From the NCBI GenBank assembly GCA_035698665.1, contig DASSBN010000013.1, positions 15,290-79,289 of the forward strand: 64,000 nucleotides of DNA. The letters run 5' to 3'. The position numbers and the translations under genes are program-made. Each line of letters opens with the position of its first letter. The first letter of the stretch is position 1. Below the pieces are notes generated by a model, which saw only the letters and a program-made list of their open reading frames with translations, had not been told where the DNA came from and made no database searches. The stretch comes from Gaiellaceae bacterium. Its GTDB lineage: Bacteria; Actinomycetota; Thermoleophilia; Gaiellales; Gaiellaceae. Positions 1 to 64,000 of the stretch are shown piece after piece.

Positions 1-536
1 ACTTCCCGCTCTCCGAGGAGTCGCTCTTCGAGCACTTCCGCGCCGCTGCGGAGGCCTGTGCGCCGGTGCCCTTCTTCCTCTACGAGTTCGAGGCCCGGAG
101 CGGCTATCCCATTCCCCAGGCGGTGATCGCGCGCCTCCGCGACGCCGCGCCCAACCTCGCGGGCCTCAAGGTCTCCGACACGCCGTTCGAGCGCGTGCAG
201 CCATATCTGATCGAGGGTCTCGACATCTTCATCGGGTCGGAGCCGCTCCTCCCGCAGGGCCTCGCCGAAGGCGCCGCCGGCACCGTGTCGGGCCTCGCGG
301 CGGCCTTCCCCGAGTACGTGGCGAGGCTCTACCGCGAACCGAATGCGGCCGGTGCCGTGGACGTCGTCGCCGCGCTCCGCGACGCGCTGCAGCAGTTCCA
401 GTTCAACGCGTCGGTCAAGGCCGCACTCGCGTGGCGCGGAGTTCCGGTCTCGGGAGACGTGCGTGCGCCGCTCTTGCCTCTGAGCGACGCCGAGCGAGCC
501 GCCCTCGAGACGAGGCTCGAGGAACTGACCGCCTAG
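1..536 (+). CDS. dihydrodipicolinate synthase (DapA) family aldolase, 5' end outside window
   Basis: Frame is open from nt 3. Translation FPLSEESLFEHF..FFLYEFEARSGYPIPQAVIARLRDAAPNLAGLKVSD resembles the C-terminal half of DapA-family class I aldolases. GC3 is high. Confidence 0.65.
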   Translation, partial: FPLSEESLFEHFRAAAEACAPVPFFLYEFEARSGYPIPQAVIARLRDAAPNLAGLKVSDTPFERVQPYLIEGLDIFIGSEPLLPQGLAEGAAGTVSGLAAAFPEYVARLYREPNAAGAVDVVAALRDALQQFQFNASVKAALAWRGVPVSGDVRAPLLPLSDAERAALETRLEELTA

Positions 537-863
537 CTAGGACCTCGGGTCGAGGTCCTCGGCCTCGTCGGCCGCCGCGCCGATCTTCTCGACGACGACA
601 TAGCGGTCACTGCGCTCGATCACGCGCTCGACGCTCTCGTCCTCGTGGCCGGGGATGACGAAGAACCTCGTCGGGGCGCGCCGGACACCCTCGTACTCGT
701 CGATGGAGATCGAGAGGGGCTCCTTGCACTCTTCCCGGCTGCATTCGCAGAGGAATTCCGAACGACCCTCGACCTGGAAGGTCTGGTTGAGCTCCGCGAT
801 CCGCTCGTTGACCTCGCGGAAGAGGGACTCGTTTCTGCCTTGTCGTTCTGCGCGCGTCGTCAT
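537..863 (-). CDS. small conserved hypothetical protein with RNExLFREVNERI and CxC-x4-C...HE motifs (paralog 1)
   Basis: 108-aa ORF with high GC3. Clear paralog of 5341..5667, with roughly 45-50% identity by eye. Divergent from the ECF sigma gene. Confidence 0.7.
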   Translation of the reverse strand: MTTRAERQGRNESLFREVNERIAELNQTFQVEGRSEFLCECSREECKEPLSISIDEYEGVRRAPTRFFVIPGHEDESVERVIERSDRYVVVEKIGAAADEAEDLDPRS

Positions 864-868
864 CGGGA

Positions 869-895
869 GGGAACAAATCTCAGGCTAACACGCTT
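869..895 (+). promoter_or_regulatory. candidate ECF-type autoregulated promoter (GGGAAC-N16-CGCTT)
   Basis: GGGAAC at 869-874, a 16-nt spacer, then CGCTT at 891-895. A GGAGG ribosome-binding site lies at 910-914 and a GTG at 927. The pattern resembles the GGAAC-N16/17-CGTT class of ECF promoters. Confidence 0.4.
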
Positions 896-926
896 GAGAA
901 GCGAGGTTTGGAGGCATAACGCATCC

Positions 927-1925
927 GTGGACCCCGATCGCTCCTTCGAGCGGATCTACCGCAGGCACAGGCGCGAGGTTTACGGCTCCGTGCTCCGCGA
1001 CGTGCGCGATCCCGACGAGGCAGAGGACGTGACGCAGGCCGCGTTTTTGAACGCTTTCCGTGCCATGCGCCGGGGCGACCACCCGGAGACGCCGCGCGCC
1101 TGGCTCCTCACGATCGCCCGAAACGTCGTCCGCCGCCGGGCCCGTCTCAAGTCCGAGCGGCCGCAGGAGGTCGAGCTCGATGCCGATTCCGAGCTCCTCG
1201 TTGCGCTCGACGAGAACGAAGGCTCGGCCTCGGCCGACATCCACGCCGCCCTCAGGCGTCTCACGGATGCCCAGCGCGAGGCGATCCTGCTGCGCGAGAT
1301 CCAGGGACGCTCGTATGCCGAGATCGCCTTCGAGCTCGGCCTGTCCTTGTCCGCGGTCGAGGCGCTCATCTTCCGGGCGCGCCGTGCCTTGGCGGAAGAG
1401 CTCGAGCTGATCGAACGCGTGCCCGTCGTGCGCCCGGCGAAGCGCCACGGCCTGCTCGCGATCCCAGGGCTTGCGAAGCTCGGGTCGTTCGGCTTCTCTC
1501 TCGGCCGGGTTGCGACGGCCTGCATGGTCGGCTGCGCCGTCGTTGCAACCGTGCCGGTCATGGACGGCTCGGCCTCGGACGAGCCCCTTTCGAAGCCCGA
1601 GACCGCGCACGCGATCCTTGCGGCAGATCCGCTCGTGCTCCATCAGCAGGCTCCGCCCGTTACGGCGAAGAAGGACAAGGAGCGCAAGGACTCCCAGTCC
1701 AAGGGCGGCAAAAACAATGCGCCGCACTCGACCTCGCCGACGGATACGCAGGAGAGCTCCGGCGGACTCGCCGTGGAGTCTCTGCTTCCCGTCGAGCTGC
1801 CCGTCGAGCTGCCGCCGGTGGAGCTGCCTCCTGTGGAGGTCCCGCCGCTTCCCCCGGTCGAGGTCCCGCCGCTGCCTCAACTTCCGGCGGTGCAGCTCCC
1901 GCCGCTTCCTCCGATCACATCCTGA
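927..1925 (+). CDS. ECF-family RNA polymerase sigma factor fused to a C-terminal TM segment and Pro-rich repeat tail
   Basis: Region 2 ([36 protein letters not shown]) and region 4 ([44 protein letters not shown]) are recognisable. A hydrophobic stretch [18 protein letters not shown] follows, then a PVELP/PPVEV repeat tail. The track ORF begins at 645 but overlaps gene 537..863, so the GTG at 927 with its upstream GGAGG was chosen. Confidence 0.8.
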
Positions 1926-3477
1926 AGACGCCGAACGTCGTCTCCGGGATCGGCGCGTTCAGGCTCGCCGCGATCCCGAGCGCGAGCACCCGCCGCGTGT
2001 CGACGGGATCGATGATGCCGTCGTCCCAGAGCCGCGCCGTCGAGTAGTACGGATTGCCCTCCGCCTCGTACTTCGCCCGGATCTCGTCGGGGTCGGCGCG
2101 CCCGACGGTGGCGAGGACGGATGCGGCCTGCTCACCGCCCATCACGCTGATGCGCGCGTTCGGCCACATCCAGAGCTGCCGCGGCTCATAGGCCCGGCCG
2201 CACATGCCGTAGTTCCCGGCGCCGAAAGAGCCGCCGATGATCACGGTGAACTTCGGCACCTGCGCGCACGCGACGGCGGTGACGAGCTTGGCCCCGTCCT
2301 TCGCGATCCCACCGGCCTCGTACTCCTTGCCGACCATGAAGCCCGTGATGTTCTGCAGGAAGACGAGCGGGACCCGCCGCTTGCAGGCCAGCTGGACGAA
2401 ATGCGCGCCCTTGAGGGCGCTCTCGGAGAAGAGGACGCCGTTCGAGGCGAGGATCCCGACGGGGAAGCCCTCGATGTGGGCGAACCCGCAGACGAGCGTC
2501 TCGCCGTAGAGGGCCTTGAACTCGTGGAAGTCGCTCCCATCGACGATGCGGGCGATGACCTCCCGGACGTCGTAGCCCTTCGAGTAGTCGGCGGGCACGA
2601 TCCCGTACAGGTCCTCGGGGTCGTGGAGCGGCTCGACCGGCTCGTCGCGCTGCCACGGCGGCGCCGGCGGCCGCAGGCTCAGGTTCGCGACGATCTCCCG
2701 GACGAGTGCCAGCGCGTGCTCGTCCGAGACTGCGTAGTGATCTGCCACTCCGGAGGTGCGCGCGTGCACATCGGCGCCTCCGAGCTCCTCGGCGGTCACC
2801 TCCTCGCCGGTCGCGGCCTTCACGAGCGGCGGTCCGCCGAGGAAGATGGTCCCCGTTCCCTTGACGATGACGGTCTCGTCACTCATGGCGGGCACGTACG
2901 CGCCGCCCGCAGTGCAGGAGCCCATCACGGCTGCGATCTGCGGGATTCCCGCCGCCGACATGACGGCCTGGTTGAAGAAGATGCGCCCGAAGTGCTCGCG
3001 GTCAGGGAAGACCTCGTCCTGCATGGGGAGGAAGGCGCCGCCGGAGTCGACGAGGTAGATGCATGGGAGCCCGTTCTGCCGGCCGACCTCCTGTGCGCGC
3101 AGGTGCTTCTTCACCGTCAGCGGGTAGTACGTGCCCCCCTTGACCGTCGCGTCGTTGGCGACGACGACGCACTCGCGGCCCTCGACGAGCCCGATGCCGG
3201 TGATCATGCCCGCGGCCGGCGCGTCGTCGTCGTAGAGGCCGTTGGCCGCGAGGGCGTTCAGCTCGAGGAACGCCGACTCCGGGTCGAGGAGCCGGTCGAC
3301 CCGCTCGCGCGCGAGGAGCTTGCCTCGCGAGCGGTGCTTCTCGATCGCCTCCTCGCCTCCGCCGCGCGCCGCCTCGGCGGTGCGGTCACGCAGTTCCGCG
3401 ACGAGCGCCTCCATGCGCTCCCGGTTCGCGCCGAACTCGGGCGCGGCCGGGTCGGCTCTCGTCTCGAGGATCGCCAC
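1915..3477 (-). CDS. acyl-CoA carboxylase carboxyltransferase (beta) subunit, methylcrotonyl/propionyl-CoA carboxylase type
   Basis: 520 aa with typical carboxyltransferase blocks ([43 protein letters not shown]). GTG start. Confidence 0.9.
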
Positions 3478-3620
3478 TAAGCGTCTGCGGGCAACTTGGC
3501 GAGGAGCTCCTTGATCCTGCGCAGAACGTCGGCCTCCTCGTGCCCGAAGTCGTCGAGGTAGGAATGCAGCGCGGCGCGGACCAGCGTCAGCTCCTCTTCG
3601 TTCAGCTCGATGGTGTGCAT
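3477..3620 (-). CDS. small hypothetical protein (47 aa), translationally coupled to the carboxyltransferase gene
   Basis: Not in the ORF track because it is under 60 aa. ATG at 3620, peptide [47 protein letters not shown], strong GC3 bias. Its TAG stop shares one nucleotide with the downstream GTG start (TAGTG). Confidence 0.45.
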
Positions 3621-3784
3621 GGGCCTAGCCTACGGCCGCGCGCGGATTGACGAGACCTTTTACGAATTCCGCACACTTCTCCGACGCCGCGCGTGATTTG
3701 CTCGCCTCACCCCATCGCCATCCTGGGCCCGAACGTCGCCCGACAGCTCAGGAAGCGGAGCCCGCCCCGGCGGGCTTCGCCGTA

Positions 3785-4987
3785 TCAGGAGGAAGAGGCG
3801 AGCTCCTGCAGGCGCTCGAGCGGAAGCTCGAACGCCGTCCCGTTCGCGCCGGTGAGGGTCTCCGCGGCGCAGAGCGCGTTCAGGATCGCCTCTTCGGTGG
3901 CCTCGACGACGGCGTCGAAGAGCGCCGTGATGTAGTTGTTCGCGAGCATCTGCACCGGGATCGTCAGCGGCGCGTCGGCGTCGACGTCGGCCGACGGAAG
4001 CCCGCGGTTGCCGGAGGCGAAGGCGAGGAAGAGATCGCCGCTCGAGTGCTCGCCCACACCGCCGACGCGCGCGACGCCGAGCCCCGCGCGCTGCGCGAGG
4101 CGCTCGCACTGGACGGGGAGGAGGGCGGCGTTCGTCGCGACGATGGCGATGATGGATCCCGCTCCCGGTGGAACCCGCCCGTAAGGATCGGGGACATCCG
4201 ATACCGGGATCGCCTCGCCGACCGCAATTCCGTTCACGCGCAGGCGCTCGCGCCTGCCGTGGTTCGCCTGCACGAGAACGCCGACGATCGTCCCGCCGGC
4301 TCCCTCGACGATCCGCGACGCGGTCCCGATGCCGCCCTTGAACCCGTGGCAGATCATCCCCGTGCCGCCGCCGACGTTGCCCTCCGCGACGGGCCCGTCC
4401 GAAGCCGACGCGAGTGCAGACGCCACGTGCTCCGGCCGCACGTGCATGCCGTTGATGTCGTTCAGGAGGCCGTCCCAGGTCTCGCCGACGACGGGGAGGC
4501 TCCAGAACTCCCGCTCGTCCGTCCGCGAGGCGATCTCGGCGGAGATGAGCGCGTCGCGGACGACTCCCACGGAGTGCGTGTTCGTGAGGGCGATCGGCGA
4601 GCAGAGCATCCCGGACTCGCGGATCCACTCGAGGCCGGTGAGCTCGCCGTTCCCGTTCAGGCGGTGCGCGCCGGCGAAGACCGGCTCGTACCAGGGGCTC
4701 GCCTCGTGCGGCTGGATGACCGTCACGCCGGTGCGGACGTCGTCGCCCTCGATCAGCGTCGTGTGCCCGACCCGGACGCCGGGGACATCGGTGATCGCGT
4801 TCTCGGCCCCGGTGGGAAGCGTCCCGATCGCGATGCCGAGGTCGCGCGTCCTGGCTCGACCCGTGCTTGGGTGGTGACGAGGGTCGATGGGGCCATCATA
4901 TTTCCCGCGCCGTGGGCGTAATAGTGCTACGTTCGGGGAACTTCCATGGGGGCGATGGATTCCGTCCGTATCCCGTTTCCGGACCAT
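3785..4987 (-). CDS. DmpA/P1-family (peptidase S58) aminopeptidase
   Basis: Family blocks include NAITDVPGVRVGHTT, NGNGELTG, GGGTGMICHGFKGGIGTAS and IVATNA. The start is uncertain: the ATG at 4987 overlaps the plus-strand ORF at 4946, and no in-frame ATG lies downstream of it. Confidence 0.8.
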   Translation of the reverse strand: MVRKRDTDGIHRPHGSSPNVALLRPRRGKYDGPIDPRHHPSTGRARTRDLGIAIGTLPTGAENAITDVPGVRVGHTTLIEGDDVRTGVTVIQPHEASPWYEPVFAGAHRLNGNGELTGLEWIRESGMLCSPIALTNTHSVGVVRDALISAEIASRTDEREFWSLPVVGETWDGLLNDINGMHVRPEHVASALASASDGPVAEGNVGGGTGMICHGFKGGIGTASRIVEGAGGTIVGVLVQANHGRRERLRVNGIAVGEAIPVSDVPDPYGRVPPGAGSIIAIVATNAALLPVQCERLAQRAGLGVARVGGVGEHSSGDLFLAFASGNRGLPSADVDADAPLTIPVQMLANNYITALFDAVVEATEEAILNALCAAETLTGANGTAFELPLERLQELASSS

Positions 4988-5344
4988 GTCGGGCTCGAGT
5001 GGACCGAGCCGGTTTCACTGGACGCTGCGCTTCAGGACGCGCTCCGGGCCGCGCAGGAATGCGCCGCCGCCTGTCTCGAGGTCGTGCCGGTGGTTCCGCA
5101 GGGAGCCCGTGGCCCGATCGCGACCGTCTTCGCAGTGTCGTGCCTCGCCGCCGAGCGCCTCGAAGAGGACGGACACGACACGGCCGCGATGCTCACGCTC
5201 TGCGTACGCCTCATCGAGTCGAACCTCGGTGGACTTGACGACGGCCGGCTGACGTACGGTGCGGCCGCAGCCGCGCGCGGCTGCGCCGACCGCTGCCGGA
5301 GGGCGCTTGCCGCGCTCTACCTCTGCGAGGAGGATCCTGTATGA
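4946..5344 (+). CDS. hypothetical Cys-containing helical protein
   Basis: 132-aa ORF with high GC3. Spaced Cys residues sit in Ala-rich helices (AAQECAAACLE, GCADRCRRALAALYLC). ATGA overlap with the next gene. Confidence 0.5.
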   Translation: MGAMDSVRIPFPDHVGLEWTEPVSLDAALQDALRAAQECAAACLEVVPVVPQGARGPIATVFAVSCLAAERLEEDGHDTAAMLTLCVRLIESNLGGLDDGRLTYGAAAAARGCADRCRRALAALYLCEEDPV

Positions 5345-5667
5345 ACGACGTCAGGGCGGTTGTCAGGAACGAGCTCCTCTTCCGCGAGGTCAACGAGCGG
5401 ATCTTCCAGGTCGCCTCGAGCGAGACAGAAGGGCTCGAGGTCCCGTGCGAGTGTGGTGACGAGTCCTGCATCTCGTCGCTCACCATCAGCGTCGGCGACT
5501 ACAGGCGGATCCGCGCCGAAGCCTCACGCTTCATCGTCTGCAACGAACATGAGCAGGCCGAAATCGAGCGCGTCGTCGAGCGCACTCCCGAATATCTCGT
5601 CGTCGAGAAGACCGGGAGAGCACGCGAGGTGCTCGACGACTGGAAGATCGACCGGACGGCGACCTAG
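5341..5667 (+). CDS. small conserved hypothetical protein with RNExLFREVNERI and CxC-x4-C...HE motifs (paralog 2)
   Basis: 108 aa, paralog of 537..863. Coupled to the upstream ORF by an ATGA overlap. Confidence 0.7.
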   Translation: MNDVRAVVRNELLFREVNERIFQVASSETEGLEVPCECGDESCISSLTISVGDYRRIRAEASRFIVCNEHEQAEIERVVERTPEYLVVEKTGRAREVLDDWKIDRTAT

Positions 5668-6383
5668 CCGCTTTGGCTGACCGCCAGGTCGTCCACGGCG
5701 GCGCGCAGCTCCCGCACGTAGCGCTCGAGCCCTTCGGGCCCCTCGGCCTCAGCCACCTCGACCGCGCGGCTGCCGACGACGATTCCGTCCGCGAGCTCGG
5801 CCGCGCCTGACGCCTGGGCGGGCGTGGAGATTCCGAAGCCGGCGAGGAGCGGCACATCGGTGACCGCCCGCGCCCGCGCGACGAGACCGGCGAGCTGGCC
5901 GGAGGCCGACTCCCGGGCGCCCGTCGTGCCCGTCAGCGATACGAGGTAGAGCCAGCCGTCGGTCCGCTCCGCGGCCAAGCGGATCCGTTCGTCGGGAGTC
6001 GTCGGCGCCACGAGCTGCACCCGCGGGAGGTCAGGTGCGGCCTCGAGCGGAAGGTCGGCGACGATGAAGCTCGTTGCCCCGGCCGCGACCGCGTCGTCTC
6101 GAAAGCGCTCGTACCCGTAGGCCTCGAGGATCGAGGCGTATGTCATCGGGATGAGCGGCACGTCGACCCTCGCCCTCGTCTCCGCCAGGCACTCGAGGCA
6201 CGCCTGCGTCCGCATCCCCTCCGCGAGGGCGCGCTCGCCCGCGAGGCGAATCACGGGCCCGTCGGCCAACGGGTCGGAGAAGGGGAAGCCGATCTCGAGG
6301 AGGTCGGCGCCGCCGGCCACCGCTCGAGCGGCGAGCTCGGGTGTCCTCTTCCCGGCCATCAGGTAGATCGAGAGACGCTTCAT
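5664..6383 (-). CDS. trpA: tryptophan synthase alpha chain
   Basis: [41 protein letters not shown]. The start was set at the internal ATG of the 650-aa track ORF. ATGA overlap with trpB. Confidence 0.95.
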
Positions 6384-7504
6384 CGCGAGAGCACGGTGGC
6401 GAGATCCTTGTCGCCGCGACCCGAGAGGCCGACGAGGACGAGCTCGGCGTCGAGCTCGAGCGCGCGGGCGAGTGCGTGTGCAGGCTCGAGTGCCGGGATG
6501 ATCCCCTCCCGCTCGGCGAGCAGGTGGAACGCGGCGAGAGCCTCGTCGTCCGTCGCGGGGACGTACTCGGCGCGGCCCGAGTCTCGCAAGAACGCATGCT
6601 CCGGTCCGACACCCGGGTAGTCGAGGCCGGCGGAGATGGAGTGTGCGTCCGCGATCTGCCCGTCCTCGTCGGAGAGCAGCGAGGAGCGGGCACCGTGGAG
6701 GACGCCGGCGCGGCCGGCGCCGAGGCTCGCCGCGCCGGCCGCCTCGACCCCGATCAGGCGCACGGCGGCGTCGTCGACGAAGCCGGCGAAGAGCCCGATG
6801 GCGTTCGAGCCGCCGCCGACGCAGGCGACCACGGCTTCGGGGAGCCGGTTCTCGGCGGCGAGGATCTGCTCCCGCGCCTCGCGGCCGATGACGGCCTGCA
6901 GCTCTCCGACCAGCTCGGGGTAGGGATGCGGGCCCACGCAGGAGCCGATCATGTAGTGCGTCGTCTCGACGTTCGTGATCCAGTCGCGGATGGCCTCGCT
7001 GGTGGCCTCCTTCAGCGTGCGCGTCCCGAACTCGACCGGGCTGACCTCCGCGCCGAGCAGGCGCATCCGCTCGACGTTGGGGGCCTGCCGCGCCATGTCC
7101 TCGGAGCCCATGTAGACGACGCAGTCGAGGCCGAAGCGCGCGCAGACGGTTGCTGCTGCGACGCCGTGCTGGCCCGCCCCGGTCTCCGCGACGATGCGCT
7201 GCTTGCCGAGCCGGCGGGCGACGAGCGCCTGGCCGAGGGCGTTGTTGATCTTGTGGGCGCCCGTGTGGCAGAGGTCCTCGCGCTTCAGGTAGACGGTCTT
7301 CCCCTCCGCGAGCCGCTCCGTTCGGTAGAGCGGCGTGGGTCGGCCGACGTAGTCGCGCTGCAGCCCTCCGAGCTCGGCGAGAAAGCCGGGGTCGTCCTTG
7401 ATCTCCCGCCAGCCGCGCTCGAGCTCGTCCAGGGCGGGGACGAGGGTCTCGGGCACGTAGCGCCCGCCGTAGGGGCCGAAGTAGCCCGTGTCGACGGAGG
7501 TCAT
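6380..7504 (-). CDS. trpB: tryptophan synthase beta chain
   Basis: [46 protein letters not shown] overlaps at both ends. Confidence 0.95.
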
Positions 7505-8784
7505 CGAGCCGCCTCCACGAAGGCGCGGACGCGGTCGTGGTCCTTGATCCCGGGCGCGGCCTCCAGGCTGCGGCTCGCGTCCACGCACCAGGGCTGCACC
7601 GCGTCGATCGCCGCACGGACGTTCTCGGGCCCGAGGCCGCCGGCGAGCAGGACGCGGCCTTCGGCGCGCGCTGCCTGCTCCCAGTGGCCGTCGTCCTCCT
7701 CGAGCCACGGAAGGTCCTTGACCTGCGCGACGACGTCGTCTCCGCGCAGGAGCACGCCGTCTCGCGCCCGGTGCCCGTTCTCCTGCGCGTAGAGCTGGGC
7801 GAGGTCGGTGCCGGCGTCCTCTGTCGCGCCGACGAAGACGCCGACGGAGAGCATCGTGTCCGGGACGGGGAGGGGGGCTTCGGCCCGGCGAGGGCTCTCG
7901 GCGAGGACGAAGCCGGCGAAGTCCGCTCCCGCTTCGGCGGCGACGGCCACGTCTTCCTCGCGGGTCAGGCCGCAGACCTTCACGTACGGACGGCGCAGGA
8001 GATCGGCGAGCTTCGCCGCGGGGTCGTCCGCGCGCATGAGCGCCGAGCCAACGAGGACCGCGTCTGCTCCTGCGAGCTCGGCGGAGGCTCCGTGCGCACG
8101 GTTCAGGATCCCGCTCTCCGCGACGACCACGCGGTCGCGGGGAGCTGAGGCCACGAGGTCGAGCTGTGCGCTCCGGTTGATGTCGAAGGTGGCGAGGTCG
8201 CGTGCGTTCAGCCCGATCACGGGGGCGTCGAGTGCGGTCGCACGCGTGAGCTCCTCCGCGTCGTGCGCCTCGACGAGCGTGTCGAGGCCGAGGTCGGATG
8301 CGGCCTGCATCAGCTCGCGCATCTTCGCGTCGTCCAAATCTCGAAGGAGCAGGAGAACCGCGTCTGCGCCGCTTGTCTTCGCCGTCTCCAGATGCTCGCG
8401 AGTCGAGAAGAACCCTTTGGCGAGGAGCGGGAGCTCCGCGGCCGCCCGCGCCGCGCGAAGGTCGTCCCACGTGCCGGCGAACCGCTCGTCGACGAGGACG
8501 GAGACGGCCGACGCGCCGGCGCGCTCGAACGCGGCCGCGAGCGCGGCCGGGTCGGCGTGCGGCCGCAGGTCGCCCGCCGACGGCGACCGCCGCTTCACCT
8601 CGGCGATGGCGCCGAGGCCGGGTCGGGCGAGCGCCTTGCGGAAGCGGCCCCTCAGCGCTTTCCCAGTCCATCTGGGACATGCCCTGGTGCCAGGCACAAG
8701 GCCGTGTCCGAAAGGAACGAATGTCGAGGATCCATGCGGGCCGAGTCCGCGGGCAAGAAGGACGTGGCCGTCCCTCCGGGCCAT
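7501..8784 (-). CDS. trpC: bifunctional indole-3-glycerol-phosphate synthase / phosphoribosylanthranilate isomerase (TrpC-TrpF fusion)
   Basis: The IGPS core ([29 protein letters not shown]) runs in frame into a PRAI domain ([36 protein letters not shown]). The start is uncertain. ATG 8784 and GTG 8698 are both in frame, and both lie inside the 36-bp repeat copies. Confidence 0.85.
8674..8709. repeat. 36-bp imperfect-palindrome element, copy 1 (GGGACATGCCCTGGTGCCAGGCACAAGGCCGTGTCC)
   Basis: Shares a 20-nt identical core, CATGCCCTGGTGCCAGGCAC, with copy 2. Contains the internal inverted repeat TGCC(C)TGG/CCAGGCA. Confidence 0.7.
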
Positions 8785-8813
8785 GCCCTGGTGCCAGGCA
8801 CCGGGACGTGTCT
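8778..8813. repeat. 36-bp imperfect-palindrome element, copy 2 (GGGCCATGCCCTGGTGCCAGGCACCGGGACGTGTCT)
   Basis: Lies 104 bp from copy 1, which is not a multiple of 3. About 31 of 36 positions are identical by hand alignment. Confidence 0.7.
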
Positions 8814-8815
8814 CA

Positions 8816-9840
8816 TCAGGCCACCGCCTCCTTGTCCTTCGAGAACGCGACGAGCTGGTCCAGCCGCTCCGCCGCGGCGCCTGCGTCGAGCGCCCGCTGG
8901 GCGATCTCGTACCCCTCGGCGAGGTCCTCCGCATGTCCGCCGGCCGCGATCGCGCCACCCGCGTTCAGGAGGACGGCTTCGCGCTTCGCGCCCTTCGCGC
9001 CGGCGAAGATCTCGCGGATCGCGGCGGCGTTCTCCTCCGGAGAGCCGCCCGCCAGCTCGCCGGGTTTGCAGCGCGGGACGCCGAAGTCGAGCGGGTCGAT
9101 CTCGCGGCGGCTGACCTTCCCGTCCGCGACCTCGCAGACGAGGTTCGGGCCGATCGGCGAGAGCTCGTCGACGCCGCCTGCGCCGTGGACGACGAAGGCT
9201 CTGCGCGCGCCGAGCTGCGCGAGCACCTCGGCGATCGTGGGGACGAGCTCCGGCGCGTACACGCCGACGACCTGCGCGCGCGCCCCCGCAGGGTTCGTGA
9301 GCGGGCCGAGGACGTTGAAGACCGTTCTGGCCGCGAGCTCGCGGCGCACGGGAGCGGCATGCCGCATCGCGGGGTGGTGGGAGGGAGCGAAGAGGAAGCC
9401 GAAGCCGAGCTCGTCGATCGAGCGCTCGATTCGCTCGGCGGGCTGCTCGAGGTCGAAGCCGAGCGCCTCGAGCACGTCGGCCGAGCCCGAGGACGAGGAA
9501 ACCGCGCGGTTTCCGTGCTTTGCGACGCCGGCTCCCGCGGCAGCCGCGACGAGCGCGGCGGCGGTCGAGATGTTGAACGTGCCGGCTCCGTCACCACCGG
9601 TCCCGGCCGTGTCGACGAGGTCGTCCCGCCGAGGGCTGACGGAGAGGACGTGCGCCCGCATGGCCTCGGCGCACCCCGCGATCTCGTCTGCGGTCTCGCC
9701 CTTGAGGCGCAGCGCGATCAGGAAGCCGCCGATCTGCGCGGGCGTCGCGTCCCCGCTCATGATCTCGCCCATGACCTCGCGCGCCTCGTCGCGGCTCAGG
9801 TCATGGCCGTCGAGGAGCCGCGCCAGCCCTTCCTGGATCG

Positions 9841-9844
<4 letters not shown>
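8816..9844 (-). CDS. trpD: anthranilate phosphoribosyltransferase
   Basis: 342 aa with DTAGTGGDGAGTFNISTAAA and KHGNRAVSS blocks. Confidence 0.95.
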
Positions 9845-10400
<556 letters not shown>

Positions 10401-10404
<4 letters not shown>

Positions 10405-11636
10405 GCCGCCTCGGCCTCCTCGAGCGCGGCCTCGAGCGCCGCAAGCTTCCGCAGGCACTCCTCGTGCTCGGCGGCCGGATCCGAATCGGCGACGATGCCC
10501 GCCCCGGCCTGCAGGCGCGCGAGCCCGCCTTCGAGGACGATGGTGCGGATCGCGATGCACGTGTCGAAGGAGCCGCCGGGGAGCGCGTAGCCGACCGCGC
10601 CCGCGTACGGGCCGCGGCGGTAGGCCTCGAGCTCGGAGATGATCTGCATGGCACGCACTTTCGGCGCTCCCGACACGGTGCCCGCCGGAAAGCAGGCGCG
10701 CAAGAGGTCGAACGGGCCGGTTCCGGGCAGGAGCTCGCCCGCGACCTCGGAGACGAGGTGCGTGACGTGCGAGTAGCGCTCGGGCTCCAGGAACTTGCCC
10801 ACACGCACCGTGCCCGGCCTGCATACGCGCGAGAGATCGTTGCGGCCGAGGTCGACGAGCATGATGTGCTCGGCGCGGTCCTTCTCCGAGGCGAGGAGCT
10901 CCTCGGCGTCGCCCTCGCCCGGCCCGGTCGTGCCGGCGATGGGGTTGAGGCTCGCGCGCGTCCCCTCGAGCTTCACGAGGGTCTCGGGCGAGGACCCGAC
11001 CAACGAGATCCCGTCCAGGTCGAGGAGAAAGTGGTACGGCGAGGGGTTGATGCGGCGGAGCGACCGGTAGAGCGCGAGGGCAGAAACGTCCGTCGGTCGC
11101 TCCGCCCTTTGGGAAACCACTATCTGGAACGCATCGCCGTCACGGATGTATTCCTTCGCCTGCCCGACGCTCTCCTCGTAGTGCTCTCTGGACGGGTGGC
11201 GCGTGGTCTCGCCGTGGATCGCCGGGCTGCGCTTCGGCTCGCTGCGCTCGCCCGCGAGGAGCGCGGCGACCGCGTCCCTGTCTCCGGTGAGGACCTCGGC
11301 GACGCTGGCCGCGTGGTCGAAGCGGACGAGCGTCGAGGCGACGACGAAGCGGCTCTCGGGAAGCCCGGCACCCTCGTCGGGGAGGGGCACGGTCGGCTCG
11401 AGCTCCGCGATGTGGTCGTAGGCGAGGTAGCCGACGACGGGGCTCCCGGAGGCAAGCGCACGCTCGGCCTCGGCGAAGTCGACGATGCGCGTCCCGCGCC
11501 CGACGAGGCTGTAGCGCCCGAGGCGCCCCTTTTCCACGGACTCGAGGAGGAACGCCGCGCCGCCCTCGGCGGCCAGGCGGAGGTAGGCCCCGAGCGGGGT
11601 GATCAGGTCTGCGTGGATGTCGCTAACGATCGTCAT
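10401..11636 (-). CDS. trpE: anthranilate synthase component I
   Basis: Chorismate-binding blocks are present (SPETLVKL, GTVSGAPKVRAMQII, RGPYAGAVGY). The ATG at 11636 is preferred because the TTG at 11645 used by the track lies inside the attenuator U-tract. Confidence 0.9.
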
Positions 11637-11638
11637 GG

Positions 11639-11670
11639 CAAACAAAAAGACCTTCCGCGAGAAGGCCTTC
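11639..11670 (-). terminator. trp attenuator: intrinsic terminator hairpin plus U-tract just upstream of trpE
   Basis: The minus strand reads GGCCTTC-TCGCG-GAAGGTC: a 7-bp stem with one G-U pair and a 5-nt loop. It is followed by TTTTTGTTTG and then GCC ATG. The right arm GGAAGG doubles as the only SD-like sequence for trpE. Confidence 0.6.
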
Positions 11671-11697
11671 GAGCGGAACGGGGATGTCGACCCTTCT

Positions 11698-11763
11698 TCA
11701 GCAGGCGTCGCTCCCGCTCCGCTCGCGGCGCCAGGCCCACCAGGTGCGGATTGCGGGAGTCAC
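11698..11763 (-). CDS. trpL: candidate trp leader peptide (21 aa, MTPAIRTWWAWRRERSGSDAC)
   Basis: GTG at 11763 and TGA at 11700-11698. Three Trp codons fall within four codons (TGG TGG GCC TGG at 11742-11731). The GTG lies 8 nt downstream of a -10 hexamer, so it may be leaderless. Not in the ORF track. Confidence 0.5.
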   Translation of the reverse strand: MTPAIRTWWAWRRERSGSDAC

Positions 11764-11771
11764 TGTCTCAG

Positions 11772-11801
11772 AGCGTAGGACACGGGTCCGGGGCCCGTCA
11801 A
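11772..11801 (-). promoter_or_regulatory. candidate sigma-70-type promoter of the trp operon (TTGACG-N18-TACGCT)
   Basis: -35 TTGACG at 11801-11796 and -10 TACGCT at 11777-11772, read on the minus strand. Confidence 0.5.
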
Positions 11802-11825
11802 CTGCTCTGGCATTAATGCGGGCGG

Positions 11826-13178
11826 ATGGTCTTCGAGCCGCCGCCCATCGACTCGGCGCCGATCGACGAGGAGCCGCTGGACCCCGACCGGCATCCGATC
11901 CGCGTCGTCGTCACCGACGACCTGCATCGCTGGCGGCTGACGGTGGGGTTCCGCTGGATCCTGGTCATCCCGCTTCTCATCTGGCTCTTCATCTGGTCGA
12001 TCGGCGCGTTCTTCGCCGGGATCGTCAACTGGTTCCTGACCCTCATCAAGGGCCGCTCGCCCATCGCACTCCACGACTTCTTCGCGTCGTACGTCCGCTT
12101 CACGACGCACCTGCACGCCTACCTGTTCCTCGCGGCCGACCCGTATCCGAACTTCACCGGCAAGCCCGGCTACCCGGTGGACGTGGAGATCGACCCGCCG
12201 GGGCCGCAGAGCCGCTGGAAGACCTTCTTCCGTATCTTCCTCGCCGTCCCGGCCATCGCGATCGCATCGACCCTCGTCGGGGCGCCGGGTGGGGGAGGCG
12301 GCAACTCGAGCTACCAGGATCAGGGCTCCGGGGCGGACTACACGTACGGCGTCACCTTCGCCTCGGGCTTTTTCCTGCTCTCGGTGGTCGCCTGGTTCGC
12401 GTGTCTCGCACGCGGGCGCATGCCGAACGGGATGCGTGACCTCTTCGCCTACGGCCTGCGCTACGCGGCGCAGACGTGGGGGTACGTCTTCATGCTCACC
12501 GACCGCTATCCGAACACGGACCCCACGGAGCCGGCCGCCGACCTACCGGTCGACCCGAGGCCCGTCACGCTCCACGTGAGCGACGACCTGCGCCGCTCGC
12601 GCCTGACCGTCTTCTTCCGCTTCCTCCTCTTCCTCGTGCACCTCTTCTGGCTCGTCCTCTGGAGCATCGCCATCTTCTTTGCCTCGATCGTGAACTGGTT
12701 CGCGACGCTCATCATGGGCAGGTCGCCGAACGCGCTGCACCGCTTCATCGCCGCCTATGTGCAGTACACGGTTCACATCTCTGCGTACGTGTTTCTGATC
12801 GCGAACCCGTTCCCCGGCTTCGTGGGCAAGCCGGGCACGTATCCGGTGGAGGTCTCGATCGACGGCCCCGAGCGCCAGCACCGGCTGAAGACGCTCGTCC
12901 GCATCTTCCTCGCGATTCCGGCGTTTCTCATCAACGGGACGCTGAGCGGGGTGCTCTTCTTCGTCGCCTTCTTCGGCTGGTTCGTCGGCCTCTTCCTCGG
13001 ACGCATGCCGCTCGGCTTCCGGAATGTCGGCGCCTGGGCGCTGCGCTACAGCGCCGAGACGAACGCGTACGCCCTCCTCCTCACCGACGTGTACCCCTAC
13101 AGCGGCCCGTGGGAGTTCGCTCCGCCTCGACCGGCGCCGGCTGAGCCCGAGCCCGAGCCGGAGCCGGCGTTCGCATAG
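11826..13178 (+). CDS. membrane protein with two tandem DUF4389-like domains
   Basis: The two halves repeat the pattern RLTVxFRxxLxIPxxIWLxxWSIxxFFAxIVNWFxTLIxGRSPxALHxF..YPxxxP. Confidence 0.8.
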   Translation: MVFEPPPIDSAPIDEEPLDPDRHPIRVVVTDDLHRWRLTVGFRWILVIPLLIWLFIWSIGAFFAGIVNWFLTLIKGRSPIALHDFFASYVRFTTHLHAYLFLAADPYPNFTGKPGYPVDVEIDPPGPQSRWKTFFRIFLAVPAIAIASTLVGAPGGGGGNSSYQDQGSGADYTYGVTFASGFFLLSVVAWFACLARGRMPNGMRDLFAYGLRYAAQTWGYVFMLTDRYPNTDPTEPAADLPVDPRPVTLHVSDDLRRSRLTVFFRFLLFLVHLFWLVLWSIAIFFASIVNWFATLIMGRSPNALHRFIAAYVQYTVHISAYVFLIANPFPGFVGKPGTYPVEVSIDGPERQHRLKTLVRIFLAIPAFLINGTLSGVLFFVAFFGWFVGLFLGRMPLGFRNVGAWALRYSAETNAYALLLTDVYPYSGPWEFAPPRPAPAEPEPEPEPAFA

Positions 13179-13189
13179 CCAGGCGGGCG

Positions 13190-14389
13190 GTGATCGGGGT
13201 CGCCCTCGCGGCCGCCGTCGCCGGCTGGCTCGTTGCTGCGTACTTCCTCTGGCAGAGCGTCATCCCCGACGGTCTTCGGCTCCCGGACGTCGACGAGACA
13301 GCGCTCTTCCCCTCTTCGACGCTCTCCGAGGCCGAGGCGTACGAGCGCTTCGTGCGCTGGGACTTCGTGGCGGCGGAGCTCGTCGTTCTCGCCGTGGTCG
13401 CCGTGTACGCGCGCATCGGCCCGAGGTTCACGCGCGAATCGGCCGCAGGCCCGATCGGGACCGGGATGCTGCTCGCGATGCTCGGTCTGGGACTCGTCTG
13501 GCTCCTGCAGCTTCCCTTCGGGCTGGCCGAGCTCTGGTGGCAGCGTCGCCATGACGTCACCAGGGCCTCGTACGGCGAATGGATCCTGAGCGGCTGGCTG
13601 GGGCTCGGCGGCCAGTTTCTCTTCATCTGCCTGGCCATGCTGATCGTGGTCGGGCTCGCCCAGGTCGTCGGCGACTGGTGGTGGATCCCGGGCAGCGCCG
13701 CCTTCGTGGGGCTGGCGCTCCTGTTCACCTTCATCACCCCGTACCTGCTTCCCGGCCAGAAGTCGCTCCACCGGCCCGCGCTTGCGGCGTCCGCGAGAAC
13801 CTACGAGGAGGAGCTCCGCCTCGACGACATCCCGATCAAGGTGCAGGACGTGAGCGGCGAGACGACGCTCCCGAACGCGGAGGCGGTCGGCCTCGGGCCC
13901 ACACGGCGGGTGATCCTCTGGAGCACGATTCTCCGCAGGCCGTTCACGCTCGACGAGCAGCGCGTCGTCCTTGCACACGAGCTCGGGCACCACGATCGCA
14001 ACCACCTCTGGAAGAGCGTCGGCTGGTACGCGCTCTTCGCCCTTCCCGGAGCCTTCGTCATCGCGCTCGTGACGAGGAGGCGAGGGGGAATGCGCAATCC
14101 GGAAGCCGTCCCGCTCGGGCTCCTCACGTTCATCGTGCTCTCGCTCCTCGCCATGCCGCTCCTGAACGTCGTCACCCGGCACATGGAGGCCGAGGCCGAC
14201 TGGGTCGCGCTCACCCTGACTCGCGACCCGCAGGACGCCGAGGGCCTCTTCAAGCAGTTCACGTACGCCGCGCACGCCGACCCGAGCCCGCCGACGTGGA
14301 CGTACGTGCTGATGGAGACGCACCCGACCGGCCTCCAGCGGATCGAGATGGCCCGCGCGTGGCTGGCGCGCCAGCAAGCCGCATCCTGA
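13190..14389 (+). CDS. M48-family zinc metallopeptidase (Ste24/HtpX-like), membrane
   Basis: Several TM segments plus an HELGHH zinc motif, with a downstream ETHP/E region. Confidence 0.85.
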   Translation: MIGVALAAAVAGWLVAAYFLWQSVIPDGLRLPDVDETALFPSSTLSEAEAYERFVRWDFVAAELVVLAVVAVYARIGPRFTRESAAGPIGTGMLLAMLGLGLVWLLQLPFGLAELWWQRRHDVTRASYGEWILSGWLGLGGQFLFICLAMLIVVGLAQVVGDWWWIPGSAAFVGLALLFTFITPYLLPGQKSLHRPALAASARTYEEELRLDDIPIKVQDVSGETTLPNAEAVGLGPTRRVILWSTILRRPFTLDEQRVVLAHELGHHDRNHLWKSVGWYALFALPGAFVIALVTRRRGGMRNPEAVPLGLLTFIVLSLLAMPLLNVVTRHMEAEADWVALTLTRDPQDAEGLFKQFTYAAHADPSPPTWTYVLMETHPTGLQRIEMARAWLARQQAAS

Positions 14390-14404
14390 AGGTACGCTCC
14401 TTCC

Positions 14405-15556
14405 ATGGCACGCGCGGTCATCGTCTCGGCGGTCCGAACGCCGTTCGGGAAGCTCGGCGGGGCGCTAAGGGACTACGAAGCTCCCCAGCTCGGAGCGGTC
14501 GCGATCCGCGCCGCGCTCGACCGCGCGGGTGTCCCGGACGACGAAGTCGAGTACGTGACGATGGGCCAGGTGCTCCAGGGCGGAGCCGGGCAGGCGCCCG
14601 CGAGACAGGCCGCCGTCGGCGCCGGCCTTCCCGTCGAGATCCCTTCGGACACGATCAACAAGGTCTGCGCGTCGAGCATCCGCGCTGTCCAGATCGCCGA
14701 CCAGATGATCCGTTCAGGCGACCACAGCGTCATCGTCGCGGGCGGGATGGAGTCCATGACGAATGCTCCGTACGTGCTGAAGAAGGCGCGCTTCGGCTAC
14801 CGCCTGGGCGACGGCTCGCTGATCGACCTCATGACACACGACGGCCTCACGTCGACCTTCGACCAGAAGCACATGGTCGAGCAGGCGTCCTTCGTCGCCC
14901 GAGAGCTCGGCATCTCCCGTGAGGATCAGGACCGCTGGGCGCTTCGCTCGCACGAGCGCGCGGTGCATGCGATGGAGTCAGGGCTCTTCGACGACGAGCT
15001 CGTCCCCGTCGGCGAGCACACCGTGGACGAAGGCCCCCGGCGCGACACCTCGTACGAGAAGCTCTCCGCCCTGAAGCCCGTCTTCGATCCCGAGGGGACG
15101 ACGACGGCGGGCAACGCGCCCGGGGTGAACGACGGCGCCGGTGCGCTCGTGATCACGAGCGACGAGTACGCCAAGGCGCGCGGCCTCGAGGTGCTCGCGA
15201 CGATCGTCGCACAGGCCTACGTCGCCGACGAGTTCGCCTACCTCGCGCGCACGCCCGCGAAGGCGGGCACGAAGGCGCTCGAGAAGGTGGGGAAGACGAT
15301 CGACGACGTCGAGCGCGTCGAGCTCAACGAGGCCTTCTCCTCCGTGGTCGTGCATTCCGCCGAGCTCCTCGGTGCCGACCCGGACCGCGTCAACGTGAAC
15401 GGCGGCGCCGTCGCGCTCGGGCATCCGATCGGCGCGTCGGGCGCGCGCATTCTCACCACGATGGTTCACGAGCTGCGCCGGAACGGCGGCGGGCTCGGGC
15501 TCGCCGCGATCTGCTCGGGCGGCGGCGGCGGCGACGCCGTTCTCATCGAGGTCTAG
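14405..15556 (+). CDS. acetyl-CoA C-acetyltransferase (thiolase II)
   Basis: NKVCASSIRAV (active-site Cys), NVNGGAVALGHPIGASGARI and CSGGGGGDAV blocks. Confidence 0.95.
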   Translation: MARAVIVSAVRTPFGKLGGALRDYEAPQLGAVAIRAALDRAGVPDDEVEYVTMGQVLQGGAGQAPARQAAVGAGLPVEIPSDTINKVCASSIRAVQIADQMIRSGDHSVIVAGGMESMTNAPYVLKKARFGYRLGDGSLIDLMTHDGLTSTFDQKHMVEQASFVARELGISREDQDRWALRSHERAVHAMESGLFDDELVPVGEHTVDEGPRRDTSYEKLSALKPVFDPEGTTTAGNAPGVNDGAGALVITSDEYAKARGLEVLATIVAQAYVADEFAYLARTPAKAGTKALEKVGKTIDDVERVELNEAFSSVVVHSAELLGADPDRVNVNGGAVALGHPIGASGARILTTMVHELRRNGGGLGLAAICSGGGGGDAVLIEV

Positions 15557-15612
15557 GGAACCGCGGTGCTCGGCCGCGTGTCTCTCCACCTCGGGCGGGG
15601 TAGAGAGAGTCC

Positions 15613-16443
15613 GTGGTGACGCGAGCCCTTCCGATTCGCACGAGCAGCGTGCGCGACGCGGTGCAAGACATCGCCGCGTGCTTCTCCGAGCACAGCCTCC
15701 TGACGTACGCCTCGGCGATCGCGTACCGGGCGCTCATCGCGCTCGTCCCGCTGACGCTGCTCGGCCTCGCGCTCCTCGGTGTCTTCGGCCTCGAGGACGT
15801 CTGGACGGACACGATCGCGCCGGCGCTCGAGGCCCACTTGACGCAGCCCGTCTTCAACGGAATCGACTTCACCGTTCGGCAGGTCTTCGAGAGCGACACG
15901 GCCTCGCTCATCGCGCTCGCCACCGTGCTGGTCGTGTGGGACATGACCTGGGCCGTGAACGCCGTCACGCAGGCGCTGAACCGAATCCATGAGGTGCAGG
16001 AGCGCCGTTCGAGAATCCGGCGGATCCTGGTCGCGTCCGGCCTCGGCGTCGCGGTCGTCGCGTGTCTCGTGGCCGCGACTCTCGTCCAGGCTGTCGCTCC
16101 CGCCCTGACCGACGGCGCGCTCGACACGGTTCTCAGCATCGTTCGCTGGCCGGTCGCGATCCTCTTTCTCTGGGCCGCTGTGACGCTGCTTTTCCGCTAC
16201 GCGCCCGCGGAGAAGCCGGAGATGCGTTGGGCGAGCGTGGGCTCGTTCCTCGTCATCGCCACGTGGCTCATCGCTTCAGCGCTCTTCCGCGGATGGGTGA
16301 CGGAGGTCGCGAACTTCAGGAGCGCGACGGGAAGCCTGACGGTCTTCCTCCTGCTCACTGCCTACATCCTCGTCACCGCGACGATCTTCCTCATCGGGGC
16401 CGAGGTCGACGAGCGGGCGCGCAAGCAGAGTCGCCGCTCGTAA
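15613..16443 (+). CDS. YihY/BrkB-family membrane protein
   Basis: LTYASAIAYRALIALVPL N-terminal signature and multiple TM segments. Confidence 0.8.
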   Translation: MVTRALPIRTSSVRDAVQDIAACFSEHSLLTYASAIAYRALIALVPLTLLGLALLGVFGLEDVWTDTIAPALEAHLTQPVFNGIDFTVRQVFESDTASLIALATVLVVWDMTWAVNAVTQALNRIHEVQERRSRIRRILVASGLGVAVVACLVAATLVQAVAPALTDGALDTVLSIVRWPVAILFLWAAVTLLFRYAPAEKPEMRWASVGSFLVIATWLIASALFRGWVTEVANFRSATGSLTVFLLLTAYILVTATIFLIGAEVDERARKQSRRS

Positions 16444-16452
16444 GCTAGGGCG

Positions 16453-17295
16453 GTGAATTTCGGCCACGTCCTCGTCGTCGGCGCCGGCCAGATGGGCGGG
16501 GGCATTGCACAGGTCCTCGCAGCTTCCGGCCGGCGCGTCTCGCTGTACGACGCGGCCCCGGGCGCCGTGGAACACGGGCTCGCGGCGATGGGCAAGAGCC
16601 TCGAGCGCCTCGCCGCGAAGGGCGCCGACGTCGTCCCCGACGACGTGCTCGGCCGCGTTTCCCCCGTGGACGGGATCGTGCCGGCCGACCTGATGATCGA
16701 GGCCGTCGTCGAGGACCAGGCGGTGAAGGAGGCGATCTTCCGGGAGGCCGACTCGGTTCTCCCCGCGGAGGCCGTCCTCGCGTCGAACACGTCGTCGATC
16801 CCGATCGCCTCGCTCGCCGCGGTGACGGAGCGGCCGGAGAGGGTGATCGGCATGCACTTCTTCAACCCTGTGCCGGTCATGGCCCTCGTCGAGGTCGTCA
16901 GCACGAAGGAGACCTCGGCCGAGACGCGGGCTCGAGTGGTCGAGCTCGCGCAGGAGCTCGGGAAGACGCCGGCGGAGGCCAACGACTTCCCCGGCTTCGT
17001 CTCCAACCGAATCCTCCTGCCGTTCATCAACGAGGCCGTCTGGGCGCTCCACGACGGTGTGGCCGAGCCGGAGGCGATCGACACGATCGCCAAGCTCGGC
17101 TTCAACCATCCGATGGGCCCGCTGGCGCTCGCCGACCTGATCGGCCTCGACACGTGCGTCGCGATTCTCGAGGTCCTCCGCGACGGGCTGGGGGACGAGC
17201 GCTACGACCCGTGCCCGCTCCTTCGCGAGCACGTGGCCGCAGGGCGCCTGGGCCGGAAATCCGGCGCAGGCTTCTATTCGTACGAATCACCCTAA
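16453..17295 (+). CDS. hbd: 3-hydroxybutyryl-CoA dehydrogenase
   Basis: VVGAGQMGGGIAQV Rossmann motif, NTSSIPI, HFFNPVPVM and GFVSNRIL blocks. Confidence 0.9.
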   Translation: MNFGHVLVVGAGQMGGGIAQVLAASGRRVSLYDAAPGAVEHGLAAMGKSLERLAAKGADVVPDDVLGRVSPVDGIVPADLMIEAVVEDQAVKEAIFREADSVLPAEAVLASNTSSIPIASLAAVTERPERVIGMHFFNPVPVMALVEVVSTKETSAETRARVVELAQELGKTPAEANDFPGFVSNRILLPFINEAVWALHDGVAEPEAIDTIAKLGFNHPMGPLALADLIGLDTCVAILEVLRDGLGDERYDPCPLLREHVAAGRLGRKSGAGFYSYESP

Positions 17296-17345
17296 AGAGT
17301 TAGGCCATCTGGCCCGATACAGAGGGCTACTGGCAAAACGGGGGT

Positions 17346-18422
17346 ATGGGCGGGATGCGAATCCTGCTTGTCGACGACGATGATGGCCTGAGGGCGCTGC
17401 TCCGGACGACGTTCGAAGCCGTGGACGTGGAGCTGGAGGAGGCCGCGGACGCGCCCGGTGCGATCGAAGCGATGCGCCGCCGGCGCCCGGATGTCGTCGT
17501 GCTCGATGTGCGCATGCCGGGCGGAGACGGGCTCGACCTCTGCCGAGACCTCAAGGCCGACCCCGCAACCGACGGCATCTCCGTCGTTCTCCTCACCGGC
17601 TCGGACGGCGGCACCGCGGAGGCGGCGGCAGAGGCCGGAGCGGACGCCTTCCTGCGCAAGCCGTTCAGCCCGCTCGAGCTCCTCGCGATCGTCGAGCGCC
17701 TCGCGGGCGGCCTGCATCCTGTTCCCTTCCGCGCCGCGCGGGCGGAGACCGTCACGGAGCAGCTCCAGCTCTACGCGCGGGATCTTCGCCACCTCCTCGA
17801 GATCGAGCGCGGGCAGCGTCTGCTTCTCGCCGAGGGGTACCGGGAGACGGTCACCGCGCTCGCAACAGCGCTCGAGTCCAAGGACAGCGGCACGGGCACG
17901 CATTCGCAGCGAGTCCAGCGCTACGCCATCGAGCTGGCCCGCACCCTCGGCAGCGACCTCGCGGACGACCCGAGCGCCGAGTACGGCTTTCTCCTCCACG
18001 ACGTCGGCAAGATCGGAATCCCGGACAGCATCCTCCAGAAGCCGGGCCCGCTCACCCAGGAGGAGCGGGTGCAGATGCAAACGCACACGATCCTCGGCGA
18101 GCAGATGCTCGGCGGCGTCGCGTTCCTCCGGGGCGCGGGGCTCGAGATCGTTCGCTCGCACCACGAGCGCTGGGACGGCGGCGGCTATCCCGACGGGCTC
18201 GCCGGCGAGGACATCCCCGTGGGCGCAAGGATCTTCGCCGTCGCAGACACGCTCGACGCGATGACGAGCAACCGCCCGTACCGGCGCGCGCTTCCGTGGG
18301 CCTCGGCCGGCATCGAGATCCGGCGGCAGCTCGGAGGCCAGTTCGACCCGGCGATCGTCCGTGCGTTCGACGATGCAGAGCCGCGGCTCGAGGCCGTGTA
18401 CGCCGAGTTGCGCGCGGCCTGA
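17346..18422 (+). CDS. response regulator with HD-GYP phosphodiesterase domain
   Basis: Receiver domain (ILLVDDDD..VVVLDVRMPGGDG) followed by HD-GYP motifs (LLHDVGKIGIP, HHERWDGGGYPDGL). Confidence 0.9.
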   Translation: MGGMRILLVDDDDGLRALLRTTFEAVDVELEEAADAPGAIEAMRRRRPDVVVLDVRMPGGDGLDLCRDLKADPATDGISVVLLTGSDGGTAEAAAEAGADAFLRKPFSPLELLAIVERLAGGLHPVPFRAARAETVTEQLQLYARDLRHLLEIERGQRLLLAEGYRETVTALATALESKDSGTGTHSQRVQRYAIELARTLGSDLADDPSAEYGFLLHDVGKIGIPDSILQKPGPLTQEERVQMQTHTILGEQMLGGVAFLRGAGLEIVRSHHERWDGGGYPDGLAGEDIPVGARIFAVADTLDAMTSNRPYRRALPWASAGIEIRRQLGGQFDPAIVRAFDDAEPRLEAVYAELRAA

Positions 18423-18457
18423 CTCGCCCCTTCACCGCGGCCTATACTCGCCGCCGG

Positions 18458-19036
18458 ATGAGCCGACGCCGCGACGAGCCGGTCCGCCTGACGAAGATCT
18501 ACACCCGCGGGGGCGACAAGGGCGAGACGAGCCGTGGAGACGGAAAGCGCGTGCCGAAGACCGACCCGCGCATCGCGGCGTACGGCACCGTGGACGAGCT
18601 CAACTCCCACCTCGGCCTCGTGCTCGCCACCGAGGACCTTGCCGCCGAGTTCCGGCCCTGGCTCGAGCAGGTGCAGAACGACCTCTTCGACGTCGGCGCC
18701 GACCTCTCCGTCCCCATCACCGACGAGCGCGAGCGGTTGCGCGTGCGCCAGCAGCAGGTCGACCGGCTCGAGGAGCTCTGCGACCGGGTCAACGAACGGC
18801 TCGAGCCTCTGAAGAGCTTTGTCCTTCCCGGCGGCGGGGAGGCGGCCGCCCGTCTGCACGTCGCCCGCGCCGTCTGCCGGCGGGCAGAACGGGAGGCTCA
18901 CGCCCTCACCGAGACGGAGGACGCAAGTCCCGTCGCGCTCGCATACCTGAACCGGCTCTCCGACCTGCTCTTCATCCTCGCCCGGGCCGCAGTGAGAGGC
19001 GAGGAACCGCTCTGGAAGCCTGGCAGCTCGCGCTAG
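18458..19036 (+). CDS. PduO-type ATP:cob(I)alamin adenosyltransferase
   Basis: The internal ATG of the track ORF was chosen. KIYTRGGDKGETS signature and LNRLSDLLF. Confidence 0.9.
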   Translation: MSRRRDEPVRLTKIYTRGGDKGETSRGDGKRVPKTDPRIAAYGTVDELNSHLGLVLATEDLAAEFRPWLEQVQNDLFDVGADLSVPITDERERLRVRQQQVDRLEELCDRVNERLEPLKSFVLPGGGEAAARLHVARAVCRRAEREAHALTETEDASPVALAYLNRLSDLLFILARAAVRGEEPLWKPGSSR

Positions 19037-19755
19037 CCGCCGCTGCCTCGTTCGGGGCAGGTGTGCTGGGCGGCGCCGTCGGCCTCGTTCTGGGCAGCCT
19101 GCGGCTCCCCGCGGTCATCTTCGCCTCCGGCAGCGCCGCAACCGCCGCCGGCACGAACATCGCGGTCAGCGCGGCCTCCGCGCTCACGGCCGGGGTGACG
19201 CACGCACGCGCCGGCCGCGTCGACTGGCGCATCGCCGCCTGGATGACCCCGCCCTCGGTGGCGGCCGCCTTTCTCGGCGGGTACTTCGGCGGGCGCGTGC
19301 CGGAGACGATCTTGCTCTCCGGCATCGCTGCGGCTCTTCTCTGGAACGGGATGCAGCTGCTCTTCGAGCTCGGCGCCCCGCCGCGCGCCCGGGACCCGCG
19401 GCTCGCCGCGGTGGTCGCCGGCGGGATCATCGGACTCATCGGCGGAGCGGTCGGACTCATCCTCGGGACGCTGCGCATGCCGGCCCTCCTCGGACGGGTG
19501 GGGATGCCCGCCGCGCGCGCGGTGGGCACGAACCTCGTCGTGGGCTTCTTCCTCGGCATGGCCGGCTTTGCGGGGCACGTCGTTCAGAGCGAGGTTGACT
19601 GGCCCGTTTTGGCGGTCAGCGTCGCGGCGGCCGTACCCGGCGCCTGGCTCGGGGCCCGGCTGACAGGGCGCATGTCCGAGCGCGTCCTCAAGCGGGCGAT
19701 CGGCGCGGTTCTCGTCGCGGTCGGAATCGCGATCGCGGTCGAGGCGGCGCTCTAG
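19012..19755 (+). CDS. TauE/SafE-family sulfite/anion exporter membrane protein
   Basis: The tail of track ORF 18361..19755 encodes repeated Gly-rich TM helices (GAGVLGGAVGLVLGSLRLP, GGIIGLIGGAVGLILGTLRMP). There is no in-frame ATG, so the start is either CTG 19012 or GTG 19063. Confidence 0.7.
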   Translation: MEAWQLALAAAASFGAGVLGGAVGLVLGSLRLPAVIFASGSAATAAGTNIAVSAASALTAGVTHARAGRVDWRIAAWMTPPSVAAAFLGGYFGGRVPETILLSGIAAALLWNGMQLLFELGAPPRARDPRLAAVVAGGIIGLIGGAVGLILGTLRMPALLGRVGMPAARAVGTNLVVGFFLGMAGFAGHVVQSEVDWPVLAVSVAAAVPGAWLGARLTGRMSERVLKRAIGAVLVAVGIAIAVEAAL

Positions 19756-22700
19756 CGTCCGAGGGCTGCGAAGGCCCTGCGCAGGGCGGAGGCGGTGCTG
19801 CGAACGAGCCGCTCGTCCCAGAAGAGAATCGGGCCGTCGAGCGCCTCCGCGCGCGCGACGGGCGGGATCAGCCGGCGCCGTGCGCGAAGCACCATCGCCC
19901 CGGCTCCGAGGAACAGGCCGGCCAAAAGGACGAGGCCCGCCGTGCGGCGGGCGCTCGAGACCTCGGACTGGTTGAAGCTCTCCGGCTCGGCCGCGCCGGC
20001 GCCTGCGGCGCCGCCCGCCGTGGGGTCGATCGGGTCGCCGCCGGTCGGCGGCGAGTCGGTCGGAGGTGCGCTGCTCGGAGGCGTCGTCACGGGCGGCGGC
20101 GAGGTGGGCGGCTGATACGTGGGGGGCTGGTAGGCCGGCGGCGGAGTGGTCGTGCCGCTGCCGGTGTCGCTCGTCCGGGCCGCTCGACCCTTCGAGACCT
20201 TCAGCGGCACCGCGGAGCCGCGTGCGGTGAGTCCGCTCTTCCCGGCCGCGACGACGGATCCCTTCGGGACGCTCGAGAAGACGTAGGTGAGCTTGCCGGC
20301 CTTCAAGCCACGCTTGGTCAGAGCCTTCTTCGCCTTGGCGAGCGGCATGTTCGCAACCTTCGGAACGACGACCAGGGCCGGGGTCTTCGCGCTCACGTTG
20401 CCGGCCGCATCCCGCGCGGCGACCTGGAACGAGCGCGCGTCCTTCTGTGAGAAGGCGCCCATGTCGACGGAGAGCGTCGAGGAGCCGAGCGTCTGCGCGA
20501 GCGTGCCGTTCACGTAGACGAGGTAGGCGTCTACGAGGCCGCTCGAGTCGGTCGAGGCCTTCCAGCTGAGCACGAGCCGGCCGCTCACGCTCTTGCCCTT
20601 GAAGCTCTTCGGCTTCGTCGGCGCGACGAGGTCACGGAGGAGCATGAAGCTGTCGGCCGAGCGCGTCAGGAGGTGGACGGTGTCGCCGTCCTTGTAGAAG
20701 CCCTGCTGCATCGACTCGGGGAGCGTCGTGCCGGAGAGGCGTGCGATCGGCTGCCAGGCGGAGCCGTTGAGGAAGGCGGGGACGACGTTGCCCGCGCCGT
20801 TCGTGAGCGTGAGCTCGATCGGCTCGTCGAAGGACGTCACCGCGCCGCCGGAGAGGGCCCAGTAGGCGGAGACGTCATAGACGTCGCCCTCCGCCGAGAA
20901 GCCGGAAGCCACGGCGCCGGCCGACTGGGGGTCGACCTTCGCGACGAGCCAGTCGCCGGCGGGCGCGCCGCTCCAGGCGCCTGCGGGGATGTGCAGCTGG
21001 CCGACGCCGTTGGTCGCGGCGACGGTCATCGCGGACGAGGCGAAGGAGTTCTTCTCGGTGTACGGGTAATCGCCACCCGTCGTGTTCCAGACCGTGAAGT
21101 GGACTCGGATCGGCGTGCGGTTGCCCGCGAGGTCCTCGAGCTCGCCGCTCAGCGTGTGCGGGCCTGGCGCGAACGCCTGCGTGAAGGTGACCGTCGCGCC
21201 GGTGGCGACGCCCGCAACGGACGAGCCGTCGATGTCGGAGGCGAAGACGTCCGCGAGATCCTCGTTTGCGGTGACGGCGAGCGAGCCGGCTGCGGTGACG
21301 TTCGACCCGTCCGAGGGCGCGGAGGAGGCCAGCGCCGGTGCCGTGTTGTCCACCCGCCGGTCGACGACCGCGGCCGACGTCGTCGCGTTGCCGGCGTTGT
21401 CCGTCACGCGGACGCGCAGGTCGTAGAGGCCGTCGGCGACGCCCGTCGTGTTCCAGGTCGCGGAGACGGTCGTCCACGTGTTCGCACCGGCGGGCGAGCG
21501 CTGATACGTGACGCTTGCGACGCCCGAGCCCGAATCCCCGGTGGTGGAGGTGAGGTTGACCGTGCCGCTCAGGTAGGCGCCCGGATCGTCCATGGAAGCA
21601 ATCGGGTCGGTGTTGTCGACGAGGCGGTCCTCGAGCACTGCGGAGGCGGCGGTGTTGCTCGCGTTGTCTGTGACGACGATGCGCAGGTCGTAGAGGCCGT
21701 CGGCCACTCCGGTCGTGTCCCAGTCCGCGGTGTACGGCGACGTCGTGTCGATCGCGATGTCGCTCCAGGTGCCGGCGTCCGCTGGAGAGGACTGGAAGAC
21801 GACCTGCTGGACACCGACACCGCTGTCGCTTGGCGAGGCCGAGAGGCCGACCGTACGGCGCAGGGGGCTGCCCGGGTCGGTGAGGCCGCCGCCCGGTGCC
21901 GTCGCGTCGAGCGTCCAGGTGTAGACGGCAGCGCTTCCGTCGGTGTTGCCGGCGATGTCCGTCGCGCGCACCCGGAAGGTGTGGCTGCCGTCGGCGAGGC
22001 CCGTGTAGGAGGCCGGGTCGGCGCAGGCTGCGAAGACGCCGCCGTCGAGGCGGCACTCGAAGCTGGAGCCGCCTTCGGTCGAGGTGAAGCTGAAGTCGGC
22101 GCTCGGCGAGGCGCTCGGGTCGGACGGAGTCGCCGTGATCGACGTGTCCGGAGCGGTCGTGTCCACCGTCCAGGTGTGGGTCTGGGGCGTCGCCTCTGCG
22201 TTGCCGGCAGCATCCGTCGCCTGCACGTCGAAGGTGTGCGTGCCCTCAGCGAGCGAGCTGTAGCTCTTCGGGCTGGCGCAGGGGCCGAACGATCCTCCGT
22301 CGAGGCGGCACTCGAAGCCGACGCCACCTTCGCTCCCGCTGAAGTCGAAGCTCGCGCCGGTCGCGCTCGTCGGATCGGACGGGGCCGAGTCGATGGACGT
22401 CACGGGACGCGTGCGATCGACGGTGACGTTGAGGACGTCCTCACCGGTGTTCGTGCCGACATCCGTGGCGACCGCGCGGAGAGCGGCGTTTCCGTCGGCC
22501 GGGAGCGGCCAGGATGCGGTGTACGGCGCCGCCGCGTCGCTTCCGAGGGAGACCCAGCTGCCCGAGGAGCAGTCGTTGCTCGCGTCCGAGCAGGAGAAGA
22601 ACTCGACGCCCGCGACGTCGCCGTCGGGGCTCGTCGCGCTGACCGTGAACGGGTCGGCATCGGCGAGGTTGACGAAGCCGCTCGGAGCCGTGATCGAGAC

Positions 22701-25700
22701 CGTCGGCGCGCCCGCGTTGACCGACCACGTGTAGGAGGCCGGCGTCGCGTCGGTGTTCCCGGCCTGGTCAGTGCTTCGCACCTGGAAGGTGTGGCTGCCG
22801 TCGGCGAGGCCGGAATAGCTCTTCGGGCTCGTGCAGCTCGTGAAGCCACCGCCGTCGAGCTCGCACTCGAAGGTGGAGCTTCCCTCGCTCGAGGAGAACT
22901 CGAAGGACGGGTTCGGGCTCGAATCAGGATCGGCCGGCGAGACGTCGATGGTGGTGTTCGGCGCGGACGTATCCACCGCCCACGTGAACTGCGCGGGCGA
23001 GGCGTCCGTGTTCCCGGCGATGTCAGTGCTTCGCACGTTGAAGGAGTGGCTGCCGTCGGCGAGGCCGGAATAGCTCTTCGGGCTCGTGCAGCTCGTGAAG
23101 CCGCCGCCGTCGAGCTCGCACTCGAAGGTCGAGCCGCCCTCGCTCGAGTCGAACGTGAAGTCCGCGTCCGCCGCGCTCGTCGGATCGCTCGGCGTCGAGC
23201 CGATGGACGTGTTCGGCTCGGAGGTGTCCACCGTCCAGGTGAACTGTGCGGGCGAGGAGTCCGTGTTCCCGGCGATGTCTGTCGCGCGCACCTTGAAGGT
23301 GTGGCTGCCCTCGGCGAGGCCGGCGTAGCTCTTCGGGCTCGTGCAGCTCGTGAAGCCGCCGCCGTCGAGCTCGCACTCGAATGTCGAGCCGGTCTCGGTC
23401 GCCGAGAAGGTGAAGGACGCGCCGGTTGCATTGGTCGGGTCGCCGGGCGTCGAGCCGATGGAGGTGTTCGGCGCGGTCTGGTCGACCTTGACGATGTTTC
23501 CGGAGGTGTAGATCGCCTCGTTCGAGACGTTGTCGAAGACGCGGTAGCGGTACTCCGCACACGTGTCGGTGGCCACCGTGTCGGGACCCGTGACGGTCGT
23601 CCAGCCTCCGGCGAACGCGGCGCATGTCCCGTCCGTCAGGGCAGAGGTGCGCCGCTCCAGCACGCCACTCGAGGCGTCGACGCCGGAAAGGGCATCCGTG
23701 CCGTTCGAGGTGGAGATCGTCACCTGGCCGTCGGCGTCGTAGCCGTCGGCGTACGTGACCGAGCCTCCCAAGGGCGCGTCATCGTCCGCGGTCGCGTCGA
23801 AGGTGCTCGACGAGGTGTTGCCGGCGTCGTCGTGGGCCGTGACGGTCTGCGTGCCGGCAAGGTCGCCCAGCGCGTAGATCGTCTGGTACGGCGAGGCCGA
23901 GTCGTCGACGCCTCCGGGGAAGGCGATCTTGGCGATCCCGGAGAGCGGGTCGTTCGAGGTCGCGGCGACGGTGTACGTGCCGCTTTGCCCGGTCTGCACG
24001 TAGATCGTCGTCCCGACGACGTGGGCGTACGGGCTCGACTCGCCGAGCGTGAGCGCCGGCGCCGAGGGGTCCGTCTGGTCGATGCGGATCTGCGTGGATG
24101 CGGTCTGGACGGGCTCCGCGTTACCCACCCGGTCGACCGAGAAGTACTTGACCGTGTAGACGCCGTTCGACGTCAGGTCGACGCTCGTGCCCTGCGCCGA
24201 GCTCGTCGTCGGAACGGAGCCGTCGGTCGTGTAGTACGTGGCTGCGAGGCCCGCCCCGCCGTCGCTCGGGCTCAGAGTCACCGTCACCGGCGCGTTCCGC
24301 CAGGCCGAGCCGATCGTGCCCGTGTCGTCGGTCGTGGACGGGTCGGTCGTGTCGGGCGTGACCGTGAAGGTGTCGGAGGCGGTCAGCCCTGCGTTCGAGT
24401 AGGCCGTGACCGTCTGCGAGCCCGAGAGCGCGCCGAAGCCGTAGCTCGCCTCGTACGGGCTCGTGAAGTCGTCCGTCGTCCCCGGGAAGCGGATCTTCTC
24501 GATTCCCGACTGCGCGTCCGAGCTCGTCGCCGAGACGTCGTAGCTTCCGCTCTGGCCCGTGTCGACGAAGATGGTCTGCCCGGAGACGAAGGCGTGCGGG
24601 CTCGACTCGGAGAGCGAGATGACCGGGGTGGCCGGGCCGCTCGTGTCGACCTTGACGACGTTTCCGGAGGAGTAGACGGCCTCGTTCCCGACGTTGTCGG
24701 AAACGCGGTAGCGGTACTGGGCGCAGGTGCCGGTGGCCACGGTGTCGGGGCTCGTGACGGTCGTCCAGCCGCCCGCGAAGCCGGCGCAGGAGCCGTCGGA
24801 GAGGGCCGAGGTGCGGCTTTCGAGGATGCCGCTCGAGGCGTCGACGCCGGAGAGCGCATCGTTGCCGTCGGAGGTCGAGATCGTCACCTGGCCGTCGGCG
24901 TCGTAGCCGTCGGCGTACGTGACCGAGCCGCCGGTCGGCGCCGCGGTGTCGGAGGTGACCGTGAAGCTCGAGGACGCCGTCAGGCCCGCGCCGTTCTCGG
25001 CCGTCACGGTCTGGGAGCCGGAGAGGTCGCCGAAGGCGTACGTAGCCTGGTACGGGCTCGTCGCATCGTCCTGGCCGGCCGGGAACGAGACCTGGTCGAT
25101 GCCGGACTGCGCGTCGTCGGTGGTCGCGTCGACGTCGTAGGAGCCTGCCTGCGCGGTGTTCAGGTAGACCGTCGTGCCGGAGACGAAGGCCCAGGCGCTC
25201 GACTCCGAGAGCGTGAGCGCAGGCCCGCTCGGTGCGCTCAGGTCGACCTGGACGACACTTCCGGACGTGTAGATCGCCTCGTTGCCGACGCGGTCGAAGA
25301 CGCGGTAGCGGTACTGGGCGCACTCGCCGGACGTAACCGAGTCGGGGCTCGTCACCGGCGTCCAGCCGCCCGAGAAGGAGCCGCACGAGCCGTCGGTCAG
25401 GGCCGACGTGCGGCGCTCGAGGACTCCGGAGGAGCCGTCGACGCCGGCGCCCGTGTCGTTTCCGTCCGCCGTGCTCACGACCACGTCGCCGTCCGCGTCG
25501 TAGCCGTCGGTGTAGGTGACGGAGCCGCCGGTGGGCGCGGTGACGTCGCGAACGAGGTCGAACGAGTCGTTGGTCGCGTTGCCGAGGGCGTCGGTGACCA
25601 CGACCGCCTGCGTGGCGGGCGCGGAGGCGCTCCCGGTCGTGAACGTGTAGGTGTTCGAGTCGTACGGGAAGGACGTGTCGCTCTTCGCCGAGCCCGAGAA

Positions 25701-28700
25701 GCCGGTGTCCGCGATCGCGGCGAAGTCGACGGAGGCGACGCCTGCCGGGTCGCTCGCGACGTCGTGGAGCGTGAAGTCTCCGGTCGCTGCGGGGTTGTAG
25801 TAGTACGTGTCCGTCGCCGAGTCGAAGTACTGCAGATCGGAGCGCGTGCCCTCGTTCACCGAGAGAACGCTGCTCGGGCCCGTGTTGTCGACGGAGACCG
25901 TGCGCTCGGCCGAGTCGGTCGCGTTGCCGACGTTGTCGGTCGCCCGCGCGACGATGGTGTACGTGCCGTCTGCGGGCTGGCCGCTCCAGGCGACCGAGTA
26001 GGGCGCCGCCGAGTCGGGCGCGCCGATCGCCGTTCCCGACGAGAACGAGCAGCTCGAGCCGGCGCAGTAGCGGAACTCGACCGTGTCGATCCCGGAGCCG
26101 GCATCGCCGGGGCTGGCCGAGACCGTCTGCCCGTCGGCGATCGAGTCGCCGGCGCCCGGAGCTGTGAGCGAGAAGGCGCTCGGGCCGGTCGTGTCGGGCG
26201 TGACCGTGAAGGTGTCGGAGGCGGTCAGGCCGGAGCCGTTATAGGACGTGACCGTCTGCGAGCCAGACAGGGCGCCGAAGCCGTAGCTCGCCTCGTACGG
26301 GCTCGTGAAGTCGTCGCTTCCACCGGGGAAGCGGATCTTCTCGATCCCCGACTGCGCGTCCGAGCTCGTCGCCGAGACGTCGTAGCTTCCGCTCTGGCCC
26401 GTGTCGACGAAGATGGTCTGCCCGGAGACGAAGGCGTGCGGGCTCGACTCGGAGAGCGAGATGACGGGGGCCGAGGGCGCCGTCGAGTCGACCGTGACGG
26501 TGAGGGCTGCGGAGGTGTGGGTGTTGCCCGCCGCATCGGTCGTGACCACGTGGAGGTCGAAGTCGCCGTTCAGCGCCGAGGTGTCCCAGCTGACCGAGTA
26601 CGGGGAGGACGTGTCGGTGTCGATCGCCGTCCACGTGCCGCCGCCCGCCGGCCGCCGCTCGAACAGGGCCGAGACGGCCCCCGAGCCCGCATCGTCCGAG
26701 TCGCTCGAGACCGAGACGGTGCCGGAGAGGAACGCGCCCCCGGTCGGCGAGGTGACCGAGCCCGTCGGATCCGTGCGGTCGACGAGCGTCGACACGACGT
26801 CGGAGCCCGTGTTCGAGGCGTTGTCCGTGATGATTGCGCGGAGCGCCTGGTTGCCGTCGCCGAGGACGTCCCAGGAGGCGGTGTACGGAGCGGTCGTGTC
26901 GGGCGCGCCGAGCGAGTCCCACGAGCCGGTCGAGCAGTTGGCGGACTGGTTGTCGCAGACGAAGAACTCGACGCTCGCGATGTCGGTGTCGGGGCTCGTC
27001 GCCGTGACGGTGAAGGGATCGGCCGCGGCCCCGTTCACGTACGCGCCGGGGGCCGTGATGGAGACCGTCGGCGCGTGGTTGTCCACGCTCACCGTGCGCG
27101 TCGCGGAGGAGAACGAGTTGCCAGCGGCGTCCGTGGTGAGGACGCGGAGATCGTAGTCGCCGTCACCGAGCGGCGTCGTGTCCCAGCTCACGGAGTAGGG
27201 ATCCGTGGTGTCCGTGGCGATCGTCGTCCAGGAGCCGCCGCCCGCCGGGCGCCGCTGGAAGGCCGCACTCGCGACGCCTGAGCCGGAGTCGTCCGAGTCG
27301 GACGAGACCGCGACCGTCCCCGACACCTGGGCGGTGTCGGCGGGAGCGGTCAGGGACCCAGTCGGATCGGTGTTGTCCACCGTGACCGTCTGCTTCGTCG
27401 AGTCGAGCGTGTTCCCGGCCCGGTCGGCGACGCGCACGAGCACCTGGTAGTCGCCGTCGGCCGGCTGGGAGCTCCACGTGACGGAGTAGCTCGGGCCGGT
27501 GCTGCTCGAGCCGATGAGCGTCGAGGGCGAGCAGGGCGGGCCCGGGCAGAAGTAGTAGGAGAGCGAGGCGACGCCCGAGCCGGAATCGGCGCCGGAGCCG
27601 GTGAGCGCCTGCCCGTTCGAGATCGCGCCCGGAAGCGCGTCGAGGGTCGCGCTCGAGGGGTTCGTGTTGTCGACCGTGACCGTGCGCGTCGCGGAGCTGA
27701 AGGAGTTGCCGGACTCGTCGTCCGTGGTCACGCGGAGGTCGTAGTCGCCGTCGGCGAGCGCCGTGGTGTCCCAGTCGACCGAGTACGGAGCCGAGCCGTC
27801 CGTTGCGATGGTCGTCCAGGAGCCGCCGCCCGACGGGCGCCGTTCGAAGGTGGCGAGGGCGACGCCGGAGCCCGCATCGGCCGAATCGGATGAGACCGTG
27901 ACGGCGTTCCCCGAGACGGCGGCGCCGTTCGCCGGGGCGGTGAGCGAGCCGGTCGGGTCGGTCGCATCAAAGGTGAAGGTTCGGGTGGAGGGTGACTCCG
28001 CGTTATCCGCGTTATCCGTCGCCTTCACGCGGACGGTGTAGTCGTCGTCGACCGGGAAGCTCGCCGCGCCGAAGGCGTACGACCAGTCGCCGGCCGAGAG
28101 CGCCGTCGTGAAGAAGAGCTCGGAGCCGGACGAGAAGGCGCTCCCGTTCCAGTAGAGGCCGGTGCCGAGGCGCTTGATCGAGAGCTCGACCTTCTGGACG
28201 CCGGACGTCGCGTCCGAGTAGGTGCCGCAGAAGCCGGCCGGGGTGCAGCCCGCGTTCCACGTCGAGGTGTGGTAGAACGCACCCGCGCCGGGGAAGCTCA
28301 CGGACGAGCTCGGCGCGGCGGTGTCGACCGACCACGTGAGCTCCGCAGGAGTCGCGTCGGTGTTCCCGGCGGCGTCAGTGCTTCGCACCTTGAACGTATG
28401 GCTGCCGTCGGAGAGGCTCGTGTAGGTCTTCGGGCTCGTGCAGGCGGAGAAGCCGCCGCCGTCGAGCTCGCACTCGAAGGTGGAGCCGCCCTCGTCCGCC
28501 GAGAACTCGAACGTTGCGTCGGCGGAGGCGGACGGGTCGGACGGGCCGGAATCGATGGCCGCATTCGGCGCGACGTTGTCGATCGTGAAGCTCCGGCTCG
28601 GCCCGGTCTCCGAGTTGCCCGCGTTGTCCGTCGCGCGGATGTGGACGGTGTAGCTCCCGTCGGCGGGGAAGCTCGAGGCCGGCAAAGCGTACGTCCAGTT

Positions 28701-31700
28701 GCCGCCCGCAAGGCTCGCGGCCTGGAAGTCCTCCGAGCCCGAGGAGAAGGCGCTGCCGTTCCAGTAGAGGCCGGTGCCGACGCGCCGGATCGAGACGTCC
28801 ACGGCCTGCACGCCCGACGTGGCGTCGGAGTACGTCCCGCAGAAGCCGCTCGTGGCACAGCCGGCATTCCAGCCGGAGTCCGCATACGCGCCGCCCGAGG
28901 CCGGGAAGGAGAAGGCCGCGCTCGGGTTCGCGTTGTCGATCCGGAAGGTGCGGCTCGGCCCCGGTTCGGTATTCGAGGCGTTGTCCGTCGCGCGGACGTG
29001 GACGGTGTAGGAGCCGTCCGCCGGGAAGCCTGCCGCCGCAAAGTCGTACGACCAGTTGCCGCCCGAGAGCGAGGCCGTCTGGAAGACCTCCGAGGCGCTG
29101 CCGAACGACGTGCCGTTCCAGTAGTTCCCGCTGCCGCGGCGGATCGAGATCTCGACGGCCTGGACTCCGGCGGTCGTGTCGGAGTAGGTGCCGCAGAAGC
29201 CTGCCGTGGCGCAGCCCGCGTCCCAAGCAGCGTTCGCGTAGTCACCGCCGGAGGCGGGGAATGAGAAGAGCGCGCTCGGATCCGCGGTGTCGTAGGTGAA
29301 GGAGCGGCTGGCCGGAGTCTCCCCGTTGCCGGCGTTGTCCGTCGCCTTGACCCGGATCGTGTAGCTGCCGTCGGCGGGGAAGTCGGTGGTGGAGAGCGCG
29401 TACGACCAGTCCCCGCCCGAGAGGCCGGCGAGGTTCCAGACCTCACCCGCGCTCGCGAAGGCTGAACCGTTCCAGTAGTTCCCCGAACCGCGCCTGATCG
29501 AAATCTCGACCTTCTGCACCCCAGACGTTGCGTCCGAGTAGGTGCCGCAGAAGCCCACGGTGGCGCAGCCCGCGTCCCAGCCGGAGGCGTTGTACTTGCC
29601 GCCCGAGGCGGGGAAGCTCGTGGTCGAGGACGGAGCCACGGTGTCGACGGTCCACGTGAACTGGGCCGGGGTGGGATCGGTGTTTCCGGCTCCGTCAGTG
29701 CTTCGCACCTTGAAGGTGTGGCTGCCTTCGGCGAGGGACGAGTAGTTCTTCGGGCTCGTGCAGGCGGAGAAGCCGCCGCCGTCGAGCTCGCACGCGAAGG
29801 TCGAGCCGCCCTCGTCGGCGGAGAATGTGAAGGTTGCGTCCGCGCTGGTGGACGGGTCGCTCGGGTTCGAGTCGATCGTCGTCTCAGGGGGCGTCGTGTC
29901 GTACGTGAACGTGCGGCTCGGGCCGGTCTCGGTGTTCCCTGCGTTGTCCGTTGCGCGGACGTGCACCGTGTAGCTCCCGCCGGCGGGGAAGCTCGAGGCC
30001 GGGAACGCGTAGGACCAGTCGCCACCGCCGGTCGTGGCCGTCTGGAAGACCTCGGTCGCGCTGCCGAACGTGGTGCCGTTCCAGTAGTTGCCGGTGCCCT
30101 GCCTGATCGAGATCTCGACGCCCTGGACGCCGGAGGTCGCGTCCGAGTACGTGCCGCAGAAGCCGGCGGTCGCGCAGCCGGCGCCCCAGCCGGTGCCGTC
30201 GTAGTTCGCGCCGGAGGCCGGGAAGGTGAAGACGGCGCTCGGGTTGACGGTGTCGACCGTCCACGTGAACTGCGCCGGGGTGGCATCCACGTTCCCCGCC
30301 TGGTCGGTGGCGCGCACCTTGAAGGTGTGGCTGCCCTCGGCGAGGCCGGAGTAGTTCTTCGGGCTCGAGCACGACGAGAAGCCGCCGCCGTCGAGCTCGC
30401 ACTCGAAGGTCGAGGAGCCCTCGGTCGAGCTGAACGTGAAGGTCGCGGCCGCGGAGTTCGAGGTCAGGCTGGGGCTCGAGTCGATGGTCGTCGCCGGTGC
30501 GACCGTGTCGACCGTCCACGTGAACTGCGCCGGAGTGGCATCGGTGTTCCCGGCCTGGTCGGTGGCGCGCACCTTGAAGGTGTGGCTTCCTTCGGCGAGG
30601 GACGAGTAGCTCTTCGGGCTCGAGCACGACGAGAAGCCGCCGCCGTCGAGCTCGCACTCGAAGGTCGAGGAGCCCTCGGTGGAGGAGAACGTGAAGGACG
30701 CGTTCGCCGAGCTCGAGGGGTCGGCCGGGTTCGAATCGATGATCGTGTTCGGGGCCGTGGCGTCGTAGCTGAAGGAACGGCTCGAAGGGGACTCGACGTT
30801 CGTCGCGTTGTCGGTCGCGCGCACGCGGATCGTGTAGCTGCCGTCGGCGGGGAAGCTGGCCGCGGAGAAGGCGTAGGACCAATTCCCGCCGGAGAGGCTC
30901 GCCGTGTTCCAGACCTCGCCCGCGCTCGAGAAGGAGCCGGCGCTCCAGTAGTTGCCGGAGCCCTGGCGGATCGAGATCTCGACCTTCTGCACCCCGGAGG
31001 TCGCGTCCGAGTAGGTGCCGCAGAAACCGATCGTCGCGCAGCCTGCGTTCCAGCCGGAGGTGGTGTAGTTCGCGGCGGAGGCCGGGAATGTCGTCGCCGA
31101 GCTGGGCGCGACGGAGTCGACCGTCCACGTGTAGGTCGCGGGCGTTCCGTCCGTGTTCCCCGCTCCGTCGGTGGCGCGGACGGTGAAGGTGTGGCTGCCC
31201 TGGCCCAGGGGCCCCGCATAGCTCTTGGGGCTGGTGCACGCCGAGTAGCCGCCGCCGTCGAGCTGGCACGCGAAGGTCGAGCCGCCCTCCGTCGAGGAGA
31301 AGCTGAAGCTCGCGCTCGTCGAGCTCGTCGGGTCGGACGGATTCGAGTCGATTGTCGTGTTCGGCGCCGTCCGGTCGATCGTGAACGAGCGGCTCGAGGG
31401 GCTCTCGGCGAGCGAGACGTTGTCCGTCGCGCGCACGCGGATCGTGTAGCTGCCATCCGCGGGGAAGCTCGAGGCCGGAAAGGTGTACGACCAGTTGCCG
31501 GCCGAGAGGGAGGTCGTGTTCCAGACCTCGCTCGCGCTCGAGAAGGAGCCGGCGCTCCAGTAGTTGCCCGCGCCCTGGCGAATGGAGATCTCGACCTTCT
31601 GGACGCCTGAGCCGCCCACGCCGTCCGAGTACGTTCCGCAGAAGCCGTTCGTCGCACACCCGCCGTTCCAGCCGCTCGTCGAGTACGTGGCGCCCGACCC

Positions 31701-33950
31701 GGGGAAGGTCGTCGTCGAAGACGGCTCGGCCGTGTCGACCGTCCACGTGTAGCTGGCCGCCGAGCCGTCGGTGTTCCCGGCTCCGTCAGTGCTTCGCACC
31801 TGAAAGGAGTGACTGCCGTCGGAGAGCGGGCCCGCGTAGCTCTTCGGGCTCGTGCACGCGGTGTAGCCGCCGCCGTCGAGCTGGCACTCGAAGGTCGAGC
31901 CGCCCTCCGTCGAGGAGAAGCTGAAGCTCGCGCTCGTGGAGGTCGTGGGGTCGGCGGGGTTCGCCGTGATCGATGTGTTCGGTGCCGCGGTGTCGATCGT
32001 GAAGGAGCGGCTCGCCGGCGCCTCGACGAGCGAGACGTTGTCCGTCGCGCGCACTCGGATCGTGTAGCTGCCATCCGCGGGGAAGCTCGAAGCCGGAAAG
32101 GTGTACGACCAGTTGCCGGCCGAGAGGGAGGTCGTGTTCCAGACCTCGCTCGCGCTCGAGAAGGAGCCGGCGCTCCAGTAGTTGCCTGCGCCCTGGCGAA
32201 TGGAGATCTCGACCTTCTGGACTCCCGAGCCGTTGGCGCCGTCGCCGTAGGTGCCGCAGAAGCCGTTGGTGGCGCAGCCGGCGTTCCAGCCCGCGGCGTT
32301 GTACGTGCCGCTCGCGGAGGGGAACGTGGTCGTCGACGTCGGCGCGTTGTTGTCGATCCGCCGGTTCGAGATGGTCGCCGAGTTTGCGGTGTTGCCGGCG
32401 CCGTCTGTGGCGACCGCGCGCAGGTCGTAGAGGCCGTCGCCGACTGCGGTCGTGTCGAAGGAGACCGAGTACGGGGAGGTCGTGTCTGCGGCGCCGACGT
32501 TCGTCCAGGTGCCCGCGCCCGCAGGCGAGCGCTGGAACTGCACCGACGCGACGTATGAGTCGGCATCGCTCGCAGCCGAGGTCTGCAGCGTGATCGTGCC
32601 GGTGACAGGCGAGCCCGGATCGCTCAACGTCACGCTCGGGGCGACGTCGTCGACGTGGAAGGCCGCCTGATGCGCATACACGCGCGCCGAAACGGTCGAG
32701 GTCGCGCTCGCGTTGCCGGTAGCTCCCGCGGTCACCTGGATCTTGTCCGCAGTCGAGGCGCTGATCCCCGTCGTATTGACGTCGCCGCGCTCGTTCCACC
32801 CGGTCGGGGGCGTGTAGGTCGAGTTGCTCGCGCTGCCGAAGAAGGCGAGCACGATGTCGTCGTTCGCCGTCGTCGTGATGCTATTCGCCGTCACCGTCGT
32901 CGTGTTGTTCGTGCTCACGACCGTGCCGGGCAGGTCGAGGGGCGCGCTCGACTTGACGCCGTAGTACGCAGTCACCGTGGCGGCGGCCGCCTGGGCGCCC
33001 GTCCAGGTGAACGAGTAGGAGGCGGGCTCCGACCCGCCCGCGATCTTGTAGAAGCTCGCCTGCGTGGCCTGGTTCGCTGACGTGCCCGAGGCGACCGCCG
33101 TCCAGCCCGATCCGGCCACGGTGGACGTGACGTTCCCGGTCACCATCACGTGGGCGACGAGGAGGTCATTCGCCTGGACGCCGGCGGGTTTGTTCACCGT
33201 CACCGACGTGCCGCTCGCCTGCGTCCCGGTCAGCGTGGCGCGGTGCGTGACGGCCGGGTCGATGACGTAGGGGAGCGGGAGCCCGGAGTCGTCGAGGCGA
33301 AGCGTCAGCCACCAGCTGCCGTTCCGCTGTTCGACGCCCCAGCGCAGGCCGTTGGGGGTGATGTCGTCGCCCTGGGCGTCGAGGATCGCGACGGGCGCGA
33401 TCGAGACGTCGGTGAGCTTGTGCAGCTTCGTGTCGAGGAACGCGACGGCGCCGTCGTCTCCGACGCGCGGAATCTGGGCCGTGTCGATCTTCCAGTGCCA
33501 CGTGCGCAGGCCCTGCCGTTCCCGGATGGTGAGGAACTGCTCGAGCGTGGGGCCGTCGACGAGGATCGTCTCGGCGCCGACTGCGGTCGGGCGCGAAACG
33601 CCGTTTTCGAAGTGATGCCAGTCGCCCGCCTCGGCGCCCTGCGTCGAGAGCGTGACCGTGGCGTTCCGGCTGCGGATGCGGAAGCTCGAGTCGTCGATCG
33701 CGAGCTCGACACCCGGCTGCGGGTGCCGCACGAGCGGAGCCTCGGACTCGGCTGCGCCGAGCGCATCTTCCAAAAACGCCGGCGGTGCCCCGGAGCGCGT
33801 CGCCCCGCCGAGTTGCAGGACGGCCATGAAGACCGCAGCCGCAAGGGCCGCGAGCGCCGCCAGCCGCACCGGCGATGCGCTGCGCAAAACGGCGACACGC
33901 TCGGCCTCCGCCGAGCGCTCACCGGGCCGCAGTTCCGGAAAGTTCGTCAT
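19752..33950 (-). CDS. giant (4,732 aa) repeat-rich cell-surface protein: N-terminal signal anchor, arrays of Ig-like modules, FN3, PASTA, Pro-rich spacer, C-terminal TM
   Basis: A single uninterrupted 14.2 kb frame with consistent GC3. Module families are visible by eye (8 GFCGTY-type and about 11 TWTVD-type, among others). Confidence 0.9.
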   Translation of the reverse strand: MTNFPELRPGERSAEAERVAVLRSASPVRLAALAALAAAVFMAVLQLGGATRSGAPPAFLEDALGAAESEAPLVRHPQPGVELAIDDSSFRIRSRNATVTLSTQGAEAGDWHHFENGVSRPTAVGAETILVDGPTLEQFLTIRERQGLRTWHWKIDTAQIPRVGDDGAVAFLDTKLHKLTDVSIAPVAILDAQGDDITPNGLRWGVEQRNGSWWLTLRLDDSGLPLPYVIDPAVTHRATLTGTQASGTSVTVNKPAGVQANDLLVAHVMVTGNVTSTVAGSGWTAVASGTSANQATQASFYKIAGGSEPASYSFTWTGAQAAAATVTAYYGVKSSAPLDLPGTVVSTNNTTTVTANSITTTANDDIVLAFFGSASNSTYTPPTGWNERGDVNTTGISASTADKIQVTAGATGNASATSTVSARVYAHQAAFHVDDVAPSVTLSDPGSPVTGTITLQTSAASDADSYVASVQFQRSPAGAGTWTNVGAADTTSPYSVSFDTTAVGDGLYDLRAVATDGAGNTANSATISNRRIDNNAPTSTTTFPSASGTYNAAGWNAGCATNGFCGTYGDGANGSGVQKVEISIRQGAGNYWSAGSFSSASEVWNTTSLSAGNWSYTFPASSFPADGSYTIRVRATDNVSLVEAPASRSFTIDTAAPNTSITANPADPTTSTSASFSFSSTEGGSTFECQLDGGGYTACTSPKSYAGPLSDGSHSFQVRSTDGAGNTDGSAASYTWTVDTAEPSSTTTFPGSGATYSTSGWNGGCATNGFCGTYSDGVGGSGVQKVEISIRQGAGNYWSAGSFSSASEVWNTTSLSAGNWSYTFPASSFPADGSYTIRVRATDNVSLAESPSSRSFTIDRTAPNTTIDSNPSDPTSSTSASFSFSSTEGGSTFACQLDGGGYSACTSPKSYAGPLGQGSHTFTVRATDGAGNTDGTPATYTWTVDSVAPSSATTFPASAANYTTSGWNAGCATIGFCGTYSDATSGVQKVEISIRQGSGNYWSAGSFSSAGEVWNTASLSGGNWSYAFSAASFPADGSYTIRVRATDNATNVESPSSRSFSYDATAPNTIIDSNPADPSSSANASFTFSSTEGSSTFECELDGGGFSSCSSPKSYSSLAEGSHTFKVRATDQAGNTDATPAQFTWTVDTVAPATTIDSSPSLTSNSAAATFTFSSTEGSSTFECELDGGGFSSCSSPKNYSGLAEGSHTFKVRATDQAGNVDATPAQFTWTVDTVNPSAVFTFPASGANYDGTGWGAGCATAGFCGTYSDATSGVQGVEISIRQGTGNYWNGTTFGSATEVFQTATTGGGDWSYAFPASSFPAGGSYTVHVRATDNAGNTETGPSRTFTYDTTPPETTIDSNPSDPSTSADATFTFSADEGGSTFACELDGGGFSACTSPKNYSSLAEGSHTFKVRSTDGAGNTDPTPAQFTWTVDTVAPSSTTSFPASGGKYNASGWDAGCATVGFCGTYSDATSGVQKVEISIRRGSGNYWNGSAFASAGEVWNLAGLSGGDWSYALSTTDFPADGSYTIRVKATDNAGNGETPASRSFTYDTADPSALFSFPASGGDYANAAWDAGCATAGFCGTYSDTTAGVQAVEISIRRGSGNYWNGTSFGSASEVFQTASLSGGNWSYDFAAAGFPADGSYTVHVRATDNASNTEPGPSRTFRIDNANPSAAFSFPASGGAYADSGWNAGCATSGFCGTYSDATSGVQAVDVSIRRVGTGLYWNGSAFSSGSEDFQAASLAGGNWTYALPASSFPADGSYTVHIRATDNAGNSETGPSRSFTIDNVAPNAAIDSGPSDPSASADATFEFSADEGGSTFECELDGGGFSACTSPKTYTSLSDGSHTFKVRSTDAAGNTDATPAELTWSVDTAAPSSSVSFPGAGAFYHTSTWNAGCTPAGFCGTYSDATSGVQKVELSIKRLGTGLYWNGSAFSSGSELFFTTALSAGDWSYAFGAASFPVDDDYTVRVKATDNADNAESPSTRTFTFDATDPTGSLTAPANGAAVSGNAVTVSSDSADAGSGVALATFERRPSGGGSWTTIATDGSAPYSVDWDTTALADGDYDLRVTTDDESGNSFSSATRTVTVDNTNPSSATLDALPGAISNGQALTGSGADSGSGVASLSYYFCPGPPCSPSTLIGSSSTGPSYSVTWSSQPADGDYQVLVRVADRAGNTLDSTKQTVTVDNTDPTGSLTAPADTAQVSGTVAVSSDSDDSGSGVASAAFQRRPAGGGSWTTIATDTTDPYSVSWDTTPLGDGDYDLRVLTTDAAGNSFSSATRTVSVDNHAPTVSITAPGAYVNGAAADPFTVTATSPDTDIASVEFFVCDNQSANCSTGSWDSLGAPDTTAPYTASWDVLGDGNQALRAIITDNASNTGSDVVSTLVDRTDPTGSVTSPTGGAFLSGTVSVSSDSDDAGSGAVSALFERRPAGGGTWTAIDTDTSSPYSVSWDTSALNGDFDLHVVTTDAAGNTHTSAALTVTVDSTAPSAPVISLSESSPHAFVSGQTIFVDTGQSGSYDVSATSSDAQSGIEKIRFPGGSDDFTSPYEASYGFGALSGSQTVTSYNGSGLTASDTFTVTPDTTGPSAFSLTAPGAGDSIADGQTVSASPGDAGSGIDTVEFRYCAGSSCSFSSGTAIGAPDSAAPYSVAWSGQPADGTYTIVARATDNVGNATDSAERTVSVDNTGPSSVLSVNEGTRSDLQYFDSATDTYYYNPAATGDFTLHDVASDPAGVASVDFAAIADTGFSGSAKSDTSFPYDSNTYTFTTGSASAPATQAVVVTDALGNATNDSFDLVRDVTAPTGGSVTYTDGYDADGDVVVSTADGNDTGAGVDGSSGVLERRTSALTDGSCGSFSGGWTPVTSPDSVTSGECAQYRYRVFDRVGNEAIYTSGSVVQVDLSAPSGPALTLSESSAWAFVSGTTVYLNTAQAGSYDVDATTDDAQSGIDQVSFPAGQDDATSPYQATYAFGDLSGSQTVTAENGAGLTASSSFTVTSDTAAPTGGSVTYADGYDADGQVTISTSDGNDALSGVDASSGILESRTSALSDGSCAGFAGGWTTVTSPDTVATGTCAQYRYRVSDNVGNEAVYSSGNVVKVDTSGPATPVISLSESSPHAFVSGQTIFVDTGQSGSYDVSATSSDAQSGIEKIRFPGTTDDFTSPYEASYGFGALSGSQTVTAYSNAGLTASDTFTVTPDTTDPSTTDDTGTIGSAWRNAPVTVTLSPSDGGAGLAATYYTTDGSVPTTSSAQGTSVDLTSNGVYTVKYFSVDRVGNAEPVQTASTQIRIDQTDPSAPALTLGESSPYAHVVGTTIYVQTGQSGTYTVAATSNDPLSGIAKIAFPGGVDDSASPYQTIYALGDLAGTQTVTAHDDAGNTSSSTFDATADDDAPLGGSVTYADGYDADGQVTISTSNGTDALSGVDASSGVLERRTSALTDGTCAAFAGGWTTVTGPDTVATDTCAEYRYRVFDNVSNEAIYTSGNIVKVDQTAPNTSIGSTPGDPTNATGASFTFSATETGSTFECELDGGGFTSCTSPKSYAGLAEGSHTFKVRATDIAGNTDSSPAQFTWTVDTSEPNTSIGSTPSDPTSAADADFTFDSSEGGSTFECELDGGGFTSCTSPKSYSGLADGSHSFNVRSTDIAGNTDASPAQFTWAVDTSAPNTTIDVSPADPDSSPNPSFEFSSSEGSSTFECELDGGGFTSCTSPKSYSGLADGSHTFQVRSTDQAGNTDATPASYTWSVNAGAPTVSITAPSGFVNLADADPFTVSATSPDGDVAGVEFFSCSDASNDCSSGSWVSLGSDAAAPYTASWPLPADGNAALRAVATDVGTNTGEDVLNVTVDRTRPVTSIDSAPSDPTSATGASFDFSGSEGGVGFECRLDGGSFGPCASPKSYSSLAEGTHTFDVQATDAAGNAEATPQTHTWTVDTTAPDTSITATPSDPSASPSADFSFTSTEGGSSFECRLDGGVFAACADPASYTGLADGSHTFRVRATDIAGNTDGSAAVYTWTLDATAPGGGLTDPGSPLRRTVGLSASPSDSGVGVQQVVFQSSPADAGTWSDIAIDTTSPYTADWDTTGVADGLYDLRIVVTDNASNTAASAVLEDRLVDNTDPIASMDDPGAYLSGTVNLTSTTGDSGSGVASVTYQRSPAGANTWTTVSATWNTTGVADGLYDLRVRVTDNAGNATTSAAVVDRRVDNTAPALASSAPSDGSNVTAAGSLAVTANEDLADVFASDIDGSSVAGVATGATVTFTQAFAPGPHTLSGELEDLAGNRTPIRVHFTVWNTTGGDYPYTEKNSFASSAMTVAATNGVGQLHIPAGAWSGAPAGDWLVAKVDPQSAGAVASGFSAEGDVYDVSAYWALSGGAVTSFDEPIELTLTNGAGNVVPAFLNGSAWQPIARLSGTTLPESMQQGFYKDGDTVHLLTRSADSFMLLRDLVAPTKPKSFKGKSVSGRLVLSWKASTDSSGLVDAYLVYVNGTLAQTLGSSTLSVDMGAFSQKDARSFQVAARDAAGNVSAKTPALVVVPKVANMPLAKAKKALTKRGLKAGKLTYVFSSVPKGSVVAAGKSGLTARGSAVPLKVSKGRAARTSDTGSGTTTPPPAYQPPTYQPPTSPPPVTTPPSSAPPTDSPPTGGDPIDPTAGGAAGAGAAEPESFNQSEVSSARRTAGLVLLAGLFLGAGAMVLRARRRLIPPVARAEALDGPILFWDERLVRSTASALRRAFAALGR
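19887..19943 (-). other. C-terminal TM segment of the giant protein, followed by RARRR and a ~45-aa tail
   Basis: TAGLVLLAGLFLGAGAMVL, then RARRRLIPP... Confidence 0.7.
20187..20369 (-). other. PASTA-like domain of the giant protein
   Basis: VVPKVANMPLAKAKKALTKRGLKAGKLTYVFSSVPKGSVVAAGKSGLTARGSAVPLKVSKG fits the PASTA pattern VPxVxGxxxxxAxxxLxxxGLxxG...VxxGxVxxxxPxxGxxxxxGxxVxLxVSxG. Confidence 0.6.
20370..20630 (-). other. fibronectin type III-like domain of the giant protein (approximate)
   Basis: PTKPKSFKGKSVSGRLVLSWKASTDSSGLVDAYLVYVNG..SFQVAARDAAGNVS follows the FN3 pattern. Confidence 0.6.
21900..23485 (-). repeat. second array of B-type (FECxLDGG...TWTVD) modules (approximate bounds)
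   Basis: Five further B-type modules, interrupted by one Ig-like module with the VEFF(S/V)C motif. Confidence 0.75.
27965..32345 (-). repeat. alternating A/B Ig-like module array inside the giant gene (approximate bounds)
   Basis: A modules are about 100 aa: FPxSGxxY..GWNAGCATxGFCGTYSD..GVQKVEISIRxGxGNYW..FPADGSYTxxVRATDN. B modules are about 85-100 aa: PNTxIxSxPxDP..FxFSSTEGxSTFECxLDGGGFxxCxSPKxY..GSHTFxVRxTDxAGNxD..TWTVDT. Confidence 0.8.
33810..33869 (-). other. N-terminal signal-anchor/TM segment of the giant protein
   Basis: VRLAALAALAAAVFMAVLQL (aa ~28-47), preceded by charged residues. Confidence 0.7.
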
Positions 33951-34153
33951 GTGGTCTCAGTCCTCGGGCGCCCTACACCGCGCGCGATTCCTGGACGGGA
34001 CATCGTCCGGCCAGGGGGTGGAGCGGCCTCGATTCGGTATGAGAAAGGACTGAACTGCCCGAACTTCCCTCGTTCGAGGGAGCTTTGGCGCCGGAACTTG
34101 AAGAAGACGCGGCCGGCGGCCAGAATCAGGGAAACCCCGCGAAGGAGAAGACC

Positions 34154-34699
34154 ATGCGGCACACCACGAGAACAGCGGTTCTCTTTTTTTCGCTTCTGCT
34201 CTTGACTACAGGCAGCACGGCCCTGGCAACAGATGGCGACTGGGCGTCTGCAGTGGACGCGGCCCAGGTAGTGGACCCGGCGATCGCTCCTCCGACGAGC
34301 GTGGCGGGCGACATCCGCGCGGTGGGTGGCGGAGACATCCTCGGGGCCGGCACCACCGGCAACTTCGCCTTCAGCGGCTCCCGCAAGGACGGTGTGGCGA
34401 GCGGGAAGCTCACGCTGATCGGCTCACAGGGCCAGGTGTTCCACGCCGACCTCGTCTGCATCGAGGCGACGGTGCTTCCGGACGGGACGAAGCTCGCCCG
34501 CCTCGTCGGCCGGCTCACCGAGCCGGTGTTCGCCTCTCAGTCGCTCCTCTTCAACGTGAGCGACACCGGCCTTCCCGGAGGCGAAGGAGACACCTTTTCC
34601 GGTGGCCTTCCGGCCGCCGCTCCGGAGGACGTCCCCTGCGAGCCGACGCCGGGCATCGACCCGATCGCGCACGGCAACATCTCGATCCGCCTCGACTGA
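34154..34699 (+). CDS. secreted hypothetical protein
   Basis: GAAGGAG ribosome-binding site at 34141-34147 and ATG at 34154. Signal peptide MRHTTRTAVLFFSLLLLTTGSTALA. The track ORF start at 34085 was rejected. Confidence 0.7.
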   Translation: MRHTTRTAVLFFSLLLLTTGSTALATDGDWASAVDAAQVVDPAIAPPTSVAGDIRAVGGGDILGAGTTGNFAFSGSRKDGVASGKLTLIGSQGQVFHADLVCIEATVLPDGTKLARLVGRLTEPVFASQSLLFNVSDTGLPGGEGDTFSGGLPAAAPEDVPCEPTPGIDPIAHGNISIRLD

Positions 34700-34741
34700 A
34701 AGCGGCAGAGGGCGCGCCGACGGCGCGTAGAATCACTCCGC

Positions 34742-36406
34742 ATGGCGACAGCGGAGGAACGGAGGCGCGCCCTCGCCACCGACGAGTGGCGGCGTGCGCT
34801 CTACGAGCGAAGCCCGGAGCGCGACGGGCTCTTCACGACGATCTCGGGGCTCGAGAACGAGCCGCTCTACACGCCTGACCAGGTCGCGATCGACTACGAC
34901 CGCGATCTCGGCTACCCCGGCGCGTTTCCGTACACGCGAGGCGTCTATCCATCGATGTACCGCGGCCGCCTCTGGACGATGCGGCAGTTCGCCGGCTTCG
35001 GCACCGCCGAGGAGACGAACGCGCGCTTCCGCTATCTGCTCGACCACGGTCAGACGGGGCTCTCGACGGCCTTCGACATGCCCACGCTGATGGGGTACGA
35101 CTCCGACCACGCGAGATCGCTCGGCGAGGTCGGGCGGGAGGGGGTCGCGATCGACTCCCTCGAGGACATGGAGCACCTCTTCGCCGGGATCCCGCTCGGC
35201 GAGGTCTCGACGTCCATGACGATCAACGCGCCCGCGGCGATGCTCCTCGCCTTCTACATCTGCGTCGCCGAGGAGCAGGGCGTCCCGCAGGACCGTCTGC
35301 GCGGCACGATCCAGACCGACATCCTCAAGGAGTACATCGCGCAGAAGGAGTGGATCTTTCCGCCGGAGCCCTCGATGCGGCTCTGCGTGGACATGATCGA
35401 GTACTGCGCGCGCAACGTCCCGCTCTGGCATCCGGTCTCCATCTCCGGCTACCACATCCGCGAGGCGGGCTCGACCGCGGCCCAGGAGCTCGCCTTCACG
35501 CTCGCCGACGGGTTCGCGTACGTCGAGGCCGGGATCGAGCGAGGCCTCGACGTCGACGACTTCGCACCGCGGCTCTCCTTCTTCTTCAACGCGCACATCG
35601 ACTTCTTCGAAGAGGTCGCGAAGTACCGCGCCGCCCGGAGGATCTGGGCGAAGGAGCTGCGCGAGCGCTACGGGGCCAAGAACCCGCGCTCGTGGCTCAT
35701 GCGCTTCCATGCGCAGACCGCCGGCGTGTCGCTCACGGCGCAGCAGCCCGAGGTGAACATCGTGCGCACCGCGCTCGAGGCGCTCGCAGCCGTTCTCGGC
35801 GGCTGCCAGTCGCTGCACACGAACTCCTTCGACGAGGCGCTCGCACTTCCGACCGAGCACGCCGTCAAGCTCGCCCTGCGCACGCAGCAGGTGATCGCCC
35901 ACGAGACCGGCGTGGCGAGCACCATCGACCCGCTCGGCGGCTCCTACTACCTCGAGGACCTGACCAACAGGCTCGAACAGGAGGCCTACGACTACTTCGG
36001 GCGCATCCGCGATCTCGGCGGGGTGGTCGAGGCGATCAAGGAGAACTTCTTCCAGCGCGAGATCGCCGAGGCGTCCTTCCGGTTCCAGAGCGAGGTCGAG
36101 TCCGGTGACCGCGTGATCGTCGGAGTCAACCGCTACGGGGATCCCGACGAGCGCGAGATCGAGATCTTGAAGATCGACGAGGCGCTCGAGCTGAAGCAGG
36201 TCGAGCGCGTCCGAGCTCTCCGCGCCCGGCGCGACTCCGCCGCGGTCGAATCGGCGCTCGCCCGGCTCAAGCGCGACGCGGCCGAGGCCGACACCAACCT
36301 CATGCCGGCGATCATCGACGCCTCCCGCGCCTACGTGACGATGGGCGAGATGTGCGACGCCCTCCGAGGTGTGTGGGGGGTGTGGCGTGAGACTCCCGTT
36401 TTTTGA
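34742..36406 (+). CDS. methylmalonyl-CoA mutase family, catalytic (substrate-binding TIM barrel) subunit
   Basis: 554 aa with [33 protein letters not shown] and [10 protein letters not shown] blocks. It has no B12-binding domain, which is encoded separately at 43500. Confidence 0.95.
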
Positions 36407-36476
36407 GAGCAGGGGGGTGGATGAGGGGGGCTTGCCCCCCTCATGGGGGGTCTGGCGGGAGACACCCGTCTTCTAG
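36375..36476 (+). repeat. duplicated mutase 3' end (two copies encoding GVWRETPVF-stop) flanking a palindrome
   Basis: Copy 1, 36375-36406: GGGGGGTGTGGCGTGAGACTCCCGTTTTTTGA. Copy 2, 36445-36476: GGGGGGTCTGGCGGGAGACACCCGTCTTCTAG. There are 7 differences. The five inside sense codons are all at third positions and synonymous. The other two convert the stop codon TGA to TAG. Confidence 0.8.
36421..36444. repeat. perfect 11-bp inverted repeat ATGAGGGGGGC-TT-GCCCCCCTCAT
   Basis: Read directly from the sequence. It lies between the two copies of the mutase 3' end. Confidence 0.9.
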
Positions 36477-36497
36477 GCCCTCTTTAATTCGAGGCGC

Positions 36498-37127
36498 ATG
36501 GGCAGCAACGGAAACCTGCTCTCGATCGAGGGCCTCAGCCGGCGCTTCGGCGCGAAGGAGGTCGTGCGCTCGCTCGACCTCTCGGTCGCACCGGGCCAGC
36601 GAGTGGCTCTCTGGGGGCCGAACGGTTCCGGGAAGAGCACCGTTCTCCGTTGCGTCGCCGGGACGCTCACCCCGTCGGCCGGCTCGGTTCACGTCGGCGG
36701 GCACCTGGCCGGCGAGCTCGCCGCACGCCGACTCGTGGGCGCGTCGCTCGCCCAGGAGCGCTCGTTCTACCTTCGGCTCAGCGGCAGGACGAACCTCCTC
36801 TTCTTCGCCCGTATCCGCTACGACGACAGACGTGAGGGGTCGCGCGCAGTCGACGGGCTCATCGAGGAGCTCGAGATCGCGGACATCGCCGCCACACGGG
36901 TCGACCGCTGCTCGACCGGGATGGTGCAGCAGCTGGGCATCGCTCGCGCGCTTCTCGGAGACCCGTCCGTGCTCCTGCTGGATGAGCCGACCCGGTCGCT
37001 CGACGCCGATGCGAGAGGCCGCCTGTGGGGGGCTCTCGGGCGTCGTCCTCATGCCGCCGCCCTGATCGCAACACACCTCGACGAGGACCTGAACCTTTGT
37101 GACGAGCGCGTTTCCTTTCCCGTTTAG
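36498..37127 (+). CDS. ABC transporter ATP-binding protein
   Basis: Walker A GPNGSGKST, signature CSTGMVQQL, Walker B LLLDEPT. GAGG ribosome-binding site before the ATG. Confidence 0.9.
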   Translation: MGSNGNLLSIEGLSRRFGAKEVVRSLDLSVAPGQRVALWGPNGSGKSTVLRCVAGTLTPSAGSVHVGGHLAGELAARRLVGASLAQERSFYLRLSGRTNLLFFARIRYDDRREGSRAVDGLIEELEIADIAATRVDRCSTGMVQQLGIARALLGDPSVLLLDEPTRSLDADARGRLWGALGRRPHAAALIATHLDEDLNLCDERVSFPV

Positions 37128-37926
37128 CGTCCCGCGCCTGGGCGTGATCGTGGCACTTGTTCGCCGCGACTACCTCGTGCAGCGCTCCTACCGGCTGGTC
37201 TTCGCGCTCGACCTCTTCTACGGGGTGGTCAACCTGCTCGTCTTCTACTTCATCTCGAAGACGTTCGATGAGACGACGGCCGACCTGAACGGGGCGCCGA
37301 GCTACTTCGCATTTGCTTCGATCGGCATCGCGATCACGATCGTCCTGCAAGCGGCCAGCGGTGGGCTCGCCCACCGGATTCGGGAGGAGCAGCTCACCGG
37401 CACCCTGGAGGCGCTGACCGCGCAACCCATCACGGTCTCCGAGCTCGCCTTCGGCCTCGCGTCGTTCCAGTTCGGCTTCGGAATGCTGCGCGCGGCGTTC
37501 TATCTGCTTCTGAGCGGGCTGTTCTTCGGCGTCGGCTACGAGAACGCCGACTGGGTCGGCTTCGTCACTGTCCTCCTCGCTTCCGGCGCAGCGCTCGCAA
37601 GCATCGGGGTCATCCTCGGTGCGCTCGTCCTGGTGCTCAAGCGAGGAGAGATCCTGACCGGCGCGGTGACGTTTGCCATGGGCCTCGTCAGCGGTGCGTT
37701 CTTCCCGGTCGCCGTCCTGCCGTCCTGGCTCCAGGCGATCGGCTCGATCATGCCCACCCGCTTTGCCTACGACGGCCTGCGCTCGGCGATCTTCGAAGGC
37801 GGGGGATGGGGCGGCGACGCGCTGGCGCTGATCGTCTTCGCCGTCATCGGGCTCCCGATCGGGGTGTTGTGTTTCAACCGCGGGCTGCTGCAATCCCGCC
37901 GAGCGGGCACGATCTCCCAGTACTGA
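37099..37926 (+). CDS. ABC-2-type transporter permease
   Basis: 275 aa with about 6 TM segments, immediately downstream of the ATPase gene. The start is uncertain, with GTG alternatives up to about 37150. Confidence 0.8.
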   Translation: MTSAFPFPFSVPRLGVIVALVRRDYLVQRSYRLVFALDLFYGVVNLLVFYFISKTFDETTADLNGAPSYFAFASIGIAITIVLQAASGGLAHRIREEQLTGTLEALTAQPITVSELAFGLASFQFGFGMLRAAFYLLLSGLFFGVGYENADWVGFVTVLLASGAALASIGVILGALVLVLKRGEILTGAVTFAMGLVSGAFFPVAVLPSWLQAIGSIMPTRFAYDGLRSAIFEGGGWGGDALALIVFAVIGLPIGVLCFNRGLLQSRRAGTISQY

Positions 37927-37929
37927 ACG

Positions 37930-38844
37930 ATGAGCGCTCCCGGCGACAATCGCCTCGCGCTCGCTGCCGCCCGCCGGTTGACGCTCGATGCAACGGCGGC
38001 GCGGGTCGTGCGGGCGATGAAGGAAGCCGACGTCCGCGTGATCTTGTTGAAGGGCCCGACGCTCTCGGAGCTCTACGACGGCGCCCGCCAGTACAGCGAC
38101 GTCGATCTGCTCGTCGCGCCGGAGAGCATGCGGACGGCCGAAGAGGCCCTCGCCGGCCTCGGTTTCGTTCTGCGCGACGACGATCCGCACAGCCGCATCT
38201 GGTGGCGCGAAGGGGTGGACGTCGATCTGCACTCGGCGCTCGTCGGCGTGCAGGTGAGCCCTCCGCGCCTTTGGGAGGTCCTGGGTGCGGAAACCGAGGT
38301 TCACGTCGTCGGCGACGAGCAAGTCGAGGTCCTGAAAGGGCCTGCGCGCGCACTGCACGTCGTGCTGCACGCCGCACAGCACGGGCTGCAGGAGGCGAAG
38401 CCACGCGAGGACCTCCGCAGGGCGCTCGAGCGGATTCCGGAGGACACGTGGGCCGACGCGACTCGGCTCGCGGCGGCACTGGACGCTCAGGCGGCTTTTT
38501 GGACAGGGCTCAGCATGGAGCCGGCCGGCCGGGAGCTGTCGTCCAAGCTGGAGCTCGAAAAAGGCCCCTCTCGGACCGAGACGGAGCTGCGTGCCTCGAC
38601 CGCGCCCCCGACGGCGGTCGGCCTCCTTCGGCTTGCCGAGACACCAGGTCTCGGAGCGAAGCTACGACTGATCTGGCGGGAGGCTTTTCCGTCCTCTGCG
38701 TACCTGCGCACGTGGTCGCGGCTCGCGAGACGCGGCCGGACCGGGCTGGCGCTCGCTCACGTCTGGAGGCCGATCTGGATCCTCATCCGCCTCGGTCCCG
38801 CGCTCGCCGCGATCATGCGGGCGCGGCGGGCGGCCCGGAGGTAA
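37930..38844 (+). CDS. uncharacterised nucleotidyltransferase family protein (PF14907-like)
   Basis: The N-terminal pattern RVILLKGPTLSELYDGARQYSDVDLLV..A...L...GF is typical of this family, which recurs in RiPP and lasso clusters. Confidence 0.7.
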   Translation: MSAPGDNRLALAAARRLTLDATAARVVRAMKEADVRVILLKGPTLSELYDGARQYSDVDLLVAPESMRTAEEALAGLGFVLRDDDPHSRIWWREGVDVDLHSALVGVQVSPPRLWEVLGAETEVHVVGDEQVEVLKGPARALHVVLHAAQHGLQEAKPREDLRRALERIPEDTWADATRLAAALDAQAAFWTGLSMEPAGRELSSKLELEKGPSRTETELRASTAPPTAVGLLRLAETPGLGAKLRLIWREAFPSSAYLRTWSRLARRGRTGLALAHVWRPIWILIRLGPALAAIMRARRAARR

Positions 38845-39307
38845 CTGGGTCGGGAAGGGGGCATCGTTGCCCGTCGAGGTCGAAGGCGATGATCGGAACG
38901 AGGTTCTCGAGTGTCGCCTCCGTGTCGTGCGCGGCCTCGCCGCGGAGCGTCAGCCACGCATGGCCAGGCGGCCCGTCGTCTCCCTTGCGCACGCCGAGGA
39001 CGAGACGTGAATCTTCGTTTCCGGCGGGGAGGTAGCGGTAGGTGATCAGGCTACGCTCGAGGCAGTTGTCCCGGAGAGCGCCCGTCTTGTAGGCCCACCG
39101 CGCCAGCGTGACGACGACCGCCGATCTCCGTTGGTCCGGAGCGTGCCTGTGCCTCGGAGCCATCAAGCCGACGAGCTGGGGGAGGGGCATGATCCGCTTG
39201 AGCAGGGGCAGGGCGGCCGCCCAGAGGAACATGCGAAGGGCGAGCCAGAGCTCACCCGGCCCCGACACGACTGTACGGATCCGCGAAGTGCGGGAGGGCT
39301 CGCTCAT
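38813..39307 (-). CDS. lasso peptide biosynthesis B2 protein (transglutaminase-like Cys protease)
   Basis: NCLERSLITYRYL...LVLGVRKG...GHAWLTLRGE carries the Cys/His catalytic pattern of PF13471. ATGA overlap with the upstream kinase gene. Confidence 0.85.
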   Translation of the reverse strand: MSEPSRTSRIRTVVSGPGELWLALRMFLWAAALPLLKRIMPLPQLVGLMAPRHRHAPDQRRSAVVVTLARWAYKTGALRDNCLERSLITYRYLPAGNEDSRLVLGVRKGDDGPPGHAWLTLRGEAAHDTEATLENLVPIIAFDLDGQRCPLPDPVTSGPPAAPA

Positions 39308-40155
39308 GCCGCCTCGGGGATGAGAACCCGTTCGATCTCGCCCAGCAGCCGCGGAAGCTCCTCGAGCGTGGCCGTGAAGCGAACCTCGTAGACGGGAACG
39401 CGCCCCGCGAGCTCGAGGTACGCCGCGACCGTGCTGCGCCTGAGCTCATCCTCGAGGAGCGTGAAGCAGTACGCATGGGGAAGGAGCATCCGAATCACGT
39501 CGTCGGCGGCGAGGCGCCGTAGCTCGACACCCCTCCCTTCCTCTTGCCGGCTGAGAATGCAGAGGGCTGCCAGCGGCATGCCCTTCCCTCCGACCGTGAT
39601 TCGCCCGTCCTCGTCGAGGACCGGCGCCGGTGGCACCGGGACGTCGAAATACGCTGCGGATGCCGGCCGGAGGCGCACCGAGAACGGCAGCTCGTGCACC
39701 CGGATGCCGGAGCTCGAAGTCTCGAACGCGAGCGCGTCGTCGGCGCAGACGCGGTAACCCCTCCCCGCAAGCCCGAAGGCGATCGTCGACTTGCCGGTCT
39801 GCGAGTCCGCGCAAAACCCGATGACGCCGCCGGGGGACTCGATCGCACTCGCGTGCAGCACCTGGCGTCCGAGCAGTTGCAGCGTCATCGGCGCGATCGT
39901 GCGGCGGTACGTGTCGATCACCAGGTCGTCCGAGGCGCCTTCGTTCGGTACCGCGAGGATCTCCCCATCTGTTCCGGAGCGAAAGGCACCGACGACGGGA
40001 AGGTACGCCCAGTATTCGTTTCCGGCGCGGTAGAAGTACGCGGAGGGGATGCCCGCGTAGTCCACCCAGACCAGGGTCGAAGGGTCGCTTTCGTCCGGCA
40101 AAGGCGCATCGATCGTGCCGCGCTCCGCGATCGCAAGCGTGAGTGTGGTGGTCAT
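39304..40155 (-). CDS. HPr kinase/phosphorylase-like protein (lasso-peptide kinase type)
   Basis: LHASAIESPGGVIGFCADSQTGKSTIAFGLAGRGYRVCADDALAF matches the P-loop core of the HprK C-terminal domain. Confidence 0.8.
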   Translation of the reverse strand: MTTTLTLAIAERGTIDAPLPDESDPSTLVWVDYAGIPSAYFYRAGNEYWAYLPVVGAFRSGTDGEILAVPNEGASDDLVIDTYRRTIAPMTLQLLGRQVLHASAIESPGGVIGFCADSQTGKSTIAFGLAGRGYRVCADDALAFETSSSGIRVHELPFSVRLRPASAAYFDVPVPPAPVLDEDGRITVGGKGMPLAALCILSRQEEGRGVELRRLAADDVIRMLLPHAYCFTLLEDELRRSTVAAYLELAGRVPVYEVRFTATLEELPRLLGEIERVLIPEAA

Positions 40156-40174
40156 TCCGTCACAGGGTACGCAG

Positions 40175-40215
40175 CCGCCCGGCCCGTCTCCCGTCGAGGA
40201 GACGAAACCGGGCGG
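40175..40215 (-). promoter_or_regulatory. interrupted 15-bp stem-loop between the precursor gene and the tailoring genes
   Basis: The outer stem pairs CCGCCCGG (40175-82) with CCGGGCGG (40208-15). The inner stem pairs CGTCTCC (40185-91) with GGAGACG (40198-204), with a 6-nt loop. No U-tract follows. Confidence 0.5.
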
Positions 40216-40234
40216 TGACTAAGCGATTGACGTG

Positions 40235-40405
40235 CTATTCCTGGCCGTGAGGCTTCAGGTTCGGCTCGCCCGGATCTGCTGGGCTCGGAACGGACTTGCC
40301 GTTTGCCGGACCCCCGGCGCTGCCCCCCTGCATCACGCTGGCAACGTCTCCGAGGGAGCGAAGCTCCATCGGCTCCCACGTCGACAGACTTCTCTCGAAC
40401 GTCAT
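40235..40405 (-). CDS. candidate lasso peptide precursor (56 aa)
   Basis: Not in the ORF track. A GGAGGAGG ribosome-binding site lies 8 nt upstream of the ATG at 40405, which is 21 nt after the cyclase stop. Peptide: MTFERSLSTWEPMELRSLGDVASVMQGGSAGGPANGKSVPSPADPGEPNLKPHGQE. It carries a leader-like PxxLxxxG motif. Confidence 0.6.
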   Translation of the reverse strand: MTFERSLSTWEPMELRSLGDVASVMQGGSAGGPANGKSVPSPADPGEPNLKPHGQE

Positions 40406-40426
40406 CGCTTTGTCACCTCCTCCGAT

Positions 40427-42304
40427 CTAGCTCCACTGACGAGCCCATGCTTCGAGATTGAGCACGCTCCACAACTTGTGAGCGAGCATTGAAAACTCGA
40501 GAACGCTGGAACCGTCACCTCTTTCTCTCCCTTGCAACCGGTTAAGTGAAGACCGGAACGCTGATTGTAGGGCGTGTCCGTCAACAATTCCACTCGACGA
40601 AAGTGTGGGCGCCCCCTGGTACTCCTCCCAGGCGCGCGGAATCTGGGCGGTGAGCGTCGAGGTCGAGAAATCGGTGATGAGAACCTTCTTCTGGTCCTCG
40701 AATCCCGCCTCGGGGAAGCGCCTCGCGAGCGTGCCGCGGAGAATTCCCTTCGCACGGTGTCCTTCGTGCAGCAGCCGCGGCGGAGTGCGGAGGAGAAAAT
40801 CGACGACGCCCGGGTCCCAAAACGGCATGAAAGGCTCGAAACCGAGCCGTCTCCCTCGTTCGAAGGCCTCTTCGCGCTCCATTGCCACGACGACGTTCTC
40901 GAAATACGGCACGACGCCGCTGAGGTAGGAGCCCTGGCTGTGGCGCCCCTGTGTCCAGCGGATGGCGCGCTCCTCCACCTGACGCGCAAGCTCTTGGTCG
41001 GGAGCGAGCCACTCGTCCATGCGCTCGTGCAGCCGCTGCCGGCGATGGTCATCGAGCCTCCCCGGCGCGAGGCGGCCGACGACGCCTCGCCCCGCGTCCT
41101 TGAGCACGACCTTCGTCCCGTATCTCCAGAGGAGGTTCCGGAGCATCGGCCACTTCCGCACGGTGTACGAGTTGCGGTACGTGAGCCAGAAGTGGTGGAG
41201 CTCACGGAGGTGGAAGCCGCGCATGCAGTCGGCGGCCCACATGGGGGCCACCGAGAGCCATTCGTCCCCGCCCGCGCCGGTGAGCACCGTCTTCGCTCCC
41301 TGGGCGCGCCCTTTCCGAGCGAGGTGGGTGTAGAGCGGGTGCCAGATGTTCACGAGGGGCATCGGCCAGGTGCCCGTCGTCCGGAGAGCCTCGAGCACGA
41401 GCCCGTTCGAACCCTCGGCCTCGGCGAACGAGACGACCGTCTGGGGCATTCCGAGCTGACTCGCCACGCGCCTCTGAATGGGCTCTTCGTTGAAGTTCGG
41501 GTCGGGGAAGACGAGGGAGAGCGCGATCGGTGCTTCCAATCCCTTCGCCTCGGCGCCGTCGGCCGCGTACATGGCCACGGCCACGGAGTCGATTCCGCCG
41601 CTCAGGAAGATCGACGGCCTGCCGACCACAAGGGCCCGGTCGAGCGCCTGTTCCAAGAGCGTCGAAAGGTGCGGCAGATCGGCCTCCGTGGTCCACTGCA
41701 CTTCTTCCTCGCTCGGCGCGGGATCCCAGTACCGAGACGTCGTGATCCCGGTGTCGTTCGCTGTGAGCGCCGTTCCGGCCGGGATCCGGCGAATCGTTTC
41801 GAAATACGTCTCCGACGGGTCGAGGTGATAGTTGACGAGCGACTCGGCCAGCGCGGGGCGGTTGAGCGTTCCCGGTACCTGGTCTGCACGAGCGAGAGCG
41901 ACGATGGAGTCCGAGAAGTACCAGGCGCCGTCGAGCCCCTTCGCGTAGAAAAGCGGGTGCTGGCCGAGAGCATCCCGAGCGGCGAGCACGGTGTCGGAGC
42001 GGGCATCCCAGAGGGCCAGTGCGAAGACGCCGTCGATCCGCTTCAAGACCTCCGGGCCGATCTCGAGGTAGGCACGGAGGACGAGCTCCGCTGGCCCGCT
42101 TCCGGGGTCGACGCCTGCAACGCGCGCGAGCTCGTCCGGGTTGAAGAGGTGGCCGTCGAAGACCGCGAGGCCCAAGTCGCTTCGCGCGATGGCGGCGCCC
42201 GCCGGCCCCGGCGTGACCCTGGGCTCTCCCTCCCTTGGCCGGTAGCGCAGGGAAAACGACGAGGTGTCGGGCGCCGACTCGGGCGCCTCGAGCGCGACTG
42301 CCAC
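40427..42304 (-). CDS. lasso peptide cyclase (asparagine synthetase-like, C protein)
   Basis: GVFALALWDARSDTVLAARDALGQHPLFY followed by the PP-loop FLSGGIDSVAVA. The GTG start at 42304 was chosen, 2 nt after the B1 stop. The track start at 42457 lies inside the B1 gene. Confidence 0.9.
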   Translation of the reverse strand: MAVALEAPESAPDTSSFSLRYRPREGEPRVTPGPAGAAIARSDLGLAVFDGHLFNPDELARVAGVDPGSGPAELVLRAYLEIGPEVLKRIDGVFALALWDARSDTVLAARDALGQHPLFYAKGLDGAWYFSDSIVALARADQVPGTLNRPALAESLVNYHLDPSETYFETIRRIPAGTALTANDTGITTSRYWDPAPSEEEVQWTTEADLPHLSTLLEQALDRALVVGRPSIFLSGGIDSVAVAMYAADGAEAKGLEAPIALSLVFPDPNFNEEPIQRRVASQLGMPQTVVSFAEAEGSNGLVLEALRTTGTWPMPLVNIWHPLYTHLARKGRAQGAKTVLTGAGGDEWLSVAPMWAADCMRGFHLRELHHFWLTYRNSYTVRKWPMLRNLLWRYGTKVVLKDAGRGVVGRLAPGRLDDHRRQRLHERMDEWLAPDQELARQVEERAIRWTQGRHSQGSYLSGVVPYFENVVVAMEREEAFERGRRLGFEPFMPFWDPGVVDFLLRTPPRLLHEGHRAKGILRGTLARRFPEAGFEDQKKVLITDFSTSTLTAQIPRAWEEYQGAPTLSSSGIVDGHALQSAFRSSLNRLQGRERGDGSSVLEFSMLAHKLWSVLNLEAWARQWS

Positions 42305-42306
42305 CC

Positions 42307-42657
42307 TCAGCTGCCTGCCAGGAGGAGCTTCTTCTCGACGAGTTCCGCGATCAGGGTGTCGATCTCCTCGCGAAGCTGGTCGGGCGGCACGTCGAATTCT
42401 TGGAGGAGGGCAGCCTGAACCTCGTCGCGGTTCGAGCCGGAGGCGAGCATGTCCCACGCGCGCGTCGCAGTCGGATTCAGCGCGTAGATTTCGTTCGTCT
42501 GAAGATGGACGAGGACGGTCTCGCCCTCGACGAGCTGAGTCACCACGTCTGGATCAGGGCGCCAATTGCCCTTGGGATCGGACACCTCGAAGCCGCCTTG
42601 ATCGTCGGTCACGTTTCGGAGAAGGAAATGCTGATCGGTCTCACCCGTTCGAACCAC
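42307..42657 (-). CDS. PqqD-family RiPP recognition element protein (lasso B1)
   Basis: LVEGETVLVHLQTNEIYALNPTATRAWDML..EVQAALLQEFDV..LREEIDTLIAELVEKKLL. GTG start. An N-terminal extension of about 35 aa may not be translated. Confidence 0.8.
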   Translation of the reverse strand: MVRTGETDQHFLLRNVTDDQGGFEVSDPKGNWRPDPDVVTQLVEGETVLVHLQTNEIYALNPTATRAWDMLASGSNRDEVQAALLQEFDVPPDQLREEIDTLIAELVEKKLLLAGS

Positions 42658-42739
42658 TCACACTGATTCTTCGTGTCTCAGTCGTGGTTCGCCCGCAGGC
42701 GAAGAACTCCTAGGATCATGCGACCGAGGGGGTGGGTTG

Positions 42740-43483
42740 TCAATCGCCGGGCTCGCCGGAGATGTCGACCACGAGCCCGTCCTTCGCGATCTGCACGCCG
42801 TCCGGCACCGGCAGCTCGACGGGCCTGTGCGTGAGGAGGATCGGTCCGTCCGCCGCGGCGAGGGCCTCGTCGGCCGAGAGGTGGCCGCGCGGCTGGCCGT
42901 CCTTGTCCGGTTGCGCCAATGTCGCCTCGCAGACGAAGAGGTCCGCCCCGCGTGCGAGTTCGGAGAGCTGCTCGGTCGGCGCGGAGTCGCCCGAGTAGGC
43001 GAGCACACTGTTGCCCTCGCGCACGCGGAAGCCGTAGGCCTCCATTGTGTAATGCGGGAGCCTGTGCGCCTCGACCTCGAAGCCGGCTGCCTCGAAGGGA
43101 GTCTCCGGCTCGAACTCGTGGAGGTCGAACGCCGAGTCGAACATCCCCGGGTTTCCGAAGTTCGCCGCGAAGGCATCCAGCTGGCCGCGCCCGCCGGGCG
43201 GAAGCCAGACGGTGCAGGGGATGTGCTCGTTGGGCGGGCCGTACGCGTTCAGCCAGGCCCACGGAACCAGGTCGCCCCAGTGGTCGAGGTGAAAGTGCGT
43301 GATCGCCGCGGCGCCGACGCTCGCCCCGCCGTTCGCGCGCAGGCGCGCGAGCACCCCCGGGCCGCAGTCGAGGAGAAGGCTCCTGCGCGGCTCGGCACTC
43401 GTCTCGACGAGGTAGCCGGACTGGGCGCTGCCGGGGTTCGGCCAGGCCGGGGATGACCCGATGACGGTGAGGCGCACGTTCAT
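42740..43483 (-). CDS. MBL-fold metallo-hydrolase
   Basis: MNVRLTVIGSS.., THFHLDHWGD (HxHxDH motif). The ATG at 43483 was chosen over the track start at 43612. Confidence 0.85.
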   Translation of the reverse strand: MNVRLTVIGSSPAWPNPGSAQSGYLVETSAEPRRSLLLDCGPGVLARLRANGGASVGAAAITHFHLDHWGDLVPWAWLNAYGPPNEHIPCTVWLPPGGRGQLDAFAANFGNPGMFDSAFDLHEFEPETPFEAAGFEVEAHRLPHYTMEAYGFRVREGNSVLAYSGDSAPTEQLSELARGADLFVCEATLAQPDKDGQPRGHLSADEALAAADGPILLTHRPVELPVPDGVQIAKDGLVVDISGEPGD

Positions 43484-43499
43484 ATACTGACCGACCGGT

Positions 43500-43907
43500 A
43501 TGAATCGCGAGCGCAAGATCAGGGTCGTCATTGCAAAACCCGGGTTGGATGGCCACGACCGCGGCGCGAAGATCATCGCGCGCGCGCTCCGCGACGCGGG
43601 CATGGAGGTCATCTACACGGGTCTTCACCAGACCCCGGAGCAGATCGTCGAGACCGCCATCCAGGAGGACGCGGACGCCGTCGGCATCTCGATCCTGTCG
43701 GGGGCCCACATGACGCTCGTCCCGAAGATCCTCGAAGGGTTGAAGGAGAACGGTGTCGACGACGTCGTGGTGGTCGTCGGCGGCACGATCCCGAAGCCGG
43801 ACGTCGAGGAGCTGAAGCGGCAAGGCGTTGCGGAGGTCTTCACCCCCGGAGCGCCCATGTCCGAGATCGTCGACTTCCTCCGCGAGCGAGTTCCGGTCAC
43901 GCGGTGA
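43500..43907 (+). CDS. methylmalonyl-CoA mutase family, cobalamin-binding subunit
   Basis: [18 protein letters not shown] (DxHxxG B12-binding motif), GISILSGAH and VVGGTIP. Confidence 0.95.
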
Positions 43908-44677
43908 GCGTCGACGTCGCACGTGACGGCGGCGTCGCAGTCGTGACCGTCAACCGGCCCGACGCGATGAACGCGCTCGACGTCGAGCATGCCGAAGCGC
44001 TGCGCGACCATCTCGAGGATCTCGCCGCCGATCCCGAGGCGCGCGTCGTCCTGCTGACCGGCGCGGGCGAGAAGGCCTTCGTCGCCGGGGCGGACATCAA
44101 GTACATGCAATCGCTCGGCGTTCTCGAGGCGCGGCGCTGGGGCGAGCTCGGCCAGGCGTGCGCGAACCTCCTCGAGACGATTCCGAAGCCCACCATCGCG
44201 GCGATCAACGGCTTCGCGCTCGGCGGTGGCTGCGAGCTCGCGCTCGCGTGCGACATCCGCCTCGCGTCGAACCAGGCGAAGCTCGGCCAGCCCGAGGTGA
44301 ACCTCGGGATCATCCCCGGCTGGGGCGGAAGCCAGCGCCTGCCGCGCATCGTCGGGCTCGGCTTCGCGAAGGAGATCGTCTTCTCCGGGCGGGCGGTCAG
44401 CGCGCAGGAGGCGCACGACTGGGGCCTCGTCAATCAGATCTACGAGCCCGCCGAGCTCATGCCCGCCGCGATGAAGCTCGCTCACGAGCTCGCGAGGAAG
44501 AGCCCGCTGGCCCTCGCGTACGCCAAGGAGGCGACGAACCTCTACCTCACGGGTGAGGCCAGCGCGCACATGGAGACGGAGCTTCGCCTCTTCGCCATGC
44601 TGTTCTCCTCGGAGGACCAGAAGGAGGGCATGGCCGCCTTCGCCGAGAAGCGCGAGCCCGAGTTCCAGGGCCGCTGA
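43904..44677 (+). CDS. enoyl-CoA hydratase/isomerase (crotonase) family protein
   Basis: [45 protein letters not shown] overlap with the upstream gene. Confidence 0.9.
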
Positions 44678-44712
44678 CGTCCGAAAAGCCGCTGCTAGCC
44701 TGGGACGAGCCC

Positions 44713-45474
44713 ATGCAAGACGCACTCACGATCGCCGGCCGCGAGTTCGGCTCGCGCCTTCTCCTCGGCACCGGGAAGTACGACACCTTCGAGACGATGC
44801 GCGACGCCGTCGTGGCGTCGGGCTCCGAGATCGTCACCGTGGCGGTCCGGCGAATCGACTTCGACGCGCCCGGCGAGGACATCACGTCCTTCCTGCCGGG
44901 GGAGGTTCTGCTGCTCCCGAACACGTCGGGCTGCGAGACCGCGGATGAGGCGGTGCGCTCGGCCAAGCTCGCCCGTGCCGGCGGCCTGCCCGACTGGGTG
45001 AAGCTCGAGGTGATCCCCGATCCGCGCTACCTGTTGCCCGATCCGGTCGAGACCCTGCGCGCGGCCGCCGTGCTCGTCGAGGACGGCTTCACCGTGCTGC
45101 CGTACGTGCTCCCTGACCCGGTGCTCGCCAAGAAGCTCGAAGAGATTGGCTGCGCGACGGTCATGCCGCTCGCCGCGCCGATCGGAAGCGGACGCGGCCT
45201 GAAGCTCCGGGACTCGATCCGGATCATCATCGAGCAGGCCGAGGTGCCGGTGGTCGTGGACGCCGGCCTCGGAGCGCCGTCGCACGCGGCCGAGTCGATG
45301 GAGATGGGTGCCGATGCCGTGCTCGTCAACACGGCGATCGCGCGGGCGGACGACCCGGTCGCGATGGCGGACGCCTTCCGCCTCGCCGTCGAGGCTGGCC
45401 GCAAGGCGCACCTCGCGGGTGTCATGGGGGAGCAGGAACCGACGCCGTCGAGCCCGGTCGGAGGGACGGTTTGA
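44713..45474 (+). CDS. thiG: thiazole synthase
   Basis: [41 protein letters not shown]. Confidence 0.95.
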
Positions 45475-45671
45475 CCGTCGAGGTCAACGGCAGGCCGCAG
45501 GAGCTCGCTCCGGGCGAGACCGTCGCCACGCTCCTCGCCAGCCTCGGGCTCGAGGCCAGTTATGCGCTCGTGGAGCGCAACGGCGAGCCGGTCGAGCGCT
45601 CCCGCTACGCGGAGGTCGAGCTCGAGGATGCGGACACGCTGGTCGTCGCCCGCCCCGTTGCTGGCGGATAA
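45471..45671 (+). CDS. thiS: sulfur carrier protein ThiS
   Basis: 66 aa ending in GG (..VARPVAGG). Overlaps the thiG stop. Confidence 0.85.
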
Positions 45672-46248
45672 GAACCTCTATCTCGTCACTCCGCTTCGCG
45701 CGGACTTCGCCGACTACCTGCGGGCGGCGATCGAGGGCGGCGTCGACGTCGTGCAGGTTCGCGACCGCTCGGCTCCGGACGCCCGGCTGCTCGAGATGCT
45801 TCAGGTCGCTCGGGCAATCACGGGCGCCTACCGCGTTCCGCTCGGCGTGAACGACCGGCCGGACCTCGCCGTTCTCGCGGACGCGGACTTCGTGCACGTC
45901 GGCCAGGAAGACATCCCGGTGAACGCCGCGAGAAGCTTCGGCCTCCCCGTCGGGCTCTCGACGCACGCGCCGGGCGAGATCGACGACGCGGCCTCGGACT
46001 ACATCGCCGTCGGCCCCGTGTACGCGACGCCGACGAAGGAGGGCCGCCCGGCAGTCGGCCTCGAGCTCGTCCGCTACGCCGCGGCGAACGCGAAGCTGCC
46101 GTGGTTCGCCATCGGCGGGATCGACTCGTCGAACGTCGGCGCGGTGGTCGAAGCCGGCGCGAGCCGTGTTGCGGTCGTGCGCGCCATCTTCGAGGCGGAC
46201 GACCCCGAGCGGGCTGCCCGCGAGCTCCGCGACGCGCTGCCTACGTGA
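45658..46248 (+). CDS. thiE: thiamine-phosphate synthase
   Basis: [45 protein letters not shown]. The TTG start at 45658 is inferred. Confidence 0.85.
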
Positions 46249-46864
46249 CGGGGTGAAAGTCGCCGAAGCGGTGTGCCACGGCGACGGCCTGCGCTCTGCT
46301 GTGCACCTCGAGCTTGGACATGATGCGCTGAAGGTGCGTCCCGACGGTCTTGGGGCTGATGACGAGCGCCGCCGCGATCTCGTTCTGTGCGAGGCCGTCA
46401 GCCAGCATCTGCAGGACCTGTTGCTCGCGGGGGGTGAGCTTGTCCTGCACCGGGTTTGGGCCGGTTGCGGTGAGCAACGCGCCGGATCGGAGCGCGACGC
46501 GACGGATGTGCGCGAGCAGTTCGTCGGCCTCGATCGGCTTGGCGAGGTAGTCGTCGGCGCCTACGAGGAGCCCGGCGACGCGGTCGAGGTCGTCCGTCTT
46601 CACCCCTGAGATGACCACGATGGGAAGAGCTTCTCCGTAGAGGTCGCGGAAGCGGCGGCAGACCTCGTGGCCGCTGATGTCGGGAAGCTTCAGATCCAGG
46701 ATGACGAGGCTGGGTCGCGCCCGCCGTGCCACGAGGGTCGCTTCGCGTCCTGACCCGGCCTCGCTGGTGGCGTAGCCTGCCCCACTCAGGGTCTCGACGA
46801 GGAACGCCCGAAAGGCAGGATCGTCATCGACGACGAGGACGCCTCCGCCGTTTGGCCCGCTCAT
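46241..46864 (-). CDS. NarL/FixJ-family (LuxR HTH) response regulator, orphan
   Basis: Receiver domain ([21 protein letters not shown]) plus a LuxR HTH ([43 protein letters not shown]). Confidence 0.9.
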
Positions 46865-47220
46865 ACTCTTCCTCTCCGCAGTTTCGGCCTCGATCTTCTT
46901 CCTTTTCGAGCCCGATGTCTACTACCAGACGTACGGCGTTCCGTGGTTCTTCCTATCGCGATTCCCGTAGGGCGCGAATGCGGCGAACGCCGTCTTTTCG
47001 CCCTGTCCTCGCCGTCATAGCCTGATCCCGGAGAGATGTCCCCGCGTTTCGACGCGGGCTGCGGACGAGGGAGGAGCGGGTTGCGTTACCGGGTCACCCA
47101 AGGACGGCTTCTTGCCTACGCGCCGACGAGGCGCGGCCTTCGTTCGTTTCGTCCGAGAGGAGGTGACGGCGCGGACAAGACGGAAGGCGCATTTCTGCGG
47201 CAATTCAACTAGGAGGCAAG

Positions 47221-49227
47221 ATGCCCCTCTTCGAATTCAAGCGCCGCTCGACACGGCGGCGCTGGTACGTCATCACATCGACAGTCGCGCTTGCTTCGCT
47301 GTTTCTCTTCGTGATCGGCGCGTCCGCTCTCGGTGACAGCAAGTTCGAGATCGACACCAACGCAAACCTGGTCGTGAACACTGCTGGGAACCTCGACTGG
47401 GCTACCGTCAGCGAGTCGAGGCAAGCCGATCTTGCCTCGGGCACCGGCGACAACTCCTTCGGCCAAGGTACGAAGGAAGACAGCCCGGTCCCGAGCGTTG
47501 TCAGCGGCAGCATCCCGCCGAACAAGAGCGACCTGACCACATTCGGCGTGTACCTCGAGACAACCACGAGCGGCGCGAGGTTCCTGAACCTCTTCTGGCA
47601 CCGCGTTCAGGACCCGACCGGCACGACGAACATGGACTTCGAGTTCAACCAGTCCAGCGTGAAGTCGGCCAACAACATCACGCCTGTCCGCACCGCCGGC
47701 GACCTGCTGATCCAGTACGACCTCGCAAATGGCGGCACGGTGCCAGAGCTGTTCCTGTCCCGCTGGGTCGCTTCTGGGGCGGGGTCGCAGTGCGAGGCGT
47801 CCAACGCCACACCCTGCTGGGGAACGAGGGAGAGCCTCACAGCCGCCGGTGATGCGACCGGGTCGATCAACACGACAGCGATCACGGCCGGCAACGCAGA
47901 CGGCCTGGGCAGCATCTCGGCCCGGACCTTCGGCGAGGCACAGATCGACTTCGACGCTCTCACGGGCGGAAGCGGGACGTGCACGTCGTTCGGCAGCGCG
48001 TACCTGAAGAGCCGCTCGTCCGACTCCTTCTCGGCGGCGCTGAAGGACTTCATCGCTCCCGTTCCCACGAATCTCAGCAACTGTGGATCGGTGACGATCC
48101 GGAAGGAGACGAGCCCGGACGAAGATCCGAACACGACCGACTTCGGGTTCACGAAGGCGTTCAGCACGTCGCCTTCGTCGGCAAACACCTTCACGCTGAA
48201 AGACGACGGCGTGAAGTCCTACACCAACGTCCTCTTCGGCACGAACTACACGGTCGACGAGGACGTCATTCCGTCCGGTTGGGATCTCCAGAGCATCAAC
48301 TGCAACGTGGCCGGACATCCGAGCTCGGGCGTCACGCCCACGATCGATCTGGCCGCGGGCACAGTGACCTTCAACATCGACAGCGCCTCCGACGTGCTCG
48401 ATTGCACGTATACGAACCGGGCACGCGGAACGATCGTCATCGAGAAGGTGACCGATGACGGAAGCGGCTCGTTCGACTTCACGTCGGGCACGCTGTCTCC
48501 GTCCCCGTTCACGCTCACGACCACCGCAGCAGGCTCGGGTGGGAAGGACGCCCGGACGTTCAGCAACCTGTCGCCTGGGACGTACGACGTGGCCGAGACC
48601 GTCCCGGCTGGCTGGAACCTTGTCGCAGGTACCACCTGTAGCGACGGGAGCAGCCCGGCTTCGATCGGTCTGAGTGCCGGCGAGACCGTCACTTGCACCT
48701 TCCACGACACCCGTGAGACCGGAGCGATCCTGATCACGAAGACGCGGAAGCATGCAGCCTCCGGATCTGGTGATCATCCACAGTCCGGCGTCACGTTCAC
48801 CGTCACGGGCGGCGAGCTGGACGCAGACGGGATCGACGTGGTGACGGACTCGAATGGTGAGGCGTGTGTCGACGGTCTCGTCCTTTCGAGCTTCGCCGGG
48901 GTCGGCGACTACACGGTGACCGAGACCGTCCCGTCGGGCTACAGCGCCGACGACGGGCCTGCCACCGTGACCGTCAACAACGAAGCGACCTGTGACGACG
49001 ACCCGTACGTTGGAGAGACGGCGGACTTCCACAACACGCCGCTGACCAACATCACGGTCTCGGTCGATTCGCAGGTGAACGGCGGAACCGCGTCGACGAT
49101 CATCTGCAAGGACGCAGCGGACAACACCGAGGCGTCCGGATCGACCGGAACGAACGGTGACGGCTCGGCGACGGCGAGCAACCTGCCGCCCGACACGTAC
49201 ACCTGCACGATCGTCGTAGACCCCTAG
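47221..49227 (+). CDS. secreted multi-domain protein with SpaA/CnaB-like (prealbumin-fold) repeats
   Basis: AGGAGG ribosome-binding site and an N-terminal TM/signal sequence (WYVITSTVALASLFLFVIGASALG). Repeats follow of the type GxxxIxKxT...FxF...PGxYxVxETVPxGW. There is no LPXTG motif. GC content is lower than the surroundings. Confidence 0.8.
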   Translation: MPLFEFKRRSTRRRWYVITSTVALASLFLFVIGASALGDSKFEIDTNANLVVNTAGNLDWATVSESRQADLASGTGDNSFGQGTKEDSPVPSVVSGSIPPNKSDLTTFGVYLETTTSGARFLNLFWHRVQDPTGTTNMDFEFNQSSVKSANNITPVRTAGDLLIQYDLANGGTVPELFLSRWVASGAGSQCEASNATPCWGTRESLTAAGDATGSINTTAITAGNADGLGSISARTFGEAQIDFDALTGGSGTCTSFGSAYLKSRSSDSFSAALKDFIAPVPTNLSNCGSVTIRKETSPDEDPNTTDFGFTKAFSTSPSSANTFTLKDDGVKSYTNVLFGTNYTVDEDVIPSGWDLQSINCNVAGHPSSGVTPTIDLAAGTVTFNIDSASDVLDCTYTNRARGTIVIEKVTDDGSGSFDFTSGTLSPSPFTLTTTAAGSGGKDARTFSNLSPGTYDVAETVPAGWNLVAGTTCSDGSSPASIGLSAGETVTCTFHDTRETGAILITKTRKHAASGSGDHPQSGVTFTVTGGELDADGIDVVTDSNGEACVDGLVLSSFAGVGDYTVTETVPSGYSADDGPATVTVNNEATCDDDPYVGETADFHNTPLTNITVSVDSQVNGGTASTIICKDAADNTEASGSTGTNGDGSATASNLPPDTYTCTIVVDP

Positions 49228-49250
49228 AGGAGGCTTCCTTCTCCTCATGC

Positions 49251-49292
49251 AGAGAGGCCCGGGTGATCCGGGCCTCTCTCTTTTCTTTCTCT
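49251..49292 (+). terminator. Rho-independent terminator
   Basis: AGAGAGGCCCGG-GTGAT-CCGGGCCTCTCT is a perfect 12-bp stem, followed by CTTTTCTTTCTCT. Confidence 0.8.
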
Positions 49293-49302
49293 GTTCAGCC
49301 GC

Positions 49303-49653
49303 CTACGCCGAGCACTGCGCGTAGACGTAGTACTTGCTGCCGTTGTTGCCCCAGGTGACGCTGGTGAACTTGTACGTCGTCGGTCCACTGCGATCCGGGA
49401 CGTCCACGCTCCACGTCCCCTCGCTGTAGCCGAGTACTCGGTTCCAGCCACCGTTGGCGTCGTCGACGATCAGGTTCAGGAGCACCCCAGTGGGGAGTCC
49501 GGTTGCGGAAACGACGTTTCCGTCAACGGAGCACCCGCCGGCGACGCTCGCAGATCCAGCGCCGTGAGGACGCGTCCCAGCGGACGCGAGAGGCAATACG
49601 ACGGCAAGGCTGAATGCAACTGCGGCAAGCAGTGCGATCGTCTTGCGGCCCAT
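49303..49653 (-). CDS. small secreted hypothetical protein
   Basis: Signal peptide MGRKTIALLAAVAFSLAVVLPLASA. 116 aa with Cys residues near both ends of the mature part. Confidence 0.65.
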   Translation of the reverse strand: MGRKTIALLAAVAFSLAVVLPLASAGTRPHGAGSASVAGGCSVDGNVVSATGLPTGVLLNLIVDDANGGWNRVLGYSEGTWSVDVPDRSGPTTYKFTSVTWGNNGSKYYVYAQCSA

Positions 49654-49750
49654 TTAAGTCCCTCCGTGCGGCTCGAAGTGACCCCGGGCGCGCTATCGGC
49701 ACCGCGGCGAGCACGATTGACCTCCCCATGACCCGTTCGAGGTACCCCGC

Positions 49751-50263
49751 TCAGCAGAAGACGGCGAGGTAAAACGGCATGTCTGCGTCCATCGCGGGCG
49801 AGAAGAGGAACGTCTGGACGAAGACCGCGTTGGCGTTACCGTCTCTTGGCGCGACGCTGACCTCGCCTTCGTTGGCCGAATCGCCGTAGTCGATGGTCGC
49901 CACATACGCGCATTCGCTCACGTTGCGTCCGAAGTTCACCGAATACTGGCCGTCGACACCGAGCGAGCTCGACGTCACGCCGCCGCTCGACCGGGCGAGA
50001 GTCCCGTCCGCGTTCACGTGCGCCCAGGCGGCTTTGGCCTTCGGGGCAAGATCAGCGGACTGAATCGACTTGTCCTTCACGACACGACTGTCGACCGCGC
50101 CCGACGCCATGTCGCGGTTCTGGATCGTCTTGTCCTTGATTCCCGCGGAGGTGACGAGCGTTGTCGCGACCGCGGAGCCGAGCCCGGCAACGAGCAGCGC
50201 ACCGATCACGGCGAGCATGACGAAGACCCGCTTCATCCCTCGACGATGCGCCTTTGGGCCCAC
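49751..50263 (-). CDS. small secreted hypothetical protein
   Basis: Signal/TM sequence MKRVFVMLAVIGALLVAGLGSAVA, with a possible start at 50236. Contains the internal duplicated motif (I/V)KDK(T/S)IQxxD(M/L)A. Confidence 0.6.
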   Translation of the reverse strand: MGPKAHRRGMKRVFVMLAVIGALLVAGLGSAVATTLVTSAGIKDKTIQNRDMASGAVDSRVVKDKSIQSADLAPKAKAAWAHVNADGTLARSSGGVTSSSLGVDGQYSVNFGRNVSECAYVATIDYGDSANEGEVSVAPRDGNANAVFVQTFLFSPAMDADMPFYLAVFC

Positions 50264-50314
50264 GACCTCCAGCAGCGGAAGGCGGGGTCGTCCCAGACTT
50301 AGAGCTAGATCGCG

Positions 50315-51202
50315 CTAGTCGCCGAACAGAAGGATCTTGGCGGCGACGATGGACTCCGCCAGCGCGCGCTGTGATTCCCACCCCGGCGTGAAGGTCGTCG
50401 TCGTGATCCGTGCGGTGTCGCCGGCGTGCGCGCTCGAGAGATCGGTGGCGGTGAACGAGCCCGCGTTCTTTCGCTGAACGGTGGCTTCGGCCGGGACGGC
50501 GAGCGTGACGGTGCGGCTGTTCGTGTACTTGAGGCTGAGCGGCGCGACCGAGACGCGCTTCGTCTTGACCGTGATCGTCGAGTCCGTCCTCGAGATGACC
50601 TTCGAGCCCCTGAGCGTGAGCGTCACGTCGCCGAGGTCGGGCCGAGGCTTCGGAAAGAGGAGGTGCTTGGCCTTGTTCAGGTACTGGAAGGGATCGATCG
50701 GGCGGCCGCTCGGCCTGTGCACCTCGAAGTGGAGGTGGGGCTGGATCCCGTTTGCGTCGCCCGAGTCGCCGACGAAGCCGACGAGCTCGCCTCGGCGGAC
50801 TTGGTCGTGGTACCGGAGCCCCGGCGCGTAGGCCTTGCTGCAGCCGGCGTCGTTGTCGTTGTTCGGCCCCTCGTCGTTGTTCAGGTGGATGTACCAGTAG
50901 ACCATCCCGCTCCTGCCGTGCAGGACGAGCATGCAGCTCGGCACCGCTCCGCTCGGGTGTGACCATTTCTCGATCCAGCCCGTCTCGAAGGCGACTGCAG
51001 GCTGGTGGCGGACGGACATGATGTCGTTGCCCTCGTGCCAGCCGCCGGGCCTCGCATCGTGCCAGTCGTCGATGTAGGAGACGTTCCCGACCACCGGGAA
51101 GGCGGTCTTGTCCGGCACCCGTGCGGCGTGCGCGGTCTGCGTGAAGACCCCAACTGCGAGTAGGAGAAGAAGTCCTCGGGCTGTCGTCCGGTGGCTGGCC
51201 AT
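50315..51202 (-). CDS. M23-family metallopeptidase, secreted
   Basis: Signal peptide, HEGNDIM (HxxxD motif) and GIQPHLHFEV (HxH motif). Confidence 0.85.
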   Translation of the reverse strand: MASHRTTARGLLLLLAVGVFTQTAHAARVPDKTAFPVVGNVSYIDDWHDARPGGWHEGNDIMSVRHQPAVAFETGWIEKWSHPSGAVPSCMLVLHGRSGMVYWYIHLNNDEGPNNDNDAGCSKAYAPGLRYHDQVRRGELVGFVGDSGDANGIQPHLHFEVHRPSGRPIDPFQYLNKAKHLLFPKPRPDLGDVTLTLRGSKVISRTDSTITVKTKRVSVAPLSLKYTNSRTVTLAVPAEATVQRKNAGSFTATDLSSAHAGDTARITTTTFTPGWESQRALAESIVAAKILLFGD

Positions 51203-51288
51203 AGGCTCCGGTTCGCGTCCGAAGTCGCGGACGGTAACAGACCCTTCGGCAGGCGGTCGTCCGATCTTGAGCGGATAGGATCGCCGCC

Positions 51289-52071
51289 GTGAAAGTTGCG
51301 GTTTGTGTCAAGGAGGTGCCAGACCCCTCCGCTCCCAAGCGCCTCGATTCCCAGACCTTCCGGCTCGACCGCAGCGTCGCCGGCGCGCTGAACGAGTTCG
51401 ACACGCACGCGATCGAGGAGGGCCTGCAGCTCAAGGACAAGGGGGGAGAGGGCGAGGTCGTCGCCGTCCTCATGGGGCCCGAGCGCGCGGCCGATTCGCT
51501 CCGCAAGGCGCTCGCGATCGGCGCAGACCGCGCCGTGCACGTGTCCGACGAGGGGCTCGCCGGCTCGGATCTCGTCGCCACGAGCAAGGCGCTCGCCAAG
51601 GCGCTCGAGCGCGAAGGAGCAGACATCGTCCTCTTCGGCCAGCAGGCGGGAGATTCGGACGGCGCCGTGCTCTGGGCGGCCGTCGCCGACAGGCTCGAGC
51701 TGCCGGTGATCTCCCAGGCGGCGAGCCTGGAGGCCGGTGATGGGACGGTGAAGGTGAAGCGCCAGACCGAGTACGGCTACGACGTCATCGAAGCGCCTAT
51801 CCCGTGCGTCGTCGCCGTCTCCGATGCGATCAACGAGCCGCGCTACCCGTCCCTCAAGGGCATCATGGGCGCGAAGAAGAAGCCGCAGGAGACGGTCTCA
51901 CTCGCCGACCTCGGCCTCGGCGCCGACGACGCGGGTGAGTCCGGCTCGCGCACCGAGGTCTACGGCCTGTCCGACCCGCCCTCGCGCGGCGACAGCGAGC
52001 GGATCGAGGACGACGGCCCCGCCGCCGCCGAGAAGATCGTCGAGTACCTCTCGTCCCACAAATTGATCTGA
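51289..52071 (+). CDS. etfB: electron transfer flavoprotein beta subunit
   Basis: MKVAVCVKEVPD..VLFGQQAGDSD.. Confidence 0.95.
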   Translation: MKVAVCVKEVPDPSAPKRLDSQTFRLDRSVAGALNEFDTHAIEEGLQLKDKGGEGEVVAVLMGPERAADSLRKALAIGADRAVHVSDEGLAGSDLVATSKALAKALEREGADIVLFGQQAGDSDGAVLWAAVADRLELPVISQAASLEAGDGTVKVKRQTEYGYDVIEAPIPCVVAVSDAINEPRYPSLKGIMGAKKKPQETVSLADLGLGADDAGESGSRTEVYGLSDPPSRGDSERIEDDGPAAAEKIVEYLSSHKLI

Positions 52072-53033
52072 TGGCCACTCTCGTCTACGTCGAGCACCAC
52101 GAGGGCGAGCCGGTGAAGGGCTCGCTGGGCGTGCTCGGCAAGGCTGCGGAACTCGGAGACGACGTGGCGGCGGTCCTTCTCGGCTCCGGCGTCGAGAGCA
52201 TGGCCGAGACGGTCGGCCGGCACGGCGCATCCCGGGTTCTCGTCGCCGACGATGCGGCCCTCGAGGCGCCGCTCCCGCAGCCGCGGGTCGACGTCCTCGC
52301 GAAGCTCGTCGAGTCGGAGGGTTTCGACAACGTCATCTTCGGCGCATCGGTGCTTGCGGCCGACGTCGCCGCGGGCCTTGCGGCCCGCCTGGATGCCGGG
52401 CTCAACTGGGATCTCGTCGACCTCGAGCTCAAGGACGGCAAGCTCGTCGGCAAGCGGCCGGCGCTCGGCGACTCCGTGATCGCGGAGGTCGGCTGGAAGA
52501 GCGAGCCGCGCCTCGCACTCATCCGTTCGGGAACCTTCGAGCCGTCGGAGTCCGGCGGCAGCGCGGAGGTGACGAAGATCCCGGTCGAGATCCAGGAGTT
52601 CTCCAAGCAGGCGGTCATGGTCGAGCAGGCGCACGAGGAGAGCCAGGGCCCGTCGATCGAGGACGCCGACGTGATCGTGGCCGGCGGCCGCGGGCTCGGC
52701 CAGGCGGAGAACTTCTCCCTCGTCGAGGACCTCGCCAAGGCGCTCGGCGGTGCCGTCGCTGCGACCCGCGCCGTCGTCGACGCGGGCTGGTACCCCTACG
52801 CGACCCAGGTCGGCCAGACTGGGAAGACCGTCTCCCCGAAGCTCTACATCGCCTGCGGGATCTCGGGCGCGATCCAGCACAAGGTCGGGATGCAGGGGTC
52901 CGGCACGATCGTGGCCATCAACAAGGACCCGAACGCGCCCATCTTCGAGTACTCGGATCTCGCGGTCGTCGGCGACGTCCATGAGATCGTCCCGAAGCTG
53001 ACCCAGCTCGTGAAGGAGAGGAGAGGCTCGTGA
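52071..53033 (+). CDS. etfA: electron transfer flavoprotein alpha subunit
   Basis: VVAGGRGLG..RAVVDAGW..QVGQTGKTVSPKLYIACGISGAIQH. TGATG overlap with etfB. Confidence 0.95.
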   Translation: MATLVYVEHHEGEPVKGSLGVLGKAAELGDDVAAVLLGSGVESMAETVGRHGASRVLVADDAALEAPLPQPRVDVLAKLVESEGFDNVIFGASVLAADVAAGLAARLDAGLNWDLVDLELKDGKLVGKRPALGDSVIAEVGWKSEPRLALIRSGTFEPSESGGSAEVTKIPVEIQEFSKQAVMVEQAHEESQGPSIEDADVIVAGGRGLGQAENFSLVEDLAKALGGAVAATRAVVDAGWYPYATQVGQTGKTVSPKLYIACGISGAIQHKVGMQGSGTIVAINKDPNAPIFEYSDLAVVGDVHEIVPKLTQLVKERRGS

Positions 53034-54724
53034 GCGTCCGCCCCGCCGACTTCCCGCCTCCGTTCGATCCGGCCGAGTTCGTCGCCGAGCCCTCCGACCC
53101 GCCGGACGAGCGGATCGAGGTCGGCGTCCTCATCGTCGGCGGCGGGCCTGCGGGCCTGTCGGCTGCGATTCGGCTGAACCAGCTCCTCGAGGAGAACCCG
53201 GACATGCGCGAGCGCCTCGGCGAGATCCCCGTCGCCGTCGTCGAAAAGAGCAGGACGCCCGGCGCGCACCTCCTCTCGGGCGCGGTCGTGAACCCGAGGG
53301 CGTTCCGCCAGCTCTTCCCCGGGATGCACAGCGAGGACATGCCGTTTCGCTCGCGCGTGGAGCGCGAGGGGCTCTACTACCTGACCTCGAAGCGCGCGGT
53401 GCGCCTTCCCGCCCCTCCGACGATGTGGAATCACGGCAACTTCGTGGCGTCCATCTCGGAGATCGGCGCCTGGCTCGGCGAACGCGCGGAGGAAGGAGGG
53501 GCGACGCTCGTTCCCGAGACCGCGGCCCGCAAGCTCCTCGTCTCCGGTGGGCGCGTCGTCGGCATCCGCACCGGCGACCGCGGACGCGGGAAGAGCGGGG
53601 AGGAGCTGCCCAACTTCGAGCCCGGGTCCGACATCACGGCGCGCGTCACGATCCTCGCCGAGGGCACACAGGGACACCTCACCGGCGTCGCGCTCGACCG
53701 TTTCGGCCTTCAGTCGCGGCCGCAGGTGTGGGCGCTCGGCGTCAAGGAGGTCTGGGAGGTTCCCCGTCCGCTCGACCGCGTCATCCACACAATGGGCTGG
53801 CCGCTCCGGGGTGCGAAGAAGTTCCGGGAATTCGGCGGCAGCTTCATCTACCCGCTGGGCGAGGAGCACGTGGCGCTCGGGATGGTCGTCGGCCTCGACT
53901 ACACGGACGCGACGCTCTCGGTCCACGACCTTCTCCAGGAGCTCAAGCTCCACCGGTTCGTGCGCGCGATCCTCGACGGGGGCAAACGCGTCGCGTGGGG
54001 TGCGAAGACGATCCCGGAGGGCGGCTTCCTCGCGCTTCCCGACCGCTTCAACTTCCCGGGCGGGATGATCGCGGGCGACGGCGCCGGCCTGGTCAACGTG
54101 CCCGCGCTCAAGGGCATCCACTACGCCATGCGCTCGGGGATGCTCGCCGCGGAGAGCGCTCTCGAGGCGCTCGCGCCCGGCCGGACCGCCTGGGAGCCCG
54201 GCGCCCTCGAGTCCTACGATCAGGCGCTCAAGGAAAGCTACGTCTGGAAGGACCTCGAGCGCGTGCGCAACATGCGCCCGGCGTTCCATCACGGCTTCAC
54301 GCGCGGCGCGATGCTGGCCGGCGTGGCGCTGAACACACTCGGAAAGCTCCCGCGCAAGGACCTGAAGCTCGAGGCCGATGCGCAGGTCCCGGTCTTCGTC
54401 GGCGACCACCCTGCGCCGGCACCGGACGGCCAGGTCACCTTCGACAAGCTCTCCAGTGTCTATCTCTCCGGGAACAAAACGCGCGACGATGCGCCGAGCC
54501 ACCTCAGGGTCGACCGCAAGGTCCGGCGCGAAGTGGCCGAGACGTGGGTACACATGTGCCCCGCGCAGGTCTACGAGCTCGGCGGCGCCGCGTCGCCGGC
54601 CGGCAACGTCGTGGACGTCGAGGTGACGGCCTCGAACTGCGTCCAGTGCGGCGCGATCACCGCCAAGGGCGGCCGGCTCACTCCGCCGGAGGGCGGGGAT
54701 GGGCCCGAGTACCGGTTGATGTGA
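53030..54724 (+). CDS. electron-transfer-flavoprotein:quinone oxidoreductase (ETF-QO)
   Basis: FAD motif VLIVGGGPAGLSAA. C-terminal 4Fe-4S segment CPAQVYE...NCVQCGAI. Confidence 0.9.
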   Translation: MSVRPADFPPPFDPAEFVAEPSDPPDERIEVGVLIVGGGPAGLSAAIRLNQLLEENPDMRERLGEIPVAVVEKSRTPGAHLLSGAVVNPRAFRQLFPGMHSEDMPFRSRVEREGLYYLTSKRAVRLPAPPTMWNHGNFVASISEIGAWLGERAEEGGATLVPETAARKLLVSGGRVVGIRTGDRGRGKSGEELPNFEPGSDITARVTILAEGTQGHLTGVALDRFGLQSRPQVWALGVKEVWEVPRPLDRVIHTMGWPLRGAKKFREFGGSFIYPLGEEHVALGMVVGLDYTDATLSVHDLLQELKLHRFVRAILDGGKRVAWGAKTIPEGGFLALPDRFNFPGGMIAGDGAGLVNVPALKGIHYAMRSGMLAAESALEALAPGRTAWEPGALESYDQALKESYVWKDLERVRNMRPAFHHGFTRGAMLAGVALNTLGKLPRKDLKLEADAQVPVFVGDHPAPAPDGQVTFDKLSSVYLSGNKTRDDAPSHLRVDRKVRREVAETWVHMCPAQVYELGGAASPAGNVVDVEVTASNCVQCGAITAKGGRLTPPEGGDGPEYRLM

Positions 54725-55629
54725 CGACCCTCCTGCGAACGCCGCTCCTCCGGTCGACGACCCTGGGAGACGCGTTTGGCGGCACCGCCCTGCTCAAGGC
54801 AGAGCTCTTCCAGAAGACCGGCTCGTTCAAGCCGCGTGGGATCCTCGCCAAGCTCGCGACGCTCTCCCCGGACGAGCGGCAGCGCGGTGTCATCACGGTC
54901 TCGGCCGGCAACGCGGCGGGCGCCGTGGCCTATGGCTCGGCGCTCGAGCAGATCGACTGCCTCGTCGTGATGTGGCAAGGGACGAGCGACCTGAAGGCCG
55001 CGGCCGCGCGCGCCTACGGCGCGACGGTGGACCGCGAGGCGGCGGACCCCACCGACGCGTTCGCCCGCCTCGAGGAGCTGCGGGCCGCGAGCGGGCGCGC
55101 GTTCGTCCATCCCTACGACGACCCGGTCGTGATCGAGGGGCACTCGAGCCTCGGCCGCGAGATCGTCGAGGACGCTCCCGAGACCGACGTGATCGTCACC
55201 GGTGTGGGTGGCGGCGGGCTGGTGTCCGGCCTTGCCCTCGGCGCGCCGAACGCTCGGGTCGTCGGCGTCGAGCCGGAGGGATCCGCCGCGCTGCACGAAG
55301 GGCTCGCAGCGGGCAAGCCGGTTTCCGTTCGTCCGGATTCGATCGCCGACGCCTTGAACGCGCCTGTCGTGGGAGAGCACTGCCTCGCCGTGTGCCTCGA
55401 GCGCGGCGTCGAGTCGGTGCTCGTCTCCGAGGACGACATCCGCGCCGGCTTTCGGTTTCTCTACGAGCGCGCGAAGCTCGCGGCGGAGCCCGGCGCCGCG
55501 GCCGGAGTCGGAGCTCTGCTCGCGGGCAAAGTGCCCGAGGTCGAGGGCAAGACCGTGGCCGTTGTCGTCTCAGGGGGCAACGTGGCGCCCAAAACCGCTG
55601 CTGCTATCCTGAGTTCAAATGAAGCCTGA
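54721..55629 (+). CDS. PLP-dependent threonine/serine dehydratase family protein
   Basis: [16 protein letters not shown] (PLP lysine), [11 protein letters not shown] and [13 protein letters not shown] start overlapping the ETF-QO stop (GTGA). Confidence 0.8.
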
Positions 55630-55828
55630 CATCCATCCCGAATACGTTCTCGCCACCGTGCATTGCTCGTGCGGGAACGAGTTTCAGACCCGTTCGACCA
55701 AGCCGGAGCTGCACGTGGAGATCTGCTCCGAGTGCCATCCGTTCTACACCGGCAAGCAGAAGCTCATGGACACCGGCGGTCGCGTCGAGCGCTTCCAGCG
55801 GCGCCTCGAGAAGGCCGGCAGGGCCTAG
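55619..55828 (+). CDS. rpmE: 50S ribosomal protein L31 (type A, Zn-binding)
   Basis: [27 protein letters not shown]. Confidence 0.95.
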
Positions 55829-55844
55829 CAGCGAAAAGAACCGC

Positions 55845-56759
55845 ATGAGCGCCCCCATCGGAGGCCAGGCCGTCCTCGAGGGCGTGATGATGCGCGGGCC
55901 GTCGGCGTGGTCCGTCGCGGTGCGAAAGCCCGACGGCGACATCGCGGAGGTCAACCGGCCGATCACCTCGATCCTCCTGCGCTACCGCTGGATGCGCCTG
56001 CCCATCATCCGCGGGATCATCGCGCTCGGCGAGTCGCTCGCGATCGGCTTTCGCGCGCTCGCCATCTCGGCGAACTACGCGGCGCAGGAAGAGGGCGAGG
56101 ACGGCGAGGTCGAGACCGAGCTCACGCGCGGCCAGATCCTCTTCGCCTTCGGCATCGCGATCGGCTTCGCGCTCCTGCTCTTCAAGGTCTCGCCGGCGCT
56201 GATCACGAACTGGCTGCCGATCGAGTCCACCGGCGCCTTCGTCGTCGTCGAGGGCCTCGTGCGTGTGACGATCTTCATCGCCTACCTGCTCATCATCTCG
56301 ATGCTTCCCGACCTGAAGCGGGTCTTCCAGTACCACGCGGCCGAGCACAAGGCGATCAACGCCTACGAGGCGGGCGAGGAGCTGACCCCGGAGAACGTGC
56401 AGCGCTACAGCCTCCTGCACGTGCGCTGCGGGACGGCGTTCCTGCTCTACGTCATGGTCGTTGCGATCTTCGTGTTCGCGTTCTTCGGGCGCCCCGACTG
56501 GTACTGGCTGATCGCGTCACGCATCCTTCTGCTCCCGGTGATCGCGGGGATCGCGTACGAGATCATCCGCTTCGCCGGCAAGCACGCGCAGAACCCCGCC
56601 CTGCGCGCCCTCCTGGCGCCCGGCCTCTGGCTCCAGCGCCTGACGACGCGCGAGCCCTCGCTCGATCAGATCGAGGTCTCGATCCGCGCGCTCCGGGAGG
56701 TGCTGCGGCTGGAAGGCCGCATCACTCCGGAGGAGCGCAAGGTCGAGGTAATGGCCTAG
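55845..56759 (+). CDS. DUF1385-domain membrane protein
   Basis: IGGQAVLEGVMMRG..YHAAEHKAINAYE..RCGTAFLL. Confidence 0.85.
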   Translation: MSAPIGGQAVLEGVMMRGPSAWSVAVRKPDGDIAEVNRPITSILLRYRWMRLPIIRGIIALGESLAIGFRALAISANYAAQEEGEDGEVETELTRGQILFAFGIAIGFALLLFKVSPALITNWLPIESTGAFVVVEGLVRVTIFIAYLLIISMLPDLKRVFQYHAAEHKAINAYEAGEELTPENVQRYSLLHVRCGTAFLLYVMVVAIFVFAFFGRPDWYWLIASRILLLPVIAGIAYEIIRFAGKHAQNPALRALLAPGLWLQRLTTREPSLDQIEVSIRALREVLRLEGRITPEERKVEVMA

Positions 56760-57169
56760 CCCGGGGGTTCGTCGGGGTAGCGCGGAAGCTCGTCGTCGGG
56801 AAGGGTTTCCCACGGCGCTCTCGAGTCGACATAGGTGTGGAACTGCGGGCGGATGCCCGGGTCTCCGTCGAGCGCTCCCAGCCGCACCGAGATCTCCGGT
56901 CCGTCAGGCCAGGTCCTCCCGAAGAGGCTCGACCCGCACTCCGTGCAGAACGCCTTCACGCCGGCATCCTCCGCCGGCCGGTAGACGCGGATGAGCTCCT
57001 CGCCCGAGATGAGCCGGAACCCGTCGCGCGGGACCCGGCCCTGGGTCTCGCCGAAGGTCCCCGAGTGCTTGCGGCACCGCGAGCAATGGCAGTGGTTGGC
57101 GCTCGTGAACGGCTTTGTGATCTCGAACCGAACGCCCCCGCAGAGGCAGCTTCCCTGCAGCGGTTCCAA
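56756..57169 (-). CDS. GFA (glutathione-dependent formaldehyde-activating/CENP-V) family protein
   Basis: GSCLCGGVRFEI..HCHCSRCRKHSG..FCTECGSSLF. TTG start. Confidence 0.85.
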   Translation of the reverse strand: MEPLQGSCLCGGVRFEITKPFTSANHCHCSRCRKHSGTFGETQGRVPRDGFRLISGEELIRVYRPAEDAGVKAFCTECGSSLFGRTWPDGPEISVRLGALDGDPGIRPQFHTYVDSRAPWETLPDDELPRYPDEPPG

Positions 57170-57183
57170 GGTGAGCTGAGTCT

Positions 57184-58245
57184 ATGCTCTTCGACGTGAG
57201 CCAGATGGACAGCCTGATCGACGAACTGGAGCGCTCCTACGCCGACGCGCAGGAGCGCATGAGCGACCCCGCGATCTTCTCCGACCACCACGCAGCGGCG
57301 GATGCCGGCCGCAGGCTGAAGGAGCTCGAGGGCCCGCACAAGCTCGCGCAAGAGTGGCGCTCCACGCGCGACGACCTCGAGGCGGCGCGCGAGGATTCCG
57401 AGCTCCGCGGCCTCGTCCCCGAGCTGGAACGGCGCCTCGAGGAGCTCGAGGACGAGCTCAAGGTGGCCCTCGTCGAGCGGGACCCCAACGACGAGAAGGA
57501 CGTCATCGTCGAGATCCGCAAGGGGGCGGGCGGGGACGAGGGCGCGATCTGGGCGGGCGATCTCTTCCGGATGCTCACGCGCTACTCCGAATCCCGGGGC
57601 TTCAAATGGGAGGTGCTCGGCTCCAACCCGAGCGAGAGCGGCGGCTACAACGACATCACGTTCGCGGTCAAGGGCGAGGGCGCGTACTCGATCTTCAAGT
57701 GGGAGGGGGGCACCCACCGCGTGCAGCGCGTGCCGGTGACCGAGTCCCAGGGCCGCATCCACACCTCCACGGCGACGGTGGCAGTCATGCCGGAGGCGGA
57801 GGAGGTCGAGATCGAGATCGACCCGAACGACCTCAAGATCGACGTCTACCGCTCCACAGGGCCCGGCGGCCAGAGCGTGAACACGACCGATTCCGCAGTT
57901 CGCATCACGCACCTCCCGACGGGCCTCGTCGTCGCCATGCAGGACGAGAAGTCCCAGCTCCAAAACAAGACGAAAGCGCTGCGCGTCCTTCGCGCCCGGC
58001 TACTCGAGCTCGAGCGCGAGCGCCAGGAGGAGGAGCTCTCGGCCGCGCGCCGCTCGCAGATCGGCCGCGGCGACCGGGCCGAGAAGATCCGCACCTACAA
58101 CTATCCCGACAACCGGGTCACCGATCATCGGGTCAACCTGACGATCAAGCGGCTCGACCGGATCGTCGAGGGCGATCTGGACGAGTTCACCGAGGCGCTC
58201 GCCGCAGAGGAGCGGCGGCAGGCGCTTGAAGCCGCCGCGGCGTAA
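57184..58245 (+). CDS. prfA: peptide chain release factor 1
   Basis: PVT tripeptide (RVPVTESQGRIHTS) and GGQ motif (GPGGQSVNTT). Confidence 0.95.
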   Translation: MLFDVSQMDSLIDELERSYADAQERMSDPAIFSDHHAAADAGRRLKELEGPHKLAQEWRSTRDDLEAAREDSELRGLVPELERRLEELEDELKVALVERDPNDEKDVIVEIRKGAGGDEGAIWAGDLFRMLTRYSESRGFKWEVLGSNPSESGGYNDITFAVKGEGAYSIFKWEGGTHRVQRVPVTESQGRIHTSTATVAVMPEAEEVEIEIDPNDLKIDVYRSTGPGGQSVNTTDSAVRITHLPTGLVVAMQDEKSQLQNKTKALRVLRARLLELERERQEEELSAARRSQIGRGDRAEKIRTYNYPDNRVTDHRVNLTIKRLDRIVEGDLDEFTEALAAEERRQALEAAAA

Positions 58246-58252
58246 GAAACGC

Positions 58253-59110
58253 ATGACTGTCTGCAGCGAACGAATCGAGATGCCCCTGGACGCCGTCCAC
58301 GAGGTCGAGCTCGAGCTCCGCGCAGCCGGTGTGCCGTCGCCGCGCGTCGACGCCGAGATCCTGGTCGCCGACGTGCTCGGAATCGCCCGCTCCGAGCTCT
58401 ACTCGTCGCACAGCCCGGTGACGTCCTACGAGCGTGGGCGATTGGAAGAACTCGTTTGGCGCCGGATCCGGCGCGAGCCGCTCGCCTACATCCTCGGTGA
58501 GTGGGGCTTCCGCCGCCTTCTCCTCAAGGTCGACGACCGGGCGCTCATTCCCCGCCCCGAGACCGAGGTCGTGGTCGAGCGCTGTCTCGCCTTTCTCGGC
58601 GACTTCGTCGAACCGCGCGTCCTCGACGTCGGGGTCGGCTCCGGAGCGATCGCGCTCGCGATCGCCGACGAACACCTGGGGGCACGGGTGACCGCCGTCG
58701 ACAGCTCGGAGCAGGCGCTCTCGCTGGCGCAGGAGAACAAGGCCCGCGCCGGGGTGAACGGGCGCGTACGCCTCGTGCAGGGCGACCTCCTCGCCGGGAT
58801 CGAGGGGCCTTTCGACCTCGTCGTGTCGAACCCGCCCTACGTCACGCCCGAGGAGTACGAGACCCTGCAGCCGGAGATTCGCCTCTACGAGCCGTACGAG
58901 GCCGTCGTCGGCGTCGACGTCGGCGCGAGCGTCGCCGCCGAGGCGCGGAACCTCCTGCGGCCGGGCGGACGCCTCGTGCTCGAGTGCGGCGACGGCCAGG
59001 CAGCCCGTCTCGCCGCCGCGCTCTCGTCACTCGGCTACACGGATGTCGTCGAGACGCCCGACCTCGCCGGCCGCGACCGCGTCGTCGAGGGAACCTGGAG
59101 CGGGTCGTGA
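58253..59110 (+). CDS. prmC: release-factor glutamine N5-methyltransferase
   Basis: VLDVGVGSGAIAL SAM motif and NPPYV. The ATG at 58253 was chosen because the track start at 58226 overlaps prfA. Confidence 0.9.
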   Translation: MTVCSERIEMPLDAVHEVELELRAAGVPSPRVDAEILVADVLGIARSELYSSHSPVTSYERGRLEELVWRRIRREPLAYILGEWGFRRLLLKVDDRALIPRPETEVVVERCLAFLGDFVEPRVLDVGVGSGAIALAIADEHLGARVTAVDSSEQALSLAQENKARAGVNGRVRLVQGDLLAGIEGPFDLVVSNPPYVTPEEYETLQPEIRLYEPYEAVVGVDVGASVAAEARNLLRPGGRLVLECGDGQAARLAAALSSLGYTDVVETPDLAGRDRVVEGTWSGS

Positions 59111-59721
59111 TCGCCTCGCGGACCGCCGACGCGCTCACCGCCCTCCGGGCGGGCGAGAGCGTGATCCTCCCGACCGACACGGTCTACGGCCTCTGCGTGG
59201 ACGCCTACCACGAGCCGCCTGTGCGCAGGCTGCTTCGCCAGAAGAAGCGCCCGCCGGAGATGCCGGTGGCGCTCGTCGCCTCCGACCTCGAGGTCCTCCT
59301 CGACGCGGTCCCGGAGCTCCGTGGCCGAGCCGCAGTTGCAGCCCGCGCGCTGCTTCCCGGTCCGTACACGCTCGTCCTGCCGAACCCCGCCCGCCGCTAC
59401 CGGTGGCTGACCGGCACGCGGCCGGAGACCATCGGCGTCCGCGTTCCCGACCTTCCCGCAGAGGCCAAGGCCGTGCTCGACGGCTTCGGCGCCGTCGCAG
59501 CGACGAGCGCGAACCATCACGGCAGCCCGGACCCCGCGCGAATCGAGGACATCCCCGACGCGCTGCTCCAGGCCGCGGCGGTGGTCGTCGACGCGGGCAC
59601 GCTTCCCGGGACTCCCTCGACCGTGGTCGATCTCACAGGACGGGAGCCGCAGATCCTTCGCGAAGGGGCGGTTTCCGCGACCGACGCACTGGCCCGGGTC
59701 GCGAGCGCGACAGGCGTCTGA
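59107..59721 (+). CDS. tsaC: L-threonylcarbamoyladenylate synthase (YrdC/TsaC type)
   Basis: VILPTDTVYGLCVDA..GVRVP..ATSANHHG..STVVDLTG. GTGA overlap with prmC. Confidence 0.85.
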   Translation: MIASRTADALTALRAGESVILPTDTVYGLCVDAYHEPPVRRLLRQKKRPPEMPVALVASDLEVLLDAVPELRGRAAVAARALLPGPYTLVLPNPARRYRWLTGTRPETIGVRVPDLPAEAKAVLDGFGAVAATSANHHGSPDPARIEDIPDALLQAAAVVVDAGTLPGTPSTVVDLTGREPQILREGAVSATDALARVASATGV

Positions 59722-59764
59722 GAGCCTCGGCCGCCGCGGCCGGGCAACGCGGTATGGTGGGCCC

Positions 59765-61060
59765 GTGGCGATCGCGCAGGAGACCCTGCAGGAGCTCCAG
59801 CGGGCCGGGTTGGCCGAGATCGATCCCGACACCGCTGCCCTGCTCGAGCGGGAGCTCGAGCGCCAGCGCGGTCAGATCGAGCTGATCGCCTCGGAGAACT
59901 TCACCTGGCCGAGCGTCCTCGAGGCGATGGGGAGCGTGCCGACGAACAAGTACGCCGAGGGCTATCCCGGGCGGCGCTACTACGGCGGCTGCGAGGTCGT
60001 CGACGAGATCGAGCAGCTCGCGATCGACCGGGCGAAGGAGCTCTTCGGCGCCGAGCACGCGAACGTGCAGCCCCACGCGGGCGCACAGACGAACATGGCC
60101 GTCTATTTCAGCTGCCTGGACCCGGGCGACACCGTCCTCGCCATGCGCCTCGACCACGGCGGCCACCTCACGCACGGGCTCAAGGTCAACTTCTCGGGGA
60201 AGCTCTACGACTTCGTCGGCTACGGGGTCGACCGCGAGACCTCGCTGATCGACTTCGACGAGGTGCTCGAGACGGCGAAGGAGTGCCGGCCCAAGCTGAT
60301 CGTGTGCGGCGGCTCCGCCTATCCGCGCACGATCGAGGCCGACCGCTTCCGGGCAATCGCCGACGAGGTCGGAGCGCTGCTCCTCTGCGACATGGCGCAC
60401 TTCGCGGGGCTCGTGGCGGCGGGCGTCCACCCGAACCCGACGCCGCACTGCGACTTCGTCACCTCGACGACGCACAAGACGCTCGCGGGGCCGCGCGCGG
60501 GCTTCGTCCTTTGCAGGGAGGAGCACGCGCAGGCGCTCGACAAGGCGGTCTTCCCGGGGATGCAGGGCGGCCCGCTCCTGCACGTGATCGCCGGCAAGGC
60601 GGCATGCTTCAAGATCGCGGGCTCGGGCGCCTTCCGCGACTACCAGGCGCAGATCCGCGCCAACGCGGACGCGCTCTCCGACACCCTCATGCAGAACGGG
60701 TTGGACGTCCTCACGGGCGGCACAGACACGCACCTGCTGCAGATGGACCTGCGCGCCGGCGAGTGGTCTGGCAAGGCCGCCGAGGAGCGCCTCCACGAGG
60801 TGAAGATCACCGCAAACCGCAACACGGTGCCCTTCGACGAGCGCCCGCCGATGGAGGCTTCGGGCGTCCGCCTGGGTACGCCCGCGGTGACGATGCGCGG
60901 CTTCGACGAGGACGATCTGCGCGAGGTGGGGGAGATCATCTCCGGTGCGCTCGCGGCCGAACCCGACCTCGATGCTCTCAGCGCGAGAAGCGCGGCTTTG
61001 TGCGAAAGGCGACCCCTGTACCCAGGTTTCCGGGGCTACACGACCTATGAGCGATCCTGA
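59765..61060 (+). CDS. glyA: serine hydroxymethyltransferase
   Basis: ELIASENF..GYPGRRYYGGCE..TSTTHKTLAGPR. Confidence 0.95.
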   Translation: MAIAQETLQELQRAGLAEIDPDTAALLERELERQRGQIELIASENFTWPSVLEAMGSVPTNKYAEGYPGRRYYGGCEVVDEIEQLAIDRAKELFGAEHANVQPHAGAQTNMAVYFSCLDPGDTVLAMRLDHGGHLTHGLKVNFSGKLYDFVGYGVDRETSLIDFDEVLETAKECRPKLIVCGGSAYPRTIEADRFRAIADEVGALLLCDMAHFAGLVAAGVHPNPTPHCDFVTSTTHKTLAGPRAGFVLCREEHAQALDKAVFPGMQGGPLLHVIAGKAACFKIAGSGAFRDYQAQIRANADALSDTLMQNGLDVLTGGTDTHLLQMDLRAGEWSGKAAEERLHEVKITANRNTVPFDERPPMEASGVRLGTPAVTMRGFDEDDLREVGEIISGALAAEPDLDALSARSAALCERRPLYPGFRGYTTYERS

Positions 61061-61709
61061 GACTCTTACGACGACGGCGCGCAGCGCCGTTGTCGTAGTT
61101 GACCATCCGCTGGTGCAGCACAAGCTCGGGCTCATGCGGGACGAGTCCACGTCGACCCACCTCTTCCGCGAGCTTGTCGACGAGGTCACTCTTCTGCTCA
61201 CGTACGAGGCGACGAAGGGTCTCGCCACGGAGGAGTGTGAGATCCAGACGCCCCTGGAGCGGACGAGCGCACAGAAGATCTCCGGCAAGAAGGTGGCCGT
61301 CTGCCCGATCCTCCGCGCCGGGATCGGCATGCTCGACGGCGTCCTCAGCCTCATCTCGGGCGCGCGCGTCGGGTTCATCGGCCTCTACCGGAACGAGGAG
61401 ACCCTCGAGCCGGTCGAGCACTACGTGAAGCTCCCGGCGGACGTCGCGCAGCGGGACGTGATCCTCCTCGACCCGATGCTCGCCACCGGCAACTCGACGG
61501 CGGCCGCGGTCCAGACGGTGAAGAGCGCGGGCGCAACCTCGGTTCGCCTCATTGCGATCATCGCCGCGCCCGAGGGCATCGAGCGGCTCCACTCCGAGCA
61601 CCCCGACGTCACCGTGGTGGTGGCCGCTGTCGACCGCGGGCTGAACGAGAAGGGCTACATCGTCCCGGGTCTCGGCGACGCGGGCGACCGGCTGTTCGGG
61701 ACCAAGTAG
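61047..61709 (+). CDS. upp: uracil phosphoribosyltransferase
   Basis: VVDHPLVQHKL..PILRAG..LLDPMLATGNS..YIVPGLGDAGDRLFGTK. Overlaps glyA by 14 nt. Confidence 0.95.
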   Translation: MSDPETLTTTARSAVVVVDHPLVQHKLGLMRDESTSTHLFRELVDEVTLLLTYEATKGLATEECEIQTPLERTSAQKISGKKVAVCPILRAGIGMLDGVLSLISGARVGFIGLYRNEETLEPVEHYVKLPADVAQRDVILLDPMLATGNSTAAAVQTVKSAGATSVRLIAIIAAPEGIERLHSEHPDVTVVVAAVDRGLNEKGYIVPGLGDAGDRLFGTK

Positions 61710-62846
61710 ATGTTCGACACCCTGCGAGACCACCTGGACGTCATCTGGGGCTTCCTCGTCGCGCTCGCGGTTGTGCTCGTCCTCACCCCAGCGGTCGGCC
61801 GGGTCGCACGGGTGCTCGGGATCGTGGACGAGCCGATCGAGCGCCGCCGCATCCACCTCCAGGCGGTTCCTCGCCTGGGCGGCCTCGCGCTCTTCTTCGG
61901 CGTCTTCGTCCCCTCGCTTGCCTTCCTCGACCTCTCCGGGCCCTATCGCGGGATCCTGCTCGGCGCGGCACTCGCGACCACGATTGGCATGGCTGACGAC
62001 TTCCGCGGTCTTCCGTGGTGGGTGAAGCTCGGCGGGCAGATCGGGGCGGCCGCGATCGCAATCGACTTCGGCGTGCGGATCGACCGCTTCACGTTCCCGA
62101 TCCTCGGCATCCACGAGCTCCCGTTCTGGGCGGGAGTCGTCCTGACCCTCATCTGGATCGTCGCGATCATGAACATGGTCAACTTCCTCGACGGGCTCGA
62201 CGGCCTGGCCGCGGGGATCTGCGGGATCTCGGGCGCGACCTTCGCCGTCATCGCGCTCTCGCTCGGAAAGCCCGAGGCCGCGGTGCTCTCGGCGATCATC
62301 GCCGGCGCCTGCCTCGGCTTCCTCCGCCACAACTTCTATCCCGCGCGGATCTTCATGGGAGACTCGGGCGCGCTCCTCATGGGCTTCCTGCTTGCGACCG
62401 TGTCCATCCAGGGGCTCCTGAAGACCGCCGCGACCGTGGCGCTCTTCTTCCCGCTCCTCGCGCTCGCCGTGCCGATCTTCGACACGTCCTTCGTCGTGCT
62501 TCGCCGGCTGAAACACCGCGAGCCGCTCTATCTCCCGGACCAGGCGCACCTGCACCACCGCTTCCTGCGGCGCGGGTTCACGCAGCGGAGGGCCGTGCTC
62601 TACCTCTACGCATGGTGCGCGATCCTCGGAGGCGCCGCGCTCGCCACGCGCTTCGTGCCCTTCCGCTCGGCGGGCGAGTGGCACCTCTGGCCGACGCTCG
62701 CCGTCGCCCTCGTAGCCGCGATCGCCGTCGGGGCCACGTTTTACATCGTGATTGTCCTCGAGATCCTGAAGCTCACGCGCGTGCGTGCGTGGGCCGAGCG
62801 CAGGCGCGAGGCCAAGGATGAACAAAGTAAGGCGATTTCCGCTTAG
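61710..62846 (+). CDS. wecA: MraY-family glycosyltransferase, undecaprenyl-phosphate GlcNAc-1-phosphate transferase type
   Basis: MADDFRGL, NMVNFLDGLDGLAAG and a multi-TM profile. Its position just upstream of the atp operon matches the known actinobacterial rfe/wecA synteny. Confidence 0.8.
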   Translation: MFDTLRDHLDVIWGFLVALAVVLVLTPAVGRVARVLGIVDEPIERRRIHLQAVPRLGGLALFFGVFVPSLAFLDLSGPYRGILLGAALATTIGMADDFRGLPWWVKLGGQIGAAAIAIDFGVRIDRFTFPILGIHELPFWAGVVLTLIWIVAIMNMVNFLDGLDGLAAGICGISGATFAVIALSLGKPEAAVLSAIIAGACLGFLRHNFYPARIFMGDSGALLMGFLLATVSIQGLLKTAATVALFFPLLALAVPIFDTSFVVLRRLKHREPLYLPDQAHLHHRFLRRGFTQRRAVLYLYAWCAILGGAALATRFVPFRSAGEWHLWPTLAVALVAAIAVGATFYIVIVLEILKLTRVRAWAERRREAKDEQSKAISA

Positions 62847-62904
62847 TTAGGCGGTTTTCGGCGTCACGAAGTGCCTCCGGGCTGCTACGCTTGCGGCGAA
62901 TAAG

Positions 62905-63114
62905 ATGCTGGCGAGCGTGGCGGCTGGACGCACTTCGATGGATCCGATGGGCGCTGGAGCGCTTCTCGCAGGTGTGCTCTTCGCCTGCGTGGGCCTCGGG
63001 GCGCTGCTCGGCCTCGCGATCGGCTCCGTCGGAGGCGGGATCGCGATCGGAGCGGTGATCGGGATCCCCGCAGCAATCGTCTCGGTCTACGTTCGCTACA
63101 AGGACTCCCTCTGA
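62905..63114 (+). CDS. small AtpZ/AtpI-like membrane protein
   Basis: 69 aa with two Gly/Ala-rich TM helices, located upstream of atpB. Confidence 0.55.
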   Translation: MLASVAAGRTSMDPMGAGALLAGVLFACVGLGALLGLAIGSVGGGIAIGAVIGIPAAIVSVYVRYKDSL

Positions 63115-63506
63115 TGCCCACCACCGTTCTCACGCCCAGACCGATGCCCGAGCGGCGCCTGCCCGTGATCGCGGGCGGTGCGGTCGTCGCGCTCGCGCTG
63201 CCGATCTTTCTCGTGGCCGGCTGGCCGGTGCGCGGCTGGTTGCTCGGCGCCGTCCTCTGGGTGGCGAGCCAGCTGCTCGGGATCCTCTTCAACCGCGTCG
63301 GGATCGGTGAGCCGAACCTGCGCGGGTCCGGTGTCGTCGCCTTCGGGATGATGGCGCGCGGGATCCTGCTCATGATCGTCGCGGTGGCCGTCGCCGCCAC
63401 GAACCCGACACTGGCGCTCGCCGGCGCGCTCGTCTATGCGCTCGCGTATTCGGTCGAGCTCGGTCTCAGCCTGACGATCTACTTCTCGGGAGAGACAAAG
63501 CGGTGA
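63114..63506 (+). CDS. atpI: ATP synthase protein I-like membrane protein
   Basis: 130 aa with 4 TM segments, directly preceding atpB and coupled to it by overlapping codons on both sides. Confidence 0.55.
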   Translation: MPTTVLTPRPMPERRLPVIAGGAVVALALPIFLVAGWPVRGWLLGAVLWVASQLLGILFNRVGIGEPNLRGSGVVAFGMMARGILLMIVAVAVAATNPTLALAGALVYALAYSVELGLSLTIYFSGETKR

Positions 63507-64000
63507 ACGCGCTCTACGGTGCCATGAACGTCGTCCTCGCCGCCACGGAGGACTTCGAGCCGCAGGACGAGTTCGAGCTCCCGGCCTGGGTCTCGATCCA
63601 CATCGGGCCGCTCGACATGTCCATCAACAAGGCGGTCGTCTATCTCCTCGTCGGCGCCGCGGTCACCTGCATCCTCGGGATCTGGATCATGCGATTCGGG
63701 CTGTCGCTTCGGCCCAACCGCCGGCAGACGATCGGCGAAGCGCTCTACGACCTGATCTACGGGCAGATCGCCGAGTCGAGCCTGCCGTCGAAGGGCCTTG
63801 CCCTCTGGTTCCCCTACGTCGCGGCGCTCTTCCTCTTCATTTGGATCTTGAACCTGATCGGCTTCATCCCGTTGCCGATCTCGGACGAGCACGTCCACAT
63901 CGCCGGGGTCGAGGTGCCTACCTGGGGCGTTTACGCGGCGACCGCGAACCTCTCGGTGACGCTGGCTCTCGCGCTCATCACCTTCGTCGCGACGCACTTC
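63503..64000 (+). CDS. atpB: F0F1 ATP synthase subunit a (3' end outside window)
   Basis: GTG at 63503 overlaps the upstream TGA. Translation ..LYDLIYGQIAE..WFPYVAALFLFIWILNLIGFIPLP.. is typical of subunit a. The frame stays open to the window edge. Confidence 0.85.
   Translation, partial: MNALYGAMNVVLAATEDFEPQDEFELPAWVSIHIGPLDMSINKAVVYLLVGAAVTCILGIWIMRFGLSLRPNRRQTIGEALYDLIYGQIAESSLPSKGLALWFPYVAALFLFIWILNLIGFIPLPISDEHVHIAGVEVPTWGVYAATANLSVTLALALITFVATHF

Follow-up and report, generated by a model that had tools for sequence, protein, structure and literature searches.

A conserved giant Ig-like repeat protein of uncultured Gaiellaceae, read as a membrane-anchored, adhesin-like fibre

We analysed a stretch of 64,000 nucleotides (the window) from an uncultured soil actinobacterium of the family Gaiellaceae (Thermoleophilia, Actinomycetota). 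The window carries a real, coding gene for a protein of 4,732 amino acids. It is a lineage-specific, conserved chromosomal gene of Gaiellaceae, and we detected it in 29 species genomes. We favour, with moderate confidence, the reading that its product is a Sec-exported fibre of ~40 Ig-like domains, anchored in the membrane at its C-terminus and adhesin-like. Judging from its domains, the fibre is probably associated with peptidoglycan. No paper on this giant Gaiellaceae protein family was found in our literature search.

The gene occupies 22% of the window. It starts with ATG and comprises 4,732 codons and a stop (14,199 nt), and it is probably among the largest genes of Gaiellaceae. The product is named "Ig-like domain-containing protein [Gaiellaceae bacterium]" at NCBI; its computed mass is 480 kDa, its pI 4.1 and the net charge of the ectodomain about -292. 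A Shine-Dalgarno sequence (GAGGA) lies 10 nt 5' of the ATG. The annotated start is supported by the N-terminus MxxxPxLRP, which is common to the orthologues. The GC content at codon positions 1, 2 and 3 was 0.56, 0.61 and 0.93, respectively, and the third-position value (GC3) lay between 0.89 and 0.96 in all 300-codon blocks. Therefore the reading frame is coding over its full length.

The source is a 90 kb contig of a short-read TPA MAG. The DNA repeats within the gene were 60-90% identical and did not exceed 90% over 300 nt. We detected 20 repeated 100-mers and no exact repeat at k = 120, so collapse of the repeats in short-read assembly is unlikely. The same module order, with the frame intact, was observed in independent assemblies (L006, L012, L013, L019, L022, L024 and L029). 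Intactness of the orthologues was judged by frame consistency of the module matches; the longest ORF was discounted as a test, because off-frames stay open in DNA of 70% GC. One orthologue (L015) forms one open frame in spite of frame changes among its module matches. The preliminary description had reported a single ORF of 14.2 kb, and this was borne out by GC3, by the divergence of the repeats and by the independent assemblies. Short-read assemblies fragment such genes and Nanopore assemblies frameshift them, and the conserved termini can be used as recovery markers.

The gene is monocistronic, with a divergent neighbour upstream and a convergent one downstream. It is flanked by methylmalonyl-CoA mutase on one side and TauE/cobalamin adenosyltransferase on the other, and the conserved synteny also takes in an HD-GYP regulator, 3HCDH, thiolase, M48 and DUF4389. 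An ABC-2 transporter pair lies 2.5 kb upstream. There was no MFP or TolC gene among the neighbours, and a search of the neighbour genes for a dedicated secretion or anchoring partner yielded only housekeeping (metabolic) genes. The Rfam search of the window gave no match.

We found the C-terminal cassette in 29 species genomes, all of them Gaiellaceae/Thermoleophilia MAGs, and the giant gene is single-copy and syntenic. It was not found among the matches named Gaiella occulta. The order of domains is conserved at both termini and in the C-proximal half, while the N-proximal spacer array varies and may consist of A/B, D1-D2 or only B modules. The orthologues are about 3,500-4,700 aa long and differ strongly in spacer composition, which weakens the earlier suggestion that the protein is a cell-envelope ruler. 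Comparisons with L013, L004 and L006 gave dN/dS of about 0.25-0.37, which indicates purifying selection. As a syntenic, single-copy core gene under such selection, it resembles a housekeeping component of the envelope more closely than it does a typical accessory adhesin.

The features of the gene are as follows, from the N-terminus to the C-terminus of the product.

19752..33950, minus strand: CDS of the giant protein, complete, 4,732 aa, identical to NCBI HET6656454.1
33864..33950, minus strand: N-terminal peptide, residues 1-29, predicted cytoplasmic, with conserved M-x3-P-x-LRP...S-A-E...VLR..SPVR
33804..33863, minus strand: h-region or TM helix, residues 30-49, LAALAALAAAVFMAVLQLGG (hydropathy; AF2 helix 27-49)
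33246..33755, minus strand: head domain 1, residues 66-235, beta-sandwich ending LPLPYVIDP (AF2 pLDDT about 85-90)
32649..33245, minus strand: head domain 2, residues 236-434, jelly-roll with a DLLVA...GW motif
32352..32648, minus strand: first C-type Ig domain, residues 435-533, Big_7
27966..32351, minus strand: variable spacer array, residues 534-1995, order A B A B A B B A B A A A B A
26487..27965, minus strand: C-Cc-C-Cc-C block, residues 1996-2488, Big_7/Big_13 Ig domains
23481..26486, minus strand: D block, residues 2489-3490, order D1 Cc E D2 D1 D2 D1 F D1 D2
21348..23480, minus strand: conserved C-proximal block, residues 3491-4201, order B B B Cc B B C C
20631..21347, minus strand: CopC-like Ig domain and 150-aa 'X' beta-sandwich, residues 4202-4440 (AF2 pLDDT 92)
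20373..20630, minus strand: FN3 domain, residues 4441-4526 (PDB 1k85, E 2.5e-7)
20181..20372, minus strand: single PASTA domain, residues 4527-4590 (Pfam PF03793)
19944..20180, minus strand: Pro/Thr/Ser-rich stalk, residues 4591-4669, low complexity, ending in conserved S..RR
19887..19943, minus strand: predicted C-terminal TM helix, residues 4670-4688, TAGLVLLAGLFLGAGAMVL
19755..19886, minus strand: predicted cytoplasmic tail, residues 4689-4732, RARRR and then P(I/L)LFWD(E/Q)RL...LRR

The repeats make up most of the protein. We observed tandem bacterial Ig-like extender domains, with matches to Big_13 (452 bits over 23 stretches), Big_7, Big_3_x (among them Big_3_2), NF047446 and NF033510 Ca_tandemer. 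All motifs named in the preliminary description were present: GC[AT]xxGFCGTY occurred 8 times, FxCxLDGG 11 times, GGSVTYxDGYDADG and CA[QE]YRYRV 3 times each, and G[ST]Y[DT]VxA[TS] 4 times. The Ig-like nature of the modules also stood, while their number, given as four families, did not. We distinguished A, B, C, a Cys-containing variant of C (Cc), D1 with its variant E, and D2, and further one CHB_HEX_C_1 domain, a terminal CopC-like Ig domain and the beta-sandwich X. The protein has 8 A and 11 B modules, 10 C-type modules in two forms, the D units and one chitobiase-C-type domain. Similarly, the D unit of ~200 aa exists, as described, but as a pair of ~100-aa domains and not as a single module; and the region of ~500 aa called unique was resolved into two beta-sandwich head domains (66-434) and a C-type Ig domain (435-533). 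AF2 models cover both termini, and the assignment of A, B and D modules comes from profile comparison only.

The A module has 118-120 aa and a CxxxxxC loop, and its C-terminal half resembles MpIBP RII (4p99, E 2.8e-8) and SiiE (2yn3) in the PDB profile search. The B module has 85-86 aa with FECxLDGG...C and matches NCBIfam NF047446 (OmpL47-type barrel domain) and Big_13; B7-B11 are positionally orthologous with those of L006. In the C-Cc-C-Cc-C block, whose order is kept in the orthologues, the Cc variants bear a Cys pair. All cysteines of the protein (52/52) fall into intramodule pairs (26 pairs), and a conserved Asp is found at each xD-x3-P interdomain linker. This Asp and the acidic composition (pI 4.1) may be indirect signs of linkers that stiffen with Ca2+, as in the RTX adhesins.

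Within the D block, the F module is the CHB_HEX_C_1 domain (residues 3201-3291). No Pfam model was found for D1/E or D2, and the PDB profile search with the D1-D2 alignment returned nothing meaningful. The profiles of these modules were related to C by hhalign (probabilities 96.8% for D1-C, 98.2% for D2-C and 99.7% for E-D1), and all module profiles connect to the C/Big_7 profile at 97-98%. By these comparisons, every repeat type falls within one bacterial Ig-like superfamily. The D1-D2 unit matched 999 library proteins at E<=1e-3, of which 146 reached E<=1e-30, and other relatives with this unit are likewise giants (3,015-5,969 aa). Two widespread repeat domains without a Pfam model, D1 and D2, are thus brought to light.

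The head was examined by sequence and by fold. Head domain 1 is its best-conserved part, kept in L001, L002, L014, L015 and L026, and had no Pfam or PDB sequence match. The N-terminal 440 aa could not be placed in a family by Pfam, PDB-sequence or PDB-fold search (generic beta-sandwich matches only, TM <0.25), and the PHROGs search of this region gave a single marginal match. Fold matches in BFVD resembled actinophage minor tail proteins (TM 0.7-0.79, 21-28% identity); they are assigned to head domain 2 by the alignment length of ~205-215 columns alone, since Foldseek gave no query coordinates. By tblastn, the head matched Rhodococcus phage minor tail proteins with 41% identity over just 75 aa (E 1e-5). 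The tblastn match in L001 covers only head residues ~57-240 and that in L002 only ~59-300, so head domain 2 is partly matched in L002 and unmatched in L001.

At the other end, the CopC-like domain (CopC fold matches, TM 0.65) and X are kept in all orthologues; X had no family match. The FN3 domain was recognised by fold (Foldseek TM 0.79, rmsd 2.4 A, 35% identity), with no match to Pfam fn3 at E<=1. PF03793 scored 24.2 bits on the whole protein and 26.9 bits on the segment against a cut-off of 23.2, and is precomputed in most orthologues. The PASTA domain also matched 3py9 (E 4e-5), 3m9g and 2mgv in the PDB, and the pLDDT-92 model has the alpha+beta fold, with a helix at 336-345 (model numbering) and strands. 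The stalk contains 19 P, 12 T and 10 S in 76 aa. Hydropathy marked hydrophobic segments at residues 26-51 and 4670-4690. The tail motif is kept in more than 20 orthologue tails, at ectodomain identities of 45-85%. Profile, fold and hydropathy thus confirmed the FN3 and PASTA domains, the Pro/Thr stalk, the TM helix with an RARRR stop-transfer sequence and the tail of 44-45 aa that had been proposed earlier. The reported absence of LPXTG, SLH and T1SS features likewise agreed with our searches: LPXTG/LAXTG (regex LP.TG/LA.TG) is absent from the giant protein, no SLH or other S-layer anchoring domain was matched in Pfam or NCBIfam, and RTX/HemolysinCabind had no Pfam match. The protein falls outside the sortase-anchored LPXTG (MSCRAMM-like) class, as it has no motif and its tail of 44 aa is conserved.

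In the fibre that we favour, the N-terminal hydrophobic segment would direct the protein to Sec. About 4,600 residues would be threaded outward and would fold into roughly 41 beta-sandwich modules, those with a Cys pair each being locked by a disulfide. The C-terminal helix and the following RARRR would then act as a stop-transfer signal, anchoring the chain in the cytoplasmic membrane. The Pro/Thr stalk would span the thin wall, and the single PASTA domain, at or just above the peptidoglycan, would hold the base non-covalently. PASTA domains bind muropeptides and localise PknB (PMC3145798), and the peptidoglycan layer of G. occulta is thin (PMC6741124). The acidic Ig-like rod, of the order of 0.15-0.2 um if extended, would hold the two-domain head away from the cell, where the head, including its phage-tail-like jelly-roll, may recognise a ligand outside the cell, most likely a glycan or a surface. 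The N-proximal array, be it A/B, D1-D2 or B-only, would be a spacer adjustable in evolution. Among the roles suggested in the preliminary description, that of an adhesin fits best, with the jelly-roll head at the end opposite the C-terminal anchor. Two Arg residues that flank the C-terminal TM on its outer side are a point against the fibre.

The N-terminal segment may serve as a Sec signal and be cleaved, or it may be a signal anchor. It has 20-23 hydrophobic residues, and cleavage is possible between the following GGA and T. We found no conserved AxA site after it, and Pro stands at +1 of the best candidate site in several close homologues. A Tat signal was rejected, as there is no twin-Arg motif, and a lipobox was rejected, as there is no Cys. 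The predicted cytoplasmic N-peptide is conserved as strongly as the folded domains, its motif being kept in orthologues of about 50% overall identity. Such conservation would be unusual for a disposable signal peptide and speaks against the cleaved signal of the fibre model.

If the segment were not cleaved, both termini would lie in the membrane, and the ectodomain of ~4,600 residues would form a hairpin over the wall as a structural coat, a spacer or a mechanical link between wall and cytoplasm that would work through the conserved cytoplasmic motifs of both ends. We regard this as a serious but rather unlikely possibility. The segment has TM length, the motifs of the N-peptide (PxLRP...VLR..SPVR) and of the C-tail (LFWDxRL...LRR) are both conserved, the gene behaves as a core gene, and relatives lacking a C-terminal TM nevertheless retain this N-terminal module; the Pro at +1 points the same way. 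However, the site in the window protein is acceptable, a head close to the membrane would waste a binding-type jelly-roll, and length is not conserved. We know of no doubly anchored giant Ig-repeat protein. Conserved n-region motifs (for example YSIRK/GXXS) are also present in cleaved signals of giant surface proteins (PMC5962339). A more specific form of the loop, in which both cytoplasmic peptides would dock a partner and PASTA would dock peptidoglycan, appears improbable to us; if true, it would be an envelope-spanning scaffold or mechanosensor without a described bacterial counterpart.

We consider it very doubtful that the protein is a transmembrane sensor, whose ectodomain would sense the state of the wall, a mechanical load or a ligand and signal via the C-terminal TM to a cytoplasmic partner recognising the LFWDxRL tail. 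Conservation of the tail motif, PASTA as a typical domain of wall-sensing kinases (PMC3145798), the HD-GYP response regulator nearby and a receiver-like alpha/beta domain at the C-terminus of some relatives are consistent with it. On the other hand, the tail contains neither an enzymatic nor a known signalling domain, the neighbours are housekeeping genes seemingly linked by general synteny only, and about 40 spacer domains are not needed for sensing. With E 0.02, the receiver-like similarity falls short of the threshold, and that domain would be extracellular, as there is no TM between it and the relatives' ectodomain. We also rejected the tail as a remnant of the receiver-like domain: the likeness extends over no more than the last ~10 residues, and the Pfam match is below threshold. 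Finally, an assembly chimera or pseudogene, in which repeats were mis-joined in a short-read MAG, is exceedingly improbable: database homologues are mostly fragments and frame changes break Nanopore MAG orthologues, but those changes occur mainly in Nanopore assemblies (Microflora Danica, PMC12313526), as indel errors predict, dN/dS is below 0.4, no frame break occurs across 14.2 kb, and the module order recurs in many independent assemblies, including the frame-intact L019 and the short-read L006, L013 and L029.

Returning to the fibre, its best reading by analogy is that it would function like Ebh or the RTX "extender" adhesins, as a member of neither family. Ebh/GSSP of Staphylococcus aureus (1.1 MDa) is likewise giant, repetitive and Sec-exported in a monoderm, with an N-terminal signal, no LPXTG, and a C-terminal TM anchor with basic residues, and it projects through the wall (PMC4856396). 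The Gaiellaceae protein has the sequence features of this type of anchor (TM 4670-4688 with RARRR, no LPXTG). The repeats of Ebh are helical (FIVAR-GA/DUF1542), whereas none of these was detected here by Pfam; Ebh lacks PASTA and bears a YSIRK signal, the Gaiellaceae N-terminus has PxLRP, and there is no sequence relationship. MpIBP (Marinomonas), SiiE (Salmonella) and LapA (Pseudomonas) are also long acidic rods, built of bacterial Ig-like domains of ~100 aa in tandem and displaying a ligand-binding region, and the C-terminal half of the A module aligns to the first two. They are exported by T1SS via a C-terminal RTX signal, with the N-terminus retained in the outer membrane, whereas our protein has no RTX repeats, signal or adjacent T1SS genes, ends in a TM and tail, belongs to a monoderm host and would be anchored with opposite polarity.

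The remaining likenesses concern single domains. The eleven B modules match the OmpL47-type barrel domain NF047446 (405 bits over 15 stretches), and the NF047441 equivalog of Leptospira OmpL47 scored 289 against a cut-off of 250 bits via the tandem B modules only (residues 3682-3939). OmpL47 is a spirochaete surface protein of ~336 aa, unlike in architecture, host and anchor, and the relation is best read as shared domains, not as equivalence. PknB-type kinases and PBP2x-type transpeptidases also place extracytoplasmic PASTA beside a single TM, but they have 2-4 copies, where the Gaiellaceae protein has one and no kinase or transpeptidase; its PASTA precedes the TM and forms the foot of a giant ectodomain, an orientation opposite to that in PknB. 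Minor tail proteins of Rhodococcus and Mycobacterium phages share the ~200-aa jelly-roll attributed to head domain 2; those are virion proteins (the role of the domain being putative), while here it heads a cellular surface protein.

In summary, the protein is an unusual variant of the familiar giant modular adhesin-like type, and no new system or principle. Its anchoring order (X, FN3, PASTA, Pro/Thr stalk, TM and conserved tail) has not been described for giant Ig-repeat proteins. The Gaiellaceae are an abundant, almost entirely uncultured group of soil Actinomycetota. As a conserved syntenic core gene product in 29 genomes, the giant protein is a good candidate for a dominant surface structure of Gaiellaceae, and a possible role would be to attach the cells to soil particles, to polymers or to one another and other cells.

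The giant gene is a minus-strand ATG-to-stop ORF of 4,732 codons (19752..33950). GC content at codon positions 1/2/3 was 0.56/0.61/0.93, and GC3 was 0.89-0.96 in each 300-codon block. Since GC3 is high in all blocks, in a host genome of ~70% GC, we regard the ORF as a genuine reading frame. A GAGGA Shine-Dalgarno sequence is located 10 nt 5' of the ATG, and the start is correct, as the N-terminal peptide is kept in orthologues. The identical sequence is public (HET6656454.1, 'MAG TPA: Ig-like domain-containing protein [Gaiellaceae bacterium]', 90-kb contig), under a generic name and uncharacterised. Therefore the single giant ORF claimed in the preliminary description is real. An opposite-strand ORF of 2,202 aa antisense to it (20673..27281, +) was rejected as a gene and is a shadow ORF, because it shows an inverted GC profile (GC1 0.94, GC3 0.57). 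The longest ORF is a poor test of intactness in 70% GC DNA, because off-frames stay open over long stretches.

The protein (480 kDa, pI 4.1) has an ectodomain with a net charge of about -292, and 52/52 of its cysteines are in intramodule pairs. We mapped its domains by cutting at the recurrent linker '...xD | x-x-x-P'.

Domain map of the giant protein (residues, feature, basis)
1-29, charged N-peptide; linker-based map
30-49, hydrophobic helix; hydropathy and AF2
66-235 and 236-434, two-domain head; AF2 (pLDDT 84), two beta-sandwiches
435-533, C-type Ig domain; Pfam
534-1995, 14-module A/B array, A B A B A B B A B A A A B A; linker-based map
1996-2488, C-Cc-C-Cc-C (Cc, Cys-bearing C); linker-based map
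2489-3490, D block, D1 Cc E D2 D1 D2 D1 F D1 D2; linker-based map
3491-4015, B B B Cc B B; linker-based map
4016-4201, C C; linker-based map
4202-4290, CopC-like Ig domain; predicted structure and fold match
4291-4440, 150-aa beta-sandwich X; predicted structure and fold search
4441-4526, FN3; PDB sequence and fold match
4527-4590, PASTA; Pfam and PDB sequence match
4591-4669, Pro/Thr/Ser stalk; composition
4670-4688, TM helix; hydropathy
4689-4732, RARRR and 39 more residues; sequence

A motif scan gave counts of the module motifs in agreement with the earlier description. Pfam detected Big_13 (23 stretches), Big_7, Big_3_2/3/4 and PASTA, and identified module F as a CHB_HEX_C_1 domain; for D1, E, D2, X and the head, Pfam gave nothing even at E<=1. 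NCBIfam matched the B modules to 'OmpL47-type beta-barrel domain' (NF047446, 405 bits) and additionally detected Ca_tandemer. In profile-profile comparison of module alignments enriched with homologues, A (98.2%), B (97.9%), D1 (96.8%), D2 (98.2%) and F (97.2%) were all linked to the C/Big_7 profile, and E, which matched D1 at 99.7%, is a variant of D1 by sequence profile. Therefore the Ig-like nature proposed for the modules stands, and the proposed four families become about eight subtypes within a single Ig-like superfamily. The D unit of ~200 aa is present as well, as a D1+D2 pair instead of a single unit. A library search found this pair in 999 proteins at E<=1e-3, 146 of them at E<=1e-30, and carriers of 2,000-6,000 aa are frequent; the few carriers with names are from Gaiellaceae or Thermoleophilia. 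The C-terminal half of A aligns with Ca2+-stabilised extender domains from MpIBP (4p99, E 2.8e-8) and SiiE (2yn3, E 3.8e-6). Near the C-terminus, where the structure model reached pLDDT 92, the expected FN3 (1k85, E 2.5e-7 by sequence, TM 0.79 by fold) and PASTA (Pfam score over threshold, PDB matches 3py9/2mgv) were both detected.

The head model had no convincing PDB fold match. Among predicted viral structures, a part of ~205-215 residues matched many ~200-250-aa Caudovirales proteins and mycobacteriophage 'minor tail protein' domains (TM 0.7-0.79, rmsd 2.5-3.2 A, identity 21-28%); these Foldseek matches are placed on domain 2 by alignment length only, query coordinates being absent from the output. 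Residues ~239-313 (DLLVA...GW motif) matched Rhodococcus phage minor tail proteins (41% identity, E 1e-5). Domain 1 is kept across orthologues. The tblastn match to the head spans only ~57-240 in locus L001 and ~59-300 in L002, and from these alignments domain 2 appears less conserved in some orthologues.

Both ends carry predicted cytoplasmic motifs, encoded at 33864-33950 (-) and 19755-19886 (-). The N-peptide motif, M-x3-P-x-LRP-x-E..SA(E/D).E...VLR..SPVR, is kept at the protein level. The tail motif, RARR(R/P)...(D/E)xP(I/L)-LFWD(E/Q)RL......LRR, is strikingly conserved and holds in >20 orthologues with an ectodomain identity of only 45-85%. Neither could be assigned to a known motif family or partner.

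On this anatomy, we consider it probable that the protein is a C-terminally membrane-anchored, Sec-exported acidic fibre. The N-terminal hydrophobic segment would start Sec export, and the C-terminal helix with RARRR would halt transfer, leaving a 44-aa tail in the cytoplasm. The Pro/Thr stalk would cross the wall, which is described as thin in the only cultured relative (PMC6741124), and PASTA may tie the fibre base to peptidoglycan or lipid II, the role that such domains have in PknB (PMC3145798). The ~41 beta-sandwich modules would form an acidic, disulfide-stabilised rod, probably Ca2+-stiffened, with a length of the order of 0.15-0.2 um, estimated from ~4-5 nm for each domain. With a cleaved signal, the head would be distal and could bind an external ligand.

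A doubly anchored loop or scaffold, in which the N-terminal segment is retained, is the less likely arrangement, one we would still give about a quarter of the weight. GGA|T behind the hydrophobic helix is acceptable as a candidate signal-peptidase site; close homologues have GAP at the corresponding place, which puts Pro at +1, and the region lacks conservation. Conservation of the n-region motif does not prove retention, because staphylococcal giant and surface proteins carry their YSIRK/GXXS motif within a signal peptide that is cleaved (PMC5962339). A sensor role is improbable. Some relatives (P0098, P0189, P0205, P0087) retain the N-terminal PxLRP module along with head, repeats, X, FN3 and PASTA, and have the stalk, TM and tail swapped for a basic beta-sandwich and an alpha/beta domain resembling a CheY-type receiver (PF00072, E 0.02, short of the threshold). 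The C-terminal attachment device is thus exchangeable. No TM was found in their C-terminal part, and the receiver-like fold, with no TM between it and the ectodomain, would be extracellular.

Functionally, the proposed fibre resembles Ebh, which likewise has a C-terminal TM anchor and lacks LPXTG (PMC4856396), but it has no FIVAR/GA repeats. RTX extender adhesins are functionally similar, but the giant protein has neither RTX repeats nor a T1SS. It fails the defining features of both families.

It is unlikely that the giant gene is an assembly artefact, and we give such an origin next to no credence. Its DNA repeats are 60-82% identical (one pair 90%), with 20 repeated 100-mers and no exact repeat of at least 120 nt by k-mer count. 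One module order, with all module matches in a single frame, recurs in short-read loci L006, L012, L013, L022, L024 and L029 and in long-read L019, which speaks for an intact ORF and against the chimera or frameshifts raised earlier as a possible refutation. Other relatives with the D1-D2 unit are likewise giant (3,015-5,969 aa), and NG86 dN/dS was 0.25-0.37 (versus L013, L004, L006). Frame changes among module matches occurred in L001, L002, L003, L010, L014, L021 and similar loci, which come from Nanopore MAGs generated by Microflora Danica (PMC12313526), and are best read as indel errors.

Homologues of both termini were found only in Gaiellaceae, Thermoleophilia or actinomycete MAGs, and a motif scan (one genome per GTDB species) detected the C-terminal cassette in 29 species. 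Wherever flanks were available the gene, which is monocistronic, was at a constant site, with methylmalonyl-CoA mutase as its neighbour on the divergent side. The opposite flank comprises cobalamin adenosyltransferase/TauE, an HD-GYP response regulator, 3-hydroxyacyl-CoA dehydrogenase, thiolase, M48 peptidase and DUF4389. Genes for secretion, sortase or glycosylation were not found beside the giant gene. The C-proximal order '...D1 D2 D1 F D1 D2 B B B Cc B B C C Ig X FN3 PASTA' is kept in 22/29 loci. A shorter subfamily (L007-L009, L011, L028) keeps only its last part (C x6-7, B, C, Ig, X, FN3, PASTA), and the upstream regions of these loci matched no module of the giant protein. In homologues P0023, P0025 and P0028 a different 'GSGTLT...TFTYTA' repeat follows the same head.

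B7-B11 are closest to their positional counterparts in L006. The makeup of the N-proximal array is radically different between species: 5-8 A modules with B interspersed in L015, L026 and L021, only B modules (about 27) in L014, and only D1-D2 pairs in L001. Gene spans in these orthologues are ~3,500 to 3,940 codons, versus 4,732 here. This variation speaks against the suggested ruler of fixed length; by sequence comparison, the pattern is that of a putative adjustable spacer between conserved ends.

We also observed several other features in the window.
19752-19755: overlap of the giant-gene stop codon with that of the convergent TauE-family gene (about 19033-19755, +), leaving no intergenic space for a terminator
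17346-18422 (+): response regulator with HD-GYP (c-di-GMP phosphodiesterase-type) output domain, 1.3 kb past the giant-gene 3' end, syntenic also in L001
34154-34699 (+): divergent gene for a small secreted protein (181 aa, start MRHTTRTAVLFFSLLLLTTGSTALA|TDG), GAAGGAG Shine-Dalgarno upstream, no Pfam match; missing at the matching position in L001, where the intergenic gap is just 170 bp
47167-49227 (+): second probable surface protein, SpaA-type prealbumin-fold domains (PF24514 1.3e-27, PF17802 3.4e-14), hydrophobic N-terminal segment, end ...CTIVVDP

The last protein lacks LPXTG, so there is no evidence for sortase substrates in the window. C-di-GMP controls other giant adhesins; nothing here links the HD-GYP regulator specifically to the giant gene. 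GC skew (+ strand) was +0.06 to +0.12 across 20001-34000 versus about 0 elsewhere. We rejected a replication signal; the skew is a composition effect of the minus-strand gene, which is Ser/Thr/Ala/Asp-rich with C-ending codons.

Giant modular Ig-repeat surface proteins are a well-known kind, and among the giant proteins of bacteria this one does not stand out by its size (PMC11573180; bioRxiv 10.1101/2023.11.21.568195). What is new is the family-specific architecture, with a conserved PxLRP N-module, a phage-tail-like head and an X-FN3-PASTA-stalk-TM-LFWD tail cassette, together with two widespread repeat domains (D1, D2) without a Pfam model and the status of a syntenic core gene in those Gaiellaceae genomes where the giant gene was found.

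Follow-up and report, generated by a model that had tools for sequence, protein, structure and literature searches.

The genome of an uncultured soil actinobacterium, Gaiellaceae bacterium, carries a genuine lasso-peptide gene cluster with a tailoring kinase and a nucleotidyltransferase, located within the 64,000-nucleotide stretch that was analysed (the window). The type of cluster is already known, while its precursor peptide departs from the usual rules of cleavage, cyclisation and phosphorylation, and it is this departure that gives the finding its main interest. The preferred reading, to which a probability of about 0.6 is given, describes a class II-type split-B lasso island that includes two tailoring enzymes and an exporter of its own, in which the precursor would be cut before a Gly-Lys pair, closed into a Gly1-Asp9 ring and phosphorylated on Ser3.

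Gene content and genomic setting

The cluster forms an island of about 6.2 kb flanked by both halves of a split methylmalonyl-CoA mutase. All genes named in the sequence-only reading of this DNA were identified by hidden Markov models (HMMs) at the coordinates below.

36498..37127, + strand: ABC transporter ATPase subunit, 209 aa, exporter/immunity (PF00005, ABC_tran, E 6e-26)
37099..37926, + strand: ABC-2 type permease subunit, 275 aa (PF01061, ABC2_membrane, E 7e-16)
37930..38844, + strand: nucleotidyltransferase N, 304 aa, tailoring enzyme (PF14907, NTP_transf_5, E 1.5e-28)
38813..39307, − strand: transglutaminase-like leader peptidase B2, 164 aa (NF033537, 45.4 bits; PF13471, Transglut_core3, E 5e-10)
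39304..40155, − strand: HprK-like peptide kinase K, 283 aa (weak Pfam Hpr_kinase_C match, E 4e-3; family profile; AF2 model)
40175..40215, − strand: 18-bp RNA stem-loop directly 3' of the precursor stop codon (−42.9 kcal/mol, z −3.4)
40235..40405, − strand: precursor A, 56 aa, MTFERSLSTWEPMELRSLGDVASVMQ-GGSAGGPAN-GKSVPSPADPGEPNLKPHGQE (Shine-Dalgarno GGAGGAGG upstream; homologues)
40427..42304, − strand: Asn-synthetase-like lasso cyclase C, about 625 aa (PF00733, Asn_synthase, E 3e-28)
42307..42657, − strand: B1, PqqD-like RiPP recognition element, at most 116 aa, start uncertain (PF05402, E 5e-17)
42715..42743, − strand: promoter-like TTGACA-17-CATGAT ahead of B1 (consensus match only, 10/12 matches)
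42740-43483, − strand: MBL-fold hydrolase, a flanking Gaiellaceae gene

On the minus strand B1, C, A, K and B2 are tightly coupled: the B1 stop codon is followed after 2 nt by the GTG at which C is assumed to start, 21 nt lie between C and A and 79 nt, containing the 18-bp hairpin, between A and K, and the K and B2 genes overlap by 4 nt. The longest C reading frame (676 aa) overlaps B1, and the GTG at 42304 is the likely start of C, giving 625 aa. On the plus strand the permease and ATPase genes overlap by 29 nt, and the 3' ends of N and B2 overlap by 32 nt.

Most of 64 related genome loci show the same arrangement, B1-C-A-K accompanied by B2 and N. These loci span at least six phyla and belong to Actinomycetota, Acidobacteriota, Chloroflexota, Methylomirabilota, Deinococcota, Planctomycetota and Pseudomonadota.

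Biosynthetic enzymes, tailoring enzymes and exporter

All the enzymes bear out the proposal of a split-B lasso cluster that has an HprK-type kinase and a PF14907 nucleotidyltransferase, as judged by HMMs, profile comparison and AF2 fold, and the HMM searches with B1, B2 and C returned significant family matches (PF05402, PF13471/NF033537 and PF00733). B1 scored 62.5 bits against PF05402 (cut-off 23.4) and E 3e-12 against the lasso PqqD model NF033530, the latter under the NCBIfam curated cut-off. B2 exceeds the 33-bit cut-off of NF033537 (lasso_biosyn_B2); its Cys (CLERSL) is conserved in 58/59 homologues and its His (HAWL) in 59/59, with an Asp in the window protein 12 residues C-terminal of the His. 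The cyclase matches the lasso cyclase model NF033535 at E 1.5e-33, under the curated cut-off, and its closest solved relatives are AsnB-family enzymes; the PP-loop SGGIDS can be read directly from the sequence, and since C has no Cys at position 2, it has no glutaminase nucleophile.

The kinase family has 1046 representatives at E<=1e-30; its profile found HPr kinases as the top match in the PDB (E 1.6e-4), and the AF2 model of K (pLDDT 89.5) matches the fold of HprK/P and PEPCK. His101, Lys122, Ser123, Asp139 and Asp140 align with the catalytic H148, K169, S170, D186 and D187 of BsfK (PMC10368454) and are conserved in about 76 of 81 homologues; similarity to BsfK is confined to the surroundings of the active site (41% over 41 aa), a point against the preferred reading. 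In the nucleotidyltransferase the motifs K-G, D-x-D and [DE]-L-H are conserved in all 48 full-length family members, and an N homologue was found in most related loci with sufficient flank.

The two-gene ABC-2 exporter is likewise present on the plus strand, and its subunits, like N, passed their family models; according to NCBIfam the ATPase is DrrA-like and the permease DrrB-like. An ABC ATPase gene accompanies the cluster in Actinomycetota and Chloroflexia loci. In lasso clusters of actinobacteria, ABC exporters made of two components are nothing unusual.

Precursor peptide and adjacent hairpin

The identification of the 56-aa reading frame as the precursor stands. Examination of related neighbourhoods revealed homologues at the same place, flanked by C and K, in over 40 loci from several phyla, and all seven nucleotide differences from the precursor gene in locus L005 are synonymous (0 non-synonymous), so that this is a genuine conserved gene under purifying selection.

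The leader is lasso-like, W(−17)EPMEL(−12)RSLG(−8), and the precursor, as had been proposed, does not fit the known substrate rules: the −2 residue is hydrophobic (Met in the window) in place of Thr, a Gly-rich linker precedes Gly-Lys, and the chain ends in Glu instead of Ser, no C-terminal Ser being conserved across the family. The linker has 9 residues in the window and 3-14 aa in the family, and its length differs even between close relatives, while the stretch from Gly-Lys to Asp keeps its length. Gly-Lys is invariant in all 38 distinct precursors; counted from this Gly, Asp stands at position 9 in 30 and at position 8 in 8 of them, and 36 of the 38 have Ser or Thr at core position 3 or 4. 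The predicted cores comprise 19-34 aa, mostly 20-21, and the family tail reads DPGEPxxKP.

None of 200 shuffled sequences folded as well as the stem-loop behind the precursor gene, and most Actinomycetota loci have a hairpin of different sequence at the equivalent position. As the stem-loop has no U tract, it may serve in transcript stabilisation or attenuation.

Proposed pathway and alternative explanations

In the preferred pathway B1 would bind the precursor via its leader, and K, probably aided by B1, would phosphorylate a ring Ser/Thr of the still-linear peptide, the proposed site being Ser3 in the Gly-Lys-Ser motif. N would add a further decoration, most likely on the phosphate, by analogy with PsmN in pseudomycoidin. 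B2 would then cut before the invariant Gly-Lys, removing leader and linker, and C would adenylate Asp9 and link it to the amino group of Gly1. The predicted product is a threaded 21-residue lasso, GKSVPSPAD-PGEPNLKPHGQE (core GKSVPSPADPGEPNLKPHGQE), with a ring of nine residues, a tail of 12 and a dehydrated mass of 2122.044 Da plus 79.966 Da for each phosphate; the ABC-2 transporter may serve in its export or in protection of the producer. No product has ever been observed for the precursor family of the window or for bsf (PMC10368454).

The site of cleavage and cyclisation is debatable. In favour of Gly-Lys, an Acidobacteriota subgroup has the core GKSGGNMDGE, similar to the BsfA core GTSGNEVDGS, for which a Gly1-Asp8 ring was deduced and phosphorylation of Ser3 was found experimentally (PMC10368454). 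An unlikely alternative is that B2 cuts after Val-Met-Gln26, the Gly-rich stretch is kept and the epsilon-amino group of the invariant Lys is joined to the Asp seven residues on, which would give a 30-residue peptide GGSAGGPANGKSVPSPADPGEPNLKPHGQE (dehydrated mass 2790.332 Da) with a side-chain-to-side-chain ring and two tails. The family-conserved leader block ends exactly at the −1 position of this canonical site, relative to which Trp, Leu and Gly occupy exactly −17, −12 and −8. Only hydrophobic residues occur at −2, which matches the Ile/Val(−2) class, where Ile(−2) is essential for cleavage by BsfB2, and Bsf-type B2 enzymes cut at the canonical site, 9 residues earlier than Gly-Lys. Cleavage at Gly-Lys would mean that the distance between the Trp and the B2 cut varies from 20 to 31 residues and that position −2 is taken by a small residue (Gly/Ala/Pro). 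To our knowledge, no lasso protease has been shown to cut in this way. The Lys is invariant and its spacing to Asp fixed (x6 in 30/38, x5 in 8/38), and by our own count the Lys-Asp ring would have 26-29 atoms, against 22-29 in known 7-9-residue lasso rings. However, the Gly before the Lys is equally invariant, and a Lys side chain has no known case as a lasso cyclase substrate, a literature search having given none. Linker-free relatives (L003; Acidobacteriaceae precursors, PMC10368454 Suppl. Fig. 14) keep the Lys at position 3 of a canonical-size ring, so the Lys need not be a nucleophile to be conserved. On the side of the alternative, ten different residues (G, F, N, L, I, Q, M, A, V, S) occur at canonical +1, which is unexpected for a cyclisation residue; against the Gly1 ring, a metagenomic variant (P0135) has Val where Gly1 is proposed. 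The Cys count is 0 or 2 in all 38 peptides, and one clade (L010-L014, L115, L127, L140) has a Cys in the linker and another in the tail, with sister sequences lacking both; this hints that the linker may be part of the product, but the co-occurrence represents one evolutionary event only, and linker indels between near-identical clusters are typical of a spacer.

Two further alternatives concern the extent and the substrate of the pathway. That the MBL-fold hydrolase belongs to it, for example as a phosphodiesterase trimming a nucleotide or phosphate adduct, is improbable. Its gene lies next to B1 in the same orientation, 82 nt ahead of the longest B1 reading frame, adjoins the cluster in all Gaiellaceae loci of the window type, and its product has a cyclic-nucleotide phosphodiesterase as best NCBIfam match (E 2e-34, under the cut-off). 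Nevertheless, it was detected beside the cluster in no locus outside the Gaiellaceae type sharing the chromosomal site of the window, is far commoner than the kinase (4284 matches at E<=1e-20 against 126 at E<=1e-3), adjoins the gene for the mutase B12 subunit in L189 and L191, two Gaiellaceae contigs without lasso genes, and lies 0.65-2.9 kb from B1 in L010-L014 and L027. The promoter-like site (42743-42715; one of 2 such sites in the region, where shuffled sequences predict 0.3) separates it from B1 and overlaps its stop codon. The minus-strand operon proposed earlier is upheld from B1 to B2, and the MBL gene is not its first member. Less credible still is a cassette acting on a non-peptide substrate such as a polysaccharide, with the small reading frame incidental: the L003/L004 cassette sits within an exopolysaccharide locus, and C and B1 fall under the NCBIfam curated lasso cut-offs and K under the HprK one, which speaks against a lasso pathway; but across phyla the small reading frame keeps its position and its sequence, it is under purifying selection and has a lasso-type leader motif, L003 too has a precursor with the same leader, and B2 passes its curated lasso cut-off with Cys and His retained.

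Comparison with known lasso-peptide systems

The assumption that precedents are confined to Firmicutes had to be abandoned, since kinase-bearing lasso clusters are reported from Proteobacteria, e.g., SyanK (PMC8498205), and bsf is known from Bradymonas sediminis (PMC10368454). Paeninodin and its relatives (PadeK, ThcoK, SyanK; PMC9266682, PMC8498205) share with the window the split B and an HPr-kinase homologue acting on the linear precursor, and the ring region of such cores often includes a Lys, as in AGPGK (ThcoA, PsmA) and AGKGW (PapoA); however, their kinases target a strictly conserved C-terminal Ser and their leaders have Thr(−2) with canonical spacing. Pseudomycoidin of Bacillus pseudomycoides (PsmK/PsmN, PMC6993621) likewise combines a kinase with a nucleotidyltransferase-like tailoring gene, and the attachment of a hexose by PsmN to the kinase-installed phosphate offers a model for the role of N, whose chemistry may be similar; in contrast to the window, its C-terminal Ser is modified, the host is a Firmicute and the exporter is fused.

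The kinase-linked Ile/Val(−2) precursors of Acidobacteriaceae, described in silico only (PMC10368454 Suppl. Fig. 14), resemble that of the window in the hydrophobic −2 residue and in an early conserved core Lys followed by Asp/Glu 5-7 residues on, and in one of them, Silvibacterium bohemicum 3, Gly-Lys is likewise preceded by an insertion. Most of them differ in having canonical spacing with Lys at position 3, and their cores and tails (…AYxADE) bear no relation to the DPGEPxxKP tail found in the family of the window precursor.

The closest studied system is the bsf cluster of Bradymonas sediminis FA350 (A, B1, B2, C, D, K, N; PMC10368454). Like the window, it has B1 and B2 as separate proteins, a cyclase and a nucleotidyltransferase gene; its HprK-like kinase likewise carries the H..GKS..DD active site, and its precursor a hydrophobic residue, not Thr, at canonical −2. 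BsfA also has no C-terminal Ser and is phosphorylated on ring Ser3, with B1 stimulating the reaction, which gives a precedent for the mismatch with the C-terminal-Ser rule; Ser would occupy the same core position in the window if its core begins with Gly-Lys-Ser. In BLASTP comparison B2 is marginal at best (E 0.002), and B1 and A gave nothing significant. The window further differs from bsf in its 9-residue linker, where Gly1 of BsfA directly follows the canonical site, in the predicted Gly1-Asp9 instead of Gly1-Asp8 ring, in the family-wide invariant Lys2, in a two-component ABC-2 type exporter instead of a fused D protein, and in its actinobacterial host.

Cluster Genes and Enzyme Identities

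The cluster is located in DNA of about 69% G+C, and a protein from a Gaiellaceae MAG (Thermoleophilia, Actinomycetota) matches its HprK-like kinase (K) with 100% identity. Five minus-strand genes, encoding the PqqD-like B1, the asparagine-synthetase-like cyclase C, the 56-aa precursor A, K, and the transglutaminase-like protease B2, converge on a plus-strand trio of ABC ATPase, ABC-2 permease, and PF14907 nucleotidyltransferase (N), the genes of which overlap or abut.

Features of the cluster and its flanks

34742–36406, plus: large subunit of the split methylmalonyl-CoA mutase, flanking the island
36498–37127, plus: ABC ATPase, family model match
37099–37926, plus: ABC-2 permease, family model match
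37930–38844, plus: nucleotidyltransferase N, PF14907, 100.5 bits (cut-off 31.2)
38813–39307, minus: B2, NF033537, 45.4 bits (cut-off 33)
39304–40155, minus: K, weak Hpr_kinase_C match, profile and fold matches
40235–40405, minus: precursor A, 56-aa ORF, ribosome-binding site GGAGGAGG
40427–42304, minus: C, PF00733, 100 bits (cut-off 21), SGGIDS PP-loop, likely GTG start at 42304
42307–42657, minus: B1, PF05402, 62.5 bits (cut-off 23.4)
Between the MBL stop codon and B1, minus: promoter-like TTGACA-17-CATGAT, consensus match only
42740–43483, minus: MBL-fold gene, flanking the cluster
43500–43907, plus: B12-binding subunit of the split mutase, flanking the island

The split-B lasso cluster proposed in the sequence-only reading was found with its genes as named, matched by family models and with catalytic residues kept across homologues. 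N, B1, and C exceeded the Pfam cut-offs and B2 that of the curated NCBIfam lasso-B2 model, B1 and C by Pfam only: B1 reached 46.6 bits against a cut-off of 70 with the lasso-specific NF033530, and C 116 bits against 525 with the curated lasso-cyclase model NF033535. The catalytic Cys of B2 is kept in 58 of 59 homologues and the His in all 59, and in the window protein an Asp is read directly 12 residues after this His. C is devoid of Cys2 (no glutaminase Cys), and the N motifs K-G, D-x-D, and [DE]-L-H are present in 48/48 homologues.

The HprK assignment of K proved weak by Pfam (PF07475, E 4e-3), while its identity as an HPr kinase is supported by other comparisons. A profile of 16 K-family members gave HPr(Ser) kinases as top PDB matches (E 1.6e-4), and the AlphaFold model (pLDDT 89.5) resembles HprK/P and PEP-carboxykinase folds. 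His101, Lys122, Ser123, Asp139, and Asp140 of K align with catalytic residues of BsfK, the kinase of the bsf cluster of Bradymonas sediminis, which were shown to matter by mutagenesis (PMC10368454). The H/GK/DD motif is kept in about 76 of 81 homologues. Membership of K in Haft's HprK-related kinase A and B families was rejected at 24 and 19 bits, respectively, against cut-offs of 200.

An 18-bp GC-rich stem-loop without a U tract (40175–40215, minus strand; −42.9 kcal/mol, z −3.4) is placed between the precursor stop codon and the K start, and most of the related Actinomycetota loci have a hairpin of different sequence at this position. Hairpins for transcript processing or attenuation have been proposed for other RiPP operons, and we infer such a role here.

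Boundaries and Chromosomal Context

The MBL hydrolase, which the sequence-only reading had counted as an operon gene, was rejected as a pathway member owing to its abundance, its own Gaiellaceae context without lasso genes, and the promoter-like site that separates it from B1. Its homologues are approximately 30 times more numerous than those of K. In Gaiellaceae the gene always stands head-to-head with the gene of the methylmalonyl-CoA mutase B12-binding subunit; in one related locus (L189) a 1.6-kb stretch free of lasso genes separates this pair from the gene of the mutase large subunit, while the MBL gene is followed by unrelated acyl-CoA genes in L191 and by a different lasso cluster in L190. 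Among the related loci outside Gaiellaceae no MBL neighbour of a lasso cassette was detected. Because the MBL gene is outside the system, the cluster proper covers about 36.5–42.7 kb, i.e., about 6.2 kb. The split mutase genes are about 7 kb apart in the window, with the lasso genes and the MBL gene between them, and the lasso cluster is an island inserted between the two mutase halves.

The mutase/MBL site behaves as a variable island, its cargo differing between the window, L189, L190, and L191. In L190, from another Gaiellaceae genome, it holds a second kind of kinase-linked lasso cluster (precursor at 8264–8446, genes to 14668), whose precursor, MKRSYTRPAVVDYGSISAHTF followed by ARAQIPTTVCTPDANPHQNKQGDWRICHLDKFCEYSCPS, combines a leader of canonical YxxPxVxxxG form with Thr(−2), four Cys, and the C-terminal Ser of the paeninodin-type rule and shows no acidic residue at positions 7–9. 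Elsewhere in the window (19752–33950, minus strand) a single 4732-aa ORF contains many tandem repeats of about 100 aa, with motifs including GFCGTYSD...VQKVEISIR and FECELDGGGF, an N-terminal hydrophobic segment, and a hydrophobic anchor after a C-terminal Pro-rich region; its product is probably a surface protein of giant size.

Related Loci

An alignment of six kinase sequences, used to scan species-representative genomes, matched 64 loci, of which 63 carry the MAG label. Their sources are Gaiellaceae, other Thermoleophilia, Solirubrobacterales, Pyrinomonadaceae and other Acidobacteriota, Chloroflexota, Methylomirabilia, Rokubacteria, Trueperaceae, Phycisphaera, and Burkholderiales. According to local HMMs the order B1-C-A-K is present in most of the 64, and where the flank suffices, B2 and a PF14907 homologue are encoded no more than a few kb away. 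Actinomycetota and Chloroflexia loci have a two-component ABC-2 exporter, those of Acidobacteriota and Trueperaceae a fused ABC protein; two-component exporters are ordinary in actinobacterial lasso clusters. An exhaustive profile search put the K family at 1046 representatives (clustered at 50%) with a threshold of E<=1e-30 and at 13,268 with E<=1e-10; thus it is a large and uncharacterised family, not a rarity.

Two variants of the arrangement were observed. Nine Solirubrobacterales loci (L053, L058–L063, L065, L066) possess two paralogous HprK-like kinase genes per cluster in the order K-ABC-ABC2-B1-B2-K-C and yielded no WEPM/Gly-Lys-type precursor. In L003/L004 the cassette B2-B1-C-A-K-N (5149–10027) lies within an exopolysaccharide locus (glycosyltransferases, Wzz, Poly_export), and its precursor (7782–7982), with a canonical WEAPTL leader and without the Gly-rich linker described below, overlaps the end of the C gene.

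Precursor Peptide

Judged by its conservation, the 56-aa ORF is a real precursor gene. Far from being consistently absent, precursor-like ORFs homologous to it occupy the C–K interval of more than 40 loci. Compared with L005, whose K is 86% identical, all 7 nucleotide differences are synonymous, and differences from L001 and L006 are concentrated at codon position 3. No NCBIfam model matched the peptide, a word-indexed search with it returned close relatives only, and a metagenome scan with a degenerate WEPM...DPG[DE] pattern gave at least about 13 true precursors, most of the matches listed being chance.

Anatomy was drawn from 38 distinct precursor peptides. They share a 17-residue leader block, W-E-P-M-x-L-x-x-[VL]-G-x-V-x-[DE]-V-[VLMI]-[QRL], which keeps the lasso register of Y(−17), L(−12), and G(−8) and has Thr(−2) replaced by a hydrophobic residue; the canonical cleavage site set by this register is after Gln26 in the window precursor. 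The window leader W-E-P-M-E-L-R-S-L-G follows the recognition motif Y(−17)xxP(−14)xL(−12)xxxG(−8) with Trp for Tyr and Pro one position early, and the relatives L003, L021, and L041 have the canonical WExPxLxxxG form. From the canonical site a Gly-rich linker of 3–14 residues (9 in the window), with indels even between close relatives, leads to a Gly-Lys invariant in the 38 peptides, with Ser/Thr at the next or next-but-one position and Asp 7 residues after Lys in 30 precursors and 6 residues after it in 8. The tail is conserved as P-G-[ED]-P-x-x-K-P-x-G. In a 598-nt metagenomic contig (P0135) the precursor reads …GPANVKSVP…, with Val for the Gly before Lys; either a sequencing error or natural variation could account for this.

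The claim that the precursor falls outside known rules was borne out for Thr(−2) and C-terminal Ser and would extend to the register with a cut before Gly-Lys. At the penultimate leader position the window has Met at the canonical site and Ala if the cut is before Gly-Lys; across the family these residues are V/I/L/M and G/A/P, respectively, and the only experimentally studied exception to Thr(−2) is Ile(−2) in BsfA, the bsf precursor (PMC10368454). An acceptor at 7–9 from the canonical site is absent, the first acidic residue of the window precursor being at position 18, while counting from the invariant Gly gives Asp9 in the window and Asp8 or Asp9 in 38/38 family members. The window precursor ends in ...HGQE; family C-termini are E, G, N, L, H, D, K, A, F, P, M, or T, and no conserved C-terminal Ser was found among them.

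All 38 peptides carry 0 or 2 Cys. In one clade (L010–L014, L115, L127, L140) one Cys is in the linker, which is longer (12–14 aa), and one in the tail (…EPC[LY]KPPG…), while both are missing from the sister sequences L084 and P0138.

Proposed Pathway and Ring Closure

By analogy with bsf, the core start is placed, as the likeliest reading, at the invariant Gly, which would give a predicted core GKSVPSPAD-PGEPNLKPHGQE with a Gly1–Asp9 ring. K would phosphorylate Ser3, and N would act on this phosphate, as PsmN acts on the kinase-installed phosphate in pseudomycoidin (PMC6993621, PMC9266682). B2 would remove leader and linker together, C would close the ring, and the ABC-2 pump would export the product. 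Ser3 and a canonical-size ring exist in the window precursor only under this Gly-Lys start. A canonical-size ring with internal Lys is supported because linker-free relatives show such spacing: L003 (A-A-K-T...D9) and Acidobacteriaceae precursors with G-x-K...D/E at 8 or 9 (PMC10368454 supplement).

Some features misfit a cut before Gly-Lys: the conserved leader block stops exactly at canonical −1, its hydrophobic −2 is the residue BsfB2 needs for cleavage, and the cut would have a variable register with Gly/Ala/Pro at −2. These features, together with the 0-or-2 Cys pattern and its linker/tail split in one clade, keep alive an alternative in which B2 cuts canonically after Gln26 and C joins the epsilon-amine of the invariant Lys to Asp, both the N- and C-terminal tails being kept. 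By our own count the Lys-x6-Asp ring would have 29 ring atoms, equal to the largest known lasso rings; however, this explanation rests on one evolutionary event, the literature search gave no biochemical precedent for a Lys side-chain isopeptide in lasso peptides, and we regard it as rather improbable. If true, a disulfide would bridge both tails in the Cys-bearing clade, and over 1000 uncultured lineages from soil would make a topology new for a lasso cyclase. In a weaker version of this claim the linker would be lost as well, with the B2 cut falling at a variable distance from the recognition element; if true, this would depart from every lasso system studied so far, in all of which the leader-core register is fixed.

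Other rings were considered beside the Gly1–Asp9 closure. A ring from the canonical +1 residue was rejected, the first acidic residue being 12–23 positions off at varying distance. A ring to a linker Asp at 7–9 in the Cys clade was likewise rejected: this Asp is present in L010, L012, L115, and L140 and absent in L011, L084, and P0138. With Ser1–Asp7 the Acidobacteriota subgroup would have rings of six residues, and close relatives differ in the residue that follows Lys. For Lys1–Asp8 the invariance of Lys is the sole support.

Significance

Work on lasso tailoring by a kinase plus a nucleotidyltransferase covers just a few Firmicutes and Proteobacteria, and the mature product of the ring-phosphorylated type was never observed (PMC10368454). 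The window provides a complete and compact example, with catalytic motifs intact, of a large family of soil bacteria, mostly uncultured and from six or more phyla. Its precursors break the textbook rules of Thr at −2 and of a C-terminal Ser for the kinase, and probably a third, a fixed motif-to-cut distance. Genome-mining tools relying on such rules (RODEO-type scoring) may miss precursors of this family.

Comparison with Known Lasso Systems

The contrast with Firmicutes-only examples drawn in the sequence-only reading did not hold, since proteobacterial precedents exist. The literature search gave nothing relevant for lasso peptides with PF14907 or Thermoleophilia, and as far as the literature searched shows, this would be the first kinase/nucleotidyltransferase lasso cluster described from Thermoleophilia. 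Against the lasso rules in general the window precursor fails Thr(−2) and obeys the ring rule only with a non-canonical cleavage site. With the paeninodin type K shares the HPr-kinase His-Lys-Asp-Asp motif, while the defining C-terminal Ser is lacking; with the pseudomycoidin type the cluster shares a nucleotidyltransferase-like gene, here the PF14907 protein N, whose predicted catalytic acidic residues are kept in all 48 homologues.

Of the systems studied, bsf of Bradymonas sediminis comes closest; it comprises A, B1, B2, C, D, K, and N, with Ile at −2 and a precursor ending in Asp; BsfK phosphorylates core Ser3 of the linear precursor and is strongly stimulated by BsfB1 (PMC10368454). The window shares with it K and N alongside B1/B2/C, the hydrophobic canonical −2, and the lack of a C-terminal Ser, and the BsfA core GTSGNEVDGS (Gly1–Asp8) resembles GKSGGNMDGE of the Acidobacteriota subgroup. 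The likeness is partial: the window has a 9-residue linker, whereas in the bsf type Gly1 comes directly after the leader and the predicted ring closes at Asp8. By this analogy the cluster would work like the described kinase/nucleotidyltransferase lasso clusters.
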